A stretch of 64,000 nt of DNA from Flavobacteriales bacterium. Lineage in GTDB: Bacteria; Bacteroidota; Bacteroidia; Flavobacteriales; BACL11. Position numbers and translations under genes: made by a program. The notes below the pieces were generated by a model that searched no databases, had not been told where the DNA came from, and saw only the letters and a list, made by a program, of their open reading frames with translations. Positions 1 through 64,000 of this stretch are shown here, piece after piece (within the stretch, counting starts at the first letter, position 1; the number at the start of each line of letters is the position of its first letter). Where the stretch lies: positions 11,186 through 75,185 of the forward strand of contig NZWA01000041.1 of the NCBI GenBank assembly GCA_002697505.1, given 5' to 3'.

Positions 1-597
1 AATTTAAAAGCTTCTGATAAAAAAAATATTTCTAGACTTATTGCTTACATGCATACTTACAGATTTTTACATCAAATATCAAACTATGCATCTCAAGATA
101 ATAGAGAACTTTTCGAAAGTAGTTTTGTAAGATATACTCATGATAAGCCAGACTTGACACAAGAAGAAGTAGACCAGTATATTGTTCTGTCCGCAGAGGT
201 GGTGATAGCTTCAAATATTCAAGTTAGAGTAGAAAGACTTCAAGAGCTTCTAGATCAAGCTGCCGAAGAAACTGAAGGTAAAAGAATGGCCATGAGTTTA
301 GTTGAGTCTATCAACACAGCGCAAACAGAATATAATCAGTGTGTCAACAGACAAACAAAGCTTCTGAATGAGCTGAAAGAAAAAAGAAGCCAAAGACTTA
401 GTAAGCAGATTAAAGAAAACGCATCCATACTCAACTTAGTAGAAATGTGGAAGGACGAAGAATCTCGCCATAAGATGATTAAACTGGCCGAAATCAGAAA
501 GAAAGCTTTAGAGGAAGAAGTCGAAAGACTTTCTACCATGGACGAAATTAAATGTAGGATTATGGGCCTAACAGAAGAGGAGGTCTTGAATGGTTAA
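1..597 (+). CDS. Coiled-coil protein, 5' end probably outside the window. Possible small terminase subunit, by position only.
   Basis: The ORF track starts at M49, but the same frame is open back to nt 1 (NLKASDKKNISRLIAY-M...). The C-terminal half is charged and coiled-coil-like. It lies two genes upstream of the large terminase. Confidence 0.45.
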   Translation, partial: NLKASDKKNISRLIAYMHTYRFLHQISNYASQDNRELFESSFVRYTHDKPDLTQEEVDQYIVLSAEVVIASNIQVRVERLQELLDQAAEETEGKRMAMSLVESINTAQTEYNQCVNRQTKLLNELKEKRSQRLSKQIKENASILNLVEMWKDEESRHKMIKLAEIRKKALEEEVERLSTMDEIKCRIMGLTEEEVLNG

Positions 598-1528
598 GTG
601 CGAGGAATGCGGCAAAGAATTTCCATCTGAGAGAAGTCTTCACGCTCATTTAAAAAGCCATAAGCTAAAAATAAAAGATTATTACTATAAGTATTTTCCG
701 CGTAGAGACAAGTATAATAACGAGCTAATAAAGTTTGTTAATAAAGAGAGTTATTTTGCTACTGATTTTAATAATAAAAATAATTTAAAAAAATGGATGT
801 CTCACGTAGAACCTCCTGTAGCAAAAGAATATTTTAAGAATTTTCTCATAGGTAGAAAAGAGAAAAAAGATTTAGAGTTTGCGCCTTGTCAAGTAGAGCT
901 TAGGTCTTTAATGAGTCCATCTGTAGCTTACTATCAAAAAGTTTTTGGTGACTACAATAAAATTTGCGAAGAAGTAGGGCTTTCTACGAAATACAAAACA
1001 ATATCAGAACCTTTAGGTTACTATCCAGAAAAATATAAAAATGAAAAAATTTATATAGATACAAGAGAGCAGCAGCCTTTAGATATCATAGGGGTCAATA
1101 CAGAAGTGAAAGGTTTAAAGTATGGAGACTATGCCCTAAGCAATAAAGAATTAGCTTGTAATTGTTACATAGAAAGAAAGTCCATACAAGATTTAATAGG
1201 TACTCTAAGTGGAGGATACGAAAGGTTTTGTAATGAAATAGAAAGGGCCGAATCAGAAAATGCTAATCTTATAGTTTTAATCGAGAACGATTATAATTCA
1301 AGCTTAATGTTTCACAAGATGAAGAGGACTTACAAGAAAAATGTAAGGACTAATCCCCAGCACATATTTCATAATATCAGAACTTTGATACAAGAATATC
1401 CAAACATTCAATTTTTATTTGTTAAAGATAGAATAGAATCAGAAAGAGTTATGAAAAGAATATTTTTTAGCAACTGCGAGTACAAAGATGTAGACCTGCA
1501 GTATGCTTACGATTTGAAATTGTTATGA
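590..1528 (+). CDS. C2H2 zinc-finger / ERCC4 (XPF-Mus81-type) nuclease fusion
   Basis: The N-terminus CEECGKEFPSERSLHAHLKSH fits C-x2-C-x3-F-x5-L-x2-H-x3-H exactly. The C-terminal part has the ERCC4 nuclease signature: IYIDTREQQP ... YGDYAL ... YIERKSIQDLIGTL. Confidence 0.7.
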   Translation: MVKCEECGKEFPSERSLHAHLKSHKLKIKDYYYKYFPRRDKYNNELIKFVNKESYFATDFNNKNNLKKWMSHVEPPVAKEYFKNFLIGRKEKKDLEFAPCQVELRSLMSPSVAYYQKVFGDYNKICEEVGLSTKYKTISEPLGYYPEKYKNEKIYIDTREQQPLDIIGVNTEVKGLKYGDYALSNKELACNCYIERKSIQDLIGTLSGGYERFCNEIERAESENANLIVLIENDYNSSLMFHKMKRTYKKNVRTNPQHIFHNIRTLIQEYPNIQFLFVKDRIESERVMKRIFFSNCEYKDVDLQYAYDLKLL

Positions 1529-1605
1529 GAGGTAAAATTGAGCTAACTTATGAGCAAGCTTTGATTCTTTTATTCTTAATTATTCTTATAGCTTATTTAG
1601 ACTAA
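1525..1605 (+). CDS. Possible 26-aa hydrophobic micro-protein (MRGKIELTYEQALILLFLIILIAYLD)
   Basis: Its ATG overlaps the upstream stop (ATGA). Its stop lies 1 nt before the terL ATG, so it exactly fills an otherwise unexplained 78-nt gap. It has one TM-like segment and is too short for the ORF track. Confidence 0.3.
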   Translation: MRGKIELTYEQALILLFLIILIAYLD

Positions 1606-1606
1606 G

Positions 1607-3430
1607 ATGTGGTACGTGCATGAAAAATATAAAAGAGAAGTAACGGACACAAATCTGGAGCTTTTGGATTTAAAAGGCGAGCTAGATTCTAAACAAGCTA
1701 AGATATCTCTTGCTAAGTTTTTAAGAGCAAACTTGGGTTTTACTGTAGAGTTAATCTCAGGAATAAAACTTGCGCCGTTTCAAGAAGTTACTCTCAAAGG
1801 TTTCTTTAATAGGAACTTTAATATGTGTGTCTGGGGGCGCGGATGCGGTAAGACTTTTATCGCATCCGTGTACTGTTTTTTACAATGCATCTTCGAGCCG
1901 AATACAAAAATCCTTATAGCTGGCCCGACATTTCGTACTGCTAGATTTATATTTCAAAACCTTGAAAAGATAGTAGAGACTAAGGGCGCAGAGCTGCTAG
2001 CTCAAGCTTTCGGGGCTAAATCTAAACGTAACGATCAGTTCGAATGGAGGATAAACGGCGGAAGCATCACAGCGATTCCTTTGAGCGGCGAAAAGATTCG
2101 TGGTTTCCGTGCGAACATTCTTGTACTTGACGAGTACCTGCTATTACCAGAAGAGACTATTAAAACAGTTCTTATGCCGTTCTTGGTTGCACCGCAAGAC
2201 ATGGCAGAAAGAATTAGAGTTAGAGAAATAGAAGACTCTTTAATCAAGAACGGTAAGATGGAAGAAAAAGATAGGATGGTGTTTGAAAACAAATCAAAAA
2301 TGATAGCGCTATCTTCTGCAAGCTACAGTTTCGAGAATCTTTATAAAACATACAAAGAGTGGATGGGTAATATCTACTCCGATGATATGCTTGATTCTAA
2401 ATATTTTATATCTCAAATGGGGTTTGACTCTGTTCCAGAAGATATGATTGATAAAACTGTTATTGAAGAAGCTCAATCAGGAGGTAGTTCTAACTCTTCT
2501 TTCCAAAGAGAATATAGAGCGCAATTTACAGACGGAAGTGATAGTTATTTTAGCGCAAAAAAGATGCACGAGTGCACTGTGCCGGACGGAGAAGCCCCGC
2601 ACACTTTAATTGCTGGCAATCCAGAAAAAGAGTACATACTTGGTATAGACCCTAGTTTTAGTAATAGCCCTAGCTCTGATTATTTTGCGATGTCGCTTAT
2701 TGAGTTAGATGAAGACTCTTATACTTTAGTTCATTCATACGCTGTCGCAGGAGGCGATCTAAAAAATCATATCAAATATCTTTTTTACTTATATAAAAAT
2801 TTTAATATCAAGATGATAATTATTGATAATGCTGGATATCAATTTATCGATAGTGCTAATGAGTCTGAAATATTTAGAGAAGCTGGGTTAGAGATTAAGT
2901 TTTTTGACTTTAATACAGAAAAACAAGGCGTGGCTTACGATCAAGAACTTAAAAAAGTTAAAAGAACTTACAGCCCCAAAGACAACGTAGTTTGTTTTAA
3001 GCAAGTGTTTAGTTCTGATTTTTTAAGAAACGCTAATGAATACTTACAATCTTGCATAGATCATAAGAAAATATTTTTTGCTTCTAGAACTGCTGCATCG
3101 GGAAGCTTCTTCTCAAGGTTGTCATCCACTAAGATACCGCTAAAGCTAACTCACTTTAACGATATAGGAGAAATGATAGAAACTCAGGATGACTTGATCT
3201 ATCAAACTAAGAAACAATGCGCGCTAATTGAAGTTAAGTCTACCGCAAAAGGTACGCAAAGTTTTGACCTGCCACAACATCTTCGTAGGAGCAACTCTGC
3301 CAATCGCGCAAGAAAAGATAATTACACAACATTAATGTTAGGCAATTGGGCAGTGAAAGCATATAATGATATGAGGAATGTAAAAGTTGAAGAAGTTAAC
3401 GCGACTTTTGTTCCAAGAATGATTGATTAA
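1607..3430 (+). CDS. terL: Terminase large subunit
   Basis: 607 aa. Walker A-like GRGCGKT and Walker B-like ILVLDEY are present. A C-terminal nuclease-sized domain follows. The gene lies directly upstream of the portal candidate. Confidence 0.85.
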   Translation: MWYVHEKYKREVTDTNLELLDLKGELDSKQAKISLAKFLRANLGFTVELISGIKLAPFQEVTLKGFFNRNFNMCVWGRGCGKTFIASVYCFLQCIFEPNTKILIAGPTFRTARFIFQNLEKIVETKGAELLAQAFGAKSKRNDQFEWRINGGSITAIPLSGEKIRGFRANILVLDEYLLLPEETIKTVLMPFLVAPQDMAERIRVREIEDSLIKNGKMEEKDRMVFENKSKMIALSSASYSFENLYKTYKEWMGNIYSDDMLDSKYFISQMGFDSVPEDMIDKTVIEEAQSGGSSNSSFQREYRAQFTDGSDSYFSAKKMHECTVPDGEAPHTLIAGNPEKEYILGIDPSFSNSPSSDYFAMSLIELDEDSYTLVHSYAVAGGDLKNHIKYLFYLYKNFNIKMIIIDNAGYQFIDSANESEIFREAGLEIKFFDFNTEKQGVAYDQELKKVKRTYSPKDNVVCFKQVFSSDFLRNANEYLQSCIDHKKIFFASRTAASGSFFSRLSSTKIPLKLTHFNDIGEMIETQDDLIYQTKKQCALIEVKSTAKGTQSFDLPQHLRRSNSANRARKDNYTTLMLGNWAVKAYNDMRNVKVEEVNATFVPRMID

Positions 3431-3437
3431 GTGTAAT
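3430..3437 (+). promoter_or_regulatory. AGTGTAAT motif upstream of the portal gene
   Basis: Exact 8-mer, 11 nt before the ATG at 3449, in the short terL-portal gap. Confidence 0.45.
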
Positions 3438-3448
3438 TTAAAGTTAAA

Positions 3449-5377
3449 ATGGCAGTTAAGAGAAAAGCTAAGAACGAAAACACCGCTAACGAACCACTAA
3501 TGGCTGGCGGAGATTTGATTGAGACTGTCGCTTCTACTAGATCGCGGCGCAACAAGGCTGGATCTATTGAACGGACCGATAGATATAGAAACATTGATGA
3601 TGGCATAATCCCGTTCAGGTACTCCCAAGGAGTAACAAATAATTCTAGCCTAGATATTAGAGACACTATAGTTTTGTGTCAGAAAGCTTACTATAATTTT
3701 TCTGTTTTTAGAAATACTATCGATCTAATGACAGAGTTCTCTATGAGCGACATCTATTTTACTGGAGGGAGTAAAAAAGCAAAAGATTTTTTTGATGCTC
3801 TTTTAAAAAAAATAAATATTAATAATTTACAAAGTAAGTTCTTTAGAGAGTATTACAGATCTGGTAATGTTTTCATCCATAGATTTGATGCAAATGTTAC
3901 TCAGTCGGACGTAACTAGAATGACTCAAACTTTTGGGCTCACTTCGAACGCATCTTTTACAATACCTGCTAGATACATAATTTTAAACCCTGCTGATATA
4001 CAGATTTCAGGTAATATAACTTTTGCAACCGGAGAGTTCAGAAAGATACTTTCGGACTATGAATTAGAAAGACTTCGCAACCCAAAAACAGAAGAAGATA
4101 GACAAGTATTAGAAAGTCTAGACCCAGAAGCCATAAAACAGATTAAAGGCCAAGGGGGCAGAAAGCCCGGATATAATGCGGTATCTATTCGCCTACCTAT
4201 GGACAAAATGACCGCTGTTTTTTACAAGAAGCAAGACTATGAACCTTTCGCGGTACCGATGGGCTATCCTGTTTTAGAGGACATTAACTGGAAACAGGAA
4301 ATGAAGAAGATGGATATGGCTCTAACTAGAACCACGAATCAATCTATTCTTCTCGTTACTATGGGGACAGAGCCTGAAAAAGGCGGAGTGAATCAAAAGA
4401 ATCTTCTGGCTATGCAGAAGCTATTTGAAAATGAGTCTGTAGGACGTGTTCTTATTTCTGATTATACAACTCAAGCAAAATTTGTTATTCCTGATATCGC
4501 TGGTATTCTTGATCCTAAAAAATATGAAGTATGTAATCATGACATACAAATGGGGTTAAACAACATTCTGTTAAGTGATGAGAAGTTTGCTAACTCTAGC
4601 ATCAAAGTGCAGGTGTTTATGGAAAGACTTAACGAAGGTAGAAAAGTTTTTATCCATGACTTCCTAATGCCGGAGATAAAAAGAATCTCTAAGGAGATGG
4701 GCTTCAAAAACTATCCTACTCCTAACTTCGAAGACTTAGATCTAAGAGATAATTCTGTTTACGCAAGAGTTTATAGCAGGTTAATTGAACTAGGAGTACT
4801 AACACCAGAAGAAGGTATACAAGCCATCGAATCTGGACGTATGCCAACTATGGAAGAATCTGTGGAATCTCAGCAAAAATTCAGAGTGTTAAAAGACGAC
4901 GGATTGTACGAGCCAGTCTTAGGTAATAAACCTCCAAAAGAATTACCAAAAGATAAAGCTAAACCAGTGCCTCAACCCAAAGGCAGACCTGAAGGCACTG
5001 GCAGGCCAAAAGAAACAGACACTAAAAACCCTATTGGGTTAACTGCAAACAAACAAACTAGATTTAGTTTAAGTAAGGTAAGAGATAATTTAAATTTAGC
5101 GGACAAACTTAATTTAGAAGTTGAAGCTTCACTTAGACAGCTACATAATCGCAAAAGATTAAATAAAGGTCAAAAAGAAATAGCTCAACAAATTTCTAAC
5201 ATTGTTATACATAATGAGGACCCAGAAAACTGGTTAGCTAAAGCTGGTAGATACGCTGCTGAACCGATAGATAGAAATGAGGAAAGAGTAAAAGAAATAC
5301 AGTCTATTGCTTACGAGCATCAAGTAGATGATTTTCTAGCTGGTATACTTTATTGCAGTAAGTATGATGGAGACTAA
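3449..5377 (+). CDS. Portal protein (candidate)
   Basis: 642 aa, immediately after terL, with portal-typical size and position. No motif-level proof. Confidence 0.65.
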   Translation: MAVKRKAKNENTANEPLMAGGDLIETVASTRSRRNKAGSIERTDRYRNIDDGIIPFRYSQGVTNNSSLDIRDTIVLCQKAYYNFSVFRNTIDLMTEFSMSDIYFTGGSKKAKDFFDALLKKININNLQSKFFREYYRSGNVFIHRFDANVTQSDVTRMTQTFGLTSNASFTIPARYIILNPADIQISGNITFATGEFRKILSDYELERLRNPKTEEDRQVLESLDPEAIKQIKGQGGRKPGYNAVSIRLPMDKMTAVFYKKQDYEPFAVPMGYPVLEDINWKQEMKKMDMALTRTTNQSILLVTMGTEPEKGGVNQKNLLAMQKLFENESVGRVLISDYTTQAKFVIPDIAGILDPKKYEVCNHDIQMGLNNILLSDEKFANSSIKVQVFMERLNEGRKVFIHDFLMPEIKRISKEMGFKNYPTPNFEDLDLRDNSVYARVYSRLIELGVLTPEEGIQAIESGRMPTMEESVESQQKFRVLKDDGLYEPVLGNKPPKELPKDKAKPVPQPKGRPEGTGRPKETDTKNPIGLTANKQTRFSLSKVRDNLNLADKLNLEVEASLRQLHNRKRLNKGQKEIAQQISNIVIHNEDPENWLAKAGRYAAEPIDRNEERVKEIQSIAYEHQVDDFLAGILYCSKYDGD

Positions 5378-6828
5378 TGTCAAGGATAATTTACAACGCG
5401 GAAGGTCTTTTTGTAGGACCATCGGGTTCTAACTTCCTAGATTATGTAGGAGGAGAACCTCACGACAGTTACGCTAATCCTTTAACCACTCACAACTTAA
5501 TAAAACAGATAGACAGAGTGCAAGCTTTGTCGTATGACATATCTGTTCCTCATACTCAAGTTACGCAATTTAATACTAGGTCTGTTGTAAGTAGGCCTAT
5601 AATAAATGCGCCTGAAGTAAGTTTTTCTTTTTCGTATCTTGTTTCAGATGTATCTAACGAAGCTAAGATGGGGCTATATGTAAACTACGCACAGTTTGAA
5701 GAGCCCTACTCAGGCTCACCTTTCTTTTCTAACAATACTGGGCAAAGTCTGATATCAGGGTTTGCGGCAGAAGACGAAACTAATAAACAACATTATCAAG
5801 AGGGGACCTCTGACCCTTATTTTCCAAATCAATCTTTTAGAGACAAAAAAAATTACTACCTTGCAGTCAGGTCAGATAAAGAAGATTTATATACTGGAAC
5901 TAATTTAGAGGACTTGACGAAAAGAGATAATCAAGACTTTGTAGACACTGATGCGCCAAATCATAATTTAATATCTTTTGGTCGCTGCTATATGAACTCA
6001 TATTCCACAGAAGCTTCTGTGGGAGATTTTCCACTAGCGAATGTTTCTTTTGTAGCTGAGAATGTTATGTTTGAAACTAGCGGTAGCGGTTTTTTAAGCC
6101 CTATGATAGAACCTAAAAGTGGCAATCAATTTAACAATTTAAATTCTGTCTTGCCCAAAAGGCAAAGCAGAAACCCTATATCTGTTGTCCGACCGGGAGA
6201 TATAAATTTTACTACTGATTCTTTTTCTGGGCTGGGCGTTGATTTTGCTAATCTACATTTAGAATCTTATGTTATATCATTCGATATACCTAGGGGGGCA
6301 GAAGCTAATTTAGGGCACAAGTTTCCTATTAGCAGAAAAGTAAATTTTCCCGTGCCTGTTCAACTAAGCATCAATGGAATCGTTGAGAACATGAGTTCGG
6401 GATCTTTAATAGATTTAGTTAATCTAAACCAAGATTATGATTTCTCTATAACTTTAAGTATGCCTAGAAATTGTGACACTCCATCTACTGGAGAGCCGAT
6501 ACAGGCAGGTAGCACTACATTTGAAAACAGAGATGACCCTTTAATCAAATATTCTTTTAATAAGGCCAAGCTAGACGCTTTTAATTACGACACGGCTATT
6601 GGTGATAATAAAAATTTCTCAGCTTCTTTTAGCACAGAGCTAGACCCAGATGATTTAACCAGAGGGTTTTTTATTAGCGGGCTTTTAGGGGACAGAAAAC
6701 TAGAAGACTTTCACCTACTAGAGACAACTGATGCCATGGACGGCGGCACAGGAGACTTTGAAAGGTTCCATTTAGAACTAGAAGAATCTAATGGATTGTT
6801 GGTAGACAACTACATACCATTGTACTAA
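5377..6828 (+). CDS. Structural protein, full-length paralogue of the tail-tube candidate at 44295-45536
   Basis: The N-termini align (IIYNAEGLFVGP...VQALSYDISVPHTQVTQFN vs VIYQSEALFVGQ...VQSANYAFSVARTDVNQFG). Central and C-terminal blocks also align (SYSTEASVGDFP vs SYSSEASVGGFP; NFPVPVQLSINGIV vs DFPVNVSLSLDAIM). Confidence 0.6.
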   Translation: MSRIIYNAEGLFVGPSGSNFLDYVGGEPHDSYANPLTTHNLIKQIDRVQALSYDISVPHTQVTQFNTRSVVSRPIINAPEVSFSFSYLVSDVSNEAKMGLYVNYAQFEEPYSGSPFFSNNTGQSLISGFAAEDETNKQHYQEGTSDPYFPNQSFRDKKNYYLAVRSDKEDLYTGTNLEDLTKRDNQDFVDTDAPNHNLISFGRCYMNSYSTEASVGDFPLANVSFVAENVMFETSGSGFLSPMIEPKSGNQFNNLNSVLPKRQSRNPISVVRPGDINFTTDSFSGLGVDFANLHLESYVISFDIPRGAEANLGHKFPISRKVNFPVPVQLSINGIVENMSSGSLIDLVNLNQDYDFSITLSMPRNCDTPSTGEPIQAGSTTFENRDDPLIKYSFNKAKLDAFNYDTAIGDNKNFSASFSTELDPDDLTRGFFISGLLGDRKLEDFHLLETTDAMDGGTGDFERFHLELEESNGLLVDNYIPLY

Positions 6829-6830
6829 AA

Positions 6831-6840
6831 AGTGTATAAT
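6831..6840 (+). promoter_or_regulatory. AGTGTATAAT variant of the recurrent motif
   Basis: Lies in the 28-nt gap before the fibre gene. An AAGGA Shine-Dalgarno-like sequence and the ATG at 6857 follow. Confidence 0.4.
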
Positions 6841-6856
6841 AATATAGGAATAAGGA

Positions 6857-9574
6857 ATGCCAAATAAAAAGATATCTCAGCTTTCTACGATTTCTCCGGT
6901 ACCAACTGGAGGGCTTATGCTCGTTTCTAATGGTGGGGTTAGTAGGAGCGCGACAGTAAAAGATGTTGCAGAGGCTATAACTGACTCTGTTACTACGTTT
7001 ACAGGCATGTCCGACACTCCAGATGCCATCAGCGGAAATATGTTTGTCGTTGGCAATCCCGGAGGAACAGAATTAATTTTTACAAAAAACCTAAATTTAG
7101 GAACAGGAACTTTTGTAGAAACTTCGCAGACTGGTGATTTTATAGATACTTCAGACACCGGGAACTTTCTTTTCGAATCATCGCTTTCTGGAACATATTC
7201 TACACAGTTTGACGTAACAGCAGCCGGTGGAAAGTATTTGATTAGCGAAGTGACCGCAGGTAGTCACACAACTACAACACAAGTCCAACAATTACAGATA
7301 AACTTACAAAGGGGCAACACTTATAAATTTAGAACAGATTCTAGTACAAACGGTCATCCTTTTATTTTTGTCACCGAAGGGTTAGGCGGTGGATATACTT
7401 ACGAGTACACTTCGGGTATTACCAACTCTAGGGCTCAAAATGGAACTGCTCTATATTTCAGAGTGCCTCAGTCTGCCCCCAGTAATTTATTCTATCAATG
7501 CGGCGTTCATTCAAACATGGGCGCAAGAGTAAATATATATGACAATACAGGTAACCTAGTCGACACTTCTATGACTGGGTCATTTTTAACTTCGGCAAAC
7601 ACAGGTATTTTAATCGGAACGAATCAAACTGGAGACTTTTTAACTTCAGCGAACACAGGAATACTTGTAGGCGTCAATCAAACAGGCGATTTCGTAAGCA
7701 CTTCTATCACGGGAAATATTTTAGTCGGTAAGGAAGAAACAGGAGTTTTTCCAACGGGCGAAGGTACTAGTGGTTATTTCGCAAAGTGGATAGAATCTGG
7801 AGTCTTAACCACAGGGCTGGTATTAGAAGACAGCGCAAGTTTTCACCCCTATATTGATAAAAATTTAGGTAAGTCAAATAAGAGGTGGGGCAGGCTTTTT
7901 TGCAAAACTGTAGATGCTGTAAATGATGGATTTACTTTCATAGAATCAGAAACCACTAGCGCTACAAGCAGGGCAGTTGTTAGGTCTGTAAATAGCGATG
8001 GAAACTATTTAAATTTAAGAGCTGCTTCTACGGGAGATTCAACTTTAAATATCGGGTCAGGTCACTACGCTATTTATGGCACGCAGTCTGGCAAGAAGAT
8101 GTTTATAGGTAACCAACAAGATATAAACTTTCACGCTTCTTCTCAATCTATAACTAGCAGCGGTATTTCTTTTATAGCACAATTTTTAAAGACTGGGCAT
8201 ATAAAACTAAATGAAAAAGTAACTTTTAGTGACGCCTATACATTTCCAACAAGCGATGGGTCTGCGAAAAATTTCTTGGCTACGGACGGAGCTGGCAATA
8301 TATCATTCTCTGGAGCAGCAGGTATAACGGGTGGCTTAGCAGCATCTTTCATAGAGCTTGACGACACGCCTTCTTCACTAGGATCTGCCGGGCAAGTCGT
8401 GACAGTAACCGCAGACGGTACAAGCTTAACTTTTTCTGGTATTAGTCCTGCAGGCGGAGATGCTTTCACAGGAAACTTTTTAGATTCATTAACAGATACT
8501 CCATCCACTTATGCTGGTAATGCTGGTAGTATCGTAGTTGTTAAGACTGGTATTGATGGATTAGAGTTTAAGGCTTCTGGAGATTTCGTTGGTGCTTCTG
8601 AGACTGGAAATTTTGTAGACACAGCTTCTACAGGAATCTTAGTTGGCACTAATCAAACTGGCGAGTTTGTAGATAAAACTACAACGGGGAGTCTTTTGGT
8701 TGGCATTAACATGACAGGAAACCTTGTTAACACTGCCATGACAGGAAGTCTGGTAAGCACAAGCATGACAGGGAATAGTTTGTTAGGCTCAGATTTTTCG
8801 GGGACAATTACAAGTCAGGTTGATTCTGGTATATACTCAGATTACTCTGCGGAATATAATGTTAACATAAACACTAGCGCAAACGCTATAGAAATTATAG
8901 AAACTAGTCCTTTAAATTCTGGCCAGCGTGAAGTTTTAACTAAACCAGAATTAGTCTTACATAAAGGGAACACTTACAAATTTAATATTACAGGCGGAAC
9001 TGGAGTATTTTTTGGAATATCTACAGGACTGAATGAATATAGTAACGTTGCTTTATTTAACTCTGGCCAAGACGAAGTAGGCGTCGCTAAAGGTATAACA
9101 GAAAGCTACTTTTTCAGAGTCCCACAAGATGCACCTAAGTACTTGGCTTACAATGCCTTTAGTACAAGGACGCCTTCCATAGCTGGCCATGGTCTTAATA
9201 ATATGGGAAATCTTATTAAGACTTCAGATGACGCAGTAAAGGTTATAAGCGGTGTTCATTCTGGGATACATTGGGACAGCGGAAATATTCAGTACGTTAC
9301 TATAGGCACCGGGTCCTCTGTCCCTAGTAGCGTAGATTTTTTATTCCATAACGTAAAAGAAGGTGAAACACTTAAGATGTACATTCAGAATAAGCATACT
9401 TCTGAAATGAACTGCAACTTTGTGTCAGGCAGCCCTAATCAAGTATTTGCTCCTACTACAGCAAACGGCGATAACGTCTTCCCAACAGTAGGTGCTGGCA
9501 AGACTAATTTCTACGAGTTCACAAGAATACATACTGGTATATTTGTTCAGTATAATACAGGTTACATTTACTAA
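6857..9574 (+). CDS. Fibre protein with a cupredoxin-like domain, TG-repeat segments and F.GL.DTP modules
   Basis: 905 aa. It has a KISQLS-type fibre N-terminus, tandem LTSANTGIL.G.NQTGDF units, and modules shared with the fibres at 21272 and 30343. Confidence 0.75.
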   Translation: MPNKKISQLSTISPVPTGGLMLVSNGGVSRSATVKDVAEAITDSVTTFTGMSDTPDAISGNMFVVGNPGGTELIFTKNLNLGTGTFVETSQTGDFIDTSDTGNFLFESSLSGTYSTQFDVTAAGGKYLISEVTAGSHTTTTQVQQLQINLQRGNTYKFRTDSSTNGHPFIFVTEGLGGGYTYEYTSGITNSRAQNGTALYFRVPQSAPSNLFYQCGVHSNMGARVNIYDNTGNLVDTSMTGSFLTSANTGILIGTNQTGDFLTSANTGILVGVNQTGDFVSTSITGNILVGKEETGVFPTGEGTSGYFAKWIESGVLTTGLVLEDSASFHPYIDKNLGKSNKRWGRLFCKTVDAVNDGFTFIESETTSATSRAVVRSVNSDGNYLNLRAASTGDSTLNIGSGHYAIYGTQSGKKMFIGNQQDINFHASSQSITSSGISFIAQFLKTGHIKLNEKVTFSDAYTFPTSDGSAKNFLATDGAGNISFSGAAGITGGLAASFIELDDTPSSLGSAGQVVTVTADGTSLTFSGISPAGGDAFTGNFLDSLTDTPSTYAGNAGSIVVVKTGIDGLEFKASGDFVGASETGNFVDTASTGILVGTNQTGEFVDKTTTGSLLVGINMTGNLVNTAMTGSLVSTSMTGNSLLGSDFSGTITSQVDSGIYSDYSAEYNVNINTSANAIEIIETSPLNSGQREVLTKPELVLHKGNTYKFNITGGTGVFFGISTGLNEYSNVALFNSGQDEVGVAKGITESYFFRVPQDAPKYLAYNAFSTRTPSIAGHGLNNMGNLIKTSDDAVKVISGVHSGIHWDSGNIQYVTIGTGSSVPSSVDFLFHNVKEGETLKMYIQNKHTSEMNCNFVSGSPNQVFAPTTANGDNVFPTVGAGKTNFYEFTRIHTGIFVQYNTGYIY

Positions 9575-10002
9575 TGTCCTACAGGAGATACGCAGGAGAT
9601 AAGTTTATAGGTCCAACTGGGATAGATAATTTCCCAACTGACGTGGCCGATGGTGCTACTCTTACTACAACAGGAGTTGCTTCCGCAGAGTACGGTCAAT
9701 ATATAAAAGCTGGCGGAGTATGGAGAAAACTAACAGAATCTGAGTTTGTTCAACTTACTGGAACTACTAGCAGTCAAACCAGCACCATAACCCTAACTGG
9801 ACTAAGCAGCATTTACGACATTAGAGGAGTGTATTCTGGTCAGGGAGCTTTTGAATCTAGTTCTCAAGTAAGATGTTTTGTGGGAGGCGTTTTGCAAAAT
9901 CCCGCTAATTATAACTTAGAACAAGTTGGTAGTATTTCTAATATAGTGTTCGACCATGACGTTCTTTCTGGCGTTAGAACTCAAGTTCTCTATCATATTT
10001 AG
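9574..10002 (+). CDS. Small structural protein carrying one FTGDG-type beta-module
   Basis: 142 aa, start coupled to the fibre stop. The C-terminal part (VRCFVGGVLQNPANYNLEQVGSISNIVFDHDVLSGVRTQVLYHI) matches the module repeated in the fibres. Confidence 0.55.
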   Translation: MSYRRYAGDKFIGPTGIDNFPTDVADGATLTTTGVASAEYGQYIKAGGVWRKLTESEFVQLTGTTSSQTSTITLTGLSSIYDIRGVYSGQGAFESSSQVRCFVGGVLQNPANYNLEQVGSISNIVFDHDVLSGVRTQVLYHI

Positions 10003-10022
10003 GCCGTGTAATAGATTTTGGT

Positions 10023-10229
10023 ATGAAAGCACTTTCAGGCAAAAAAACTTACTTTACCGCTGGTGCAGCGGTTTTGACGGCTCTCGGCGCATATTTCGCT
10101 GGAGAGGTAGATCTGCAGACAACTATATCTGCTCTTTTCGCATCGCTAATGGCTATTTTCCTTAGAAAAGGAATTACTTCCGAGGCTAAAAAGGCCGCGG
10201 CCCCAGCAGAAGAAAAGCCAGCAGAGTAA
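10023..10229 (+). CDS. Holin-like two-TMD membrane protein
   Basis: 68 aa with two hydrophobic helices (FTAGAAVLTALGAYFAG and ISALFASLMAIFL) and a charged C-terminal tail. Confidence 0.5.
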   Translation: MKALSGKKTYFTAGAAVLTALGAYFAGEVDLQTTISALFASLMAIFLRKGITSEAKKAAAPAEEKPAE

Positions 10230-10441
10230 TGTCTTGGCTCAAGTCTATCTTAGCTATACTTGGTTCTCTGTTCAAAGTAATAGATAAAAAAACTTTGTCT
10301 TACGAGGAAAAAGTAGATAAGATAAATAGAGACAAGAAGGAACAAATAAAAGATGATTGGAAAGATACTCAAAACGAAATTGATCGTGCCTTTCGCGCTG
10401 CTAAGTCTCGCAACAGGATGCAAGACAGCAAAACCGAATAG
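10229..10441 (+). CDS. i-spanin-like type II membrane protein
   Basis: 70 aa. It has an N-terminal TMD (WLKSILAILGSLFKVI) followed by a highly charged segment. Its start overlaps the holin-like stop (TAATG). It is short for an Rz-type protein. Confidence 0.4.
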   Translation: MSWLKSILAILGSLFKVIDKKTLSYEEKVDKINRDKKEQIKDDWKDTQNEIDRAFRAAKSRNRMQDSKTE

Positions 10442-10601
10442 TAATATTTCCATTCCTCAAGTTCCTCAAGATATAGTCCAGAGGTTGATGACTCACCCTC
10501 AAATTGATAAAGCTTGGGAGCATGTTCCAGAATTTACTCGTGATGTATTAAAAACAATTTCAGATCAATCTGCAGAGATTGAGCTTCTGAAAACTAAATA
10601 A
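10353..10601 (+). CDS. o-spanin-like lipoprotein, overlapping the preceding gene in the +1 frame
   Basis: It has a signal sequence plus lipobox-like LSLATG|C. The mature part is small and proline-containing. It starts inside 10229-10441 and extends past it, an Rz/Rz1 'overlapped' architecture. Confidence 0.5.
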   Translation: MIGKILKTKLIVPFALLSLATGCKTAKPNSNISIPQVPQDIVQRLMTHPQIDKAWEHVPEFTRDVLKTISDQSAEIELLKTK

Positions 10602-10604
10602 ATT

Positions 10605-10910
10605 ATGAAAAAACTATTAGTATTCATGATCGCATTGGTAGTCTTCTCCGTTCCGGTAGAAGCTAAAGAGAAGAAAGAAAAGTGGTTTGGTGCTGGCGTA
10701 AAACCAGACCCAACCTTAACAATCCCCTTTGTGGGAGTAAAGGCACCGCTTCCAACTGCCTGTATCGGCAAGGACGTGTCTGCTTCTTTTGACTTTAAAT
10801 GCGATAAAAAAAGTATCTCTTTTAAATTGCCGTACTTCAAGTTCGAGTGGGATTTTCCCGGTCTTTCTTTAGGGCGCGGCGATAAAAAGATTACGCTAGG
10901 TAATAAGTAA
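10605..10910 (+). CDS. Small secreted protein of unknown function
   Basis: 101 aa with an N-terminal signal peptide (MKKLLVFMIALVVFSVPVEA|KE). Last gene before a strong terminator. Confidence 0.5.
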   Translation: MKKLLVFMIALVVFSVPVEAKEKKEKWFGAGVKPDPTLTIPFVGVKAPLPTACIGKDVSASFDFKCDKKSISFKLPYFKFEWDFPGLSLGRGDKKITLGNK

Positions 10911-10985
10911 AGTATTAAATGCACTTTAAACGTGCTACACTCTAGAAGTGTTTTAACGACGATCTGCAAAGATACTTAGAATCGC

Positions 10986-11012
10986 ACCCGCTCTTTATGA
11001 GCGGGTTTTTTT
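10986..11012 (+). terminator. Rho-independent terminator
   Basis: Stem ACCCGCTC / GAGCGGGT, loop TTTAT, then a 7-T run. Confidence 0.8.
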
Positions 11013-11030
11013 CTAAAAACGCATAAATAC

Positions 11031-11040
11031 GTGTATAAAT
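11031..11040 (+). promoter_or_regulatory. GTGTATAAAT variant of the recurrent motif
   Basis: Lies just after the terminator and 7 nt before the GTG start at 11048. It contains TATAAATA. Confidence 0.35.
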
Positions 11041-11047
11041 ATACTAA

Positions 11048-11461
11048 GTGGCAAATAACAATCACATTATATTAGAGATTACTTCCGCAGAAAAGGAAGT
11101 TACTCAAGACCCTTTTATAAATTATTCGCTGAAAGTAAAGAAATACTTAGAAACAAAAGCCACTGAAGTTAAAGGCGTGGGTATAGAAACTTTAATAAAA
11201 GTTTTTAAATCTGCCGGAAGAGATTGTAGTGATATTAAATATTGCGCCGCAAGAATAAATAACTTTTTAGAAGTGTTCTCTGATTACAAAAATTTTAAAA
11301 CTGCTGTTGCAAACAACTTTGAACCAAGCGAAGAATGTTTAGCGGTCGCTATAATAGAATGCAAAGATCACGATATAGATGAAATTGAATTTGAAGACGT
11401 AGATCAGTTTTATCTAGAAACAAAAGACGAATTTAAAAACTCAATAGATATAGAAATATGA
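11048..11461 (+). CDS. Acidic hypothetical protein
   Basis: 137 aa with a GTG start. First gene after a terminator-plus-motif pair. Confidence 0.5.
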   Translation: MANNNHIILEITSAEKEVTQDPFINYSLKVKKYLETKATEVKGVGIETLIKVFKSAGRDCSDIKYCAARINNFLEVFSDYKNFKTAVANNFEPSEECLAVAIIECKDHDIDEIEFEDVDQFYLETKDEFKNSIDIEI

Positions 11462-12678
11462 TTGTTGATTTTACAGATAAAATACTCGAGGCTAAAGAAA
11501 AGAAAACTTTAAATAAGCCCTTTCGCACCCCGGGTGGACCTAAGAAGTTTTCTGTCTATGTTAAAAATGAAAAAGGTAACGTAGTTAAAGTTAACTTCGG
11601 CGATCCTAATATGGAAATTAAACGCGACGATCCTGCTAGGCGTAAAAGCTTTCGTGCTCGTCATAACTGCGACAACCCCGGTCCAAAGACAAAAGCTCGC
11701 TATTGGTCTTGCCAGCAATGGCGCGCCGGTAAAAGAGTTCAGGGGTCAGAAATAGATTACGAGTGGGACGGTCAAACTTTTTTCGACCACGACGAGTTAT
11801 TAACGATTAACCCTGCTCTAGCTTTTGTCGAAGAGGAAGTTGCTGATGACGGTGACTGCGGATGCGGTAATTGTGATTGCGATGAGATTGAAGCTAAGCA
11901 CGACATGAAAAAGTATAGCTTCAATAACCCCGGTCAAGCTATGCAAATGGCAAAGAAGATGGGATTCGATGATATTCACACTCATGGCGAAGGTGACGAT
12001 ACAGTGTTTATGCCCGGTCCGAGTCATGAAGCTTTGATGAAAAAGCTTGGCGAATCTAAAGCTGAAGAGGAATACGCTAGCCTTTGGGAAAATATCAAAA
12101 AGAAACGCGACAGAATCAAAAAAGGTTCTGGAGAAAAAATGAGAAAAAAGGGTGCTAAAGGTGCACCCACTTCAGAGCAGATGGAGAAGGCTAAGAAAGC
12201 TTCTAAAATAAAGAAGAAAAGCTATGGCTCAGAAGAGTACGTGATGTCTCAAGAAGAGTTTGAAGAAGTCATGGATTTGGAAGAGATGGAGTTTTGGAAA
12301 GAAGAATCTGATGCAGCTAAAAGACCGGGAAGAAAGTCCGGCGCGCAAACTCCCGCTAAACCTAGCGAGAGAAGAAAAGGTTCTTCTAAGAATAAACCGG
12401 GCAGCGCAGGAAAGGGTGGTCCTTCCATTACTTTCTCAGAGAAAGTGACAAAGTCTTTAAAAGAAAAAGTTAAAAACCATAACGCAAAGAGCAAAAAGAA
12501 AGTTACTCTTTCTCAGCTTAAAAAAGTCTATAGAAGAGGAGCAGGCGCGTTCTCTTCTTCTCACCGTCCCGGCATGAGCCGTGGTGGCTGGGCAATGGCA
12601 CGCGTTAATATGTTCTTAAAAATGAAGCGCGGTGGCAAAGTAAAAGATTCTTATAGAAAAGCTGACGGAGATATTTAA
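11458..12678 (+). CDS. Basic protein with conserved-looking N- and C-terminal blocks and a Cys cluster
   Basis: 406 aa. The N-terminal block is KKFSVYVKN...VNFGDPNMEIKRDDPARRKSFRARHNCDNPGPKTKARYWSCQQW. The middle has DGDCGCGNCDCDE. The tail is lysine-rich and ends in RRGAGAFSSSHRPGMSRGGWAMARVNMFLK. Confidence 0.55.
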   Translation: MIVDFTDKILEAKEKKTLNKPFRTPGGPKKFSVYVKNEKGNVVKVNFGDPNMEIKRDDPARRKSFRARHNCDNPGPKTKARYWSCQQWRAGKRVQGSEIDYEWDGQTFFDHDELLTINPALAFVEEEVADDGDCGCGNCDCDEIEAKHDMKKYSFNNPGQAMQMAKKMGFDDIHTHGEGDDTVFMPGPSHEALMKKLGESKAEEEYASLWENIKKKRDRIKKGSGEKMRKKGAKGAPTSEQMEKAKKASKIKKKSYGSEEYVMSQEEFEEVMDLEEMEFWKEESDAAKRPGRKSGAQTPAKPSERRKGSSKNKPGSAGKGGPSITFSEKVTKSLKEKVKNHNAKSKKKVTLSQLKKVYRRGAGAFSSSHRPGMSRGGWAMARVNMFLKMKRGGKVKDSYRKADGDI

Positions 12679-12680
12679 AA

Positions 12681-14123
12681 ATGAAAACTAAGTATACGAC
12701 TATTTTTAGTTCCCATATTAGGCCGCTAGTGTCTGAAGAAAAAGACCAGCATCTAGCGTTAGCCTCTATGGTTGATTTAGAAAAGTTCGTCCCAGAAGTA
12801 GACACAGACGCCAACTATGATTTGTTGCCTGTAGCGTTTAACGCTTTCGTTGCAAACAGAGTTAATAAAAATGGCGATGTAGTAGATACTGAGACAGCTA
12901 TAGCGATGCACAAAAACTTTGTTAACAAGCCTGTTAACATTGAGCATAATCGTAAATCTGTAATTGGCACTATCCTCACAGCAGGTTTTTCTTCTTTTGG
13001 AGACGACAAACCTTTGTCTGAAGAAGAAGTTAAAGACATGAAAGGTCCTTTCAATGTAACTCTTGGCGGAGTTATCTGGAAGATTACAGATAAAGAGCTC
13101 GCCGATAAAATAGAAAATTCTAGCGACCCAACTAGCGACGATTACATGAATATTAGCGCTAGCTGGGAACTTGGCTTTAACGAATATAACATTGTTGTTC
13201 TCGAGGCCGAAGAGAAAAATATTGAAAATGCTAGAATTATTTCTGACCCGCAAGAAGTCGAAGCCTACCAAGGCAAGCTAAGAGGCTTCGGCGGCGAAGG
13301 TAAGTTGGACGACGGGTCTCATGTTTACAGAAAAGTAGTAAACAAGGTAGTTCCTCTAGGGATTGGCTTGACTGAAAATCCCGCGGCCGATGTAAAAGGC
13401 GTTCTGGTAGCATCGGAAGATACACAAATTGAAGCCGAAGTTGCCGAACAAAATGAAGAAAAAATTTCCCAAAATACTAAAACAAATGTAAGTATTCAAA
13501 AGGTGGAAGCTATGAAAATAGAAAATATCACAGACATCAATGACGAGTCCTTGCAGACTCTTAAAGCTTCTGCGATTCATGAGTACATTCAAGAGAGTCT
13601 GAAGGATGCCTCTGAGAAGTTCACTTCTGAGAAGCAAGAAAAAGAAGACGCTCTTGCTGAAGCTAATGAAAAGCATGAAGGTCTGCTGAAAGAGCACGAA
13701 ACTCTTAAGGCAGAGCTAGAGTCCGTCAAGGAGAAGTTAGCTTCTCTTGAAACTGAAAAGGTAGAGAGAGAAATGCTAGAGCAGTTCAATCAAAGAATGG
13801 CCTCCTTCGACGAGCGTTATGACTTGACTGACGAAGACCGCAAGGTTCTCGCTAGTCAGATCAAGGACTTGACCGAAGAGGATTTCACCGCCTTTGATCA
13901 GAACATGACGGTTCTTCTTTCCTCTAAAGTGAAAACTGAAGAGACTGAAGAAGTTGTAGAAGAAGTAGAAGCCTCTGTTGCTGAAGAAGTAGTCGAGTCT
14001 GCTGTTGAAAACGCAGAAGTCGAAAAGGAAACTGTTCCTGTTTCTTCTCCGGCTGAAGAACCTTCTATTACTGAAAAGTATAGTAAAGCTTTTAGTATCG
14101 AAAACTTCGATATCAAACTCTAA
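12681..14123 (+). CDS. Capsid scaffolding protein, possibly a prohead protease-scaffold fusion
   Basis: 480 aa. The C-terminal 220 aa are an acidic coiled coil (EKQEKEDALAEANEKHEGLLKEHETLKAELESVKEKLASLETEK). The gene lies two genes upstream of the capsid gene. The protease assignment of the N-terminal half is not verified. Confidence 0.6.
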   Translation: MKTKYTTIFSSHIRPLVSEEKDQHLALASMVDLEKFVPEVDTDANYDLLPVAFNAFVANRVNKNGDVVDTETAIAMHKNFVNKPVNIEHNRKSVIGTILTAGFSSFGDDKPLSEEEVKDMKGPFNVTLGGVIWKITDKELADKIENSSDPTSDDYMNISASWELGFNEYNIVVLEAEEKNIENARIISDPQEVEAYQGKLRGFGGEGKLDDGSHVYRKVVNKVVPLGIGLTENPAADVKGVLVASEDTQIEAEVAEQNEEKISQNTKTNVSIQKVEAMKIENITDINDESLQTLKASAIHEYIQESLKDASEKFTSEKQEKEDALAEANEKHEGLLKEHETLKAELESVKEKLASLETEKVEREMLEQFNQRMASFDERYDLTDEDRKVLASQIKDLTEEDFTAFDQNMTVLLSSKVKTEETEEVVEEVEASVAEEVVESAVENAEVEKETVPVSSPAEEPSITEKYSKAFSIENFDIKL

Positions 14124-14141
14124 TAGGAAAACCAAAATATT

Positions 14142-14711
14142 ATGGCAAATGAAAGACTAATGCCCTTCCGGGATTATGATGAGCACGATGTCATCAATTT
14201 GTTTGCGTTTGGTGATACAGCTGTTGTTCTTAATGATTCAACCACCGTTGAGGCTGGTTCAGTCGTTAAGATTAAGACTGGCTGGAAAAACACCGACGAA
14301 ACGCAACTTTTGACTGACGTTGGAGCTTCTTACAATAACGTTGTTTCTCAACGTTATGGCGTTAACGCAGAGGTCGAGTACGCAAATGGTGGCGATGAGA
14401 CACCACTTGGTATTCTTCTTTATGACGTTAGAGAGTTCGACGAAAATGGCGAAAGACTTAAATTCAATCCGCAGAAAGCTGCTGAACTTAACGCAGCTAT
14501 CAGTGGTCAGGCCGTGCCGATTGCTACGAGAGGTATTTTCCTCTTCGCTACTGGCGCGTTCACTGCTGCTGGCTCTGTTGGTGCTGGGTCTAACCTTTAC
14601 GCTAGTGGTGATGGCAAATTAACCTCGACAGTTGCTGAAAACACGAAGGTTGGTAAAGCTATTGGTGACCCTGATGCTGATGGTAGCGTCTTGGTGAAAC
14701 TTGAACTGTAA
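14142..14711 (+). CDS. Head decoration / capsid accessory protein (by position)
   Basis: 189 aa, Gly/Ala-rich, between the scaffold gene and the major capsid gene. Confidence 0.45.
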   Translation: MANERLMPFRDYDEHDVINLFAFGDTAVVLNDSTTVEAGSVVKIKTGWKNTDETQLLTDVGASYNNVVSQRYGVNAEVEYANGGDETPLGILLYDVREFDENGERLKFNPQKAAELNAAISGQAVPIATRGIFLFATGAFTAAGSVGAGSNLYASGDGKLTSTVAENTKVGKAIGDPDADGSVLVKLEL

Positions 14712-14730
14712 TTAATAGGAGAATTATAAA

Positions 14731-15870
14731 ATGAAGTTAAAATTTAAAGAAACTCCAGAACAAGTTGAATTGATCAAAGCGATGGGCTCTAAACGCCCAG
14801 AGGTTTCTCGCGAAGCTTCCGAGGCTTTTGCAGCTTTTATTGGCCCTGTTATCCAGCAGGTGCTTCTTCAAGCTGACACAGCTTCGTCTGTTTATTCCGA
14901 CGTTGTTTACGACGAAGACGACAATCCGAGCTACCCGCTCGATTTGTTTTTCGAGCAGAGAAATGCTGATAACTACGTTTCTGTAGTGCAGCAGAATATC
15001 GCTGGTGGTCTTCCGAGCTCTCAAATTGCTGGCGCAAACGAGTTGAAGGTAGCTACCTACAAGCTCGACGCTGCCGTTAGCTTTTTGAAGAAGTATGCTC
15101 GCCGCGGTCGTCTTGACGTAGTTAGCAAGGCTGTTGAGCGTATGGCTCAGGAAGTCTTGGTGAAGCAAGAGCGCAATGCGTGGGCGGTTATCCTTAAAGC
15201 TCTCTCTGAGGGTAAAGGTACTGGTTCTAGCAATGGTGCTCACATTGTTAATAACGTTGGTAGCACTGAAACCTTCCAGCTCGATACCTTGAATGCGATG
15301 ATTACTCGTATGAAGCGCATCAACAAGTCGTTCGCTGGCGGTACTGCTGCTCAGGTCTACTCCGAAGGCATCACTGATCTCTTCGTCAGCCCTGAAGTTA
15401 AGCAAGATATCAGAGCGTTCTCATATTCTCCGATTGGTAATAACGCTAATCAGAACATTCCTGATGACGCGAAGAGCGACGCTTATAGAGCTGCTGGTAT
15501 TGCTAATATCTTCGGTATTAACATTATCGACTTGCAGGAACTCGGTGTTGGTCAGAAGTACAATACATTGTACGAGACCTTCAGTGACTCCGCTGGTTTG
15601 GCTGGCGCTGTTAACGAGGCTGGTGCTACAACCACTTCCGCGTTTAACGACGGTTCTAGCCACGAGTTGGTGCTCGGTGTGGATGCTAGCCGCGAGGCTC
15701 TTATTCGCCCAGTTGCTCGTAACTCTGAGTCTGGCGCAACGTTCAGCGCATTGCCGGATGACCAGTTCACTCAACGTGCCGATAAGACCGGTTTCTACGG
15801 TTCTGTCGAAGAGGGTCGTGTTTGTATCGACGCTCGCGTGCTTGTTGGTGGTCACCTCAAGCGTTCTTAA
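14731..15870 (+). CDS. Major capsid protein (candidate)
   Basis: 379 aa with an AGGAG Shine-Dalgarno sequence. It follows the scaffold and decoration genes and is followed by a strong terminator. Confidence 0.7.
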   Translation: MKLKFKETPEQVELIKAMGSKRPEVSREASEAFAAFIGPVIQQVLLQADTASSVYSDVVYDEDDNPSYPLDLFFEQRNADNYVSVVQQNIAGGLPSSQIAGANELKVATYKLDAAVSFLKKYARRGRLDVVSKAVERMAQEVLVKQERNAWAVILKALSEGKGTGSSNGAHIVNNVGSTETFQLDTLNAMITRMKRINKSFAGGTAAQVYSEGITDLFVSPEVKQDIRAFSYSPIGNNANQNIPDDAKSDAYRAAGIANIFGINIIDLQELGVGQKYNTLYETFSDSAGLAGAVNEAGATTTSAFNDGSSHELVLGVDASREALIRPVARNSESGATFSALPDDQFTQRADKTGFYGSVEEGRVCIDARVLVGGHLKRS

Positions 15871-15892
15871 TAAAACGTTAAATAATTCAAAG

Positions 15893-15920
15893 CCCGTCGA
15901 CTTCGGTCGGCGGGGTTTTT
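15893..15920 (+). terminator. Rho-independent terminator
   Basis: A 9-bp GC-rich stem (CCCGTCGAC / GTCGGCGGG, with one G-U pair), a UUCG tetraloop, then a T5 run. Confidence 0.8.
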
Positions 15921-15978
15921 ATTTCTATTTATTAGATTATTTGTGTATTTTATATATAATAAGGAAAGGTTAAAGGTT

Positions 15979-16338
15979 ATGGCAGTTAAAAGGAAAAAGA
16001 AAAGTTTAGATAGTATTAATCAAACTCATGCTAAGGTAGAAAAGAAGTTTGAACCAACAACTCTAGATCAAATCTGGGGAGATGATGGAGCTTCTGAATA
16101 CGGAACTTTAGATTACCAAAGCTATCAAGAAAAAATCTTCGACATGAATATGTCGGATCTTCAAGCTCACGCTTCTCGTGTTGGTATTGTTCCCATCGAC
16201 AATAGAAATATGTTAACAGATAGACTTTTAAGAGAGTTTAGTAAACATGTTTCATCTTTTAGGAAACCTGTCGAAGACTTGGGGGAACAGCAAAACATTC
16301 CTAAGAAAATTAAAGATATCTTAGCAGAGGGAAGGTAG
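15979..16338 (+). CDS. Hypothetical protein
   Basis: The preferred start is MAVKRKKKS at 15979, preceded by AAGGAAAGG...AAAGG. The ORF-track start at 15943 lies in the AT-rich promoter-like spacer. Confidence 0.5.
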   Translation: MAVKRKKKSLDSINQTHAKVEKKFEPTTLDQIWGDDGASEYGTLDYQSYQEKIFDMNMSDLQAHASRVGIVPIDNRNMLTDRLLREFSKHVSSFRKPVEDLGEQQNIPKKIKDILAEGR

Positions 16339-16341
16339 TAA

Positions 16342-16824
16342 ATGCCCGTCAATAATCTAGATAAAATTGATGCTAGATACATAGACGGCACCCGGGCTAG
16401 TCACACGCAGGTACTTAGGGTTGACTCTAATCTAGATGTAGATTTTGAAGATTCGATCAGAATCACTAATCCCTCTGGTACCACCGGCGACAACGGAACA
16501 TATTACTTTACTCCTAGTGGAGAGTTTCAAACTTTTATATTAAATCATAACAACTCAAACATATACTTTTCAGGAATTAGCTCAGACAGTTTAGCTATGG
16601 AAAGAGGAGCGTATCAAGTTAGAGTATATAACAATCAAGGTAACGGCAGTATAACGGTAGAAGAGTTTGAAAAGTTTGCTTGGCACGGGCAAAAACCTCC
16701 GTCGACCGTAACTGTTCCTAGCGGACAACATTACGTTTATGCAGTTACTTATCACGGAGATTACAGTTCTTCTTATCCAGACCTAAAAGACTGGTCTGCT
16801 GTTTTTGTTTCAGAAAGTGCTTAA
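16342..16824 (+). CDS. Hypothetical structural protein
   Basis: 160 aa, tightly coupled within the late operon. Confidence 0.45.
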   Translation: MPVNNLDKIDARYIDGTRASHTQVLRVDSNLDVDFEDSIRITNPSGTTGDNGTYYFTPSGEFQTFILNHNNSNIYFSGISSDSLAMERGAYQVRVYNNQGNGSITVEEFEKFAWHGQKPPSTVTVPSGQHYVYAVTYHGDYSSSYPDLKDWSAVFVSESA

Positions 16825-16827
16825 AAA

Positions 16828-16835
16828 AGTGTAAT
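16828..16835 (+). promoter_or_regulatory. AGTGTAAT motif
   Basis: Exact 8-mer preceded by an A-run, 12 nt before the ATG at 16848. Confidence 0.45.
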
Positions 16836-16847
16836 AATTAAAACATA

Positions 16848-18866
16848 ATGAGTATCAAATATCAGCCCAAAAAAATTATTGAGATACCCGAGATAGAGTT
16901 TAATAGATCTGTTCAAGGTAAGTATAAGACTTCTGTGATTAACCCCGACGGAAGTGTTGCCAACGAAAACGACTGGCATAAGAACCTTATTTTAGATTGT
17001 GGACTAGACAAAATTGCATATATGCCTTGGGCTCAGGTATTTCAGTTTTGCGTTGCTGGCAACAAACCTTCAGGAGATGTTACTCCTGCGGCTGTAACAG
17101 ATACTCAGCTAGAACAGCCTCTGATGATGAATTCGTTCTATCTTCCCGGTAGTGGAAACTGCGGAGACGAACTTTATCAAAGTGGCGACTATAGATACTT
17201 AAGACTGTTTAGAACTTTTGATTTTTTACATGTAAAGCAAAATACAATTGTTACAGAGCTAGGCTTTAAAGAGACGCCCGGTGCGAAAAAGCTTTTTTCT
17301 AGGGTCGTGCTGGATGGAAACACAGGAGTAGGAAGACCTGATCCAGAGTTATTGCGCCCGGGTCAATTTTTAAGAGTTAAATACGAACTCAATGTTCAGT
17401 TAGATCCTGTTACTCCAAATTCGACAGGAATAGTGCCAACAGGTTCAGATGGAAACTTGCCAACTATTTCTTGGAGCGGCGCGGCTTCTTCTGGAGACAG
17501 ACATGGCTTGCAGCACGTTGGCATGGTGGGTATTAATGAATCTGGTGTAGCAGTACCCTATGATGCAGGCGGAGCTTCTAATGAACCTTTCTCTGTTGGC
17601 GCGGTAGATTTTGGACCCGGCTTTGGTTATGTTAACAGATGGCAAAACGGAGATGGAATCTTACAAGAAACAGGAGCAGCGGGTAATGTTATTGGATATA
17701 TGCAGCCGTCGGGCGCGCAAAGACTAGCTGACAGGCCGGGGCCTTTACTACAGTTGATGGACCACCAAGACATGAACAGGTTCATAAATCACGATGCTAT
17801 AACAGGCAGTGGTTTTGTGGGTAACGCTTTTGTAAACTCTCATAAAAATATGAGCGGTCAATCTGCTATCGCTACAAATATTTCGGACTTGGTATCCGAT
17901 GCTTCTGGGTATTGGCCATGGGGCAACTATCTTCGCAGACAACAACTAGCAGATTTTGCAACAGCCTATGGTCTTTCGTTAGGAAATGTGACGTCTAATA
18001 GTAGCACTGATTATGGCTATAATAGATTATTTGTTACGCAAAATTCACAAAATTATTACTCTAACACTTTCAGGACGCCGTTTTTTACATACGGCCCCTT
18101 AAGTTTTGTTATGCGTCCGGTGTCTAGATATGGAGTCGAAAACATTTTTAACAACTGGGACTATTTTAGCCCTGATAACGACAATGATGCAGCAGATGCA
18201 AATACTAACGTCAGTACGACCAGCGCATCATATTCTCATTTGCACAATCTTTTCGCCACGGAGATAGGCACTACGACCGAGATGGGGTCAGATCATGATT
18301 CAGACCTTACAAAATATAGTCAATATTTTAACGTCGCAGATTTTTATGCGCCTGACCAAAATTCTAACGTAGGATCTTATTTAACTTTCGATGAACCTGT
18401 GACGACTAGAGGATTCTCAAGCCCAGAAAAAAGCGTATTGTGGGACTCTTGGCAAATGAGGGGAGCTTCTTGCTTCTTGTCTACAAGCACAGGGGCAGTT
18501 CAAGCTTTTGGTGACACTGGAGTCGCTTACGATAGATCAGCAGGAGAAGACTTCTTTGAGTTGCCTCTAAGAAAAGCTGAGTACAATACAGGCCAAGCAG
18601 GTGATTCGAGATCGCTGTTTAAGTTCTGTTTCTTTGACAACGCCGTAGCTAATACTATAGCTAACGGAGTCCGTCAACACGATGCGTGGAAAACTATAGG
18701 AGTTGGCGCGACAACAGACTGGTCAATCAACCCTGCTACCATGAGCGGTGCTGCCAGAGACAACGGCTATGTTTACAGATTTGATACTGCAAGAGAGAAA
18801 GACAACGATCATATCTTAAAGGTTTCTTTCAAATATACGTGGACTAGAAATACTGGACAGTTATAA
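16848..18866 (+). CDS. Large structural protein of unknown function
   Basis: 672 aa. First gene of the fibre region. Confidence 0.5.
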   Translation: MSIKYQPKKIIEIPEIEFNRSVQGKYKTSVINPDGSVANENDWHKNLILDCGLDKIAYMPWAQVFQFCVAGNKPSGDVTPAAVTDTQLEQPLMMNSFYLPGSGNCGDELYQSGDYRYLRLFRTFDFLHVKQNTIVTELGFKETPGAKKLFSRVVLDGNTGVGRPDPELLRPGQFLRVKYELNVQLDPVTPNSTGIVPTGSDGNLPTISWSGAASSGDRHGLQHVGMVGINESGVAVPYDAGGASNEPFSVGAVDFGPGFGYVNRWQNGDGILQETGAAGNVIGYMQPSGAQRLADRPGPLLQLMDHQDMNRFINHDAITGSGFVGNAFVNSHKNMSGQSAIATNISDLVSDASGYWPWGNYLRRQQLADFATAYGLSLGNVTSNSSTDYGYNRLFVTQNSQNYYSNTFRTPFFTYGPLSFVMRPVSRYGVENIFNNWDYFSPDNDNDAADANTNVSTTSASYSHLHNLFATEIGTTTEMGSDHDSDLTKYSQYFNVADFYAPDQNSNVGSYLTFDEPVTTRGFSSPEKSVLWDSWQMRGASCFLSTSTGAVQAFGDTGVAYDRSAGEDFFELPLRKAEYNTGQAGDSRSLFKFCFFDNAVANTIANGVRQHDAWKTIGVGATTDWSINPATMSGAARDNGYVYRFDTAREKDNDHILKVSFKYTWTRNTGQL

Positions 18867-18875
18867 TGAAATTAA

Positions 18876-19517
18876 ATGAGCTACGTATACAGTTATCCAA
18901 ACATTTTCGTTAATGAGATAAATAGCGGGAATACAGCAAACGACGGTGAGGGCGATCCTCTAAGAACTGCGTTTTGGAAATTATTTGCGAACGACTCTGG
19001 CATTAGTGGTCACTTAGAACATATTAGCGGTTCTGTTGTCACTATAGGAAACCGCGTGGACGACGCTGGGATAAAAAAAGTTACTCACTATACAACTGGC
19101 AACTTAAACTCAGGAGAGTATGCAGACATAAGTTTTACTCAAGGAACTAGCGCGTCTAAAAACGGTAAGTTTGAAGTAGACTTAACAGAAAGCCACTACG
19201 GCACAGGTACACCTTATTCTAGTCGTTCAGATATATTGTATTCTGGCGGTGCAGTTTTTCACCCCGGCGGCTTTGGAAACTTTACACAATGGCGGACAGA
19301 CTTTCCTGTAGATAAAATAGGTAATCCTTTTAACAGCGGCGAACTAGATTATACTGTTAGAGTTGTTAACTCTGGAAATGCTAGCAATGCTCAAGCTCCT
19401 CTAGTTAGAATCACTAGAACTTCTGACCCTATAAATGAAGCCGTATCTGGAGCCGACAGAACCGACCAATACGGACAAAGTTATCATAAGCTTCATATTA
19501 GATTAACGGAGTACTAA
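18876..19517 (+). CDS. Hypothetical structural protein
   Basis: 213 aa within the same operon. Confidence 0.45.
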   Translation: MSYVYSYPNIFVNEINSGNTANDGEGDPLRTAFWKLFANDSGISGHLEHISGSVVTIGNRVDDAGIKKVTHYTTGNLNSGEYADISFTQGTSASKNGKFEVDLTESHYGTGTPYSSRSDILYSGGAVFHPGGFGNFTQWRTDFPVDKIGNPFNSGELDYTVRVVNSGNASNAQAPLVRITRTSDPINEAVSGADRTDQYGQSYHKLHIRLTEY

Positions 19518-19518
19518 T

Positions 19519-21243
19519 ATGAGTACATATTATACAGCGCCTGCGATATATAATACTGGTGGCTGGGGCACTCGTGGCGATACTCCTTCTTTTAACCCTA
19601 CTGGGATAGTTGTCCCTACTGGAGAGACAGGGAAAGCCTTTCTCGCTGTAAGTAGAGCAGATTACTATTTTGACAGTAAACGCAGATTTAATTTTGAGCT
19701 ATCTTCTTCTTTTACTCAATTAAAACATACTATACTTCGTAAAGTAAATTATGAAATTGACCCTAGTTTTAATCTAATTACTTCTCAAAAACTAAGAAGC
19801 TTCAATTACTCTTTTGCACCTAGCAGAATTCAACAAAAAAGTAAAAAATCAGAATCTTTTAGTACGTTTAATTTACCTAAGCTTAATTATAGATATAGGA
19901 GAGAAGATTATTTTAAAAATTATAGAAACATAGAAGAGATTTATTATATTAGAAGCTCAATTTATAGACCTAGGGCAACAATAAGTATAGAATCTTTAAT
20001 TAATCAATACAAAGATTTTTTTCAAAGATTTAATACTTACGGAAGAGTTTCTGCAAGTCTGTTTGGTTCCAAAGTTTTTCGACAAGATTTTTTAAGTAGG
20101 CCAGCAGTTGGCGCTTCGTTGTTTGGTAAGAGAAGAGTTTATATAAATAACGTTGTTGAATTAAGTCAAGCAAGTTATTTTTCAGGGGATTATAAATTTG
20201 AGAAATTTAAAACAAGTATATTACCAAATTTTCATATTTTTCAAAAGGAAAAATATAATAATACCTTTAAAGCTTTTAATACTTCAGATGTCCAATATTA
20301 TATTTCTCAGATGGCGTTTAAGCAGAAGGTAGATACTTCTATAAAACTTAATCTTTTCGGCAATAAAAACCCTAAAGTAAAAAATCAGATAACGAGTTCT
20401 ATAAATCAGTTCAGGCAGGCTTTGTCTAAAGGTAGCTCAAATAGATCTATAAACTCTACCCTTTTTAGAAGAATAAAAGGAAGGCATAGCTTCTCTACAA
20501 GTTTGTCAAATATTGACCAATTTAAAAGTTCACTTTATATACCTAAATCAACATTAAGGCAAAACTTATCTGAAATTTACGAGATAAAAAAAAGTCTAGC
20601 TAAAGTTAAAGGAAGGTTTTCTTTTGAAAAGATAAATTATTACGATATAGACAACTCACAAGAAAATTTTACAAAAACTAATAATTTAAATTTATTAAAT
20701 TACAATACCGACCCCGTAAGAAAAGAAGCTAAAATAAGCAATAATTTTCCTACGGGACTGCATTTCCCAAAGATAAGATATCAGACGGCAGAGCCTAATT
20801 ATTCAGTCAAGTCTACAGGCGCTAATAATCAAGATTACGCAACTTCAGACCCAAACGACCCCAACTATAATTATGGCTACTTAATTTATGAGGGTGTAGG
20901 TTATGGTAATTTATTCTCCTACGAACCTGATCAAGATGCAATGTATTGGGACTATTTTGATTATGACATCAGAAGCGGTATTTTCAATCCTTGTGAGTTT
21001 CCAGAAACTGCAGACAGGACTTTGGACCCTGTGCAAATTAGTTCTAGATCAAATAAAGGCGACAATCCTTTTTGGTACTTACCAGACCTTTTAACTGTAG
21101 ATTCTACTATTCATACGGCAGATGGAGCACCGTGTCAGTATATAGCTCAGGAAAATAGTAGATTTGCAGAAATATTTTTAGAAGATGGACAACTACTTCT
21201 CCCAGAAAACTATACCCAAACAGGTCAATTATTTACGGTATGA
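19519..21243 (+). CDS. Protein with a long, basic, S/N/K/F/R/Y-rich low-complexity core
   Basis: 574 aa. The central 350 aa or so are strongly basic with recurring SLFG.K, F.F and NY motifs. The corresponding DNA is visibly more AT-rich than the flanks. Confidence 0.5.
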   Translation: MSTYYTAPAIYNTGGWGTRGDTPSFNPTGIVVPTGETGKAFLAVSRADYYFDSKRRFNFELSSSFTQLKHTILRKVNYEIDPSFNLITSQKLRSFNYSFAPSRIQQKSKKSESFSTFNLPKLNYRYRREDYFKNYRNIEEIYYIRSSIYRPRATISIESLINQYKDFFQRFNTYGRVSASLFGSKVFRQDFLSRPAVGASLFGKRRVYINNVVELSQASYFSGDYKFEKFKTSILPNFHIFQKEKYNNTFKAFNTSDVQYYISQMAFKQKVDTSIKLNLFGNKNPKVKNQITSSINQFRQALSKGSSNRSINSTLFRRIKGRHSFSTSLSNIDQFKSSLYIPKSTLRQNLSEIYEIKKSLAKVKGRFSFEKINYYDIDNSQENFTKTNNLNLLNYNTDPVRKEAKISNNFPTGLHFPKIRYQTAEPNYSVKSTGANNQDYATSDPNDPNYNYGYLIYEGVGYGNLFSYEPDQDAMYWDYFDYDIRSGIFNPCEFPETADRTLDPVQISSRSNKGDNPFWYLPDLLTVDSTIHTADGAPCQYIAQENSRFAEIFLEDGQLLLPENYTQTGQLFTV

Positions 21244-21249
21244 TTAAAA

Positions 21250-21257
21250 AGTGTAAT
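21250..21257 (+). promoter_or_regulatory. AGTGTAAT motif
   Basis: Exact 8-mer after an A-run, 14 nt before the ATG at 21272. Confidence 0.45.
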
Positions 21258-21271
21258 ATATTTAGCTAAGT

Positions 21272-24200
21272 ATGGCCGGTACAAGGATAACACAATTTCC
21301 CAGTTTACCATCTGGGAGTTTGGCTTCGGAAGACGTTTTATTAGTAGTAGACGTCAGTGATACTTTTTATTCTCCTAGCGGCACTAACAAAGCCACCACT
21401 GTAGGCGACCTATCAAACTTTTTCAATAGCCAAGACACTTTTATAGGCTTAGGAGACACTCCCGGATCCTTTGGCAGTGCAGGGCAATCAGTTGTAGTAT
21501 CTGCAGACGGAAACTCTTTAATATTTTCTGGAGTGACTGGAGTGGGCGCAGGAGGAGGGGGAGCCACAAGTTTCATAGAACTTACTGACACCGCAGATTC
21601 TTTAGGGTCTGAGGGTCAAGTAACCGTAGTTTCTGGAAGTGAGATAGTATTTTCTGGGATAGGGCATTTAGTTTCTAGAAGCGAACTTTCTAGCTATGTA
21701 ACCACTTCCCAAACAGGTGATTTTATAACCAGTGATCAGACTGGAGATTTTGCAGGAGCAAGGACGACATTCGCTAGTTTAGATGATACTCCAGATTTAA
21801 TAGGTTCTCCCGGGCAAGTTCTTGTTGTCTCTGATGCAGGTGGTACCTTGCAATTTTCTGACACCGCAGGAGAAGGAGCTGTAGCTTTTACCGGTCTTAA
21901 TGATACCCCTTCTGGATTAGGAATAGAAGGGCAGGCTGTTGTTGTTTCTGGTACTGGGTTAGCTTTTTCTGGAATAACATTAACGAGCACAACTGTCGTA
22001 TCAGGCACAGGAGCTTTCACCGCTTTTTCACAACTAAATGACACACCTTCAGTCATACCAGAAAGTCAGCTAGTTATTGGCGGACCCACGGGCAACCTAG
22101 TTTTTTCTGGAGTAGAGTCTTTCGTCCTTACTGGAGAAACAGGAAATTTTGCAGATACAGCAACATTAGAAAGCTTCACTGAAGGTCTTAACGTAGGTAC
22201 AGATTCGAGCTTGTCAGGAAGAAAACTTCATGTGGTAGGCGACGTTGAAATCTCAGGAACAATTTTTCAAAGCGGATCGATATTTGAAGGTGGGGGTGGA
22301 TCTAGCACTTTTACTGGTCTTTCAGACACTCCTTCTAGCTTGGGTTCAGCCGGACAGTCAGTCGTCGTTTCCGCTGATGGAAACTCTCTAATATTTTCTG
22401 GCATAACTGGAAGTAGCGGCGGAGGCGGAACTACCATTATCTCTGGAGAAACTACTGCTAACAGTGGAATATTAGGAAACGACTTATTTACTGGCGACGG
22501 AGTAAAAACTGGGTTCATGATGACTCGGGCTCCGCTAAACGCTTTTAGCATAACAGTAGCAGTAAACGGTTTGCTACAAGCACCGGGAACCAACTATGAT
22601 TTAATAAGCGGTAGAAGTGGGTTATTGTTTCCAGAAGCTCCTTCTAGCGGCGTAGAAATAGATGTACGTCATTTGGGAGGTTTAGTAGGTCCGTCTGGAG
22701 AACAGGGTATACAAGGAGAAGTAGGGGCGATTGGACCAACAGGATCGACTGGGCCAACTGGGCCAACCGGGCCGACAGGCCCAACTGGACCAACCGGGCC
22801 GACTGGACCAACTGGCCCATCCGGAGCGACAGGCGCAACTGGTCCTACAGGGCCAATAGGGCCGTCTGGAGCTACCGGCGAAAGAGGTCCCCAAGGGTCT
22901 GGCGTAGTGGGAGCTTTAGCCTCTGACATATTTACTGGCGATGGGTCGACAGTAAGTTATAATTTAACAAACAGTATAGGTGAAGCTAAGAATATTATAG
23001 TAAGCATTAACGGATTGCTACAATCGCCGATAACCAACTATACAATTAGTGGCTCAGGCTTAACTTTCCCAGAAGCTCCGTCTAGTGGACTAGAGATAGA
23101 AGTTCGTCATCTTCAAGGTATACAAGGCCCTACCGGTGCTACCGGTCCCTCAGGGTCTGGAGGAGCTACTTCTTTTGTCGGTCTTAGCGACACTGTAGGG
23201 AGTCTAGGTATAGAAGGTCAAGTACCAGTCGTATCTGGTACAACTTTAGCGTTCTCAGGAATAACGGCAGGCACTACTTCTTTTGTAGGTCTTAGTGATA
23301 CTGTAGGGAGCTTAGGCTCAGAAGGTCAAGTGCCAGTTGTGTCCGGCAGCACTTTGGCATTCTCAGGAATAACAGCAGGGTCAAGTGTGGATCTTTCGGC
23401 TGTTGATCAAAATATCGTTCCTGACGCTACAAATACTCGAGACCTAGGAACAACAGGTAAAAGATGGAGAGACCTTTATTTATCCGGCACTTCTATATAC
23501 TTAGGCCAACAAGTACTTCAAGAGTCTGGCGGAGCTTTGAAGCTAAGCAGCGATGACGGATCAACGTTTTCAAATGTTACCACTAAAGCAGTCGCTGATG
23601 ATGATTATGTCTCAATAGCAAGTTCATCCAGTCAAGCCGTTTACGATTTTGATAGTACAGCTAACTTTAATAATACTTCTGCCGCATTTTCGGCTGGGAT
23701 GTTGAATCCCGCAACTGGCGGAAGACTGGAGCTAGATTTAGCTACCGGCATGTTTATAGAAGAGTATAGCAATACAAATAATATAGATACAGATAATAGT
23801 AGTAGCTATGCAATAGATGGGAAAGCAAAAATAGAACAGCAGTTAAATACGGGAGACGGGTCAGACGGAGATGTAACTGTTTCAACATCGGGAACTTACA
23901 CGATGGATACAGACAGTTTGATAGCGGGAAGAACAGTCGCAGATGCGGTGGCTTTTAACGCTGATTCATTTACCACTAATACTGTTGTTTTGACCGACAC
24001 TCCGAGTGGTATTGCCGCGGGGGACGAAGTAATAATTTATTGCGCGCAAGGTTACGGAACTCATAGTCGAACTTCTGGAAATACTGCGCCGAATAGCAGA
24101 AGAGTTAACGTAGGCAATTATGAATTCTTGACAGTAGATTCTGTAGATTCTAGTAGCAAGACAATAACTTTTACTACTACTAAGGAAAAATATTACGGAA

Positions 24201-26071
24201 ACGCATCAGGCTCAGATAGTACTATAGGAACAGGAGGCAGTGAAATGAAAGTCATTGTCCAACGAGTTCCTCATTACGCGAACTTAACCGTAGGTGAAAG
24301 TGCCACTATGACTGCCAGCAAGTGGAACGGCACTAAAGGAGGTTTGATGATTTTTAGAGTAGGAGGGACTCTTACAAATAATGGAACTATAGATGCTGGG
24401 GGTATTGGGTATAGAGGGGGTTTTGCTGGAGCTGCGTTTAGCGCTAGGTCTTCAGCTGGAGAAAGTATAATGGGCGGCCCATTTGAGTACAGTTCAGATA
24501 GCGTAGCCCGTAACGATGCTGGAGGAGGATCTCATGACTGGAAGGGAACAGGCGGAAATCATCACGGGGATGATGAGATGGTAGACAATAACAATCATGG
24601 CAATTATTATAATTATACTAATCCTTATGATTATTTGGATTTCTCAGGGAATGTATTAAGTTCTATAACGGATTACTCAAAATTGCTTTTTGGTTCTGGA
24701 GGAGGGCAGTTTAGAAACGGTAACGGTGGAGATGGCGGAGGTATTATATATTTTCATGCTAACGTTTATATTCAAGACGGAACAGCTAACATAAGGTCAA
24801 GTTATCATAACGGAGGTCAGAGTAATGGAAGTAATGGCAACAGCGGTTATGGCGCTGGTGGTGAAATTCAAATTTTTGTAAATTCAGTAACCTTAACAGG
24901 GAACTCTTTTTCTGTTTCCGGAGCAAGTTATACAAACAACGGACGTGTGACTAGATCTAGTTCTGGTAGATTTAGAATGACTTACGTAAGTTTGTCTGGA
25001 AGCATCTACTCTGGCACTTACTTTTATTCTAGCCAGATAGCCGGAGCTTTTTCTGCGAGCGCTATAATACAATCAACTAACGTGCTCTCTAGCGCTGGAC
25101 AGGTTGATTCAATCAACAGACTTCTAACAACTGTTACTAGTTTGCCCGGAGGGTCACAAGCTTTAATACAGTTTGCTACGGGAACTGGAGCAGGTTTTTA
25201 CTGGCAAGATGCAACGGGAGGTTCTGGTTTAAGTACAGCTTTGACAGCAGGAACAGATACGGTGACGGACCTATCTTCTTTGAATTGGTCTGGTACTAAT
25301 TTCTATTACAAATTAACTTTAACTGGGAACGGAACTAGCACTCCAGAGCTAGATACTCTCAAAGTAGATTACGACCCTGATTTGTTTATCGGCACCGAAC
25401 AAACTTGGACATCGCAAGCTTTAGGAGATGGCACAAAAAGAATTACCCCGACTTCTTTTACAGCTTTTTGGACAGATGATTCGGACAATATAAAACCAAA
25501 ATATCAATTACTTGGTTCTGATACGTCTGATTTTTCTTCTATTAACTATTATCCGGGAGTTAGCGACTATTATCAAGATGGCGGTACGTATGATATAGAC
25601 AACGAAACTGCATTTGATTTAACGACAGCCATCACCCAGTATAATAAATACTGGAAAGTAAAAGTCTATATTTCAAGTGGCCCCACAGCTGCGGATGCTC
25701 CAACAGTAGATAGAGTAAAGTTAAACGCTAATTTAGCAGATGATTTTGATCAAAAAGGCATTGCAAAAGCATGGGTTAATTTTATAGGAGTAACTGGAGG
25801 CGATGCCACTTTAACAGATAGCTTAAACGTAACCAGCGTTAGTAGAATATCGACAGGAGTTTATACTGTTAATTTTAGCGGCCATTTTGACGATACTAAT
25901 TATATGTTTACGGCCGGTGGATATCAAAATGAAGGTGGTTATGCAGTTATGCCGGTACGTGACGCTACGGGGACTACTTCGGTCTCAGGTTATCAAATAG
26001 CAATAGTTTCTGGTCAAAGTAGAATAGATTCAACAGGACAAGGAGTTTACTTAAGTTTCTTAGGAAGTTAA
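21272..26071 (+). CDS. Giant fibre protein with F.GL.DTP repeats, a collagen block, FTGDG modules, a Gly-rich beta-helix-like domain and a tip domain
   Basis: 1599 aa with a fibre-type N-terminus ([11 protein letters not shown]). It has eight F.GL.DTP units and a G-X-Y run at 22679-22903. Its C-terminal domain (KAWVNF...[15 protein letters not shown]) matches the C-termini of the LamG paralogues. Confidence 0.8.
22679..22903 (+). repeat. Collagen-like G-X-Y run (75 triplets, mostly GPT/GPS/GAT)
   Basis: An uninterrupted Gly-every-third-residue translation. The DNA is 9-bp GGN-CCN-ACN periodic. Confidence 0.9.
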
Positions 26072-26072
26072 T

Positions 26073-26080
26073 AGTGTAAT
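26073..26080 (+). promoter_or_regulatory. AGTGTAAT motif
   Basis: Exact 8-mer, 13 nt before the GTG at 26094, with AAGGA between them. Confidence 0.45.
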
Positions 26081-26093
26081 AAAGGAATAAGAA

Positions 26094-28109
26094 GTGTCAA
26101 ATATTAAGAAAATATTACCAAGCTTAGTAGATAGCGGAAATTTTACTTCCGACCTAGTTCCTGATGGTAGCGGCACTAGAGACTTAGGTAGCTCTGCTAA
26201 ACCATGGAAGGATTTATATGTAACTTCGGGCACGATCAACATTGGCGGCGAAACTATTAGTGTTGACGATGATGGCATATCTTTTTCTAGACCTATTAAA
26301 GTTAGAGAAGGTGGGCAAACGAGAAGATTAAGAGCAACTAACTCAGATTTTATAACTACAGGAGACACTGGCAATTTCGCCGATGTAAGTTCTTTGGAAA
26401 GTTTTCCACGGGGTTTAAATGTAGGAACTAGTACAAACTTAGCTAGCAGAACTTTGCAAGTGGTGGGCGATGTAGAAATCTCTGGCACTATATTTCAGAG
26501 TGGTTCTGTGTTTGAAGGCGGTGGTGGCGGAGGCGGAGGAGGAGGATCTTCGACTTTTACCGGTTTAAGCGACACTCCTAGTTCATTTACCGCAAATAAA
26601 TATTTGTCAGTAAATTCAGCAGGCAATGCTATTGAGATGGTAGATGCTGTTCAGTCTGGTCATCAGTCTGTCGAACAGGGATACTTTACCGGTCTAACTT
26701 TAAATGGAACAGGGACTGGGATCCTGCAAAACGCAAGTGGCACAATTTCTAATTTAGATCTCGCCGATAATAAGTTTGATGTTAGTGTCATAGAGGAAAG
26801 AGACAGCACTACCGGAGATGCATATCTTAGTTCGGTGGAGCTGCAGTGTACTTACGAAACTAATATTAACGATGAGAGTGATAATGCTGTAACAGCCACA
26901 GCAGTAGGCTCTGCCGCGAGAAGCACCTCCCAAGCCAAAGAAGGAAGCGCTAGTTTAGATACAAATGGTGACTACATAACATTTCCATATAGTGCCGACT
27001 ATACGAAAATGAGTGGTGATTTTACTATAGAAGTATGGTTTTACTATCAAGGTGATGAAGGCATGATAGCATCTGCCGGTAACGGATCAAATGGTTGGGG
27101 CTTTTACGTAAACACCTCAGGAGACGGCGGAAATCATGGAATAAGGTGGCAGACTTATGGCAGCCAGAGCATGAACGTTTACCAACGCCTTGGCGGCAGT
27201 TTTTCAAGTTCTACTTGGTACCACGCAGCTGTGGTTAGAAGTGGTAATAGCGTAAAAGTTTATTTAAATGGTGTTTCTAGTCATGGAGCTTCGTCCATGA
27301 CTTCTGGTTTGGAAAACGGTAGCAATACTTTGCTCTATGTTGGTACTTATAGCGGCACGGGACAACAGAATCTACAACGCCTAGATGCATTTTTAGACCT
27401 GTTCCGAATTACCACAGCTGCTAGATACACATCTAATTTTACTCCACCCACCAGCTTTCAAGGAAATGTAACAGAAGCTAAATATATCGGGCAGATAGGC
27501 GGTATAGATGATAGCGATGTAGACTACGGAATACAGAAATTATCTAACTCGCAGTTGATGATTAAAAAGTTGTCGAGTAATGATTTTACTCCCGACAGAC
27601 TTTATGTAAACGTAAATAAATTAGGCGCGCTGGGACAAGGCATAGCTTTTGATCAGCTTTATACTGGAGATGGCACGACTACTAATTACGCACTTTCAGA
27701 GAACGTTTCTAACGCAAGAGATGTACTAGTATCGGTTGAAGGTCTAATACAAACGCCGATAACCGACTATACTCTTTTAGGTCAGACGGGAGTTTCGTTT
27801 ACAACCGGCGTTACAAGTGGTCACGAAATTAGTTTCCGACACTTGGCTTTAGGGCCTTCAGGCGCAACTGGCCCAGCAGGAGCTTCGGCGAATATTAGTT
27901 ATCTAACTAACAGATTTACCGGCAACGGAGTTGTTAGTGGTTTTGAAATGACGAGATCAATTTCAACTGCAGATCAAATTTTTGTTTTTGTGAACGGATT
28001 AGTGCAAGATAGTGGAGAGAACTTTAGCGTTACTAACGGAACAGGGTTATTTTTCTCCAGCGGAGAAATAGCTAGCGGAGATAAAATCATGGTGAGGCAT
28101 ATATACTAA
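26094..28109 (+). CDS. Fibre protein with an internal LamG-type domain
   Basis: 671 aa with a GTG start. It has a VGDVEISG-Gly10 hinge and a LamG pattern (SLDTNGDYITFP...GDFTIEVWFY...WYHAAVVRSGNSVKVYLNG...LDLFRITTAARYTSNFTPPT). It also has a short [12 protein letters not shown] collagen stretch and two FTGDG modules, and it ends in IMVRHIY. Confidence 0.8.
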   Translation: MSNIKKILPSLVDSGNFTSDLVPDGSGTRDLGSSAKPWKDLYVTSGTINIGGETISVDDDGISFSRPIKVREGGQTRRLRATNSDFITTGDTGNFADVSSLESFPRGLNVGTSTNLASRTLQVVGDVEISGTIFQSGSVFEGGGGGGGGGGSSTFTGLSDTPSSFTANKYLSVNSAGNAIEMVDAVQSGHQSVEQGYFTGLTLNGTGTGILQNASGTISNLDLADNKFDVSVIEERDSTTGDAYLSSVELQCTYETNINDESDNAVTATAVGSAARSTSQAKEGSASLDTNGDYITFPYSADYTKMSGDFTIEVWFYYQGDEGMIASAGNGSNGWGFYVNTSGDGGNHGIRWQTYGSQSMNVYQRLGGSFSSSTWYHAAVVRSGNSVKVYLNGVSSHGASSMTSGLENGSNTLLYVGTYSGTGQQNLQRLDAFLDLFRITTAARYTSNFTPPTSFQGNVTEAKYIGQIGGIDDSDVDYGIQKLSNSQLMIKKLSSNDFTPDRLYVNVNKLGALGQGIAFDQLYTGDGTTTNYALSENVSNARDVLVSVEGLIQTPITDYTLLGQTGVSFTTGVTSGHEISFRHLALGPSGATGPAGASANISYLTNRFTGNGVVSGFEMTRSISTADQIFVFVNGLVQDSGENFSVTNGTGLFFSSGEIASGDKIMVRHIY

Positions 28110-29188
28110 TGAAAGAATTTAAACTAGATAAAATTAAAGCCACTGGCACGACGCTCGGAGACTTACATTTTCCGAAAGTGAGGTTGTTACTGCCTCTTGA
28201 TGGGAGCAACGGGGCGACTGCCACGTCTGACTCTAGTAATGATAATAGAACTATAACTTTTGTAGGTTCTGATAGTGAAATTTCCACAGCACAAAGTAAA
28301 TTTGGCGAGAGTAGTTTGTCAATAACCGGTGGTAGTAGCAGAATCACCACTCCCGGAACTAGTAACCTGAGCGCGACAGGAGATTTTACCATGGAAGTGT
28401 GGATTTACAATTCAAGCACTTCGGACTATCCATGCTTAATCACTAATGGTGCTTCTTCTAACGAATTAAGTCTATATTTGGCTAGCACAGCCTCTAACCA
28501 AATTCTTAGAATGTGGAATAACGGTTCCGTAACTAACTTTTCTACAACGCTACCTCAAAATCAGTGGTATCATTTTGCTCTAGTTAGAAGCGGAAGCACT
28601 GTAAAGTTATATGTAAACGGCACGGCGGATTCAACTACTAGAAGCGACTCGGGGACTTATGGATGGGGCAGCCAAAGCAACTTGCATATAGGGGGCTATC
28701 CGACAAGAACGGATTATAATTTTGAAGGTTACCTAGATGATTTTCGCCTTACGGTTGGAACGGCTCGCTACACAACAAACTTCACCCCACCAACAACCGC
28801 TCATTTAACTTCGGCCGGAGACGTTAACAAACACATCGTCGTCAACTCGGACGCTGATGGGGTAGCGATTGGCACGGGTGGCATTAATCAAGCACGGATT
28901 GCTCATGCGTGGTGCAATTGGGACGGCACTCAAGCTGCCGCAAGTATGATAGACGGCTCTTATAACATATCAAGTATAACCGACAGCGGCACAGGAGACT
29001 ATACTCTTAATTTTTCTACAGCAGCGTCAGATGCTAATTTTGCTGCAACTTCTTGTGGTATAGGGACTACAAATCAAAGTGATGTGCTTTGCCGCCCTTC
29101 GAGCGCATCTGCTATTCGGCATTTCTCTAGACATAATGGATCAGCTTACGACAATCCTGATGCAGCAATAATAGTTTTCGGGAATTAA
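28109..29188 (+). CDS. LamG-type fibre-tip paralogue P1 (type-A N-terminus)
   Basis: 359 aa. Sequence landmarks: GDLHFPKVRLLLPLDGSNGAT; SKFGESSLSI; GDFTMEVWIY; WYHFALVRSGSTVKLYVNG; LDDFRLTVGTARYTTNFTPPT; HLTSAGDVNKHIVVNSDADGVAIGTGGINQARIAHAW; it ends in VFGN. Confidence 0.8.
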   Translation: MKEFKLDKIKATGTTLGDLHFPKVRLLLPLDGSNGATATSDSSNDNRTITFVGSDSEISTAQSKFGESSLSITGGSSRITTPGTSNLSATGDFTMEVWIYNSSTSDYPCLITNGASSNELSLYLASTASNQILRMWNNGSVTNFSTTLPQNQWYHFALVRSGSTVKLYVNGTADSTTRSDSGTYGWGSQSNLHIGGYPTRTDYNFEGYLDDFRLTVGTARYTTNFTPPTTAHLTSAGDVNKHIVVNSDADGVAIGTGGINQARIAHAWCNWDGTQAAASMIDGSYNISSITDSGTGDYTLNFSTAASDANFAATSCGIGTTNQSDVLCRPSSASAIRHFSRHNGSAYDNPDAAIIVFGN

Positions 29189-29191
29189 AAA

Positions 29192-30316
29192 ATGAATTTA
29201 CAAAAATTAAGACTAGGACAACTGAAACCAGCGGACGGAGCGACGACGCTTGGGGATGTGTATTATCCTCAAACTGTCCTACTGACACCTTTCGAGGGAA
29301 CAAACGGTTCCACGTCTATTAGCGATTTAAGCACAAGGAACCACTCCTCAACTTTTAGCGGTAGCAGCCTTTCGATTTCTACATCTCAAAGTAAATTTGG
29401 ATCAAGTAGCTTATTTCATAATAATCAAAGCTCGACTACCGACCACGTAAGTTTGGGATCAAATAGCGACTTTTTAATAAATCAAAATACAGAATACACT
29501 CTTGAATTTTGGTATCGTGCTTTAGATACTACTGCTAATATCCCCTTTCTTGGTTATGGAACATACAGTAGCGCTATTCAATTCCAAATGTACGCTACTG
29601 GAGATGGAGCCGTAATTTTTAAGCAGGGTAGCGGGTCTTGGGGTTGGGGAAGTATAACTATTACGGGCGGAACCTTGACCGTAGATACTTGGAAGCATAT
29701 AGCAGTAGTAAGAAATGCCGGAACATTAACAGTATATGTGGATGGAACAAGCGTTGGAAGTGCGAGCACGGCAAATTGGGGAGGTAGTACAGGGACGCTG
29801 AGAATTGGGACTTACTTTGGAAATTCACGAGTTGGTTATTTTTATATGGATGATCTTCGGATCACTAAAGGTATCGCTCGTTACACTGGTAATTTTACCC
29901 CGCCAACAACCGCCCATTTAACTTCCTCCGGAGACGCAAATAAACAAATCGTCGTCAACTCCGATGCGGATGGAGTGGCAATCGGAACTGGCGGCATTAA
30001 CCAAGCGCGGGTTGCGAAAGCGTGGGTTAGATTTGATCAGACGGGGAGTCAGTCTATAGACTCTAGCTATAATATATCAAGTGTAACTGATACAAATACA
30101 GGAATAAGCACTTTAAATTTTTCAACAGCGATGAGTGACGCAAACTACTCTGTCGTCGCTACTGGCGGAAGCACTAATGCAAGATATTATGCTAGTACAT
30201 GGTCAATAGGAACAAGTAGTTTTCAGGTAAGAAATTTTTCAGTTTATAATGGAAGCTCTTTAGGAGAGCATTATATAGATAGAGCAGATTGCTCAGCAAT
30301 AGTTTTCGGAAATTAA
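29192..30316 (+). CDS. LamG-type fibre-tip paralogue P2 (type-B N-terminus)
   Basis: 374 aa. The N-terminus is LQKLRLGQLKPADG.TT.GDVYYPQT. It has the LamG pattern, the same hinge block and a VFGN end. Confidence 0.8.
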   Translation: MNLQKLRLGQLKPADGATTLGDVYYPQTVLLTPFEGTNGSTSISDLSTRNHSSTFSGSSLSISTSQSKFGSSSLFHNNQSSTTDHVSLGSNSDFLINQNTEYTLEFWYRALDTTANIPFLGYGTYSSAIQFQMYATGDGAVIFKQGSGSWGWGSITITGGTLTVDTWKHIAVVRNAGTLTVYVDGTSVGSASTANWGGSTGTLRIGTYFGNSRVGYFYMDDLRITKGIARYTGNFTPPTTAHLTSSGDANKQIVVNSDADGVAIGTGGINQARVAKAWVRFDQTGSQSIDSSYNISSVTDTNTGISTLNFSTAMSDANYSVVATGGSTNARYYASTWSIGTSSFQVRNFSVYNGSSLGEHYIDRADCSAIVFGN

Positions 30317-30321
30317 AAAAA

Positions 30322-30329
30322 AGTGTAAT
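30322..30329 (+). promoter_or_regulatory. AGTGTAAT motif
   Basis: Exact 8-mer after an A8 run, 13 nt before the ATG at 30343, with AAGGA between them. Confidence 0.45.
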
Positions 30330-30342
30330 TAAACTCTAAGGA

Positions 30343-33300
30343 ATGGCAACGGAAATTAAAAAGTTAAGACCGGAAAGTATAAGGACCACAGGTGCATCGG
30401 CTAATGACGTGCTCACTATTAGTGGCGGCGAAACAGTTTTCGCAAATGAACTTTCTTTGTCTGGCTTGAATATCGGCACTTCTGAGTCGGTAGCTGGTAA
30501 AAAACTCAATATAGTTGGTGATGTAGAGATTTCCGGAACTCTTTTCCAAAGCGGTGATATTTTCACTTCAAGCCCAGATTTAACCCAATCTGGATTCCTT
30601 ACCGAAGAAAGTACTTCTGGTACATACTCTACTCAATTTAATGTAACTGCAGGAGGAGGTGTCTATTACGTAAGTGAGATAACTGCGGGAAGCCATACAA
30701 CAACTTCACAAGTTCAACAGTTGGAGCTGTATTTACAAAGAGGAAACTCCTACAAATTTACTACTGACTCCAGCACTAATGGCCATCCTCTTATTGTTGT
30801 TACCCAAGGCGGAGGAGGAGGTTATACATATGAGTACACTTCCGGGGTAACAAATTCCAGAGCTCAAAACGGCGGAATACTTTATTTCAGAGTTCCTCAA
30901 TCTGCCCCTGACACTCTTTATTATCAATGTGGCGTTCATAGTAATATGGGCGCAGCTATCAATATCGTAGGGGCAAGTGGGGCTACGGGACCTACTGGAC
31001 CTACTGGACCTACAGGTCCTACTGGCCCAACGGGTCCTACTGGACCAACTGGCCCAACCGGCCCTGCTGGCTCAGATGGCTCAGATGGAGCTACAGGACC
31101 AACCGGACCAACTGGGCCAACCGGACCAACTGGACCGACTGGGCCATCCGGAGCAACAGGTGCAACTGGTCCTGCAGGTCCTACAGGACCAACCGGTCCC
31201 ACCGGCCCATCAGGCGCGACAGAAAACCTTTCTGCTTCAGGCTTTGTAGATTCATCGACAAATCAAACAATCGGTGGCAATAAGACTTTCATAAATGATG
31301 TTTCTATTAATAATTTAACTGTAACAGGAACTACGACGACAGTAAATACTACTGACCTTAATGTTAAAGATAATATAATTAAGATAAACAGCGGTGAGGC
31401 TGGCGCAGGTATTAGTTTAAATTCTGGAGGACTAGTAATAGATAGAGGTAGCGCTACTGATGCAAATATTTTATTTAATGATACTACTGATAGGTTTGAA
31501 GTAAACTTCCCTATAGCTACAGAAGGAACTTTAATACCGACTGCTTTTACTGGATTAACTGATACTCCCGGTTCAATTACAGCTGGGCAAGTTTTAGTAG
31601 GTAGCGGAAGTAGTATTACTTTTTCTGGTACAGACGCTCTTGTTGGCCCAGCAGGATCTACGGGTCCGACTGGACCAACGGGACCAACAGGTCCTAGCGG
31701 CGCAACTGGCGCAGCTGGCTCGACTGGCCCTACTGGCCCTACTGGTCCAACAGGGCCTACAGGTCCAACAGGCCCAACGGGTCCGACTGGGCCTGCGGGA
31801 GCAGGTGGAGGCGGAGGAGCTTCGGCAACTCTAACCTCAGATACTTTTACAGCTAACGGAGCGCTTACTGGATTTTCACTTTCTCTTACTCCTTCAGGAG
31901 TAAACAGTATATTAGTAAGTATTGGTGGCATACTTCAAACCCCAACTACAAACTATGTATTAGATGGTAGCACTCTTAATTTAACAAGTGCACCTCCTTC
32001 TGGAGCAGAAATAGAAGTAAGAAATTTAGACTATCAAGGTGCTAGTGGCGCGACTGGCGCAACTGGTCCAGCCGGTCCGACAGGCCCAACGGGTCCTACC
32101 GGCCCAGCGGGTGCGACTGGCCCTAGTGGCGCGACAGGCGCTACAGGTCCCGCCGGTCCCGCCGGAGCAGACGGCGCAACAGTAACTGGCGTCGGGATAG
32201 CTTTCAGTCAAACTTTTACAGGTGACGGAACTACAGCAAATTACGCTCTTAATGCAGGGATTAACACTACTAAAGACGTATTAGTTTCAATTCAAGGATA
32301 CGTTCAAACTCCAGATATAGATTATACTTTATTAGGGACTACAGGAATATCCTTTAGCACGGGTGTTATGAATGGGCATGAAGTAAACATTCGTCATCTT
32401 GCTATGGGGCCAAGCGGCGTTGCGGGAGCGACAGGTCCAACAGGCCCAGCGGGTTCGACAGGGCCTAGCGGTGCGACTGGCGCGGCTGGCCCAACGGGTC
32501 CAACAGGCCCTGCAGGTTCAACTGGTCCGACTGGCCCAACTGGTCCTACGGGGCCAACCGGTCCCACCGGCCCATCAGGAGCGACAGAAAATTTGTCTGC
32601 TTCTGGCTTTATAACAACTGGAGACACAGGGAATTTTGCTGATACGACCATATTAGAAAGTTTTTCTCAGGGGTTAAACGTTGGTACTAGTTCTAATTTA
32701 GCAAGCAGAAAATTGCACGTCGTTGGTGACGTAGAGATTTCAGGAACTATCTTCCAAAGTGGCTCAGTATTTGAAGGCGGCGGTGGAGGCGGTGGCTCAT
32801 CTACTTTCGTAGGGTTAAGTGATACCCCGGGAAGCTTTACAGCCAATAAATATGTTAGAGTTAATTCGGCAGGCAACGCTTTAGAATTTACAGAAACTGT
32901 TGGAGGTATAAATAGTACTGATATTTTCACAGGAGATGGATCAGTTTCAGGATTTTTGCTAACTCCTACCGCAGTCACTTCTACAAAAGATTTACTAGTA
33001 TCTATAAATGGTGTTCTTCAAAGACCAGATACTGACTATAGTATTGTAGGTAATACTGGATTATTTTTTAATACTAGTGTTACTAGTGGGTATTTTGTAG
33101 AGGCTAGGCATATAGTTGGAGTGAGCGGCGCGGCAGGTCCAGCGGGTCCAGCGGGTCCAGCGGGTCCATCGGGCGCAAGCGTAACTGGCGTGGGAATAGC
33201 TTTTGATCAGTCTTATACAGGCAACGGGTCAACTACTAACTATGCTTTATCTAGCAGCGTTTCTCATGTTAGGGACTTGTTGGTAGTAGTTGAGGGCATG

Positions 33301-35265
33301 GTCCAATCTCCAACTATAGATTATACTTTAACTGGTAATACAGGCATAGTTTTTACCACCGGAGTTCCAAGCGGGCAAGAATTAAATATTCGTCATCTTG
33401 CGATGGGACCGAGCGGTGTGGCAGGCCCAACGGGTCCGACCGGCCCAGCAGGTTCCACAGGTCCAAGTGGAGCGGATGGGGCTGCGGGGCCAACTGGACC
33501 TACAGGTCCTACGGGTCCGACTGGCCCTAGTGGCGCGACAGGCGCTACAGGTCCCGCCGGTCCCGCCGGAGCAGACGGCGCAACAGTAACTGGTGTTGGG
33601 ATAGCTTTTAGCCAAACATTTACAGGTGACGGAGCTACATCAAATTATGCTCTTAGCGCAGGAGTCAGTGCTACTAAAGACATACTGGTAACAATTCAAG
33701 GATTTGCTCAAACGCCTGACATAGATTATAACTTATTAGGGACAACTGGTATTTCTTTTAATGGAAGTATAATAAGTGGACAAGAAGTTAATGTTAGACA
33801 TCTTGCAATGGGGCCAAGCGGCGTTGCGGGAGCGACAGGTCCAACAGGCCCAGCGGGTTCGACAGGGCCAAGTGGCGCGACTGGCGCGGCTGGCCCTACC
33901 GGTCCGACCGGCCCTACCGGCCCTACCGGTCCGACTGGCCCAAGTGGCGCTACTGGTCCTACGGGTCCGACTGGGCCAACGGGTCCTACTGGCCCTTCAG
34001 CCGCCGCCGCTGTCGAAGGAACGGGAGTTTCTGGCTATGTGGCAAGGTGGGCTAGCGCCGATACTTTAACAAGTGGAGCGCTTTTTGATAATGGAACGAA
34101 TGTTAGTATAGGAACAACAAACGCTAAAGATAAATTTCATGTAAATGGTGGTAATATAATGATTACTGACACTTCGCCAGAACTCACTTTTGAAACGTCT
34201 AATAGTAGTCATTACAACTGGCAAATTGCCGCTCAAGAAAATGTAAGTGATACTCTAGAGTTTTCTGTTGGTAGCGCTGACGCAGATGCATCAAACGACA
34301 CATTTTCGCCAAAAATGGTTATTGCACAGGGAGGCAATATTGGCATAAATCAGACAAATCCGCAAAGAAGGCTCCACGTCGTTGGCGATGTAGAAATTTC
34401 AGGAACTATATTCCAAAGCGGCTCTGTATTTGAAGGAGGCGGAGGCGGAGGAGGCGGATCGTCTACGTTCGTTGGCTTGAGCGACACTCCTGCCAACTTT
34501 ACAAGTTCTGCTAATAAATTCTTAAGAGTTAACGCAGCAGCTAACGCAGTAGAGTTCGCAGACGGAAATGGATTGCTAGATATAACTAGCACGAAGTTCA
34601 CAGGAGATGGATCAACTTCAGGCTATGCTTTGTCTTCGACAGTCAACAGCGCTAGTAACCTAATTGTTACAGTTGGTGGTCTTGTTCAAACTCCAGTAGA
34701 AGATTATACAATAGTTGATGGCACTGGAGTATTTCTAGACGAAAATGTAGTAAGCGGAGCAGTAGTAGAAGTAAGAAAAATATCACAAAATTCTTTTTCT
34801 TCTGACGATTCTGTAGCAGATGCATTCACAGGAGACGGCTCAACTTCAGGCTTCGCTTTGTCATTTAGTCCTAATGATAAAGCCGCAAACGTACTTGTGT
34901 CTCTTAATGGCATTATTCAGCAACCAGATACGGCGTATGTAGTAAATGGGACTACTCTTAATTTTGCTTCTGGCACTGTAGCAAGCGGAGATGTAATTGA
35001 TGCTAGACATATAACAATTGGCCAGTCTGGCGCTTCCGCAGGTTCGGCGAGCATTAGCTATCATCAAGATATATTTACAGGTAACGGAGTCGTATCCGGC
35101 TTTTCAATGGGAAGAACAGTTTCTAATATTCTAGAAACAACTGTATTTGTAAATGGCTTAGCTCAGATATCTGACGTAAACTATTTTGTAGATGGAACAG
35201 GGTTGACTTTTGCTTCTGGTGATATAGCCAGCGGCGATTTAATAATGGTTAGACATGTATACTAA
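30343..35265 (+). CDS. Giant collagen-like fibre with a cupredoxin-like domain
   Basis: 1640 aa. It has seven G-X-Y blocks, eight FTGDG modules, three VGDVEISG hinges, one cupredoxin-like domain (aa ~92-208), and ends in IMVRHVY. Confidence 0.85.
30970..31221 (+). repeat. Collagen-like G-X-Y block 1
   Basis: GAS GAT (GPT)n ... GPS GAT, in frame with the ORF at 30343. Confidence 0.9.
31645..31818 (+). repeat. Collagen-like G-X-Y block 2
   Basis: GPA GST GPT ... GPA GAG GGG. Confidence 0.9.
32038..32181 (+). repeat. Collagen-like G-X-Y block 3
   Basis: [15 protein letters not shown] ... GAD GAT. Confidence 0.9.
32407..32586 (+). repeat. Collagen-like G-X-Y block 4
   Basis: [12 protein letters not shown] ... 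GPS GAT. Confidence 0.9.
33127..33180 (+). repeat. Collagen-like G-X-Y block 5 (short)
   Basis: [18 protein letters not shown]. Confidence 0.85.
33406..33585 (+). repeat. Collagen-like G-X-Y block 6
   Basis: GPS GVA GPT ... GAD GAT. It shares a 76-bp exact repeat with block 3. Confidence 0.9.
33811..33999 (+). repeat. Collagen-like G-X-Y block 7
   Basis: GPS GVA GAT ... GPT GPS. It shares a 62-bp exact repeat with block 4. Confidence 0.9.
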
Positions 35266-36374
35266 TGAAGTTACCTAAATTAACAAATTTATCAGTTACC
35301 GGAACGACGGTTGGAGATGTGCATTTTCCGAAAGTGAAGCTGTTGCTGCCTTTTGATGGTTCGAACGGCGCAACGTCAACTACTGATAGTAGCAACGCTA
35401 ATAACTCAGTGACTTTTGTCGGTACTGCTCAGTTGTCTACGGCGCAAAGTAAGTTTGGTGGGAGTAGCCTTCTACTGGATGGTAATAGCGACTACATATA
35501 TATAGCTAACGATGACTTAGATTTTTCAAGTACTGAAAGTTTTACTCTTGAATTTTGGATCTATTTTAATGATATAGACGATGGAAATATAGTAAATTTT
35601 TACTCTGATTATTCTGGAGCCAGCAACGGAATGTCAATTGATAAGAGTACTAGTAATGTGCTTAGAGCTCACAATGGAGACTCGACCCGTATTACTGGAA
35701 CAACAACAGTTTCAGCTGGCCAATGGTATCACATAGCGCTGTCTGGTACTTCTGGGAGTTATAAATTATTTCTAAACGGAACTCAAGAAGGTAGCACTAG
35801 CAGTAACGGCTTCACAGGCGGCACTACTAATAAGTATATAGGGACTTTCTATTGGGCAGGTCTAGGAGGGGCTGTTCGTCTTGTAAACGGGTATATTGAA
35901 GATTTTCGTATCACGAAAGGTGAAGCACGCTATACTTCAAACTTCACCCCGCCGACTTCCGCCCATTTAACTTCCGCCGGAGACGTTAACAAGCACATCG
36001 TTGTAAACTCGGGCGCTGACGGCGTGGCGATAGGAACTGGCGGCATTTCTCAAGCGCGGATTGCGAAAGCGTGGGCTGATATTGATGGAAGTCAAGCGGC
36101 GGCGAACATGATTGCGTCAAGTTATAACATCAGCAGTATAACCGATAATGCCACAGGGGTATTTTCATTTAACTTTTCGACAGCTATGACCGACGCTAAC
36201 TATAGCGCTGTAACAAGCCTCGGATTAGATGGCGGACTCGCTACCTCTGTAGCTAGTTGTAAATTACAAGACAAGACAACTGCCTTAACTAAAGTAAGAT
36301 GTACTTATCGTAGTTCAGGAGCAGCAACTGATTATGATTATAATATTATATGTTTGATAGTTTTTGGGAATTAA
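35265..36374 (+). CDS. LamG-type fibre-tip paralogue P3 (type A)
   Basis: 369 aa. The start overlaps the fibre stop (TAATG), exactly as for P1. It has the LamG pattern, the hinge block and a VFGN end. Confidence 0.8.
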   Translation: MKLPKLTNLSVTGTTVGDVHFPKVKLLLPFDGSNGATSTTDSSNANNSVTFVGTAQLSTAQSKFGGSSLLLDGNSDYIYIANDDLDFSSTESFTLEFWIYFNDIDDGNIVNFYSDYSGASNGMSIDKSTSNVLRAHNGDSTRITGTTTVSAGQWYHIALSGTSGSYKLFLNGTQEGSTSSNGFTGGTTNKYIGTFYWAGLGGAVRLVNGYIEDFRITKGEARYTSNFTPPTSAHLTSAGDVNKHIVVNSGADGVAIGTGGISQARIAKAWADIDGSQAAANMIASSYNISSITDNATGVFSFNFSTAMTDANYSAVTSLGLDGGLATSVASCKLQDKTTALTKVRCTYRSSGAATDYDYNIICLIVFGN

Positions 36375-36380
36375 AAAAAT

Positions 36381-37547
36381 ATGGCTTTATCAAAATTAAG
36401 ACTAGGACAGTTAAAACCAGCCGACGGATCAACGACGGTTGGAGATGTTTACTTCCCTCAGACAAGTTTATTGTTGCCTTTTGATGGGTCGGACGCAGCC
36501 ACTAGCACTAGTGACTTAAGTAACAGAAATGCAACTGTTACTTTTGCTGGCACGGCTCAATTATCTACTGGACAAAGTAAATTTGGCGGATCCAGTTTGC
36601 TATTAGATGGTAACAGCGACTATGTATCAATTTCTGACAGCTATTGGAATACCGCTTTCGACAGTGGAGATTTTACTGTTGAATGTTGGGTAAGATTTGA
36701 TTCGGGAGTTCTTGATGGCTCCACTTCTGTTGAATTTATGGCGACTAGGGGAAACAGCGGCGGTTCATCAACTAATGGCTGGGGCCTTAGGAAGTATAAT
36801 GATAATTTTATAGCTTGGTATATGCGTATAGGTAGTAGCTGGGTTTATCTTAATTATTCTCAAGGAACTAAAACAACCGTATCAGCGGACACTTGGTATC
36901 ACGTTGCGGTAACAAGAAGTGGTAATACTTGGAAACTATTTTTAAATGGAACAGCCGAAGATACAATCACTAATTCAGGCAGCATAACTTCTGCCAATGG
37001 CGATAGATTCGTTATAGGAGCCTTGGCTGGCGGCAACTTCAGTGGAGATCTCTATATGGATGGCTATATAGAGGACGTTAGAGTCACTATAGGACATGCT
37101 CGTTATACTTCAAATTTCACAGCGCCAACTTCTGCACACTTAACTTCCGCCGGAGACGTCAACAAACACATCGTCGTCAACTCGGACGCTGATGGAGTGG
37201 CGATCGGCACGGGTGGGATAAACCAAGCGCGGATCGCGAAAGCGTGGGCAGAGTTTGATGGGTCAGGTATTACTCTAAACGCATCTTATAACGTAAGCAG
37301 TATTACTGATCATGGTAATAGAGATTATACTATAAACTTTGGTACAGCAATGGCAGACACAAATTATAGTATAGTAGGATCAAACATAGGGCAAAGCTCA
37401 TCCATTTCGTATTATTGGTCTGTGGTCACATCGAGCGGGAATGCAAAAACCACAAGCGGAGTAAGAATAAATATACCACATATTGAGGACAGTAGTTTGA
37501 CAAGTAACGACCCAGACGCAGTAAACGTAATAGCCTTCGGCAATTAA
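36381..37547 (+). CDS. LamG-type fibre-tip paralogue P4 (type B)
   Basis: 388 aa. The N-terminus LSKLRLGQLKPADGSTTVGDVYFPQT matches P2. It has the LamG pattern, the hinge block and an AFGN end. Confidence 0.8.
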   Translation: MALSKLRLGQLKPADGSTTVGDVYFPQTSLLLPFDGSDAATSTSDLSNRNATVTFAGTAQLSTGQSKFGGSSLLLDGNSDYVSISDSYWNTAFDSGDFTVECWVRFDSGVLDGSTSVEFMATRGNSGGSSTNGWGLRKYNDNFIAWYMRIGSSWVYLNYSQGTKTTVSADTWYHVAVTRSGNTWKLFLNGTAEDTITNSGSITSANGDRFVIGALAGGNFSGDLYMDGYIEDVRVTIGHARYTSNFTAPTSAHLTSAGDVNKHIVVNSDADGVAIGTGGINQARIAKAWAEFDGSGITLNASYNVSSITDHGNRDYTINFGTAMADTNYSIVGSNIGQSSSISYYWSVVTSSGNAKTTSGVRINIPHIEDSSLTSNDPDAVNVIAFGN

Positions 37548-37549
37548 AA

Positions 37550-38707
37550 ATGAAAAAGTTACCAATAGATTATTTAGGAGCTTTTGGATCGACAGTTGGA
37601 GACGTACATTTTCCGAAAGTTAAATGGCTGTCGCCTTTCGATGGAACGAACGGCGCGACGACAACGACTGACTCGAGCAACTCTAACTCTTCATTAACTT
37701 TGCAAGGTTCAACTCAGATTTCTACAGCACAAAGCAAATTCGGCGGTAGTAGTATGTATGTGCCAAACAGTGCTCAACAAGGAGTTTACGCTAATGTTGC
37801 TGGGACTACAGTTAATTTAACGGGAGACTTTACTATTGAATGGTGGATAAGAAGAGTGCAGGTTTCGTATGCTAATAGTATGGCGCAACTAATATATGGA
37901 ATGCCATTGGCAGACGATTTAACCGGATATGCTATGGTAGTAGGATACTATGGTTCAAGCGCAAGCACGACTCAGGGTCTTATGTATGTTAGTAGTAATG
38001 GATCTAGTTGGAACGTGGCTTCAGCAGTTCAACTTGGTACCGGCAGCTTAGGGACTGTTGGTCAATGGGTGCATATGGCATTGGTCAGATCTGGTTCTGA
38101 CTGGAGTTATTATGTTGATGGTACAAGGACTTACACTGGGTCTCTTGGTTCTGCTACAATATCGACTCCCGGAAGCTACATGTACCTAGGTAGAGCTTGG
38201 GGCGACGTAAGCTCAATGGAAGCTTACTACGATGACTTTAGGGTTACTCAAGGGCTTGCTCGATACACCGGAGCCTCTTTTACAGTTCCTACTACAGCGC
38301 ATCTGACTTCGGCTGGAGACGTCAATAAGCAGATCGTCGTCAACTCGGACGCGGACGGTGTAGCGATTGGCACAGGCGGAATAAACCAAGCGCGGGTTGC
38401 GAAAGCTTGGATAAACTTTAACGGGTCTGGAACAGTTGCTATAAGAGATAGTTATAATTTCAGCAGCTTGACTGACGATGGAACAGGCTTGTATAAAGCT
38501 AATTTTTCTACCGTTATGTCTGATACTAATTATTCGTTCGTGGCCGAGTCATGTGGCACATTAAATGGTATAAATAATGAAAACGGGTTTACAAACCACG
38601 CGAGGAGAGCTGCCATGTCTACAGATTATATTGGAATAGGCACTAGTGCACACGACGGTACTTTTTATGACGCTACGATAGTAATGGCGCAAGTTTTCGG
38701 GAATTAA
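37550..38707 (+). CDS. LamG-type fibre-tip paralogue P5 (type A)
   Basis: 385 aa with the same architecture and a divergent LamG core. Confidence 0.8.
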   Translation: MKKLPIDYLGAFGSTVGDVHFPKVKWLSPFDGTNGATTTTDSSNSNSSLTLQGSTQISTAQSKFGGSSMYVPNSAQQGVYANVAGTTVNLTGDFTIEWWIRRVQVSYANSMAQLIYGMPLADDLTGYAMVVGYYGSSASTTQGLMYVSSNGSSWNVASAVQLGTGSLGTVGQWVHMALVRSGSDWSYYVDGTRTYTGSLGSATISTPGSYMYLGRAWGDVSSMEAYYDDFRVTQGLARYTGASFTVPTTAHLTSAGDVNKQIVVNSDADGVAIGTGGINQARVAKAWINFNGSGTVAIRDSYNFSSLTDDGTGLYKANFSTVMSDTNYSFVAESCGTLNGINNENGFTNHARRAAMSTDYIGIGTSAHDGTFYDATIVMAQVFGN

Positions 38708-38710
38708 AAA

Positions 38711-39847
38711 ATGAATATAACTAAACCAAGATTAGATCAATTTAAAATAACCGGAAGCACGGTTGGAGATTTGTATTTTCCGAACGTCATCTTTCTTGCC
38801 AAGTTTGATGGCTCAAATGGCAGCACCAGCATCACAGATTCCAGCAACAAAAATAATTCAATAACTGTAAACGGAGGCGCTCAAATTTCGACGGCGGCTA
38901 GTAAGTTCGGCGGGAGTAGTCTTAAACTTGACTATGAAAATGCTGGGACAGGAGATAGATTAGTTGCCGATACAGTGGCGGATAATTTAACGTCAACTAC
39001 TCATACTATAGAGTTTTGGTTTAAAACTGATATGGCAGATGGTCATATCACTAGCCAAAATCCTGCCTTTTTTGGATTTAATGATGCTGGTAGCAGTTAC
39101 GATAATAGACTCGTACTACTAATGTATAGCAAAACCGAACTTCGCTTTTATCGTGGCGTTAGTTATACAGCTTTGACAGTCAGCGCTTTAAATGATGACG
39201 CATGGCATCATATAGCAATTGTTTCTGACGGAACAGATTATGATATATATTTAGATGGCAGCAGAATAAGTTCAGATGCAGGGGATTCTAGGCAAATAAA
39301 TTCAAACGATACTTTTATTATCGGCGCAGAACTGGATTCTGGTCCAAGTACAGGTAATTATTTTAGCGGCTATATAGATGATTTTAGAATTACTAACGCA
39401 GTAGCTAGATATAGTGGAGCTTCTTTCGCTTTACCTACAACGCATCTGACTTCCGAGGGAGATGTCAATAAACACATCGTCGTCAACTCCGATGCGGATG
39501 GAGTGGCGATTGGAACAGGCGGCATTAACCAAGCGCGGATTGCAAAAGCATGGATAAATCTTGACTCAACTCAAGCAGCAGCAAGTATGATAAGGGAAAG
39601 CTATAATGTTAGTAGCATGACGGACACAGCTACAGGCAGATATACTATTAATTTTTCGACTGCTTTATCTAATGCAAACTATTGTTTTGCAGGTAGCGCA
39701 GGAAATAATGCGAGCACAACTACAAACGGTAGGGACATTACAAATGACGGGACAAGAACAACTTCTGCATTGCCGATAAGAGTGACTCGTGACAATGACG
39801 TAGCCGTAGAAGATTCTTATGTAGGAATAATAGTTTTCGGGAATTAA
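38711..39847 (+). CDS. LamG-type fibre-tip paralogue P6 (type A variant)
   Basis: 378 aa with the same architecture (GDLYFPNV...; IDDFRITNAVARYSG; hinge block; VFGN end). Confidence 0.8.
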   Translation: MNITKPRLDQFKITGSTVGDLYFPNVIFLAKFDGSNGSTSITDSSNKNNSITVNGGAQISTAASKFGGSSLKLDYENAGTGDRLVADTVADNLTSTTHTIEFWFKTDMADGHITSQNPAFFGFNDAGSSYDNRLVLLMYSKTELRFYRGVSYTALTVSALNDDAWHHIAIVSDGTDYDIYLDGSRISSDAGDSRQINSNDTFIIGAELDSGPSTGNYFSGYIDDFRITNAVARYSGASFALPTTHLTSEGDVNKHIVVNSDADGVAIGTGGINQARIAKAWINLDSTQAAASMIRESYNVSSMTDTATGRYTINFSTALSNANYCFAGSAGNNASTTTNGRDITNDGTRTTSALPIRVTRDNDVAVEDSYVGIIVFGN

Positions 39848-39850
39848 AAA

Positions 39851-40063
39851 ATGAAAAAAATTTTACTAACTTTTACTTTAATTTTCTCCGGTTGTTCAAC
39901 CGTAGACGATCAAGGTAGGTTGGAAAAAGTCAGAATCGCCGTACCAGCTTTCTTCCAAATAGAAATGGACTACTATAAAGATAAAGAGAACAAAGGCAAG
40001 GGAAGTGTAAGTACTGATACTGTTAACGGTTATCCTAAATTAATGGACATGATAAGAAAATGA
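39851..40063 (+). CDS. Small lipoprotein embedded in the LamG array
   Basis: 70 aa with a signal sequence plus lipobox-like LIFSG|C. It begins at the same TAAAAAATGAA junction used by the paralogues, and its stop overlaps the P7 start (ATGA). Confidence 0.6.
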   Translation: MKKILLTFTLIFSGCSTVDDQGRLEKVRIAVPAFFQIEMDYYKDKENKGKGSVSTDTVNGYPKLMDMIRK

Positions 40064-41163
40064 GTTTTAACGCGCCAGATATAAGACAGTTTAAGTTGAC
40101 CGGAAGTACGGTTGGAGATGTACACTTTCCAAAAGTGAAGCTTCTTTTACCTTTCAATGGCTCAAACGGTGCAACGTCAACGACTGATAGTAGTAATAGT
40201 AATAATTCAGTGACTTTCGTTGGTACTGCTCAAATATCCACGGCGCAAAGCAAGTTCGGCGGCAGCAGTATGTTGTTCGACGGTGATAGCGATTATTTAA
40301 CTGTAACTAATAGTAGTTTTAGCACTTTTAATGCGTCCGGTGCGACGTTTACTATAGAATTTTGGGTTTATTTTAACTCCATAAGTGGACAACAAGACTT
40401 TGTAATGAATTATGCTAGTTCTAGTGGTGGGCTAATAATTAGAAAAACTAGCGGGCATGTCATACAGACAAACTTATCGGGAGATGGTGCTGATATAACT
40501 GGTACGACTACGGTGTCAACTGGCCAGTGGTATCATGTAGCATTATCTGGTTCTAGTGGAAGTTATAAGTTGTTTTTAAATGGTACCCAAGAAGGCAGTA
40601 CTTATACGGGGGCACTTGGGGCTGGTAGTAGTACTTATCAAATAGGAGCCTTTTACTGGTCGAGCACTCTTTATAATCCCCTGAATGGGTACTTGGATGA
40701 TATGCGTTTCACCGCTGGTCTAGCAAGATATACTTCAAACTTTACTCCGCCAACTTCTGCCCATTCAACTTCCGCCGGAGATGCAAATAAACAAATAATT
40801 GTAAACTCCGACGCGGATGGAGTTGATGTAGGAACCGGCGGAATAAACCAAGCACGGATTGCAAAAGCTTGGGTTAATTTTGAGGGAACGGATACCTCTA
40901 ATATAAGGGGTTCTTATAATGTGAGTAGCATTTCTGACAGAGGTACTGGACTATTTACGGTTAATTTTTCGACAGCGATGACTGACGCAAATTATGCCGT
41001 TAATGCTACGAGTGGTCACGGCAGCGATACTGCTACGACGGCAACCGCTCGTACAGGAGGAACTATTTCGACGACGGCTTGCCATATAAGTACTGGTTAC
41101 AGATCAAGCTCTTCGGTGCTTGCAGATATGAACTATAACGCGGTAACATTTTTCGGGAATTAA
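40060..41163 (+). CDS. LamG-type fibre-tip paralogue P7 (type A, closest to P3)
   Basis: 367 aa. It shares GTTTVS.GQWYH.ALSG.SGSYKLFLNGTQEGST with P3. It has the hinge block and an FFGN end. Confidence 0.8.
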   Translation: MSFNAPDIRQFKLTGSTVGDVHFPKVKLLLPFNGSNGATSTTDSSNSNNSVTFVGTAQISTAQSKFGGSSMLFDGDSDYLTVTNSSFSTFNASGATFTIEFWVYFNSISGQQDFVMNYASSSGGLIIRKTSGHVIQTNLSGDGADITGTTTVSTGQWYHVALSGSSGSYKLFLNGTQEGSTYTGALGAGSSTYQIGAFYWSSTLYNPLNGYLDDMRFTAGLARYTSNFTPPTSAHSTSAGDANKQIIVNSDADGVDVGTGGINQARIAKAWVNFEGTDTSNIRGSYNVSSISDRGTGLFTVNFSTAMTDANYAVNATSGHGSDTATTATARTGGTISTTACHISTGYRSSSSVLADMNYNAVTFFGN

Positions 41164-41168
41164 AAAAA

Positions 41169-41196
41169 TTGACTTTTAGCAAAAAAAATCTATAAT
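41169..41196 (+). promoter_or_regulatory. Sigma70-like promoter, TTGACT-N16-TATAAT
   Basis: TTGACT lies at 41169-41174 and TATAAT at 41191-41196. It sits in the gap after the LamG array and is immediately followed by an AGTGTAAT motif. Confidence 0.6.
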
Positions 41197-41197
41197 A

Positions 41198-41205
41198 AGT
41201 GTAAT
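41198..41205 (+). promoter_or_regulatory. AGTGTAAT motif
   Basis: Exact 8-mer, 8 nt before the ATG at 41214. Confidence 0.45.
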
Positions 41206-41213
41206 ATAATAAA

Positions 41214-41450
41214 ATGGACATCACAGGAAGAATCATTTATCCGACAGCTCCCGCAGAAGGAGAAAGCCATAGCGGTGTCGCAGTAGTTGTCCCGGCTCCT
41301 CAGGCCGTCGAACGAGGCGAAACCCATGAAGAGTTTATGGCTAGAATTGCCGCTAAAGACGTACCCGCAGGAGTTCCTTATCAAATTATCCCTATCGGCG
41401 ACCTCCCTGCCGACAGGTATTTCAGAAACGCTTGGGAGTATTCGGAGTAA
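41214..41450 (+). CDS. Small protein, possible N-terminal half of a split gene
   Basis: 78 aa ending in ...DLPADRYFRNAWEYSE. It is in the same frame as the next ORF and separated from it only by TAA TAA ATT. It looks GC-richer than its surroundings by eye. Confidence 0.5.
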   Translation: MDITGRIIYPTAPAEGESHSGVAVVVPAPQAVERGETHEEFMARIAAKDVPAGVPYQIIPIGDLPADRYFRNAWEYSE

Positions 41451-41456
41451 TAAATT

Positions 41457-41729
41457 ATGCCAATCGGAGTAAATATCCCAAAAGCTAAGGAGCTCCAGAA
41501 GGAGCGCTTTCGCCAAGTTCGCAAGCCGCTTTTAGAGGCACTAGATATTGATTATCAACGTGCTGACGAAGCAGGGGACGCATCCAAGAAAACAGAAATC
41601 GCCACTAAAAAGCAAGCTTTGAGAGATGTGACAAATAGCACTGCTCTTAATGACGCTACTACAGAAGCCGAAGTTCGCGCTGTGTGGGACACTGATGTTC
41701 TTGGAACTAGACCTGCCGAACATACTTAA
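41457..41729 (+). CDS. Small protein, possible C-terminal half of a split gene. Fibre-assembly-chaperone-like pattern, unverified.
   Basis: 90 aa. The pattern KERFRQVRKPLLEALD...KKQALRDVT...VRAVW resembles, from memory only, small phage proteins associated with fibre genes. Confidence 0.4.
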   Translation: MPIGVNIPKAKELQKERFRQVRKPLLEALDIDYQRADEAGDASKKTEIATKKQALRDVTNSTALNDATTEAEVRAVWDTDVLGTRPAEHT

Positions 41730-41750
41730 TTTTCCAAAAAAACTTCATAT

Positions 41751-41758
41751 AGTGTAAT
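41751..41758 (+). promoter_or_regulatory. AGTGTAAT motif
   Basis: Exact 8-mer, 9 nt before the ATG at 41768. It sits in and next to the loop of an AT-rich hairpin. Confidence 0.45.
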
Positions 41759-41767
41759 TTATACTAT

Positions 41768-42322
41768 ATGAAAGTTGTCGATATCGCTGACGAAATCTTC
41801 AGAGAACTCTCTGAACCTTCAACTTTGTCTATTCCCGCTATTGCTTACTGGGTTAGGAGCAATGTCGGAGAATTAAATAATTATTTAAACACTTCTTTTC
41901 GAGTAAGTCATTCTACTTTTGAAATAGAAGAAAGAGTAGATGTCACAGGAAGGCAGCCTGTTTCTTTTAATAGCTCTGTAGATAATGACACTTTAGAACT
42001 TCAGTTTGAGGAAAAGGCTGTCCTTAAAAAAATGTATAACGTGCACTATTACGACCAGCAACTAAGATCGACTTTAGGAGCTGCTTCTAATGACCCGGTA
42101 GTGGAAGTAGTTTCTGATGGATCTAAAGTTCGCAAAATTAACAAAAACGAACTTAGCAAAACTTACGCATCTTTAAAAAGACAAGAGTACGAAGAGCTGA
42201 GTGATATGATTAATGCGTACAAACTAAGACTTTCGGCGCCGGTTCAAGTCGCAGGAGATGATACCACAGTTGGCGCGCACGATCCTTTCAGAACACAGCA
42301 CTTTAATAGATCTACAATCTAA
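41768..42322 (+). CDS. Head-tail connector (neck) protein candidate
   Basis: 184 aa. First of four coupled genes between the fibre region and the tube gene. Assigned by position only. Confidence 0.4.
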   Translation: MKVVDIADEIFRELSEPSTLSIPAIAYWVRSNVGELNNYLNTSFRVSHSTFEIEERVDVTGRQPVSFNSSVDNDTLELQFEEKAVLKKMYNVHYYDQQLRSTLGAASNDPVVEVVSDGSKVRKINKNELSKTYASLKRQEYEELSDMINAYKLRLSAPVQVAGDDTTVGAHDPFRTQHFNRSTI

Positions 42323-42324
42323 AT

Positions 42325-42762
42325 ATGGCTTCTTTAATACCAGAGTCAAGTAAGACGGATTTCATCAATGCTTTGAACGATCACTTCGATACTTTTAAAG
42401 AAACTATAACTATATTTAAAGAACCAAAAAAAGTTATCACTAATCAGTCTCAGAGTATATATGCTGGATATGGAGCGCAAAAAGAAATCGTTGAATATCA
42501 AACAGTTAGCAATACTTTTGATGCTTTAGTAAATTTTAAAGAAAGACAAAACGAAGAAGTCGTCGACGATATAAAAGTAGAAGATATTAGAGGTGAAGTA
42601 AGAATTAAAGTAGAACAAGACTGCAGAGATTATATAAAAAATAATGGCAAAACTCAGTCTATAGTTGTCCAAGGCAAGAACTACAATGTAATCACAGATG
42701 ATGGCACAAGAGAATATCTGGGTCAGAAATATTTTGTGTTTTATTTAGAAGCTACAACCTAA
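42325..42762 (+). CDS. Neck / head-closure protein candidate
   Basis: 145 aa. Assigned by position only. Confidence 0.35.
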   Translation: MASLIPESSKTDFINALNDHFDTFKETITIFKEPKKVITNQSQSIYAGYGAQKEIVEYQTVSNTFDALVNFKERQNEEVVDDIKVEDIRGEVRIKVEQDCRDYIKNNGKTQSIVVQGKNYNVITDDGTREYLGQKYFVFYLEATT

Positions 42763-43364
42763 TGGCAAGAAAACTTAAGTTAAATCTCCAGCAAATGCTC
42801 AAAAAACAGTTTGACCCGAGCAAATCAAAAGCTTTGGAGAATCTAGCTTACGCCTCTGCATCTAAAAAAGTAAAGACGGCGCAGCAAATGTTGCTTCAGG
42901 AAATAGACGAGCATGAAGTTACGCAAAGCTTGGAGAACGGAACTAAAAGTTCTGCGTTAGGGTATCAAGCTAATATTTTCGAATTTTTAGGATTTAATAG
43001 AGGAGACAAGCCTGTTGAGGTATTGAGATCTGCGTACTCAAACTTCATACATCTAAAAAGGGTACCGCTTAAAAAGAAAGTAAGCGCAACTAAGATAAAT
43101 TATGATTTTACAGTAAGTTATCCAAGTTTGACAGAGATATACGCACAAACTCCGTTACCTTGGGGCGGCGGACGAAGTTGGGTGAGAGCTATCGAAAAAG
43201 GTGGGGTTAGCAATTTTAATTTTACTTTGGCTAATTCAAGATTTACAACGAGCAGGTCTGGCACTGCCATTCAGTCAAAATATCAAGTAAGAGATTTTAA
43301 TTATAAACCAGTTCCATACTTATCTCCTATAATAAATAAATTTAGAGCTAACTTAGGATTATGA
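42762..43364 (+). CDS. Neck / tail-completion protein candidate
   Basis: 200 aa with an overlapping start. Assigned by position only. Confidence 0.35.
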   Translation: MARKLKLNLQQMLKKQFDPSKSKALENLAYASASKKVKTAQQMLLQEIDEHEVTQSLENGTKSSALGYQANIFEFLGFNRGDKPVEVLRSAYSNFIHLKRVPLKKKVSATKINYDFTVSYPSLTEIYAQTPLPWGGGRSWVRAIEKGGVSNFNFTLANSRFTTSRSGTAIQSKYQVRDFNYKPVPYLSPIINKFRANLGL

Positions 43365-44230
43365 AGCCACAATTTGATAACAAGGTAATGTCTAGTTTTT
43401 TCTTATGGTTTGACAACAAACTATTAGATAAAGGCGAAGCTTTTGAAAACGTAACTGGTAAATTTTATGACGCATCTGAAGAATACCAAGGTTTTAGTAC
43501 GTATGCTAGTTCGTATTCTCAGTTCGTAGCAGATGCATCTATAACTGGAGCGACAATCCCTACGGGCATTTATGTTGGCGAAAACAATCTAGTAAATCGC
43601 GGAGAAGGTGGCGCAACCGGTCTTTTTGATATTAATTATCTAGATGGAAAAGTATATTTTTCCGGAGATCAAACAGCAGACATAACAGGTTCATTTGCCA
43701 TCAAAGATTTTAATGTATACCTAACTAATCAACCAGAAGACAAGATTCTTTTTGAAACAAAATACACAGAAAGAAATAAAATTGACATAACACCAACTGG
43801 TCTGGAAGCAGGTACTAAAACATACCCAGTTGTATATTTAAAAAGTATGGGCAGTTCTAATGAACCGATAGCTTTTGGCGGCCAAGATCAGACAACTGTA
43901 AATGTTAGGGCTATAGTATTAGCGCAGAGTCAGTTCGAGTTAGACGCAGTTGGGTCTATATTTAGAGATACTCAAAAGACTTTAGTGCCACTCTTCGACG
44001 AAAACGAGATGCCATTTAACTCTTTTGGTGGATACAAAGATGGAGACCAGTACAATTTCTCAACTTCTACAGCTTCTAAAGGTTCAGCTAACTCTTGCTT
44101 TATAGAAGAAGTATTTGTGTCAAATTTAGAAAGAGGGGTGCAAAGTAGGATACGAGACCTTAATCCTGATATTTTTACTAATATTATTGATTTCGAGCTT
44201 ACTAAGTTCAGATATCCCCGAGATTGTTGA
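43361..44230 (+). CDS. Tail terminator / neck protein candidate
   Basis: 289 aa with an ATGA overlap. Lies directly upstream of the tube candidate. Confidence 0.35.
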   Translation: MKPQFDNKVMSSFFLWFDNKLLDKGEAFENVTGKFYDASEEYQGFSTYASSYSQFVADASITGATIPTGIYVGENNLVNRGEGGATGLFDINYLDGKVYFSGDQTADITGSFAIKDFNVYLTNQPEDKILFETKYTERNKIDITPTGLEAGTKTYPVVYLKSMGSSNEPIAFGGQDQTTVNVRAIVLAQSQFELDAVGSIFRDTQKTLVPLFDENEMPFNSFGGYKDGDQYNFSTSTASKGSANSCFIEEVFVSNLERGVQSRIRDLNPDIFTNIIDFELTKFRYPRDC

Positions 44231-44294
44231 TTTTTATTTCTCTTTTGGCGATATTAACTGTAATATCAAATAACAACTTTAAAAAGGTTTTAAC

Positions 44295-45536
44295 ATGGCT
44301 AGAAACAGAGTAATTTATCAAAGTGAGGCTTTATTCGTAGGCCAGAAGACTGGTGTGACAGACGCTCATACTTCTGCAGGCGACATTAAGCAGCTTCATA
44401 GAGTCCAGTCGGCCAACTACGCTTTCAGCGTAGCCCGAACTGATGTCAATCAATTCGGCGAACTCGCTGCTATTGATAGAGTAGTATTAGACACTCCAAC
44501 AGTAAGTTTGGACTATTCTTACTTATTGTCGAATATGTCTAATGAAGAAAACATGGGCTTTTTTGTTAACACAAAAGAAGTAGGTACAAGCAGTCTAGTT
44601 TCTGCTCTTTCTGGTATTCTTAATAAGACAGAAGATGAAAGAAACTACTTCATTCAAACTTCTCGCGAAGGTGAAGATGCGGTCGGAGACACTACTAGAG
44701 ATAACGCAGGCGTAGCAAGAGGTAGCACAATAGGAATTGGTAACGGATTTGTAACTTCTTATAGCTCAGAAGCTTCTGTAGGAGGTTTTCCAACCGTTTC
44801 TGTTGCTGTAGAAGGTATGAACATGCTTTTCTCTACAGGAACTCAGAACGTTCCTAACCCCGGCATAAATAGAACAGATGGCTCCGCGTCTACCACAAAG
44901 ATTAGCTTGCCGACTGTCAGCGGAGACTTTAAAGATTCTAGCGAGCAAAGTGGTATACTTTCTATCAGTACTCTTCGCCCGGGAGACATCACTATTAAAA
45001 TAGCAGAACATTCTACAGATGGTTCATTTGGAAGTGATGACTATGATCTCGGAGGCGCTAAGCTTCCAGCAGCTGACGGAGACACGACAAACTCCGCAAA
45101 CATTCAAAGCTATAACATTTCTTTTGACTTAGGCAGAACACCAATTCAAAGACTTGGTAATAGATTTGCATTTGCTCGTGAGGTTGACTTTCCTGTTAAT
45201 GTTAGCTTGAGTCTTGACGCTATCATGACAGACCTTACAACTGGTAACCTTAACGATCTAGTTGATTGTGAAAAGTCTTACGACATTCAAATACAACTTA
45301 AGGGAATCACGGGATCTGCTTGCGATACAGTTAAGACTGATGTCGCAGCTTATGTTCTGAAAAATATGAAGCCAGATTCACAATCTTATAGTTCTTCAAT
45401 CGGAGACAATAAGACTGTTACTTTAGACTTCTCAACTCAAATCGGTGGGCCAAGAGATACAAACGCAGGTGTATTCTTCAAGGGCGTTACTCAAACTCAA
45501 GCTCCTTCTGATATGGACGGATCCTTCGCAAGCTAA
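44295..45536 (+). CDS. Major tail (tube) protein candidate
   Basis: 413 aa. It lies upstream of the chaperone-position genes and the tape measure. It is a paralogue of 5377-6828. Confidence 0.55.
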   Translation: MARNRVIYQSEALFVGQKTGVTDAHTSAGDIKQLHRVQSANYAFSVARTDVNQFGELAAIDRVVLDTPTVSLDYSYLLSNMSNEENMGFFVNTKEVGTSSLVSALSGILNKTEDERNYFIQTSREGEDAVGDTTRDNAGVARGSTIGIGNGFVTSYSSEASVGGFPTVSVAVEGMNMLFSTGTQNVPNPGINRTDGSASTTKISLPTVSGDFKDSSEQSGILSISTLRPGDITIKIAEHSTDGSFGSDDYDLGGAKLPAADGDTTNSANIQSYNISFDLGRTPIQRLGNRFAFAREVDFPVNVSLSLDAIMTDLTTGNLNDLVDCEKSYDIQIQLKGITGSACDTVKTDVAAYVLKNMKPDSQSYSSSIGDNKTVTLDFSTQIGGPRDTNAGVFFKGVTQTQAPSDMDGSFAS

Positions 45537-45556
45537 TATTTAGGAGATAAAACATT

Positions 45557-45772
45557 ATGGCAAGAGACGCAGAGTATTGGAGAAGAAGACATGGTGCGAA
45601 AACGGAGGCGGAACTTTCCGCCCCGGCACCAGAACCGACCCCGGAGCCACCCGCTCCCGCACCGGAACCAGAGCCAACGCCGGAACCAGAGCCCGAGCCA
45701 GAGCCACCCGCTCCTGAGCCAGCTCCAGAGCCGCCTGCTCCGGAACCAGCTCCGGAAGCTCCTGAGGAGTAA
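45557..45772 (+). CDS. Small Pro/Glu-rich protein
   Basis: 71 aa. An AGGAG Shine-Dalgarno sequence lies 10 nt upstream. The body is (P-E/A/T) repeats: APEPTPEPPAPAPEPEPTPEPEPEPEPPAPEPAPEPPAPEPAPEAPEE. A strong terminator follows. Confidence 0.55.
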   Translation: MARDAEYWRRRHGAKTEAELSAPAPEPTPEPPAPAPEPEPTPEPEPEPEPPAPEPAPEPPAPEPAPEAPEE

Positions 45773-45781
45773 AGTTAGAAA

Positions 45782-45804
45782 AGCCCCCGAAAGGGGGCTT
45801 TTTT
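45782..45804 (+). terminator. Rho-independent terminator
   Basis: Stem AGCCCCC / GGGGGCT, GAAA loop, T6 run. Confidence 0.85.
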
Positions 45805-45856
45805 ATTATTTTTGTGTGTAATTATTTATAGGTAAAAGGTACAGTAAAGGTATATT

Positions 45857-46087
45857 ATGGAAAAAGATATTGTCGAAAACTTTTTCTCGTTTCAGTTAAA
45901 GAGAAAAATTACAGGATTATACAAGTCCTTCTTCTTCATTCTAGAAGATTTAAATTCAGAAGGTATAAAGATTCCCGAAGAAAACTATAAAAGAATACGC
46001 AAACGTATCCTTGATCAAGGGAACGATACTATTCGCGAGCTAGAAGAATATTTTGACAAATATCTTGAATTCCATAAAAATAAATAA
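45857..46087 (+). CDS. Small hypothetical protein in the tail-chaperone position
   Basis: 76 aa. First gene after the terminator and a TGTGTAAT variant motif at 45815-45822. Confidence 0.4.
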   Translation: MEKDIVENFFSFQLKRKITGLYKSFFFILEDLNSEGIKIPEENYKRIRKRILDQGNDTIRELEEYFDKYLEFHKNK

Positions 46088-46088
46088 G

Positions 46089-46868
46089 ATGAAAAGGTTA
46101 TACGAGTTTACTCTTAAAAAGAAAGAGCAAGTTGAAAAGGAAGTCCCGGACGTAAATAAGGACGGCGAGGAAATTACAGCTAAGAAAACTGTAGAAGAAG
46201 AAGTTGAGAAGAAGTTCTTTTTACGCAGACCTACTCGCGCGATGTTAGACGAGGGAGAACTTTATTATGGTGTTGAGTTAGGTAAAGCTATCCGCGCTGG
46301 AATGATAACTCGGCCGCTACTTCACAAACGTTATACTAACGATGGTGGTATAATGAATGAACTTCAGCAGAAAGCTTTTGACGAAATAACAAAAGAGCTG
46401 CGAGAGATATATGCTGAGCAGGAAGTAATCAATCAAATTGATGAAAAGAAAAGAACCAACGCTCAGAAGAAAAAGCATAAAGAGCTAGAAGACAAAGCCA
46501 AGCCATATCTTGAAACTATGAGAAGATATAACATGGCAGAAGAATCTATTTTTGAAGATACTGCAGAATCCCGCGCCAGAAACAAAGCTATCCTATGGTG
46601 GGTATTGTTCATGTCATATAATGATGACGAAACACCATTTTTTGATAAGGGAGACTTTGACGATAGAATCGAAAAATACGATGAAATCGACGAAGGCCAA
46701 GACCCTTTTCTGACTTCTGCTGTAGCAGAGTTTACCTATAATATTAGTTTGTGGTACTTTGCGCGTCCTAATAGCACCGAACAGTTCGAAGAGTTAAAGA
46801 AAGGTGTTAACGAATTAGAAGAAGAAGAGGAGGAGCCAAAGGAAGACAAAAAGGCTAAAAAGAAGTAA
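46089..46868 (+). CDS. Tail assembly chaperone candidate
   Basis: The preferred start is MKRLYEF at 46089, 1 nt after the upstream stop. The C-terminus is acidic and lysine-rich. It lies upstream of the tape measure. Confidence 0.4.
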   Translation: MKRLYEFTLKKKEQVEKEVPDVNKDGEEITAKKTVEEEVEKKFFLRRPTRAMLDEGELYYGVELGKAIRAGMITRPLLHKRYTNDGGIMNELQQKAFDEITKELREIYAEQEVINQIDEKKRTNAQKKKHKELEDKAKPYLETMRRYNMAEESIFEDTAESRARNKAILWWVLFMSYNDDETPFFDKGDFDDRIEKYDEIDEGQDPFLTSAVAEFTYNISLWYFARPNSTEQFEELKKGVNELEEEEEEPKEDKKAKKK

Positions 46869-46890
46869 TTTAGTTGTGTTAAAACCAAAT

Positions 46891-46916
46891 GCCCCCCTTA
46901 ACCGGGGGGCTTTTCT
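46891..46916 (+). terminator. Terminator-like GC hairpin between the chaperone-position genes
   Basis: Stem GCCCCCC / GGGGGGC, loop TTAACC, then TTTTCTTT. Confidence 0.65.
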
Positions 46917-46918
46917 TT

Positions 46919-47917
46919 ATGGAAAAACAGTATCTAAAGTTAATATTTTCTGAAATTATAGAAGGGTATTCTTTAGTAAACTCTAAACTGTTTGGGGAAC
47001 TAAAGATTAAACATATTAATAACTTCGATGCTGCAAAAACAGATATAAAAAATCATTACTACTTTGAGAAAGCTGTAGATCAAGGACTGCCAAAACGAGA
47101 AGAAAAGATAGAGTATTTAATTAAAGAGAAACTGTGGGATCCTGAAAAAGATAAAGAAGCTACTCGTTTAGAAGAGATGCTAAAAGGCATGAGAAAGACT
47201 AAATCTAAACTCATACTTCAAACCCAGATAGACGCAATAAAAAAAGAAATAGAGGAAAACGAAAAAAACCTAAATCAAATCTTAGCAGAAAAAGAATCTA
47301 TTATAGGTTTTACCGCAGAAGAATACGCAAATAGAAGAATAAACGAGTATTATATGCATGTGTCTATTTTAGACAAAGATGAAAATCAGTTGTTTAAAGA
47401 AGATGAGTTTGATGAACTAGAGGAAAACCAAGTTCAGGAGATAATGTATGTATACGGCAAAAACAATGAAAAGTTTAAAGCAGAAATTTTAAAAAAAATA
47501 GCTCTGTCAGACTTTTTTACAAATATCTTTTATCTATGCGATGACAATCTCTACAACTTCTACGGAAAGCCTGTAATAAATCTCACTTTTTACCAGATAG
47601 AAATATATAGTTATGGTAGATATTTTAAGAGTATTATTCAGAACTCTGAGGATAAGATTCCAGACCACATAGTAGAAGATCCCGAAAAACTAATAGAGTG
47701 GGCACAGTCTAGCAAGAACGTCAAAGAAGCCCTAGAAAGAAGTTCTGTGGGCGATCAAGAGGGCGCCGCGTCTAGTATCGTAGGAGCTACGACGCAAGAC
47801 CTAGCAAAAGCAGGTATCAACAAAGACGAGGATGTTATAGATATATCTAAAGCCGCGCAAGAAAAAGGCGGTAGATTGACTATGGAAGATATGATGAAAT
47901 TACACGGTGTTAAGTAA
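46919..47917 (+). CDS. Hypothetical protein in the tail-chaperone position
   Basis: The preferred start is MEKQYLK at 46919. The ORF-track ATG at 46889 lies inside the hairpin. Confidence 0.4.
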   Translation: MEKQYLKLIFSEIIEGYSLVNSKLFGELKIKHINNFDAAKTDIKNHYYFEKAVDQGLPKREEKIEYLIKEKLWDPEKDKEATRLEEMLKGMRKTKSKLILQTQIDAIKKEIEENEKNLNQILAEKESIIGFTAEEYANRRINEYYMHVSILDKDENQLFKEDEFDELEENQVQEIMYVYGKNNEKFKAEILKKIALSDFFTNIFYLCDDNLYNFYGKPVINLTFYQIEIYSYGRYFKSIIQNSEDKIPDHIVEDPEKLIEWAQSSKNVKEALERSSVGDQEGAASSIVGATTQDLAKAGINKDEDVIDISKAAQEKGGRLTMEDMMKLHGVK

Positions 47918-47921
47918 AAAA

Positions 47922-47929
47922 AGTGTAAT
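47922..47929 (+). promoter_or_regulatory. AGTGTAAT motif
   Basis: Exact 8-mer after an A-run, 7 nt before the GTG at 47937. Confidence 0.45.
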
Positions 47930-47936
47930 TTAATAC

Positions 47937-50900
47937 GTGGCTACAGAAAAGTTACGGGCAGAATTAGAGATATTAACGGCAAAGGCTGAGAAGGATTTGG
48001 CAAGGGTTGACAGGTCCTTAGCTGGTGTCGAAAAAAGAGTTGCGTCTATAGGAGGTAAAGGGGGCAAGTCCCTTAAGCCTTTGGGCGAAGGTTTGTCGGC
48101 CGCGACTGTAAACGCCAATGAGTTTGAGAAGTCAATGGCAGCAGCGAATGCCCGTGTTATCGCGTTCGGTGCTTCTGCGGGATTAATTTTACAAGTCCAA
48201 AGAGCTTTAAAAGAAACTGTTCGTGCTACTATAGAAGTAGAAAAATCTTTAACCGATATTAACGTAGTATTAAATACTAATACTAAAGGTCTGCAAAAAT
48301 TTGGAGATAGTTTATTTAAGATAGCTGGTCAGACTGGACAAGGATTTAAAACTGTAGCCGTAGCTGCAACAGAACTTGCTAGGCAAGGCTTGAGTATGGA
48401 GAAAACTCTTCTTCGTACTAAAGACGCTTTAATCTTAACAAGGCTGACTGGAATGGGAGCTGAAGAAGCTGTATCATCTCTAACTGCAGCAGTCAACTCT
48501 TTTAATAAAGCTGGTATTACCTCTGCTCAGGTAGTTAATAAAATGGCAAAGGTCGATCAGGCTTTTGCTGTTAGTTCTGACGACTTAGCTAAAGCTATTT
48601 CTCGTGTTGGTTCGTCTGCTGTTGATGCAGGAGTTAGCATGGATGAACTTCTTGCTATTACTACCGCTGTGCAGCAGAGAACTGCTCGTGGTGGCGCTGT
48701 CATTGGTAACGCCTTCAAAACTATTTTTACTAGGATTGGCAGAACTGACGTTCAGAAAAAACTAGCTGGTATAGGAGTTGCAACGAGAGATATGCAAGGA
48801 CAAATGCTCCCTGCTACAAGAGTTTTGGAAAACTTGTCAACAAAATTTCAAGAGCTAAGTAAAAGTCAGCAAAACCAAATAGCAGAAAGCGTCGCTGGTG
48901 TTTTCCAAGTTAATATTTTACGTGCGGCTTTGGGCGATCTTTCTAGTAAGTATGGCGTTTATAACAGAGCGCTAAAAGAATCTGCTAGCGCAACAAATGA
49001 AGCTTACTTAAAAAACCAGCAGTTAAATCAAACACTTGATGCTTTAGTAAATAAAACTTTAGCTAATCTTACCAAAGCAGGAGCTGCGATAGGCGGCGCG
49101 ACTTTGAAGCCTGCTATTGAGAATGTTTTAGGTTTGGTTAATAGCGCTATAGGGGCTTTTGGGGAAGGAGGAAGATTCGAAGAGTTTGGTAAAGGAATAG
49201 GAAAAGATATAATGAAGGGCATCGGTAATTTTATAGCCGGTCCCGGATTAGTTGTGGTAACTGCAGGTATAGCCAAGTTAGCTTTTAGTTTCGCAAAATT
49301 TGCTGGAGATGCTTTAAAAGGATTTGCTGACATAGGTAGACAAGCTGCAAATAGAAAAGCTTTAGAAGCACAAATAACCGCAGAACTGCAAAGACAGCCA
49401 AATATAATAAGACAAATAGAAAGAGGGGAGCTGTCTGCTGCTAACGCTGCTAAGGACATGCTAGCAGCGATGAAAGCTTCAAATCTAGAAGCTTCGAAAC
49501 TTGCTGTAACTACTTCAAGAATATCTGCTAGTATGATGGGGATGGGTGCTCTTAGAAGACCCGGTCGAGCCCAAGGCTTTATTCCTAACTTCGCCGATCC
49601 GAATGCAGAAAGAGCTTCCGCCGCTATGGGCGGATATAAAGCTGGAGCTATTAAAACTATGAACATCCCGGGGCAAGGCTCCGTTATGTATAATAGCGCA
49701 GAAACTGTTAAGAGATTCCCGGGTATGCAGCAGCCTGCTATTATGCCACCGCAAGGAAGCCGCGCTGGTTCTAATTATCAAAAAGCTTTCGGCGCTGCAC
49801 ACGGCTTTGATCCTTACGCCGCTGGTGGATTTGTCCCTAACTTCAACAAGATGAGCGTAAAGCAACTTTTTGGATTAGATAGAAACGCTAAAATTAGAGA
49901 TATAAATGTAAACGAACAAAGGTCAAAGCAACTAGAAGATGCTGCGGCAGCAGGAAAATTAAGGTTCGATGATTATAGCGATAATCCAGCGATAGCAGCT
50001 GCTGTAACAAGAGGTAAATTAAGAGCTCAAGGCGCTAAAACAGAGCAAGTAGGTAAGAACTATACTCACAACGCAAGTTACCTAGGACTTTTAGGATTAG
50101 AAGGATCGCATCTGGGCACGAGCACAACATCTCTTGGTAAAATAGCTAGATTTGCTGATGCAGGGCTAGATCCTAGATTATTAAATAGAAAAGTTACCTT
50201 TACCAACATGCAAGCTAACTCTATAGATGAGATAACTAAAGGTAGCACTCAGGTAAATAAATCTAAATTTTCTGATCTCATTTCGGAAAAAATGACAACC
50301 CCGGTGTCTCAAATAGCGAATGAGATCTTTAAAAAAGGTTTAGGAGACGATCATAAAGTCGCAGTAGCTGATTTACAAAAACAATTTAAAGGAAATCACC
50401 AATTACTGCCTCCGGGCGCAGAAGGAAGTATATTTGAAGCGGCCGTTAACTTAGGGTTATTAACAACTAAAAAAAGTCCGAAGGCAAGATTAGATGCCTT
50501 TGACCAAAGCACTAAAGGAGCCCAAAAACCTTTTGACTTTGAAGAGTCAGGAAGAGCTAAACCTCCTTTTAGAGATATCTTTCACTTTGAGGATAACCTT
50601 CTCTACGCAGACGCTAAAAGAACTATAGATAATAAGAGCATGGGCACGCTAATTAAAAAGGCCTACAATCAAGGCGTACCCGGGCTGCCCGGATTAGAGC
50701 TACTCGAAGGGGGAGCAACTGTCGCAAAGGGCGCGAAAAAAGTTAAAGCTTTCGGCCATGTGCCAAACTTCTCTCCGTTAGGAGACGCCATCACAAGAGA
50801 AAGAGCGGCCGGTGTTCCTAGGTCTGCTATTAGAGTTGGCGCAAGCGCTTCATTGAAAAGTGCGGGTAATCCCGCCGGACTGGGAGTATACAATACTATA

Positions 50901-53900
50901 GACGAACCAGCAGGTTTACACCAAGGAATTAGCAGGTCTAGAAGAATGGGCGTAAATCCAAAAGCTCATGGAGTGCCTAATTTTGCTAAGCCCTTTATAG
51001 ACATGCCAGCGGGTTATGTGATGCCGGGAGCTTCTCCAGTCGCAGAATCTAGGACTCGAATAGAAGGCAGAGAAGGTCCTAAAAAAATAAATGAGGGTGG
51101 GACAAAGATAAAAAAAGCTGCTGACACGATGAAAGCAGCTACGGATAAGCTAACGGGCGCTGGAGGATTGATGGCTCTATCTAGTATAGGCTATATGGCA
51201 GCCCCTGCCTTACAGCGAGCTACTGGCATGGATCCGCGCATAATGGACACTGGAATGATGGCGTTAGGAGGTCTAGGCGCAGCTCAAATGTTCTTGGGTT
51301 CAGACGCTGAAGGAGATAGTAAGAGAAGAGGAGCTAGAGAGTCTTTCTCTAGGTCAAGACGTGCCGCTCAGCTTAGAGCTACAAGAGCTGGGGCTACTGC
51401 TGGGAGAGGAGCAGGCGTCATGAGAGGGCTTAAGGCTGCTGGCGCCAGCATACTAGGCCTGCCTAAAGGAAAGGTCACTCCCGGAGGAGCTTTGAAAGGT
51501 TTAGCAAGGAGAGCGGCCTTGCCTGTAACCGCTTACGCCGCAACAGCGGCATATTTCAAAGGGGCAAATGAAAGTGAAGAAGAGAGAAACTTTAGATTAG
51601 CCCAAGAAGCTTTAACGAAAGCTCAAGAGTCGGACTCTAGGCCTATTCTAGAACAATTAGGAGCAGGAGTAAGCCAGTTTTCTGGAGGGTTCCGAACTAG
51701 TTCTTCGAAAGTAAGGCAACAGCAGTTTGGTGATATTAGGAACATGGTTTATGGCAAAGGCGGGCTAATGGAAGGAGCGGACACGGAAACTTCTAATATC
51801 GTGGGAGAAGCTTTTTCTGAATTCACTAATTCCTTTACTAGAGGAGCGCTAGCTGTAGAGTCCGCAGGGGAAAAATTTAATAAAGCTATAGCTGACGTTG
51901 CCGATAACCTTAGCGATAGGATGCGCGAGTTAGAGAATAGACAACTAATAACCGGTATACAGAAAGACTTCGCAGATCCTAAATTAGAGAGTAAGCCTAT
52001 ACCCGGGTTTACGCAGGTGCTAAAGCGCGGAAAATTCGTTGACGCAGGTCCAGACGGAGCTCCAGAAGGAGCTAGGACAAGAGAGTTTTTCTTCGAAGGA
52101 GCTGCTAACGTAAAAAGAAGAGGTAAGGATTTAGCAGAGCGGATTATGGGCATGGCCGCTTCCCCTGATGAAATATTTAGGAATATATTAGCAGCAGAAC
52201 AACAACATGGCGGTACATTAGAGCAAAATTTACAAAGAATAGATTTATTTGATGACCCAACTTATAAAAAAGTCGACCGAGGCGTTTTTGGCGGGCTTTT
52301 TGGCGCTGATCATAAAGCGGGCAGGGCGAATGATCCTAATCTAAAAGCAGGCAGATTTGGTTTGGCTATGCTAGGCATTAGCCCCAAAATACAGGATCAG
52401 TTAAATGTTATAGATCCAGAAACTTTAAAAGCAGCAGAAGACGAGCTTCTTAAAATGTTCCAGAAGGGCGGTAGATTTGGACCCGGAGCTAACAGAGCTT
52501 TTAGGGCTGGCGGAGACCTCAAGGGGGTTAGTGTAGCTGGAGTAGATACATTTATGGAAAGAAGTGACGCGATGAGTGCTTCTACAGCAATCCAAATAGA
52601 AAAGCGTCGCACTGCTATGCTTATAAGCGATTTAAAAATTAGCCAAAAAACTAATTTATTAAGGAGGCAACATCAGGACGCTTTAATTGCTAGCACTAGG
52701 GGTATTTATGCAGAGTCTGACATAAAACTTAGAGAAGCTAAATTACAGAATAAGATAGCACATGATATAGAAGCAGAAGATATAAAATCTAGAATAGAAA
52801 TAGCTAAGCAGCAACAAAGAGAATCTGCCGCAGGCATAGTGGCGGATGCAATAAGAAAAAGCCCATCTCAGGCTTCAGATTTACGTGGAGCTCGTTTTGA
52901 TATAGGAGGCATGGACATATTAGCAGCTCGGGATGATTTAATTGATACCCAAAGAAAGTTAGATAATCCTTTTGAATTATCGCCAGAACAGAAAAACTTG
53001 TTAGAGGTAAGGAAAAAACTTTTAGCGCTTAGGATAAAAACTTTAGGCGTTTTAGAGACTGAAAACGCCCTAACTATAGAAAATGCGCAAAAGCTTACGG
53101 CTGCCAATCAGAACGCTGATAAACAAAACGAAATAGATCGACAAATAATAGAAAATAAATATAAATACAATAGAGTTCTCGATATGGAGATAAAGCAAAA
53201 AGAGTTGCAGCTTCAGGTCGACAAAAATAGATTTCTTAGAACTGATTTGTTAACAGGCAGGATAACTGGACAGCAGTTTGCTTCAGGAAGAGCTAGGGAG
53301 CGCTCCATGCGCAGAGATGCAGAGGGTATGGCTGGGCAGCCTATGGTTGGTTTTGGGACAATAATGCAAGAAAGGTTTGCGTACGGCCCAAGAAATGCAG
53401 CCGAAGATTTCGAGCAAGGTATGGCTGACGTTGCTGACACAATCAAAGGCGGCATGAAAGACTCTATCAAGGGCCTTATCTCTGGCGCAGAAGATTTCAA
53501 GTCTGCCTTAAGAAACGTGATGGACAAACTTCTGGATAAAACTTTAGACACGGGACTTGAGGTAGTGGTAGGTAATTTGTTCGGCAAGCTTGGTAATTTT
53601 GCTGGCCGCGCTGGCGGTGGCGGGTTTGGGTTTGGTGGATTTCTTAACCAAGGTGGTATTGTCAGGGGTGGTTCTGGGGTCAAAGACGACGTCATGACGT
53701 TTATGCAGGGCGGAGAGTATGTTATTAAGAAAAGTGCCGCTCAGAAAATAGGTTATGGCACGCTTAATGCAATAAATAGTTACTCATCTGGCGGCAAAGC
53801 TAGAGTATCTTTAGCAAAAGATTTCATGTATACTGGCGATGACCCTACAAGGCCAACGGGAGGAGGGTTCAAAGTAAGCAGAGGGCTATCTACAAGAGCT

Positions 53901-54614
53901 TTATTTAGAGATGACGACCCGCAAACAGGTAGAGTTTTCGGAAGACAGCAAAAACTAGCAAGCTATCTTGAGTATAGAAGAGCAGAGCAGGCGAGAAGAG
54001 ATGCTGCTGTGCAAAGAGTTAAAGACCAAAAGAGCGCAAGGCTTAGAAAGGCCTACATAGGGGCCGCTATCAACATTGGGGCCGGAGCTATCATGCAGAG
54101 GATGCAAACTAATGCTATTATAGACAAGGGCGTCTCTGACGCTACTACCGGTGCGGTTCCCATAGGTAGTCCTGCTGGGATTGGTGTTAACTTTAACAAT
54201 ATGTCTGCTCGAGGCGGTTCTCCTGCGCTTGTTCAAGGCGGCGAATATATTATGAGCCCACGAACCACTGCTAAATACGGCACAGGGTTCATGGCAGAAC
54301 TAAATCGCGGTAGGATGCCCGGATTTAATATGGGCGGTCTAGTTGGCGGTGGCGGAGGCGCGGGAGGCGGTATAACCACAAATAACGTCAACCTTGCAAT
54401 CAATGTTGATAAATCTGGTCAAACGTCTGTGCAGACAGAACAAACATCTGGCGGCGGCAAAGATAAAGAGAGAGAAGACAAGTCTGAAATCGAAAGACAG
54501 AAAAAGATGGGCGAAGCTATCAGAGGTGTTGTTCTGAAAGAAATCGAAAGACAACAAAGACCGGGTGGGCTGTTAAGAGATAATGCCAGTTACTCTGGCG
54601 GAAGAAGAATCTAA
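47937..54614 (+). CDS. Tail tape measure protein
   Basis: 2225 aa with a GTG start. It is largely alpha-helical and Ala/Gly/Lys-rich, with a Gly-rich C-terminal region. It is the largest gene of the tail module and follows the chaperone-position genes. Confidence 0.85.
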   Translation: MATEKLRAELEILTAKAEKDLARVDRSLAGVEKRVASIGGKGGKSLKPLGEGLSAATVNANEFEKSMAAANARVIAFGASAGLILQVQRALKETVRATIEVEKSLTDINVVLNTNTKGLQKFGDSLFKIAGQTGQGFKTVAVAATELARQGLSMEKTLLRTKDALILTRLTGMGAEEAVSSLTAAVNSFNKAGITSAQVVNKMAKVDQAFAVSSDDLAKAISRVGSSAVDAGVSMDELLAITTAVQQRTARGGAVIGNAFKTIFTRIGRTDVQKKLAGIGVATRDMQGQMLPATRVLENLSTKFQELSKSQQNQIAESVAGVFQVNILRAALGDLSSKYGVYNRALKESASATNEAYLKNQQLNQTLDALVNKTLANLTKAGAAIGGATLKPAIENVLGLVNSAIGAFGEGGRFEEFGKGIGKDIMKGIGNFIAGPGLVVVTAGIAKLAFSFAKFAGDALKGFADIGRQAANRKALEAQITAELQRQPNIIRQIERGELSAANAAKDMLAAMKASNLEASKLAVTTSRISASMMGMGALRRPGRAQGFIPNFADPNAERASAAMGGYKAGAIKTMNIPGQGSVMYNSAETVKRFPGMQQPAIMPPQGSRAGSNYQKAFGAAHGFDPYAAGGFVPNFNKMSVKQLFGLDRNAKIRDINVNEQRSKQLEDAAAAGKLRFDDYSDNPAIAAAVTRGKLRAQGAKTEQVGKNYTHNASYLGLLGLEGSHLGTSTTSLGKIARFADAGLDPRLLNRKVTFTNMQANSIDEITKGSTQVNKSKFSDLISEKMTTPVSQIANEIFKKGLGDDHKVAVADLQKQFKGNHQLLPPGAEGSIFEAAVNLGLLTTKKSPKARLDAFDQSTKGAQKPFDFEESGRAKPPFRDIFHFEDNLLYADAKRTIDNKSMGTLIKKAYNQGVPGLPGLELLEGGATVAKGAKKVKAFGHVPNFSPLGDAITRERAAGVPRSAIRVGASASLKSAGNPAGLGVYNTIDEPAGLHQGISRSRRMGVNPKAHGVPNFAKPFIDMPAGYVMPGASPVAESRTRIEGREGPKKINEGGTKIKKAADTMKAATDKLTGAGGLMALSSIGYMAAPALQRATGMDPRIMDTGMMALGGLGAAQMFLGSDAEGDSKRRGARESFSRSRRAAQLRATRAGATAGRGAGVMRGLKAAGASILGLPKGKVTPGGALKGLARRAALPVTAYAATAAYFKGANESEEERNFRLAQEALTKAQESDSRPILEQLGAGVSQFSGGFRTSSSKVRQQQFGDIRNMVYGKGGLMEGADTETSNIVGEAFSEFTNSFTRGALAVESAGEKFNKAIADVADNLSDRMRELENRQLITGIQKDFADPKLESKPIPGFTQVLKRGKFVDAGPDGAPEGARTREFFFEGAANVKRRGKDLAERIMGMAASPDEIFRNILAAEQQHGGTLEQNLQRIDLFDDPTYKKVDRGVFGGLFGADHKAGRANDPNLKAGRFGLAMLGISPKIQDQLNVIDPETLKAAEDELLKMFQKGGRFGPGANRAFRAGGDLKGVSVAGVDTFMERSDAMSASTAIQIEKRRTAMLISDLKISQKTNLLRRQHQDALIASTRGIYAESDIKLREAKLQNKIAHDIEAEDIKSRIEIAKQQQRESAAGIVADAIRKSPSQASDLRGARFDIGGMDILAARDDLIDTQRKLDNPFELSPEQKNLLEVRKKLLALRIKTLGVLETENALTIENAQKLTAANQNADKQNEIDRQIIENKYKYNRVLDMEIKQKELQLQVDKNRFLRTDLLTGRITGQQFASGRARERSMRRDAEGMAGQPMVGFGTIMQERFAYGPRNAAEDFEQGMADVADTIKGGMKDSIKGLISGAEDFKSALRNVMDKLLDKTLDTGLEVVVGNLFGKLGNFAGRAGGGGFGFGGFLNQGGIVRGGSGVKDDVMTFMQGGEYVIKKSAAQKIGYGTLNAINSYSSGGKARVSLAKDFMYTGDDPTRPTGGGFKVSRGLSTRALFRDDDPQTGRVFGRQQKLASYLEYRRAEQARRDAAVQRVKDQKSARLRKAYIGAAINIGAGAIMQRMQTNAIIDKGVSDATTGAVPIGSPAGIGVNFNNMSARGGSPALVQGGEYIMSPRTTAKYGTGFMAELNRGRMPGFNMGGLVGGGGGAGGGITTNNVNLAINVDKSGQTSVQTEQTSGGGKDKEREDKSEIERQKKMGEAIRGVVLKEIERQQRPGGLLRDNASYSGGRRI

Positions 54615-55456
54615 AGTTTAGATTCTAACTCAATAATTCTTTTTTCTAACTCCATGAATTTATCTTCTATAATCATGGCGCCTTCATTATACATTTTGAA
54701 GGCGTTTATTGTCCCTCTTTCTACAATAGGTATTTTCATCTTAGGTGTCTGGTCAATTTTCTGAGCGATACAAATAATCTGACCATCGAAGTCTTTTAAG
54801 TTTTCTTTATCTAAGGTTATTGTGGACCGATAAATTTTTATTTGGCCTTCGGGAATAAACTCAGGAATAGGGTATTCAAAAGATATATAATTAGCACCTT
54901 TCGCAAACGCCGAACTTCTTACATTCTTTTCTATTACTTTAATTTTCTTAGTGTCGGTGAACTCTACGACTATTTTTAAATCCTTGCCGCCAGCTCCCTC
55001 TGGAGATATCTCCCTGTGACCAGATACAAAGAAGTTTTCTACATTGTCTAAAGATACTGAGGTTACTTTACCATCTTCTACTTTTCTAATATTTACATTA
55101 CATTTGCCGCCGTATTCTTCGTGAACAATAACCTGCCCCTCTTCATAGCCACTCCCTCCGTCTGCTATCATTGCGTGCTTCTCTATAGCATACTCTTTTA
55201 TGTACATCTCAACAAAGTCTCTGGAGAAAAATTGAGCTTTGTCTAAGTCGGTAATAACAATATACTTTTTGTCATCTTGGGTTATCTGGGAAAAGTTAAA
55301 CCAAATTTCTTCTTTTTTAATTTCTCTGATTGAGTAGTATTCATCTTCTATTCTTACAGAAAAGCTTTCATTTATAGTCAGAAAATTTTTATCTGACTGA
55401 CATAATAATTTATTAGATCCCTTGTCTATACTTGCAGAAAAATTAACTAACTTCAT
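54611..55456 (-). CDS. Hypothetical protein, last gene of the minus-strand tail-tip operon
   Basis: 281 aa. Its stop codon overlaps the tape-measure stop on the opposite strand. Confidence 0.5.
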   Translation of the reverse strand: MKLVNFSASIDKGSNKLLCQSDKNFLTINESFSVRIEDEYYSIREIKKEEIWFNFSQITQDDKKYIVITDLDKAQFFSRDFVEMYIKEYAIEKHAMIADGGSGYEEGQVIVHEEYGGKCNVNIRKVEDGKVTSVSLDNVENFFVSGHREISPEGAGGKDLKIVVEFTDTKKIKVIEKNVRSSAFAKGANYISFEYPIPEFIPEGQIKIYRSTITLDKENLKDFDGQIICIAQKIDQTPKMKIPIVERGTINAFKMYNEGAMIIEDKFMELEKRIIELESKL

Positions 55457-55468
55457 ACATTTATCTTA

Positions 55469-57523
55469 TTAATTTAGAGCCATAAAGCCAACAAAAATTC
55501 TCATAGTCGGAGTTTTTTGGCCAAACTGTGTTGCTCTAGCATTAGTAGAACCTATATTAAGGACAGCTTTTTCTTGAGTAAGCTCTACGATTTTAACCGT
55601 AGCTTCATCATTAGATTCTGAAAAAACTTTAAGTGTTCCGTCTTCTAAAATATAAGGCGTAATTACAGGTATGTAATCTTTAGGCTCTTTAAATGAAAAG
55701 GTAATTTGTTCATTAGGGTATTGTTCTGTGAGAAGATTTTTTTCAACTCTAACATTACTAAGGCTGCCATTAACCACATCTATATAAGAGTAGCATCTGA
55801 AAGCCTGAGATCTAAAACCCTCATCAACAGCAGCTTTTTTATAAATCGTCATAGACGATATTGTTAACTGGTCTTTGTTGAAAGTATTTTTGCCATCTAT
55901 CTCTAGACCGTTAAACTGAGATATGGGAGGGGCGACTTTGCTAAAAGATAAATCTTTTTCGCCGAGTATGCTTTCTACTTCTTTTCCGTCGACTGAACCT
56001 ATAATAGGATTACCATCTGCCGTAAAATGTTTCCTAAGATGCAGATTATCAAAAATACCTATGATTATGTTAGAATCTAAAATAGTATTAGTTGAAAAAG
56101 CATTGGGCGCAGGTATAGAAAGAATTAAATCAGAAGAAGTATCGTTAAAATTTTCTGCAAGTACAAAAGTTCTATTTACATCTACTACAGTATCTTCAAC
56201 TGTAACTTTTTGCACAGAACCGTTGCTTAAATTTATTTCTTCTGGATTTAAATTAAACGGCTGGTCTGCATAGTATATAACAACTCCGGCCATAGATTCA
56301 AAAGTTTCGTCTATTATCTCTGCTTCAGATTTAACAGAAGATTTTGTGGCGGTATCAATACTCTTTCTAAAGTCTAATATAATATTACCTTCTTCAGAAA
56401 GCTTAGGTTCAATAATGTATGGGATTGCTCTATCAAAACCTTCTTGCGGACTGACAAAACTTTCTCTGTCGCTATACTCGTTTAGAAAAAATATACTTTC
56501 GGGCTTTACTATTTCGACTTCTAAAATATCATATCCGCCGTTTTCAAAGTTGCCTTCTTTGCCTTCATTAATAGTATTGTCATGTAAGACATTACCAGCG
56601 CTAGTTTTTAAAGTGTCTTTATTATATGCCTCAATTACTAAATCAAACTTTCTAAGTGGCAGCTTTTCTTTTTTAAGTTTATTTGTTACGACGAAACTAT
56701 TTTCTTCATCTTTATGATGCGTTTCACCTTCTGCTATATTTTTTATTCCTATCTCTGAATTAAAAAAAGAAGAAAAAATAAACTCTCCCTTGATCAAGTC
56801 TTGGTTGTAAAATTCATAAAGTATGTTAGGACTCGGCTGATTGTTGGGGCTTACTTCTCTTATGGTGGCTCTAGTTAGTCCCTTGAAAGTTAAATTAGAG
56901 GCAGCAGACGGAGGCGCAGACGCTTTGTAGGTAAAAGAGGGGCTGTCTTCATTTCTTATTTTTGCAACACTTGTATTGTCTCCTATCTGTTTACTAGCAG
57001 GACTTCCGTCTAAACCTTCTGCTTCTCCGTTCAACGTCAATGCGTATATCTTCAACTGTTCCGTAATGTCCACAGCATCAACGTCATCGTCTACTTTAAC
57101 ACCGCCTTCGCTGCTTCCTGTGCTGCCCGAGCTATCTGCGTCCACAGCGTCTTGATCTTGTCTCGGCGGGTAGTAAACTGGCCCAAAAAATTTACCATCT
57201 AATACAGACCAAATAGAAAAGAAATACCTGCCCGTCTTTTCTGCGAAATATGTAAACTTGTAAGTTTGAAAATCTTCTAGTTTTAAGTTCTCGTCATTTG
57301 GAGAAGAGGTAAGAAAATCTCTTCCATCAATAGTAAAAAAAGTTCCCCCTAATCCGTTATCTATATTGTTCTGTTCTGTTTCAGACTTTTGAGATGAAAA
57401 AGTAGTAGAAGAAAAGTCAGTGCCAAACTTGACCAAAAGTATAAACTCATCGTACTCTTTATAATCATACTCGTCATTTTCTCCGTTATACGAGTCCCAG
57501 TATATGTTTATTTTTTTAGACAT
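55469..57523 (-). CDS. Large tail-tip-associated protein of unknown function
   Basis: 684 aa. Lies directly downstream of the J-like gene. Confidence 0.5.
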   Translation of the reverse strand: MSKKINIYWDSYNGENDEYDYKEYDEFILLVKFGTDFSSTTFSSQKSETEQNNIDNGLGGTFFTIDGRDFLTSSPNDENLKLEDFQTYKFTYFAEKTGRYFFSIWSVLDGKFFGPVYYPPRQDQDAVDADSSGSTGSSEGGVKVDDDVDAVDITEQLKIYALTLNGEAEGLDGSPASKQIGDNTSVAKIRNEDSPSFTYKASAPPSAASNLTFKGLTRATIREVSPNNQPSPNILYEFYNQDLIKGEFIFSSFFNSEIGIKNIAEGETHHKDEENSFVVTNKLKKEKLPLRKFDLVIEAYNKDTLKTSAGNVLHDNTINEGKEGNFENGGYDILEVEIVKPESIFFLNEYSDRESFVSPQEGFDRAIPYIIEPKLSEEGNIILDFRKSIDTATKSSVKSEAEIIDETFESMAGVVIYYADQPFNLNPEEINLSNGSVQKVTVEDTVVDVNRTFVLAENFNDTSSDLILSIPAPNAFSTNTILDSNIIIGIFDNLHLRKHFTADGNPIIGSVDGKEVESILGEKDLSFSKVAPPISQFNGLEIDGKNTFNKDQLTISSMTIYKKAAVDEGFRSQAFRCYSYIDVVNGSLSNVRVEKNLLTEQYPNEQITFSFKEPKDYIPVITPYILEDGTLKVFSESNDEATVKIVELTQEKAVLNIGSTNARATQFGQKTPTMRIFVGFMALN

Positions 57524-57526
57524 GGT

Positions 57527-60500
57527 TTATTGGTCTGAAAATCTTCTTGGTACTATTTTCTCTGTTCCGGTTTCTGGGTCAGAAGGGTTGTCAGATCTGT
57601 CATCTTCTATATTACCTTCATAAAACAAGCTAGTTGAGGTTGAGGCTATTTGGGTATGTTTAAAGGAAGGAGCTAAATCTATATGCACGTTATAGCTTTT
57701 GATTGTAGTTCCTTGTAGGTCGACACTATTGTATTCTTTGCAATCATTTACAGCAAGATAGCCATCAACCATTGTTAACCCAGAATCATTTAGGCCGTGG
57801 CCAAAAGTAAACGATGTAGTTAGTTTCGAAGAGTTATCTGAGTTAACATCTATACCTCTGCCTTCTTCAGTTTTATATTTTCTTTTATCATTATCTTCTC
57901 TGGTTTCAAGACCTCTAACGTACAGACACTCTGTTCTGTCGTCTGCAACTACGTTTCCGTCTTGGTCATGAGTAACTTTTATCTTTCCGGGATACTCAAC
58001 AGGCATATAGGTAGAAGTAGATATTCCTTTTTCTGTATAGTCATCTACAGTAACAAAGTATTTGTCTATGTAGTCTTTAGGTGTTTTATATAATTTTGGA
58101 GCTATCTTGGAATCTACTCTAGTGTTATCAGCTTCTGGGTGATTAAGTACCACGGCTGGAGACTGATTGCATGTGTTAGCTTCTCCCGGTAACAGTGAAG
58201 GTATATCGTTCAAGTTAACAGCGAAAGTATATCTATAGCCGTTTTGGTCATGGCAATCTAGCACTTCGCCCGCTGAATCTAAATCAAACTCAGGAGAAAC
58301 GCTTACTGTAAACATGGCATATTGACCGGGGTGTATGTAGTCCAAAAGCTCTTTATCACCTTTTTCTAGAATAGAGTTATATTGGGCTTTGTTGCTAAAA
58401 GTAGTTTTTGGAAAGAAGGTAAACTCAAAATCTTCGTTGTAGTTTTCTCCGCAGAAGTTTAATTTAGCAAAGTCTGCATAATTTTTTACTATTTTTTGAG
58501 TTTGTTCAGATTTGTCGACTATTGCATCAATATACTCAAAATTAACGTCCGCAAAAGGTTCATAGCTATCATCGGCATCACATAAGCATCCCTCTTGATA
58601 GGCAAGTTTTCCATTTTCTTGTTGACGATTAGAGCTAAGATTTGAAAAAGAAAAGTCGCGTATATCTTTAGTGGCTTCATCTCTTCTCTCTACAGGAATT
58701 ACGTTTCCGTCGTCATCTCTTAGAAAATCTGGGAAAACATAAAGCGCGTGTTGTATCAAAACTTTGTATTTTTGATTAGGTGGAGCAACCCAGTATACAT
58801 TGCCATTTTTTATATTTTCTGAGCTGTAGCTTCCATTAAAAGCATGGCCTATATGGGTATTATCTTTTGGATCATTACATTTGTCTTTTGCTGTAACAGA
58901 GTCGTCCCACTCTATTGTTCTTAAAGACTCTTTAGTTAAGTCTCTCAACCCGTAGGAGGCGGGGAAAACTCTATCAACCACGACATATCCTAGGGACTCA
59001 AGATACTCTTGGCTATGCTCGCAATAATCATCTACGACATATCTAAGCCTGCTGCCTGCTATAGCGTCAGATTCATTATCGAAAGCTAGTTTTCTATCAA
59101 CTAAGTAAAAGTCTCCATACTGATCTGTTTTTTCAGAGTACTCAAAATAAAAGGATTCGCCGCGATTGGCAAAATAAGTTAATGAGTTGTAATAATCCAA
59201 AGCTGCTTGTTGGTTGGCTTCTGTAGACATATTACCAAACACATCTTCGTCGTTTACAGGTTTGATTTTGTAATTGCTAGCAACTTGGTCCTCTAATCCT
59301 TGAGAGGGGCTGAAGTCTCCTAAATTAATATTTAGTTTAAACTTCATTGGGAAGAACCTTTCGTTTGTAAAGTTGACAGGCGTTTCTGGTTTAGGTTCAG
59401 TTATCTCGGTAGGCTTAACACATATTCCCTCTTCTTGAATATCTTTGCAGCTTCTGTCTTTATAAAACTCCCCTTTAAGCTCATCACATTCACTTCTTTT
59501 TAAGTTATTAAAGCAAGAGTTTGTATCTCCGTTACTAACACAGCACGCCCCTTCATCAGATGGATCATATTCGAAAGGAGGAGGGGTCTTCTTTTCTTCT
59601 GTTTCGTTAGGCTTTTCTACATCGTTTTCATCAACTCTTACGTTTTCAACAGGGCCGCCTATGCTCGAGCCATAATCTACCACAGGCGGTGCAGTAGATT
59701 CGTATACTTCCATATTATGCTCTATAGCTGTAATATCATACTTGCTATCATTCTCAATAATATTTACAACTTTAAAAGTTTGCTGTTCTCCAGAAGCTAG
59801 TTCGTCATTGAGAGTGTAATTTCTATTCCTCGTCTTATCTTTATATCTGGGTTCTATAGACCAAATTAAGTTAGCTCCATCTGGATTAGTATATTCAGAA
59901 GAGTAAGCACCTGTGTTACCAGCGGCCAAGTCTCCTATAACAGAAGAGTTGTTGTACCCAGTAATAGAGTACCCAGTGAAATCAAGCCCGCTTTGATGTA
60001 AGCTGTCAAAAAATATTTTTGTTACTATGCCACTACCGCTGACTGAAAAATCTGAATGATAATTTCCAGTGAAAGGTAAAGCCTGAAAACCACTAAAGTA
60101 AATATTCTGAACTTGATTTTTTCTTATCTCTGGATAGTCGGCAGAAGTTAAAGCTTCGTCTGTATTGTCTGCGCTAACCGTTATAGTTTCTACGGTAGTG
60201 GTCTTTGTTTCGCTTGCTGTTCTAGTTCTAGTTTCAAAGGTTTTAACTTTTTTAATGTGATTAAATTGAAAAATATCTTGAAATGCAGTAGTGGGTTGAG
60301 ATGGCGTAGTTTCTCTATATTCAACTCTAGAACTAAGGTGTAGCTTGTTTACGTCTGTAGCAGCAGCATAAGCTGTAATAGGATGTATGACTTTTACTAC
60401 AAGAGAGGTGACCCCTGCAGGTTTTATAAATTTAAGAGATATTTGTTTTGCACTATTAATTAGCAATAAGTTCTCAGAGCTTTTATTGCTTGACTGATGC

Positions 60501-63433
60501 ACATTAGCGCTAAAAGGTATGCGGTGACTAAAAGCATCTTCTTTAGCGTCTAAGTAAGCTATTTCTTCTTGTGCCAAAGATCTAGTTTCATCAGAGACGT
60601 CGGGGTCGGTGCTGTAAAACTGTAAACAGTCAAATATATCACCGTTTCTTCTAGTACTAATTTGAGCTCCTTCGCGAATTGCACCCTCTCCGTGGGTCAT
60701 TTGTTTTTGAGCTTTTTCTCTAAGCTGCGTTTGAGCTCTAGCGGTTCTTACTCCGCCTAATTGCATTATTGATTGAGTTTCTGCTCCTATATATTTAGTT
60801 TCTGCTATTACATTTCCATCTTGGTCTTCAATAACTATTCTTTTAGGAAACCCGGGCTTAGAGCTTTCTCTTACTTTACCGTCGAAATATTCTTTTTTCT
60901 TGGCGCCGTTTTGATAAGAGCTAAAGCCAAAAGAAAACTCTGCTTTACCTTCTGCAACGCTAATAGTTTTAGTAGTCGTAAAAATATTAGTGTTATCTAT
61001 GCTGTCATTAAAGTTATCGCTTAATCTGCCTGCTAGACTCATGCCGGGAGACTTGGGCGATGTGTCCTCTAAAGAAAAAAGGTTAACTGGAGAATCTATA
61101 ACAGTTTCAATTTCTTCTGTTATATTTTCGCCTTCGGTCTCAGTAGTTGTTTCTAAAGTTACATCTTCGACGCAATTAGAAGGAGTTATTTGAGAAGCTT
61201 CATAATAGTTAGTTGGTGTCAGTATTGATAGCTTGTACTCTGTATCAGGAACAAAATGTATAGGCTTATCTATGACTATTGCATTGCCCGTAACAAGCAT
61301 TGACCCGTTGTCATCTGCTCTGTCATAAGTTGAATATAGGCCGCTGGGTATAACGCCAGTCGCAGTTTCTTCAACTTTTAAAGTTCTGCCTGCCAGCTTT
61401 CTGTCATTTCTAAACTCATCATATATTGTAATAACATCTCCGGGCCTGATGTAGTTACCTTCGTTGCCTGCTGTAAATGCTACAGTTTCTGTTTGCAAAA
61501 CTTCACTTCTTAGTATCCACTCACCAAATCTTTTTGCTTGGCCTTCGCTTGTGCATCCTATGGCGCTAGTCTCTATCTCTTTAATTCCATATCTTTGTAT
61601 ACCAAGTTGGTCTTCGGTATAACATATAGAAGGTTGATAAAGATTATTTTTGTCATTGTATCTAACAATAGCTACCGTATGTCTAGCTCGTTTTGCCGAC
61701 GAAGAATATACAAAGTTACCATCTACAACATTAGAGTTGTTAAAAAGATAAATAGGCAGCTTTGGCCTATCTTGAGAAACATATATGCCGCCAAAAGCAA
61801 AATAAACTATAGCTCTGAACGCAGATGCTAAATCATTTACAACTTTATAAGCTTCTTCTCTAGATGTGATAATATGATTAAGAGTGAATCTGGGCTCAAG
61901 TCCACCTTTGCCATCAGCAACAAGTACGTCGCAATATTTAGCTATTTCATACAGTGTCCACTTGTCAACAATGTCACTATCTATATACTCACCTAAGCCG
62001 TATCTGTTATTGGTAATTAAATCGTAAAAACACCACGCAGGGTTATTTGTCCACTCTTTTCTAGCTTCAAAACAACCATCCCAATACCCTAAAGGTTCTG
62101 TATAAGTTCTTAGTATAGGGTCATAGGTGTTGGGTATTTTTACTTTTTGTAATTTTGTTTCATAGGCTCTGCTAGGCAGCCTGCTGAAAAATTCTGCATT
62201 AAATTTAGAATAAACCATACTGCAGTATGGATATCTAATTACAGAGTCGTATATTTCTACTATAGAATCTACAAAAGATTCATTTTTAAGATAGGAATGA
62301 ACAGAGTCAGGGGTGAGGCGGATAATTTTAATTTCCCAGCCTTGAAAGTATTTATAAAATTTACTATCTCTTGGGTTTTCTTTTTTCCAAATGCCTTTTC
62401 TAAAGTCTATCTCAACACTTCTTAAATACGGTTCTTCTATTTTACCGAAGATTACGTCGTCCACATCAGGAATACTTTTCCATGGAACAAATAAATCTTC
62501 TGCGCTGGGAGTTTTTGCAGTATCTGAGCTAGTTATAATGTTTCTTGTATCGTATACAGGTCTAGTGTATATTTGATATCTAATTTTTCTAGCCTTTTGA
62601 TCGCCTTGGCCAAATGTGAGCTGTGCGTTTTGATGCTTTTCTTTTTTGTCGAAAAAGCTCTGCCTGCCTTTGCCTTGTGGCGGAACAATAGCGTTATCAT
62701 AAGGGTCGTCAAAAAGAGTTTCCATCAATCTAGGAATCTTTATATTGACTTGTATGGCGACACACTCTTTATTTAAGACATTATATACTTTTGCATTTCT
62801 GTCTATTTCCCCAAGTAAAGTTGGCGGATTATTAACTTCTTCTTCGCCACCTCCGCCAAAGTCTTCTGAGCCATAAGCTTTGTTATAATCGTTATTAGTA
62901 TTTTCAACTAATTTAGGAGACCTATACCCCGGCGTTTTTTCTGGAGTAGAAAGGTCTATAGAAGGACCAAAAAGTCTGTCTCCTAAAGACCTAAAAACAG
63001 AAAGCTCAAAATCATTAACACCTTTAGAGTTTGCTTGATTAGGTAGACTGTCGTTAAGGGAGGGTATTTCTCCTTGCGGTATACCTTTAACCCAGTTTAA
63101 ATTTACTTCTTGAAAATTATAAAAGCCATCTTTATCAACGACAGGAACTTCATTCCAGTAAACTGAGCGTAAAAAGCCTAAGTCAGTTTTACAGTTACCG
63201 TTTTCATCTAGCGCTGTGTAAGCTGTAAATTTTGAATCATCATATCCTACATTACCTTCCTGCCCTTGGAATCTATATTCTCCGCTAACAATACCTTCTA
63301 TTTCGCCTTCGCAGATTAAGTCAGCAATAACAACTTCGCTTACCGCAGAGTATAATCCTGTTTCTCCAGAATGAAAAACACCTGCTTCATCTGTAATAGG
63401 CGGTCTTGATACGCGTGGATCCTTTTTACCCAT
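57527..63433 (-). CDS. Lambda J-like central tail fibre / host-specificity protein
   Basis: 1968 aa. It contains the J-family motif WTNNPAWCFYDLITNNRYGLG and is preceded by an I-like gene. Confidence 0.8.
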   Translation of the reverse strand: MGKKDPRVSRPPITDEAGVFHSGETGLYSAVSEVVIADLICEGEIEGIVSGEYRFQGQEGNVGYDDSKFTAYTALDENGNCKTDLGFLRSVYWNEVPVVDKDGFYNFQEVNLNWVKGIPQGEIPSLNDSLPNQANSKGVNDFELSVFRSLGDRLFGPSIDLSTPEKTPGYRSPKLVENTNNDYNKAYGSEDFGGGGEEEVNNPPTLLGEIDRNAKVYNVLNKECVAIQVNIKIPRLMETLFDDPYDNAIVPPQGKGRQSFFDKKEKHQNAQLTFGQGDQKARKIRYQIYTRPVYDTRNIITSSDTAKTPSAEDLFVPWKSIPDVDDVIFGKIEEPYLRSVEIDFRKGIWKKENPRDSKFYKYFQGWEIKIIRLTPDSVHSYLKNESFVDSIVEIYDSVIRYPYCSMVYSKFNAEFFSRLPSRAYETKLQKVKIPNTYDPILRTYTEPLGYWDGCFEARKEWTNNPAWCFYDLITNNRYGLGEYIDSDIVDKWTLYEIAKYCDVLVADGKGGLEPRFTLNHIITSREEAYKVVNDLASAFRAIVYFAFGGIYVSQDRPKLPIYLFNNSNVVDGNFVYSSSAKRARHTVAIVRYNDKNNLYQPSICYTEDQLGIQRYGIKEIETSAIGCTSEGQAKRFGEWILRSEVLQTETVAFTAGNEGNYIRPGDVITIYDEFRNDRKLAGRTLKVEETATGVIPSGLYSTYDRADDNGSMLVTGNAIVIDKPIHFVPDTEYKLSILTPTNYYEASQITPSNCVEDVTLETTTETEGENITEEIETVIDSPVNLFSLEDTSPKSPGMSLAGRLSDNFNDSIDNTNIFTTTKTISVAEGKAEFSFGFSSYQNGAKKKEYFDGKVRESSKPGFPKRIVIEDQDGNVIAETKYIGAETQSIMQLGGVRTARAQTQLREKAQKQMTHGEGAIREGAQISTRRNGDIFDCLQFYSTDPDVSDETRSLAQEEIAYLDAKEDAFSHRIPFSANVHQSSNKSSENLLLINSAKQISLKFIKPAGVTSLVVKVIHPITAYAAATDVNKLHLSSRVEYRETTPSQPTTAFQDIFQFNHIKKVKTFETRTRTASETKTTTVETITVSADNTDEALTSADYPEIRKNQVQNIYFSGFQALPFTGNYHSDFSVSGSGIVTKIFFDSLHQSGLDFTGYSITGYNNSSVIGDLAAGNTGAYSSEYTNPDGANLIWSIEPRYKDKTRNRNYTLNDELASGEQQTFKVVNIIENDSKYDITAIEHNMEVYESTAPPVVDYGSSIGGPVENVRVDENDVEKPNETEEKKTPPPFEYDPSDEGACCVSNGDTNSCFNNLKRSECDELKGEFYKDRSCKDIQEEGICVKPTEITEPKPETPVNFTNERFFPMKFKLNINLGDFSPSQGLEDQVASNYKIKPVNDEDVFGNMSTEANQQAALDYYNSLTYFANRGESFYFEYSEKTDQYGDFYLVDRKLAFDNESDAIAGSRLRYVVDDYCEHSQEYLESLGYVVVDRVFPASYGLRDLTKESLRTIEWDDSVTAKDKCNDPKDNTHIGHAFNGSYSSENIKNGNVYWVAPPNQKYKVLIQHALYVFPDFLRDDDGNVIPVERRDEATKDIRDFSFSNLSSNRQQENGKLAYQEGCLCDADDSYEPFADVNFEYIDAIVDKSEQTQKIVKNYADFAKLNFCGENYNEDFEFTFFPKTTFSNKAQYNSILEKGDKELLDYIHPGQYAMFTVSVSPEFDLDSAGEVLDCHDQNGYRYTFAVNLNDIPSLLPGEANTCNQSPAVVLNHPEADNTRVDSKIAPKLYKTPKDYIDKYFVTVDDYTEKGISTSTYMPVEYPGKIKVTHDQDGNVVADDRTECLYVRGLETREDNDKRKYKTEEGRGIDVNSDNSSKLTTSFTFGHGLNDSGLTMVDGYLAVNDCKEYNSVDLQGTTIKSYNVHIDLAPSFKHTQIASTSTSLFYEGNIEDDRSDNPSDPETGTEKIVPRRFSDQ

Positions 63434-63434
63434 A

Positions 63435-64000
63435 TTATCTTTCTTTAGCTTCTATTTTAATTTCATTTCCTACTGTAATGTAGTCGTCACCGTTGCTTAC
63501 TATTATAGTGTTATCGGGCACAGTTGAACTAACATAATTATTAGTAGGGTCACACTCATCTGGAGAGCCATCTGATTTACTCACTTGCTCTGCCCTAGTT
63601 TTCATAACAGTGTCTCCTAGGGTAGGGTTACCGGACTTGTCTTTTAAGTTATTGCCATAGTCGAGTCCGTAACCGTCGTAGCCCCAATAGTTTTTGAAAG
63701 GCACGAAAGTTAATTTATCTGCGGACCTGTTCATATAGTTGCCATTTTTTTGGTCTTTGGTTTCTATGCTTGATTGTATGACATGACTCCCAACTAAAAG
63801 TCTTCCATAGCCTACGAAAACTGGCCCACCTTCTCTTACTGTATTGGCGGGGCCAGTAAATAGAAAAGACGGACGCCCACCGCCTTCTATCTGTCTAAAA
63901 TCTTCAAACTCTGGCATGGGTGTAAGCAGGTTAGCTATACCTGCTGCCATAAGGCCAATGCCCGCCATAAGCAAAGCCGCGCCCATGGGGCCAGCTACAA
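63435..64000 (-). CDS. Lambda gpI-like tail assembly protein (5' end may lie beyond the window)
   Basis: A G/A-rich hydrophobic segment is followed by LLTPMPEF...GGPVFVGYGRLLVGSHVIQSSIET. This matches the lambda I C-terminal pattern (LAP...P...LPVLYGEMRVGSRVVSQEI). The frame stays open to nt 64000. Confidence 0.65.
   Translation of the reverse strand, partial: VAGPMGAALLMAGIGLMAAGIANLLTPMPEFEDFRQIEGGGRPSFLFTGPANTVREGGPVFVGYGRLLVGSHVIQSSIETKDQKNGNYMNRSADKLTFVPFKNYWGYDGYGLDYGNNLKDKSGNPTLGDTVMKTRAEQVSKSDGSPDECDPTNNYVSSTVPDNTIIVSNGDDYITVGNEIKIEAKER

Follow-up and report, generated by a model that had tools for sequence, protein, structure and literature searches.

Late promoters of phage T4 (TATAAATA) are read by gp55 together with gp33 and the gp45 clamp, and gp55 is a sigma2-only protein. 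Bacterial ECF sigma factors (group 4) normally need an AAC-type −35 element. In phage phiEco32, early genes have host sigma70 promoters, and each middle or late promoter is one AATGTA element, centred at −11.5, whose presumed reader is the sigma homologue gp36 (PMC12276001). In Deinococcus-Thermus and Actinobacteria, promoters of leaderless mRNAs place the −10 element beside the ORF, where it acts experimentally as a promoter and not as a ribosome-binding site (PMC12340547).

The window analysed here, a stretch of 64,000 nucleotides, contains the octamer AGTGTAAT nine times, always on the + strand and never on the − strand (2.93 ± 1.67 expected; nine copies reached in 0/100 shuffles). The copies start at 3430, 16828, 21250, 26073, 30322, 41198, 41751, 47922 and 59813; a count on both strands confirmed every coordinate listed in a first-pass annotation, as well as its expectation of only a few chance copies. 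Eight of the nine fall within the ~905 nt of intergenic DNA, or share one base with it, and stand 7–14 nt before a start codon. The variants quoted in that annotation are all present as well (6831, 11031, 15943, 44257 and 45815), and its site list, correct as far as it went, had overlooked two intergenic one-mismatch copies, at 10005 and 14705. The sites and neighbouring elements are as follows.

3430..3437, + strand: AGTGTAAT, overlapping the TerL stop codon, 11 nt before the portal ATG at 3449
6831..6840, + strand: variant AGTGTATAAT, 16 nt before ATG 6857 (905-aa tail or baseplate protein), with AGGAATAAGGA between
10005..10012, + strand: CGTGTAAT (core GTGTAA), 10 nt before ATG 10023
10986..11006, + strand: intrinsic terminator, 8 bp stem followed by T7
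11031..11040, + strand: variant GTGTATAAAT, 24 nt past the terminator, 11 nt before GTG 11048
14705..14712, + strand: ACTGTAAT, overlapping the stop of gene 14142-14711, 18 nt before ATG 14731 with an AGGAGA Shine-Dalgarno (SD) sequence between
15893..15914, + strand: intrinsic terminator after gene 14731-15870
15943..15948, + strand: GTGTAT variant, 28 nt past the terminator
16828..16835, + strand: AGTGTAAT, 12 nt before ATG 16848 (672-aa tail fibre, phrog_4176)
21250..21257, + strand: AGTGTAAT, 14 nt before ATG 21272 (1599-aa collagen-repeat fibre)
26073..26080, + strand: AGTGTAAT, 13 nt before GTG 26094 (671-aa Laminin_G_3 fibre protein)
30322..30329, + strand: AGTGTAAT, 13 nt before ATG 30343 (1640-aa collagen-repeat fibre)
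41169..41196, + strand: sigma70-type promoter TTGACT-N16-TATAAT (11/12), directly upstream of the 41198 motif
41198..41205, + strand: AGTGTAAT, 8 nt before ATG 41214 (small cassette of 78-aa and 90-aa proteins)
41751..41758, + strand: AGTGTAAT, 9 nt before ATG 41768 (184-aa protein, first neck or tail module gene)
44257..44264, + strand: ACTGTAAT, 30 nt before ATG 44295 (413-aa putative major tail protein), with an AAAAGG SD-like leader
45776..45805, + strand: strong intrinsic terminator
45815..45822, + strand: TGTGTAAT (core GTGTAA), 10 nt past the terminator, 34 nt before ATG 45857, with an AAAGG leader
47922..47929, + strand: AGTGTAAT, 7 nt before GTG 47937 (2225-aa tape measure)
59813..59820, + strand: off-target AGTGTAAT, antisense inside the minus-strand J-like gene

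The 10005 site has orthologous copies in relatives L011, L034 and L035. At 15943, the GTG listed as a start codon is the GTG of the motif; the gene probably starts at ATG 15979, 30 nt downstream, behind an AAGGAAAGG/AAAGG SD.

The informative core of 57 non-redundant sites is the hexamer GTGTAA, preceded by A in 39/57 and followed by T in 37/57 or by A in 15/57. Among hexamers in the 30-nt regions that precede 60 gene starts, GTGTAA was the most enriched (16 genes, 16/30 copies, p = 2.5e-22). Its total in the window is 22 (31 ± 6 expected), so that instead of being equally frequent inside genes it is enriched upstream of starts and depleted elsewhere. We did not count the sense-strand depletion within genes in favour of an RNA role, since coding constraints (TAA in frame, and the rarity of the Cys codon TGT) account for it. 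Copies upstream of genes made up 40% of GTGTAA copies, 16% of GTGTAT, 5% of GTGTAG and 0 of GTGTGA, with GTGTAT, the class of the 6831 site, the second best tolerated. The position matrix of the 57 sites had no column above 0.21 bits between −50 and −10, in agreement with the earlier remark that no −35 element is conserved; the one exception is the canonical promoter at 41169-41196, which directly abuts the 41198 copy. Canonical sigma70 promoters were not enriched in the window or the adjacent 10 kb, and were dropped as an explanation. Rfam search returned one tRNA and nothing else, and literature search with the motif string gave primer matches only.

Of 154 unique sites, 137 lie 6–16 nt from the start codon, and the distance distribution starts abruptly at 8 nt, where it also peaks. 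Such an onset is expected if the start codon cannot precede a transcription start site located ~7–8 nt past the motif. Where the motif lies at least 17 nt from the start codon, an SD-like leader usually stands between the two: SD-like sequences were found at 29/35 sites at 17–45 nt vs 5/149 sites at 4–16 nt. At short distance part of this deficit is trivial, since the motif takes up the room in which an SD would sit. Canonical GGAG/AGGA SDs stand apart from the motif, at other genes of the phage, and direct inspection revealed no complementarity of GUGUAA to the 16S anti-SD (CCUCC) or the 16S 3′ tail. With GTGTAA 8–16 nt from the start codon and placed in the phiEco32 register, we infer that most motif-driven messages would have leaders of ~1–9 nt. 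Leaders this short and without SD are unusual in most bacteria, and GTG starts, which follow two of the eight exact AGTGTAAT sites, work poorly on leaderless mRNA in E. coli.

A 226-aa ORF (L001:7220-7900) ending ~0.5 kb upstream of window position 1 encodes a candidate reader of the motif. It matched Pfam Sigma70_r2 at 26.4 bits (cut-off 24). Direct phmmer search against the PDB was uninformative, yielding spurious matches only, so that a family profile and a fold search were needed. The profile matched region 2 of SigR, SigE, CnrH, SigW and SigH, and weakly region 4 of SigB and FliA. The top Foldseek matches of the AlphaFold model (pLDDT 93) were ECF sigma H, L and E and sigma28 (probability 0.95–1.0), with alignments of ~210 columns that covered both domains. 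By this modelling, the protein is predicted to be a two-domain (sigma2 plus sigma4-like) ECF-like sigma factor; an invariant Cys4 insertion lies between sigma2 and sigma4 throughout the family. The sigma operon is itself headed by the motif, in a conserved leader of the layout TTGnnn-N16–18-TAnAAT-N5-GTGTAA-N8–9-ATG. In ~40 distinct versions of this operon, with protein identity falling to 35%, GTGTAA stands 8–9 nt before the first gene, and it heads the operon also in the distant lineage L107. A tandem of host-type promoter and GTGTAA is common to the sigma operon and the 41198 site, and the presence of the motif before sigma's own operon suggests autoregulation.

The association of motif and sigma family extends to more distant members. 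Since the whole-family alignment had no stretch conserved enough for a locus search, distant-lineage loci were fetched with single divergent members. In loci fetched with queries 40% and 33% identical to the sigma of the window phage (values that describe the query proteins, the matched genes in these loci not having been compared directly with that sigma), the upstream hexamer that ranked first in unbiased k-mer enrichment was GTGTAA or AGTGTA. Motif-bearing genes numbered 42/216 in sigma lineages vs 4/261 in sigma-less marine viral loci (272 kb). Upstream k-mer enrichment found no other motif able to serve the phage sigma. The co-occurrence of sigma family and motif could alternatively reflect a common host.

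At orthologous junctions in relatives, GTGTAA was invariant down to ~50–60% protein identity. The core was unchanged at the TerL/portal junction of 78 relatives (portal N-terminus 61–100% identical). Before the neck module (41751 site) it was kept 9–10 nt upstream of ATG in orthologues at 48–96% identity, and at 48–52% identity it was kept amid unrelated flanking sequence. Orthologues of the 44257 site carry GTGTAA, CTGTAA or ATGTAA ~30 nt upstream together with AAGGA(G). At the tape-measure junction the motif was always there, at 8, 44, 31 and 6 (two copies), or 27 nt, and the long leaders carry an SD. This conservation, the flexible start distance with an SD-bearing leader and the adjoining phage sigma gene strengthen the proposal of a −10-only promoter made in the first-pass annotation, which is the best supported reading, with the word "late" too narrow. 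Just outside the window, the motif heads PhoH, ankyrin and MS-channel genes, the tail-tip operon and small-gene operons on both strands. Because the non-structural units among these and the sigma operon are motif-headed, the motif is not late-specific and would be the general non-early (middle plus late) promoter class.

Copies also mark the beginnings of transcription units in both orientations, in places directly after a terminator T-run. As an argument for promoter function, the position behind a terminator loses some force through a gene with its real start at ATG 46919, which follows a terminator directly and has no motif, indicating that read-through occurs. Back-to-back copies fill divergent gaps of 44 nt and 50 nt and thus leave no room for another promoter. 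Cultured phages gave no nucleotide match, and the terminase is only ~24% identical to those of SPbeta-like, phiCD211 and Bacillus phages; with cultured phages so distant, there was no cultured relative or published transcriptome usable for comparison.

A candidate early region was found in the close relative L108, a related contig from an assembly other than that of the window. This neighbouring region contains no sense-strand GTGTAA, TTGACW occurs there 27 times (15.9 ± 4.2 expected, 0/200 shuffles), terminators number 35 (13.7 ± 3.7 expected), and the genes have neither SD nor motif. Given the missing motif and the enrichment of TTGACA-type promoters and terminators, this region is probably early. 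A single identical sigma protein bears the label of a Flavobacteriales metagenome-assembled genome. We did not adopt a Flavobacteriales host from this label: the Bacteroidota-type TTTG...TAnnTTTG promoter was absent from all transcription-unit starts, promoters of TTGACA type are present, and a TerL scan of GTDB genomes gave no match.

We consider it rather likely that the phage sigma reads GTGTAA(T/A) as a one-piece, −10-like promoter followed by leaders of ~1–9 nt. The motif, usually after A and a short A/T run, would form the core promoter of non-early genes without a −35 element; host core RNA polymerase, equipped with the ECF-like phage sigma, would most likely recognise it as DNA of the non-template strand. 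Host sigma-A would transcribe the early region from TTGACA/TATAAT-type promoters and would also fire the conserved host-type promoter 5 nt upstream of the sigma operon's GTGTAA. The phage sigma made in this way would redirect polymerase to GTGTAA sites before nearly every other transcription unit and would drive its own operon as well, giving positive feedback. Transcription would start ~7–8 nt downstream of GTGTAA, leaving most messages a leader of ~1–9 nt without SD, and a few highly expressed genes, with the motif 17–45 nt upstream, would receive an SD-like leader. That nearly the whole middle and late transcriptome of an abundant family of uncultured marine phages arises from a one-element promoter fused to start codons, with leaderless messages or leaders of at most 9 nt, is a bolder proposition that we advance only tentatively. 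If true, a family-specific, zinc-binding ECF-like sigma makes such mRNAs genome-wide, and the promoter in effect also sets where translation begins, in a host able to do without Shine-Dalgarno pairing.

An RNA-level role, in which GUGUAA in the leader, 8–16 nt before the start codon, substitutes for or enhances the SD and recruits or positions ribosomes in a host making little use of SD pairing, would account for the tight distances, whose spread resembles SD spacing, for the rarity of SD at motif-bearing starts, for the strict coding-strand orientation and for motifs between co-directional genes only 18–28 nt apart. We regard it as unlikely. The RNA lacks complementarity to the anti-SD or the 16S 3′ tail, the probable early genes must be translated with neither SD nor motif, and orthologous junctions have the motif 27–44 nt from the start with an SD between. 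Further, real promoters would be pushed into opposing coding regions by the 44–50 nt divergent gaps, and the motif tracks a sigma-factor family rather than a translation factor. Among still less probable readings, GTGTAA might be read by a host holoenzyme, as an unusual host −10 or through a host alternative sigma, while the phage sigma serves a different class. The motif before the sigma operon and many non-structural genes fits this, since a host-read element before the sigma operon needs no bootstrap, and TGTAAT is one mismatch from TATAAT. That mismatch, however, falls on the critical −11 A, and relatives carry GTGTAAA, without the −7 T. The same phages have a separate TTGACA/TATAAT-type class upstream of the sigma operon, the phage sigma would be left with no enriched upstream motif, and sigma-less marine phage loci show no enrichment.

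The position between cistrons would also suit an RNA processing site or an operator for an RNA- or DNA-binding phage regulator, and GTG-TAA has the form of a start codon with a stop codon directly behind it, a mini-ORF for ribosome re-initiation; as a group we hold these very improbable. Some divergent gaps do contain imperfect TTACAC-N6–8-GTGTAA palindromes, but the arm spacing varies from 6 to ~40 nt, and at transcription-unit starts no processing is needed. The GUG-UAA mini-ORF is ruled out by the pattern of tolerated variants, the best tolerated of which destroys the stop codon, with alternative stops not favoured.

The closest analogue is phiEco32, the likeness lying in a highly diverged phage sigma-family protein that would send host core polymerase to a short −10-region element without −35. 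AGTGTA and AATGTA agree at 5/6 positions with the TGTA core in common, and a relative of the window phage has a separate TTGACW-rich, motif-free region. Sequence similarity to gp36 was not detected, and the family profile matched no gp36 chain in the PDB, if one is deposited there at all. Unlike the E. coli podovirus phiEco32, the phage studied here is a marine phage of roughly 170 kb whose tape-measure gene is long; its sigma has the invariant Cys4 insertion, its promoters abut start codons, and no gp79-like co-factor was identified. The earlier comparison with T4 late promoters holds at the level of function: like them, the motif would be a −10-only element of roughly 8 bp, scattered in short gaps before many structural genes, with a phage sigma-family reader. 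It fails for the consensus, here A-GTGTAA-T/A with TATAAATA only coincidentally inside the 11031 variant, and for the reader, since a sigma2 plus sigma4-like, ECF-like protein is predicted rather than a gp55-like one. The motif is moreover not late-restricted, and nothing suggests sliding-clamp coupling. Bacterial ECF sigmas share the sigma2/sigma4 fold and sequence, the motif-headed own operon and a GT(A) core in the −10 like that of sigmaW-type CGTA; in PDB 5or5, an engineered sigmaE region 2 is bound to GTAAAA. They differ in that no AAC-type −35 is found here despite the predicted sigma4-like domain, no anti-sigma factor was identified, and the regulon is most of a phage genome. Leaderless-mRNA promoters likewise have a −10-like element a few nt before the start codon, in the place of the ribosome-binding site. 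Those are housekeeping TANNNT elements 6–7 bp from the ORF, whereas GTGTAA lies 8–16 nt away, with predicted leaders of ~1–9 nt that are not strictly leaderless and a phage sigma as the candidate reader.

If the sigma-read promoter is correct, transcription units throughout a widespread family of uncultured marine phages can be predicted from a rule of six bases (550 IMG/VR stretches matched in the terminase search; 442 sigma clusters at 50% identity). The previously uncharacterised Cys4-containing ECF-like sigma family would gain a candidate promoter, phage sigma-driven promoters without −35 would have a second example, and near-leaderless mRNA expression is suggested genome-wide. As sigma and promoter are both small, they could be reused as an orthogonal expression pair. 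The off-target octamer at 59813, which the first-pass annotation had noticed, is real; antisense to its gene and with no start codon nearby, it is probably a chance copy, ~3 being expected per window.

The first-pass annotation had reported that the octamer AGTGTAAT recurs shortly before start codons. Counted on both strands of the window, it has nine copies, all on the + strand, where 2.9 ± 1.7 are expected; in 100 shuffles that preserved dinucleotide frequencies, the count always stayed below nine. In a gene map derived from the ORF list, intergenic DNA amounts to only about 905 nt; eight of the nine copies fall within it, 7–14 nt upstream of a start codon. Every weaker variant listed earlier was also found, along with two intergenic one-mismatch copies that had been missed. 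The remaining exact copy, rightly described as off-target, is within chance expectation. The motif observation is confirmed, and it is highly non-random.

10005, intergenic: one-mismatch copy CGTGTAAT
14705, intergenic: one-mismatch copy ACTGTAAT
59813, + strand: ninth exact copy of AGTGTAAT, antisense to the minus-strand J-like gene

The core of the motif was defined on the window plus 8.4 kb of upstream sequence taken from metagenome contigs, whose match to the window was checked over the first 200 bases and the TerL protein. Among hexamers in the 30-nt stretches before the 60 gene starts of this set, GTGTAA was the most strongly over-represented: it stands before 16 genes, which accounts for 16 of its 30 copies on the two strands (binomial p = 2.5e-22). 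Its total in the window is below expectation (22 vs 31 ± 6), so the hexamer is depleted wherever it does not precede a gene, rather than equally frequent inside genes. A position matrix of 57 non-redundant sites gave the consensus A-W-W-W-A-GTGTAA-T/A; it contained no Shine-Dalgarno (SD) sequence downstream of GTGTAA and no conserved −35 region, the latter as already remarked in the annotation. Reading the core as a GUG-UAA start-stop pair fails on variant tolerance (share of copies upstream of genes: GTGTAA 40%, GTGTAT 16%, GTGTAG 5%, GTGTGA 0%).

The window belongs to an uncultured marine phage. No cultured phage matches it at the nucleotide level, and the identity of its terminase to those of large Firmicutes siphoviruses is only ~24%; a terminase search matched 550 stretches in IMG/VR. 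Relatives of ~170 kb include IMGVR_UViG_3300030102_007788. Compared across relatives, the motif is kept at orthologous junctions where the surrounding sequence diverges.

TerL/portal junction: no change in the core across 78 loci (portal N-termini 61–100% identical); TerL 3' end and spacer vary
First gene of the neck module: GTGTAA 9–10 nt before the ATG in lineages 48–52% identical; flanks unrelated
Tape-measure junction: motif always after the upstream stop codon

Outside the window, GTGTAA in the same gene-relative orientation heads PhoH, ankyrin-repeat and MS-channel-like genes, several small-gene operons and the operon containing a phage sigma factor. These units occur on both strands, and divergent intergenic regions of 44 and 67 nt carry one copy per direction. 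The tail-tip operon on the minus strand (M, L, K, I, J) starts 3.4 kb past the right edge of the window, in a 50-nt divergent gap reading TTACAC-TTTTTA-GTGTAA, and has its end inside the window; further upstream, a long leftward small-gene operon is likewise motif-headed. The last tail-tip gene converges with the plus-strand tape-measure gene in a 4-nt overlap (54611–54614), a junction at which no strong terminator was found (at most 5 stem pairs).

A second promoter class was seen in L108, a contig of a close relative.

L108:3400–16386: probable early region, ~13 kb further left, roughly 11–24 kb upstream of the window start
L108:16096–16169: tRNA-Cys, with a sigma70-like promoter

This L108 stretch holds small ORFs and many strong GC-rich terminators, and no sense-strand GTGTAA was found before its genes. 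It contains 46 sigma70-type promoter matches (30.4 ± 6.4 in shuffles), 27 copies of TTGACW (15.9 ± 4.2; 27 reached in 0 of 200 shuffles) and 35 intrinsic terminators (13.7 ± 3.7). TTGACW is if anything depleted in the structural window (59 vs 75 ± 9). By its sequence content the stretch resembles an early region that host sigma-A would read, as seen in the relative rather than in the contig of the window. Neither an SD nor GTGTAA precedes its genes, which means that translation in this host does not generally require the motif.

Start codons mostly follow GTGTAA at 8–16 nt, with an abrupt onset at 8, a distribution that would by itself fit a translation signal as well as a promoter. At orthologous junctions, however, the distance is flexible: the motif lies 8, 27, 31 or 44 nt before the tape-measure gene and about 30 nt before the major tail gene, and the long-distance versions carry AGGA/GGAG-type leaders. 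SD-like sequence is present at 29 of 35 sites with distances of 17–45 nt vs 5 of 149 at 4–16 nt; in part the low number is trivial, since the motif itself takes up the room of an SD. Copies of the motif also begin right behind the T-runs of terminators, or are paired back to back where divergent genes lie very close together, which leaves no room for another promoter. Together with the putative early genes lacking GTGTAA, the flexible distance and the absence of room favour a DNA-level promoter over a translation signal. Two caveats apply to the promoter reading: GTG starts follow two of the eight intergenic AGTGTAAT sites, and terminators are read through in at least one place. The ORF listed from 46889 opens inside a strong terminator hairpin (46891–46910, GCCCCCCTTAACCGGGGGGC then a T-run), and translation probably begins at the in-frame ATG 46919, right after the T-run, as in the relative contig L110; this gene has no motif and directly follows a terminator, so it must rely on read-through.

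GTGTAA is thus best explained as a phage sigma-directed single-element promoter of all non-early transcription units. The earlier proposal of a −10-only late promoter stands as regards the promoter; 'late' is too narrow for this class. Phage sigma-directed single-element promoters are already known; the unusual feature here is that the promoter is fused to start codons. At one variant (15943–15981) the motif's own GTG had been listed as the start (GTG 15943); the real start is likely the in-frame ATG at 15979, behind a AAGGAAAGG...AAAGG leader.

A candidate reader is encoded just upstream of the window.

L001:7220–7900 (metagenome contig), about 494–1174 nt upstream of window position 1: ECF-like sigma, 226 aa
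Window 49–597: C-terminal half of the next gene in the sigma operon

The sigma ORF scores above the Pfam cut-off for Sigma70_r2, and the family profile matches region 2 of the ECF sigmas SigR, SigE, CnrH, SigW and SigH. The AlphaFold model is confident (pLDDT 93), and its top fold matches, ECF sigmas H, L and E plus sigma28, span both domains; four invariant cysteines (C88, C91, C100, C110) lie between the sigma2 and sigma4 domains, and D39, H47, K51, W64 and N75 are further invariant columns. At least 442 clusters at 50% identity make up the family, none of them with a characterised member. The motif reader is therefore likely a two-domain ECF-like phage sigma and not a T4 gp55-type factor, contrary to the T4 likeness drawn earlier. 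ECF sigmas normally require a −35 element, and that none is seen at GTGTAA is a caveat to this assignment; another transcription factor or polymerase may be encoded in the remaining about 70 kb of the ~170-kb genome. The first gene of the sigma operon encodes a 119-aa zinc-ribbon protein (DUF2321-like), which could be a sigma partner or an anti-sigma.

The motif tracks this sigma family. When loci were fetched with distant family members as queries (proteins 40% and 33% identical to the sigma), an unbiased k-mer test once more gave GTGTAA or AGTGTA as the top upstream hexamer (loci of 33–42% GC). The hexamer lies upstream of 42 of 216 genes in sigma lineages vs 4 of 261 in 272 kb of marine viral loci without a sigma homologue. 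L107, the one distant locus inspected, preserves the order sigma, X, ERCC4 nuclease, TerL, portal. Some 40 different versions of the sigma-operon leader, from operons whose proteins are as little as 35% identical, read TTGnnn-N16–18-TAnAAT-N5-GTGTAA-N8–9-ATG, a host-type promoter directly upstream of the phage motif. Host polymerase would initiate sigma synthesis, and the sigma would then boost its own operon; such self-reinforced synthesis is typical of ECF sigmas. The tandem layout also occurs in the window (41169–41205).

41169–41196: TTGACT-N16-TATAAT, the only near-perfect sigma70-type promoter of the structural region, abutting the motif at 41198

Given this promoter, the two small genes behind the 41198 motif (78 aa; 90 aa, matching phrog_20196) may also be expressed early.

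In phiEco32, the element AATGTA is centred at −11.5 (PMC12276001). With this register transcription would start 7–8 nt after GTGTAA, and predicted leaders would be about 1–9 nt at most sites. In Deinococcus-Thermus, an ORF-adjacent −10 was shown experimentally to be a promoter for leaderless mRNA (PMC12340547). Relatives at about 50% identity carry a perfect TATAAT 5–6 nt before the ATG of a 359–360-aa gene.

L114:5900–5920: TATAAT-ATG layout
L117:5895–5915: TATAAT-ATG layout

Such an arrangement is classic for leaderless mRNA made from a host-type promoter, a hint that leaderless messages are tolerated in the host. As to that host, NCBI attributes a protein entry identical to the sigma (P0001) to a metagenome-assembled genome of a 'Flavobacteriales bacterium', which means that binning had placed the phage contig with a Bacteroidota genome. 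Promoters of the Bacteroidota type (TTTG/TAnnTTTG) are absent and those of the TTGACA/TATAAT type present, a content that conflicts with the label and argues against a Bacteroidota host.

About seven paralogous genes, each of roughly 360–390 aa, form a tandem array (28109–41163) that sits behind two giant fibre genes with collagen repeats (1599 and 1640 aa). In this region the motif stands only before the giant genes and a 671-aa gene, and is absent within the array, where most junctions checked read ...TTTTCGGGAATTAAAAA-ATG.

28109, 29192, 35265, 36381, 37550, 38711, 40060: paralogue array genes

Follow-up and report, generated by a model that had tools for sequence, protein, structure and literature searches.

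Rows of mosaic lectin-type adhesin genes behind the two long fibre genes of an uncultured marine phage

The window analyzed in the present work, a 64,000-nucleotide stretch of DNA, belongs to an uncultured marine phage and contains two long fibre genes, F1 and F2, with a row of lectin-type adhesin genes behind each. The reading that we favour, and which as a whole is moderately probable, is that these are two anciently diverged modules of a fibre and its adhesin cassettes which have been diversified by recombination, and that the adhesins dock on the fibres for receptor binding. The anatomical and evolutionary part of this reading can be held with considerable confidence; the docking of the adhesins on the fibres and their role in receptor binding are put forward more tentatively, from the genes. 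If the reading is correct, one virion would carry several glycan specificities, which recombination could re-deal. An earlier note on this DNA had proposed instead that a unit consisting of a fibre gene, a “type-A” LamG gene and a “type-B” LamG gene was duplicated in this lineage, with collagen blocks and three more type-A genes added to the second copy afterwards. We consider that model improbable, and as a recent event the duplication is largely refuted.

All of the genes concerned lie on the + strand. F1 (26094-28109) is followed by P1 (28109-29188, with a KEF leader) and P2 (29192-30316, NLQ leader, labelled “type B”), while F2 (30343-35265) is followed by P3 (35265-36374, KLP leader), P4 (36381-37547, ALS leader, also “type B”), P5 (37550-38707, KKL leader), P6 (38711-39847, NIT leader) and P7 (40060-41163, SFN leader). 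A further fibre gene, F0 (21272-26071), precedes F1. The fibre genes are situated between head genes and head-tail joining genes, and the tail tube and tape-measure genes lie downstream.

The adhesin genes encode proteins of about 370 amino acids each (range 360-390), in which a leader of 15-25 residues is followed by a LamG (ConA-like lectin) domain, a near-invariant linker of about 38 residues, and a beta-sandwich tip of about 100 residues. In P3, for which the module boundaries were taken from an AF2 model and from DNA breakpoints against genes B.2, A2.1 and E.2 of related phages, the leader occupies residues 1-24 (35265-35336), the LamG domain residues 25-232, the linker residues 233-270 (35961-36074) and the tip residues 267-369 (36063-36371). 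The AF2 monomer has a pLDDT of 84.5, with confident LamG and tip domains and values below 50 (disordered) in the leader and linker. P1-P7 all match Pfam Laminin_G_3 (PF13385), with scores of 47.8-79.9 bits against a cut-off of 27.6; E values for the seven genes and the middle of F1 range from 1e-12 to 1e-22. The modelled LamG domain gives Foldseek matches to neurotoxin HCN and CBM domains, and resembles receptor-binding lectin-like domains.

The tip has no match among solved structures, and its Foldseek matches in BFVD are the C-termini of the tail fibres of Syn5, P-SSP6, S-TIM5, ACG-2014f and S-CAM7 (E 8e-9 to 1e-4, TM 0.7-0.86); it also matches PHROG 11355, “tail fiber protein”, at E values of 4e-13 to 6e-10 and beyond. 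These matches bear on the possibility that the P genes encode fibre assembly chaperones similar to Tfa, or else non-structural secreted lectins. The gene that comes right after a fibre gene often encodes an assembly chaperone, as in the case of lambda Tfa and T4 gp38/gp57. The P proteins, however, are two-domain lectin/tip proteins whose tip is the domain in which annotated tail fibres terminate; Pfam and PHROG searches gave no chaperone match, the PHROG matches being to baseplate, virion structural and tail-fibre families, and the extreme diversity of the cassettes is typical of receptor-binding parts rather than of chaperones. A chaperone or secreted-lectin role is very improbable indeed.

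The tip domain was found in 5465 representative proteins at E<=1e-3, and occurs elsewhere in stand-alone proteins of about 110-135 amino acids and in multi-tip proteins. Marine metagenomes contain more than 2769 homologues; no cultured relative was present in the phage collection searched, and none was found in GTDB genomes. The linkers of the window paralogs are 89% identical in amino acids and only 54% identical at third codon positions, which indicates that the constraint acts at the level of the protein. In a comparison of the window with a contig that is 99.84% identical over 21 kb, 12 of the 34 differences fall within 49 nt of the P3 linker.

The three fibres differ in their make-up. F0 (1599 amino acids) has collagen blocks (Pfam Collagen, 41.9 bits, together with DUF4183), shares 90% identity with its counterpart in phage B, and carries its own C-terminal tip: its last 100 or so residues are 46% identical to the P7 tip over 56 residues (E 8e-12) and constitute the same domain as the tips of the P genes. 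F1 (671 amino acids, GTG start), which has relatives in phages A, B and D, contains an internal LamG domain at residues 289-443 (Laminin_G_3, 61.4 bits against the cut-off of 27.6) and two C-terminal Ig-like repeats; it has no collagen block, Pfam Collagen being unmatched above threshold, and retains only a four-triplet remnant at about residues 590-601. F2 (1640 amino acids) has seven collagen blocks (PF01391, E 2.5e-47, 158.9 bits over seven stretches), a Phage_T7_tail match (E 1.6e-24) and, by repeat HMM count, eight Ig-like (DUF4183/T7-gp17-N-like) repeats; it also contains internal duplications, as in the repeat of 32083-32574 at 33487-33978 (83% identical over 494 nt). F1 and F2 both end in a conserved Ig-like domain (...ASGD[KL]IMVRHxY), and neither has a tip domain.

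The similarity between the two fibre ends and the genes that follow them is what the duplication model was intended to explain, and much of what the earlier note described there is present. Translation of the open reading frames confirms that F1 ends in ...SGEIASGDKIMVRHIY, with IMVRHIY as its last residues, and that F2 ends in IMVRHVY. In both cases the last A of the TAA stop is the A of the next ATG (TAATG), so that P1 begins at 28109 and P3 at 35265. The junction string is also shared, although not from the GACAT that had been given as its start: the sequence is GGCATATATACTAATGAA after F1 and GACATGTATACTAATGAA after F2, and the part in common is CAT[AG]TATACTAATGAA. P2 (MNLQKLRLGQLKPADGATTLGDVYYPQT) and P4 (MALSKLRLGQLKPADGSTTVGDVYFPQT) have the N-terminus that had been described for them, and are 78% identical over the first 36 alignment columns, compared with 38-53% for either against the other paralogs. 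A self-comparison of the array, which had been proposed as a dot plot and was carried out with blastn, gives two unit-specific matches that span junctions: 28038-28314 against 35194-35467 (71.5% over 281 nt, E 5e-31), across the fibre end and first gene, and 29171-29274 against 36357-36463 (80% over 107 nt, E 3e-21), across the end of the A gene and the start of the B gene. Because of these matches, the likeness of the two junction regions must reflect homology rather than chance, and together with the fibre ends, the overlaps and the P2/P4 leaders they speak in favour of duplication.

The similarity does not extend to the whole unit. Collinear DNA similarity over its full length is absent, the 281-nt and 107-nt patches being the only unit-specific ones and all other matches being common to all paralogs, and beyond the first 25 or so residues the claimed pairing of P1 with P3 and of P2 with P4 fails. 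The LamG domains of P1 and P3 are 33% identical, and the nearest paralog of P3 in the window is P7 (90% before the LamG domain, 48% within it, and 68% over 931 nt). Even in the N-terminal region, where the earlier note had taken each pair to be closest relatives and had named the contrary outcome as refuting its model, only the leaders of P2 and P4 are sister types (78-82% identical); once relatives are included, the P1 leader is nearest to the RQF leader type (83-85%), and is 62% identical to the P3 leader, falling to 46% over the first 13 residues, so that for the A pair the contrary outcome is the one observed. The designations “type A” and “type B” refer to leaders of 15-25 residues, and P5-P7 are not additional type-A genes, since they carry three further conserved leader types of their own.

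The fibres also argue against the duplication model. The C-terminal 200 residues of F1 are 43% identical to the C-terminus of F2. Over the last 64 residues, fibres of the F2 type are 80-86% identical to the fibres of the distant phages G-J, whereas their identity to fibres of the F1 type is 60-70%. When the last 220 residues are compared, F1 scores 234 bits against the fibre G.F and 127 bits against F2. The ends of F1 and F2 are therefore not sisters, and each is nearer to the fibres of distant phages than to the other. Nor is a gain of collagen in the second copy indicated, because F0, the G-J fibres and every F2-type fibre of the relatives have collagen blocks as well. Both the TAATG junction and the IMVRHxY end occur throughout the family, in 15 of 15 fibres examined.

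The comparison of arrays among related phages, which range in size from two to eight genes, has evidence on both sides of the question. The F1-KEF-NLQ block recurs with its leaders in one and the same order in three phages (the window, A and B) and is missing as a block from phage K, and so behaves as a unit, as the duplication model would have it; an old version of the event is also consistent with the partial conservation of leader order, in which KEF-NLQ follows F1 in all three phages and KLP comes first after F2 in five of seven (the window phage, A, C, K and M). The second position after F2, however, is occupied by an ALS gene in the window only; elsewhere it holds a gene with a REL, RQP or KEF leader, or a lipoprotein gene. 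The order of A then B after F2 is thus confined to this window among the phages compared. What survives of the proposed unit is a pair of paralogous modules, each a fibre end with LamG genes behind it, and a history of duplication is weakly supported. The shared order is a matter of leader and junction similarity and does not record a recent duplication of three genes, and the duplicated-block pattern mostly reflects family-wide conserved junctions combined with cassette swapping.

Swapping of this kind is directly visible in an alignment of 49-58 array genes from about 12 phages, in which the nearest neighbour of a gene differs from module to module and leader, LamG domain and tip assort independently. 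Among 28 inter-phage pairs with LamG domains at least 85% identical, 13 share the leader and three share the tip; a shared leader is found in one of the 18 pairs with tips at least 85% identical, and only one pair shares all three modules. Related marine phages have at least 12 leader types. At the DNA level, P3 is 52% identical to B.2 over nt 1-45, 97-100% over nt 49-680, and about 45% in the tip, so that its LamG domain is 97-100% identical in DNA to that of a gene which carries a type-B leader and occupies the post-F1 slot of another phage; in the pairing of modules the LamG domains of P3 and B.2 are 99-100% identical. P7 is a composite of C.5 at nt 1-60 (leader, 98%), C.3 at nt 120-660 (LamG, 97%) and B.4 from nt 808 onwards (tip, 90-100%). 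The leader and LamG domain of P6 match A2.3 (90-100%) and its tip matches B.3/E.1 (97-100% from nt 830); the LamG domain of P4 is nearest to that of C.1, which has a KLP leader, and its tip to those of C.7, A2.6 and K.2. The P1 leader is 92-96% identical to those of A1.1 and B.1, and its LamG domain and tip have no close relative among the aligned array genes (best 43% and 38%). The DNA breakpoints sit in two places, the linker and the conserved beginning of the LamG domain.

The process that would produce these patterns is homologous recombination in the conserved joints, by which leader, LamG and tip cassettes would be exchanged between slots and between phages, with the arrays gaining and losing genes over time. 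Switching by a shufflon or by invertible segments (such as the phage segments Mu G and P1 C) finds no counterpart here: all genes have the same orientation, only five weak inverted pairs of 20-26 nt (76-82% identical) were detected, and Pfam searches with the large open reading frames of the window gave no recombinase. A diversity-generating retroelement was also considered; the same large frames contain no reverse transcriptase domain, and the variation consists of whole-cassette replacement, not of adenine-directed point changes.

In each of the two modules, a long modular fibre gene precedes a closely spaced row of adhesin genes. The adhesins would use their conserved parts to assemble on F1 and F2 or next to them, and would provide the receptor-binding ends that these fibres lack. 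Neighbouring array genes meet at TAATG or TAA-A(n)-ATG, an arrangement suggestive of translational coupling. The P proteins could alternatively be independent short fibres or spikes, which would form homotrimers through the conserved linker and would each use the N-terminus for attachment to the tail tip, neck or capsid, so that adjacency to the fibre genes would reflect co-expression only. Every P protein does have the full set of an N-terminus resembling an anchor, a binding domain and a tip, and the occurrence of tips in stand-alone and multi-tip proteins is compatible with such autonomy. The ratio of Ig-like repeats to adhesin genes is 2:2 for F1 (in three phages) and 4:4 for phage D, but is mismatched for F2 (8:5 and 11:7); there is no simple stoichiometric docking rule, and the absence of a strict ratio for F2 would also suit independent spikes. 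Against them stand the lack of a tip in F1 and F2 where F0 has one, the fact that the fibre stop abuts or overlaps the next gene in all 15 phage fibres (an adhesin gene in 14 and a lipoprotein gene in phage E), and the correlation of the first-gene leader with the type of fibre end. Independent spikes are accordingly rather unlikely, and we infer from the gene arrangement that the P proteins would be located in the virion, docked on the fibres, and that the arrays probably give multi-specific host binding.

Several known systems resemble this arrangement in part. In T-even phages of the T2/T6/S16 type, the gene for the adhesin gp38 reportedly lies immediately behind gene 37, which encodes the distal fibre, and conserved motifs are said to flank the specificity segments, which are swapped by recombination there. 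The window similarly has an adhesin gene directly behind a fibre gene and breakpoints at the conserved LamG start and linker, and F1 and F2, like gp37, would themselves be without a receptor-binding end. Unlike gp38, the window adhesins have a LamG domain and a beta-sandwich tip with no polyglycine sandwich, and are related to it neither in sequence nor in fold; gp38 and related families are absent from the Pfam and PHROG matches. There are also two to eight paralogous adhesins per fibre instead of one, with three independent cassettes per gene, and their binding to the fibre is a prediction. In the branched systems with multiple receptor-binding proteins (CBA120 TSP1-4, G7C gp63.1/gp66, and the Klebsiella phage PhiK64-1 with 11 depolymerases), receptor-binding genes occur in tandem, as the presumed ones of the window do, and combine short conserved N-terminal parts with exchangeable distal domains, and the presumed benefit in both cases is a broadened or hedged host range; the window array differs in that T4 gp10-like or XD docking domains were not detected and in that its folds are those of lectins and not of beta-helix depolymerases. 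The LamG domains belong to the same subfamily as those of the giant structural, “baseplate wedge” proteins of T4-like cyanophages and S-SKS1 (PHROGs 13163, 1469, 701 and 3545; E 1e-25 to 1e-42), to whose LamG-rich proteins they are 35-37% identical by tblastn. In those phages the domains are strung within single giant proteins, and in phage DSL-LC04 within one protein of 1365 amino acids, whereas the window has one gene per LamG domain, each with its own leader, linker and tip. A functional analogy is provided by the Streptomyces umbrella toxin particles, which are described as a scaffold on which diversified paralogous lectins are mounted (PMC13274773; bioRxiv 10.1101/2025.04.24.650519). On that description, several lectins on one scaffold would serve bet-hedging targeting, as is proposed here; the particles are a bacterial toxin and not a phage, are unrelated in sequence, and the parallel is one of function only.

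The array also contains an open reading frame for a predicted lipoprotein of 70 amino acids (39851-40063, + strand), which begins MKKILLTFTLIFSGC, has the lipobox FSG|C as read from the sequence, and has a stop that overlaps the start of P7. Lipoproteins of the T5 Llp and phi80 Cor type are encoded beside receptor-binding genes. The window protein is likewise small, lipobox-bearing and encoded among presumed receptor-binding genes, and by this analogy is plausibly a receptor-masking or superinfection-exclusion factor. Near-identical copies are present in phages A, B, C and M, a more divergent one is found in K, and in E the gene lies directly after F2; the predicted lipoprotein is far more conserved than the presumed receptor-binding genes that surround it.

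The fibre and adhesin genes form an unbroken run on the forward strand, according to the ORF calls and translations, from the fibre gene F0 through P7, the last of seven LamG adhesin genes. F0 (21272-26071, 1599 aa) is followed by F1 (26094-28109, 671 aa, with a GTG start) and its adhesin genes P1 (28109-29188) and P2 (29192-30316), and then by F2 (30343-35265, 1640 aa) with P3 (35265-36374), P4 (36381-37547), P5 (37550-38707), P6 (38711-39847) and P7 (40060-41163), a 70-aa ORF with a lipoprotein signal (39851-40063) lying between P6 and P7. The Pfam domain Laminin_G_3 is present in every P gene and also in the middle of F1 (aa 289-443). The window as a whole is a siphovirus-like structural region, with a large terminase gene at 1607-3430, a tape-measure gene at 47937-54614 (PhageMin_Tail) and, on the reverse strand at 57527-63433, a gene for a gpJ-like tip protein of 1968 aa with Phage-tail_3 and FNIII-A_GpJ domains.

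The earlier note had proposed that the array grew by duplication of a three-gene unit consisting of a fibre, a “type-A” LamG gene (P1 or P3) and a “type-B” LamG gene (P2 or P4), and the observation as a whole is borne out by the ORFs, translations and Pfam domains. F1 ends in SGEIASGDKIMVRHIY and F2 in an IMVRHVY-type sequence, the TAA stop of both fibres has one A in common with the ATG that follows, and P2 and P4 have the N-terminus L.KLRLGQLKPADG.TT.GDVY.PQT in common. The junction string requires a small correction: the part common to both fibres is CAT[AG]TATACTAATGAA, and the GACAT that was quoted in front of it reads GGCAT in F1. When the region is compared with itself by blastn, 28038-28314 aligns with 35194-35467 (71.5% over 281 nt, E 5e-31) and 29171-29274 with 36357-36463 (80% over 107 nt, E 3e-21), which shows the similarity between the two units to be homology. 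Expression of the fibre and first adhesin as a frameshift fusion was considered and rejected: although the frames differ by -1, CAT-ATA-TAC-TAA contains no slippery heptamer, and relatives have the TAAAAATG spacing.

Arrays of about 12 related phages were gathered from contigs of IMG/VR and ENA/Tara. In every array 2 to 8 or more LamG genes of about 370 aa come immediately after the fibre end ASGD[KL]IMVRH[IVT]Y, with the exception of phage E, in which a lipoprotein gene comes first after the fibre, and the junction between the fibre and the first gene is TAATG or TAAAAATG across the related arrays. Since the same end and the same junction types recur in every related array, these features are family-wide. 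The N-terminal leaders of the adhesins, which are 15-25 residues long and are named here by three letters, do not fall into two classes as had been supposed: at least 12 types are found (KEF, NLQ, KLP, ALS, KKL, NIT, SFN, REL, RQF, RQP, SLT, PFN, RKV).

The order of leaders differs from phage to phage. In the window it is F1, KEF, NLQ, and then F2, KLP, ALS, KKL, NIT, the lipoprotein and SFN. Among the related uncultured marine phages, A has F1, KEF, NLQ, a 235-aa ORF, and then F2, KLP, REL, NIT, ALS, the lipoprotein, SFN, KKL, RQF; B has F1, KEF, NLQ, and then F2, KKL, REL, NIT, the lipoprotein, SFN and further genes; C has F2, KLP, RQP, RQF, NIT, the lipoprotein, SFN, ALS, KKL, REL; D has a single 2804-aa fibre with an F1-type end, followed by NLQ, REF, KEF', SFN; E has F2, the lipoprotein, NLQ, ALS; K has F0 and directly F2, and then KLP, the lipoprotein, SFN and one other, the F1 unit being wholly absent; and M has F2, KLP, KEF, the lipoprotein, SFN, ALS, KKL, REL. 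From these orders it follows that F1-KEF-NLQ is a conserved block that a phage either has or lacks as one unit, that KLP usually comes next after F2, and that, among the phages compared, a type-B leader stands second after F2 only in the window. The proposed duplication is supported in part: the fibre-plus-adhesin modules are two in number and paralogous, and the F1 block is a genuine unit, but the common “A then B” order depends on the 15-25-residue leaders and the family-wide joints. The common gene ends and N-termini in arrays of this kind reflect such joints, and they cannot be read as a record of local duplication history. The 235-aa ORF of phage A (L019 8776-9483, which equals L001 452-1159) separates the F1 unit from F2 as an insertion without a match in the window; the boundary between the F1 and F2 modules is an insertion point.

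Over the last 64 aa, F2-type ends (the window, A, B, C, E, K, M) are 80-86% identical to the fibres of the distant phages G-J and 60-70% identical to F1-type ends (the window, A, B, D). Over the last 220 aa, F1 scores 234 bits against the fibre of G, 210 bits against that of H and 127 bits against F2, while F2 scores 176 bits against the fibre of I and 174 bits against that of J. By these comparisons the F1 and F2 ends are not sisters, so the two modules are either old paralogs or were horizontally exchanged. Both fibres are stacks of reused modules: F1 aa 471-671 is 43% identical to F2 aa 1458-1640, and F1 aa 74-223 is 65% identical to an internal F2 module. The suggestion that the second copy gained its collagen blocks is not upheld. 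Pfam detects seven collagen stretches in F2, together with several Phage_T7_tail-N/DUF4183-like Ig repeats, but F0, the G-J fibres and all F2-type fibres have collagen blocks too, and F1 retains a 4-triplet remnant, so a gain by F2 is not indicated. The strongest self-match of the region lies inside F2, where a collagen plus Ig-like module is duplicated (32083-32574 against 33487-33978, 83% over 494 nt); the module occurs a third time at 70% (32125-32570 against 33124-33569). Fibre length varies among relatives from 968 to 2835 aa by way of such modules. The LamG inside F1 (26958-27422) carries a ARYTSNFTPPTS motif, the same as at the end of the P-gene LamG, as if a P-type cassette had been fused into the fibre.

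The pairing of adhesin genes within the window was evaluated by dividing the P1-P7 alignment into segments and computing identities for each. P2 and P4 are 78% identical in the first 36 columns and 24% identical in the LamG core; for P1 and P3 the values are 66% in the first 36 columns and 33% in LamG, and the former is barely higher than the 62% of P3 with P5 or P7. The closest partner of P3 is P7 (90% before LamG, 48% in LamG), and these two genes also give the longest DNA match between P genes (35294-36203 against 40094-40995, 68% over 931 nt). Judged by the refuting outcome that the earlier note had named, the pairing of P1 with P3, and of gene bodies in general, is lost; that of P2 with P4 survives for the leader only. 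Pairing in the window ends once the leader is passed.

In an alignment of 49-58 array genes, cut by P3 numbering into leader (aa 1-24), LamG (25-232), linker with the conserved start of the tip (233-312) and variable tip (313-369), the nearest neighbour differs from segment to segment, often at 90-100% identity. P7 of the window has its nearest leader in C.5 (the fifth array gene of phage C; 100%), its nearest LamG in C.3 (96%) and its nearest tip in B.4 (91-98%). The leader of P3 matches A2.1 and C.1 (100%), and its LamG matches that of B.2 (99-100%), a gene with an NLQ (type-B) leader that stands second after F1; the LamG of P4 is nearest to that of C.1, a KLP-leader gene. The breakpoints are sharp in sliding windows of DNA identity: P3 and B.2 are 52% identical at nt 1-45, 97-100% at nt 49-680, about 80% in the linker and about 45% in the tip, and P6 and B.3 are about 40-50% identical up to nt ~800 and 97-100% thereafter. 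Of 28 inter-phage pairs with LamG at least 85% identical, 13 have the leader in common and 3 the tip; among the 18 with tips at least 85% identical, the leader is common in one; and all three modules are common to one inter-phage pair only. Each array gene is a mosaic of three cassettes: leader, LamG and tip. An invertible segment and a DGR were both rejected, on a search for inverted repeats and on the Pfam hits of the large ORFs of the window.

Among the seven paralogs the linker (P3 aa 233-270, HLTSAGDVNKHIVVNSDADGVAIGTGGINQARIAKAW) keeps 89% identity. At third codon positions the figure is only 54%, compared with 49% for the leader and 34-41% for the segments of LamG and tip. A 94.8-kb contig, L023, represents the same phage at 99.84% identity, and 12 of its 34 differences from the window over 21 kb fall within 49 nt of the P3 linker (36017-36065). 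This looks like a short recombination patch, for which no donor is found among the window paralogs (14-18 differences) or the sampled loci (8 or more differences). Because the third positions are only 54% identical and the patch matches no paralog or sampled locus, the linker is held mainly by selection at the protein level and not by recent homogenisation; gene conversion within the genome was rejected as the source of its conservation. In the population the linker behaves as a recombination site.

An AlphaFold2 model of P3 with 92 homologues (mean pLDDT 84.5) is confident for the LamG sandwich (aa 24-218) and for a C-terminal beta-sandwich (aa 267-367), and falls below pLDDT 50 in the leader (1-19) and linker (236-265), which is the behaviour expected if these parts take up their fold only within an oligomer or against a partner. 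The LamG resembles lectin-like receptor-binding domains (clostridial neurotoxin HCN, GH43 carbohydrate-binding domain). The tip modelled by itself reaches pLDDT 89; it has no significant match in the PDB, and in BFVD it matches the C-terminal ends of many phage tail fibres, including those of Syn5, P-SSP6, S-TIM5, ACG-2014f and S-CAM7 (E down to 8e-9, TM 0.7-0.86). It occurs in 5465 clusters in a search of 1.84 billion representative proteins, with hundreds of the matches being stand-alone proteins of about 110-135 aa, and is a widely reused phage module without a solved structure. In the representative library, four proteins of about 1000-1300 aa (P0147, P0148, P0151, P0179) carry 7-9 tandem copies. 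The C-terminus of F0 (25709-26068) is this same domain without the linker (46% over 56 aa, E 8e-12). The domain is absent from F1 and F2; F0, having its own tip, is unlike them a self-sufficient fibre.

The arrays are thus tightly coupled fibre-plus-adhesin operons of variable size, in which each adhesin has a leader, a lectin, a constrained linker and a fibre tip, and in which cassettes are exchanged at the conserved joints. The adhesins would supply F1 and F2 with the receptor-binding ends missing from these fibres, and would dock on them through the conserved leader and LamG start or through the linker, and the virion would thus carry several specificities that are re-dealt by recombination. 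The main rival is that the P proteins form separate short trimeric fibres anchored elsewhere. A role of the P proteins as chaperones is unlikely. A docking rule by which a fibre would have one adhesin gene for each of its Ig-like repeats fits F1 (2:2 in three phages) and D (4:4); F2 (8:5) and the F2 of phage A (11:7) depart from it, and the rule was not adopted. A more specific form of the docking proposal, which we consider rather improbable, is that the leaders are slot-specific addresses, each type for a defined site on F1 or F2 or on the preceding adhesin, so that up to eight lectin heads could be ordered on a fibre, LamG and tip could be re-dealt without upsetting assembly, and the lipoprotein would mask one receptor.

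The 70-aa lipoprotein ORF has a lipoprotein signal (MKKILLTFTLIFSG|C), and its stop overlaps the start of P7. Phages A, B, C and M have nearly identical copies and K a more divergent one, and in E the gene comes directly after F2; it is far more conserved than the adjoining adhesin genes. Its presence implies a diderm host. The Llp protein of T5 masks the receptor after infection; the array lipoprotein may similarly be a superinfection-exclusion or receptor-masking factor, and in the docking proposal it may mask a receptor once infection has taken place.

The host range of phages is set by their receptor-binding genes, and what is known of these comes mostly from a few cultured models. Modular exchange in such genes and tandem loci with multiple receptor-binding proteins (T-even gp37/gp38, CBA120, PhiK64-1) are already well known. 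The present arrangement was not found described in the literature on LamG/Laminin_G_3 phage arrays and S-SKS1, nor was the architecture with three-way assortment of cassettes found in the cultured phages compared. For P3 the best protein matches are to LamG portions of S-SKS1 and of T4-like cyanophage structural proteins; in S-SKS1 and DSL-LC04, however, LamG lies inside single larger proteins, whereas in the window it occurs in separate genes of an array. No close cultured phage came to light: megablast against 50,697 phage records gave a single 39-nt chance match for 26000-41200 and no match for 1-20000, and a scan of GTDB genomes for a prophage or host hint gave no relative. Marine metagenomes are very rich in this family: more than 2769 proteins match at E<=1e-10, and the contigs that bear them reach 166-170 kb. 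The family offers an unusually clean natural combinatorial adhesin system, in which each gene is built of three cassettes, each fibre has 2-8 genes and the breakpoints at the conserved joints are sharp. Should the adhesins dock on the fibres, the system would provide a ready scaffold for studying or engineering multi-specific binding and would help to explain how ocean phages hedge against variation in host surfaces; if the address reading were also true, an abundant uncultured marine siphovirus lineage would possess a programmable multi-headed adhesin fibre.

Several features of the surrounding region are also of interest. The fibre and adhesin genes (16848-41163) lie between the head genes and the genes for head-tail joining, tail tube and tape measure (41768-54614), and not downstream of the tail-tip genes; from this placement, attachment of the fibres at the neck or head is possible. 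A scan of the region for promoters and terminators gave site counts no higher than in shuffles; the best sigma-70-like forward-strand match (TTGACT-16-TATAAT, 11/12, at 41169-41196) lies just past the P7 stop, where the next block of genes begins. A 312-aa protein with a C2H2 zinc finger, an HNH-associated repeat and an ERCC4 nuclease domain is encoded on the forward strand at 590-1528, directly upstream of the large terminase gene. The genes past the tape-measure gene (54611-63986), including that of the gpJ-like protein, are on the reverse strand, and GC/AT skew reverses at about 54 kb; the tail-tip module is inverted relative to the tube and tape-measure genes, which is unusual.
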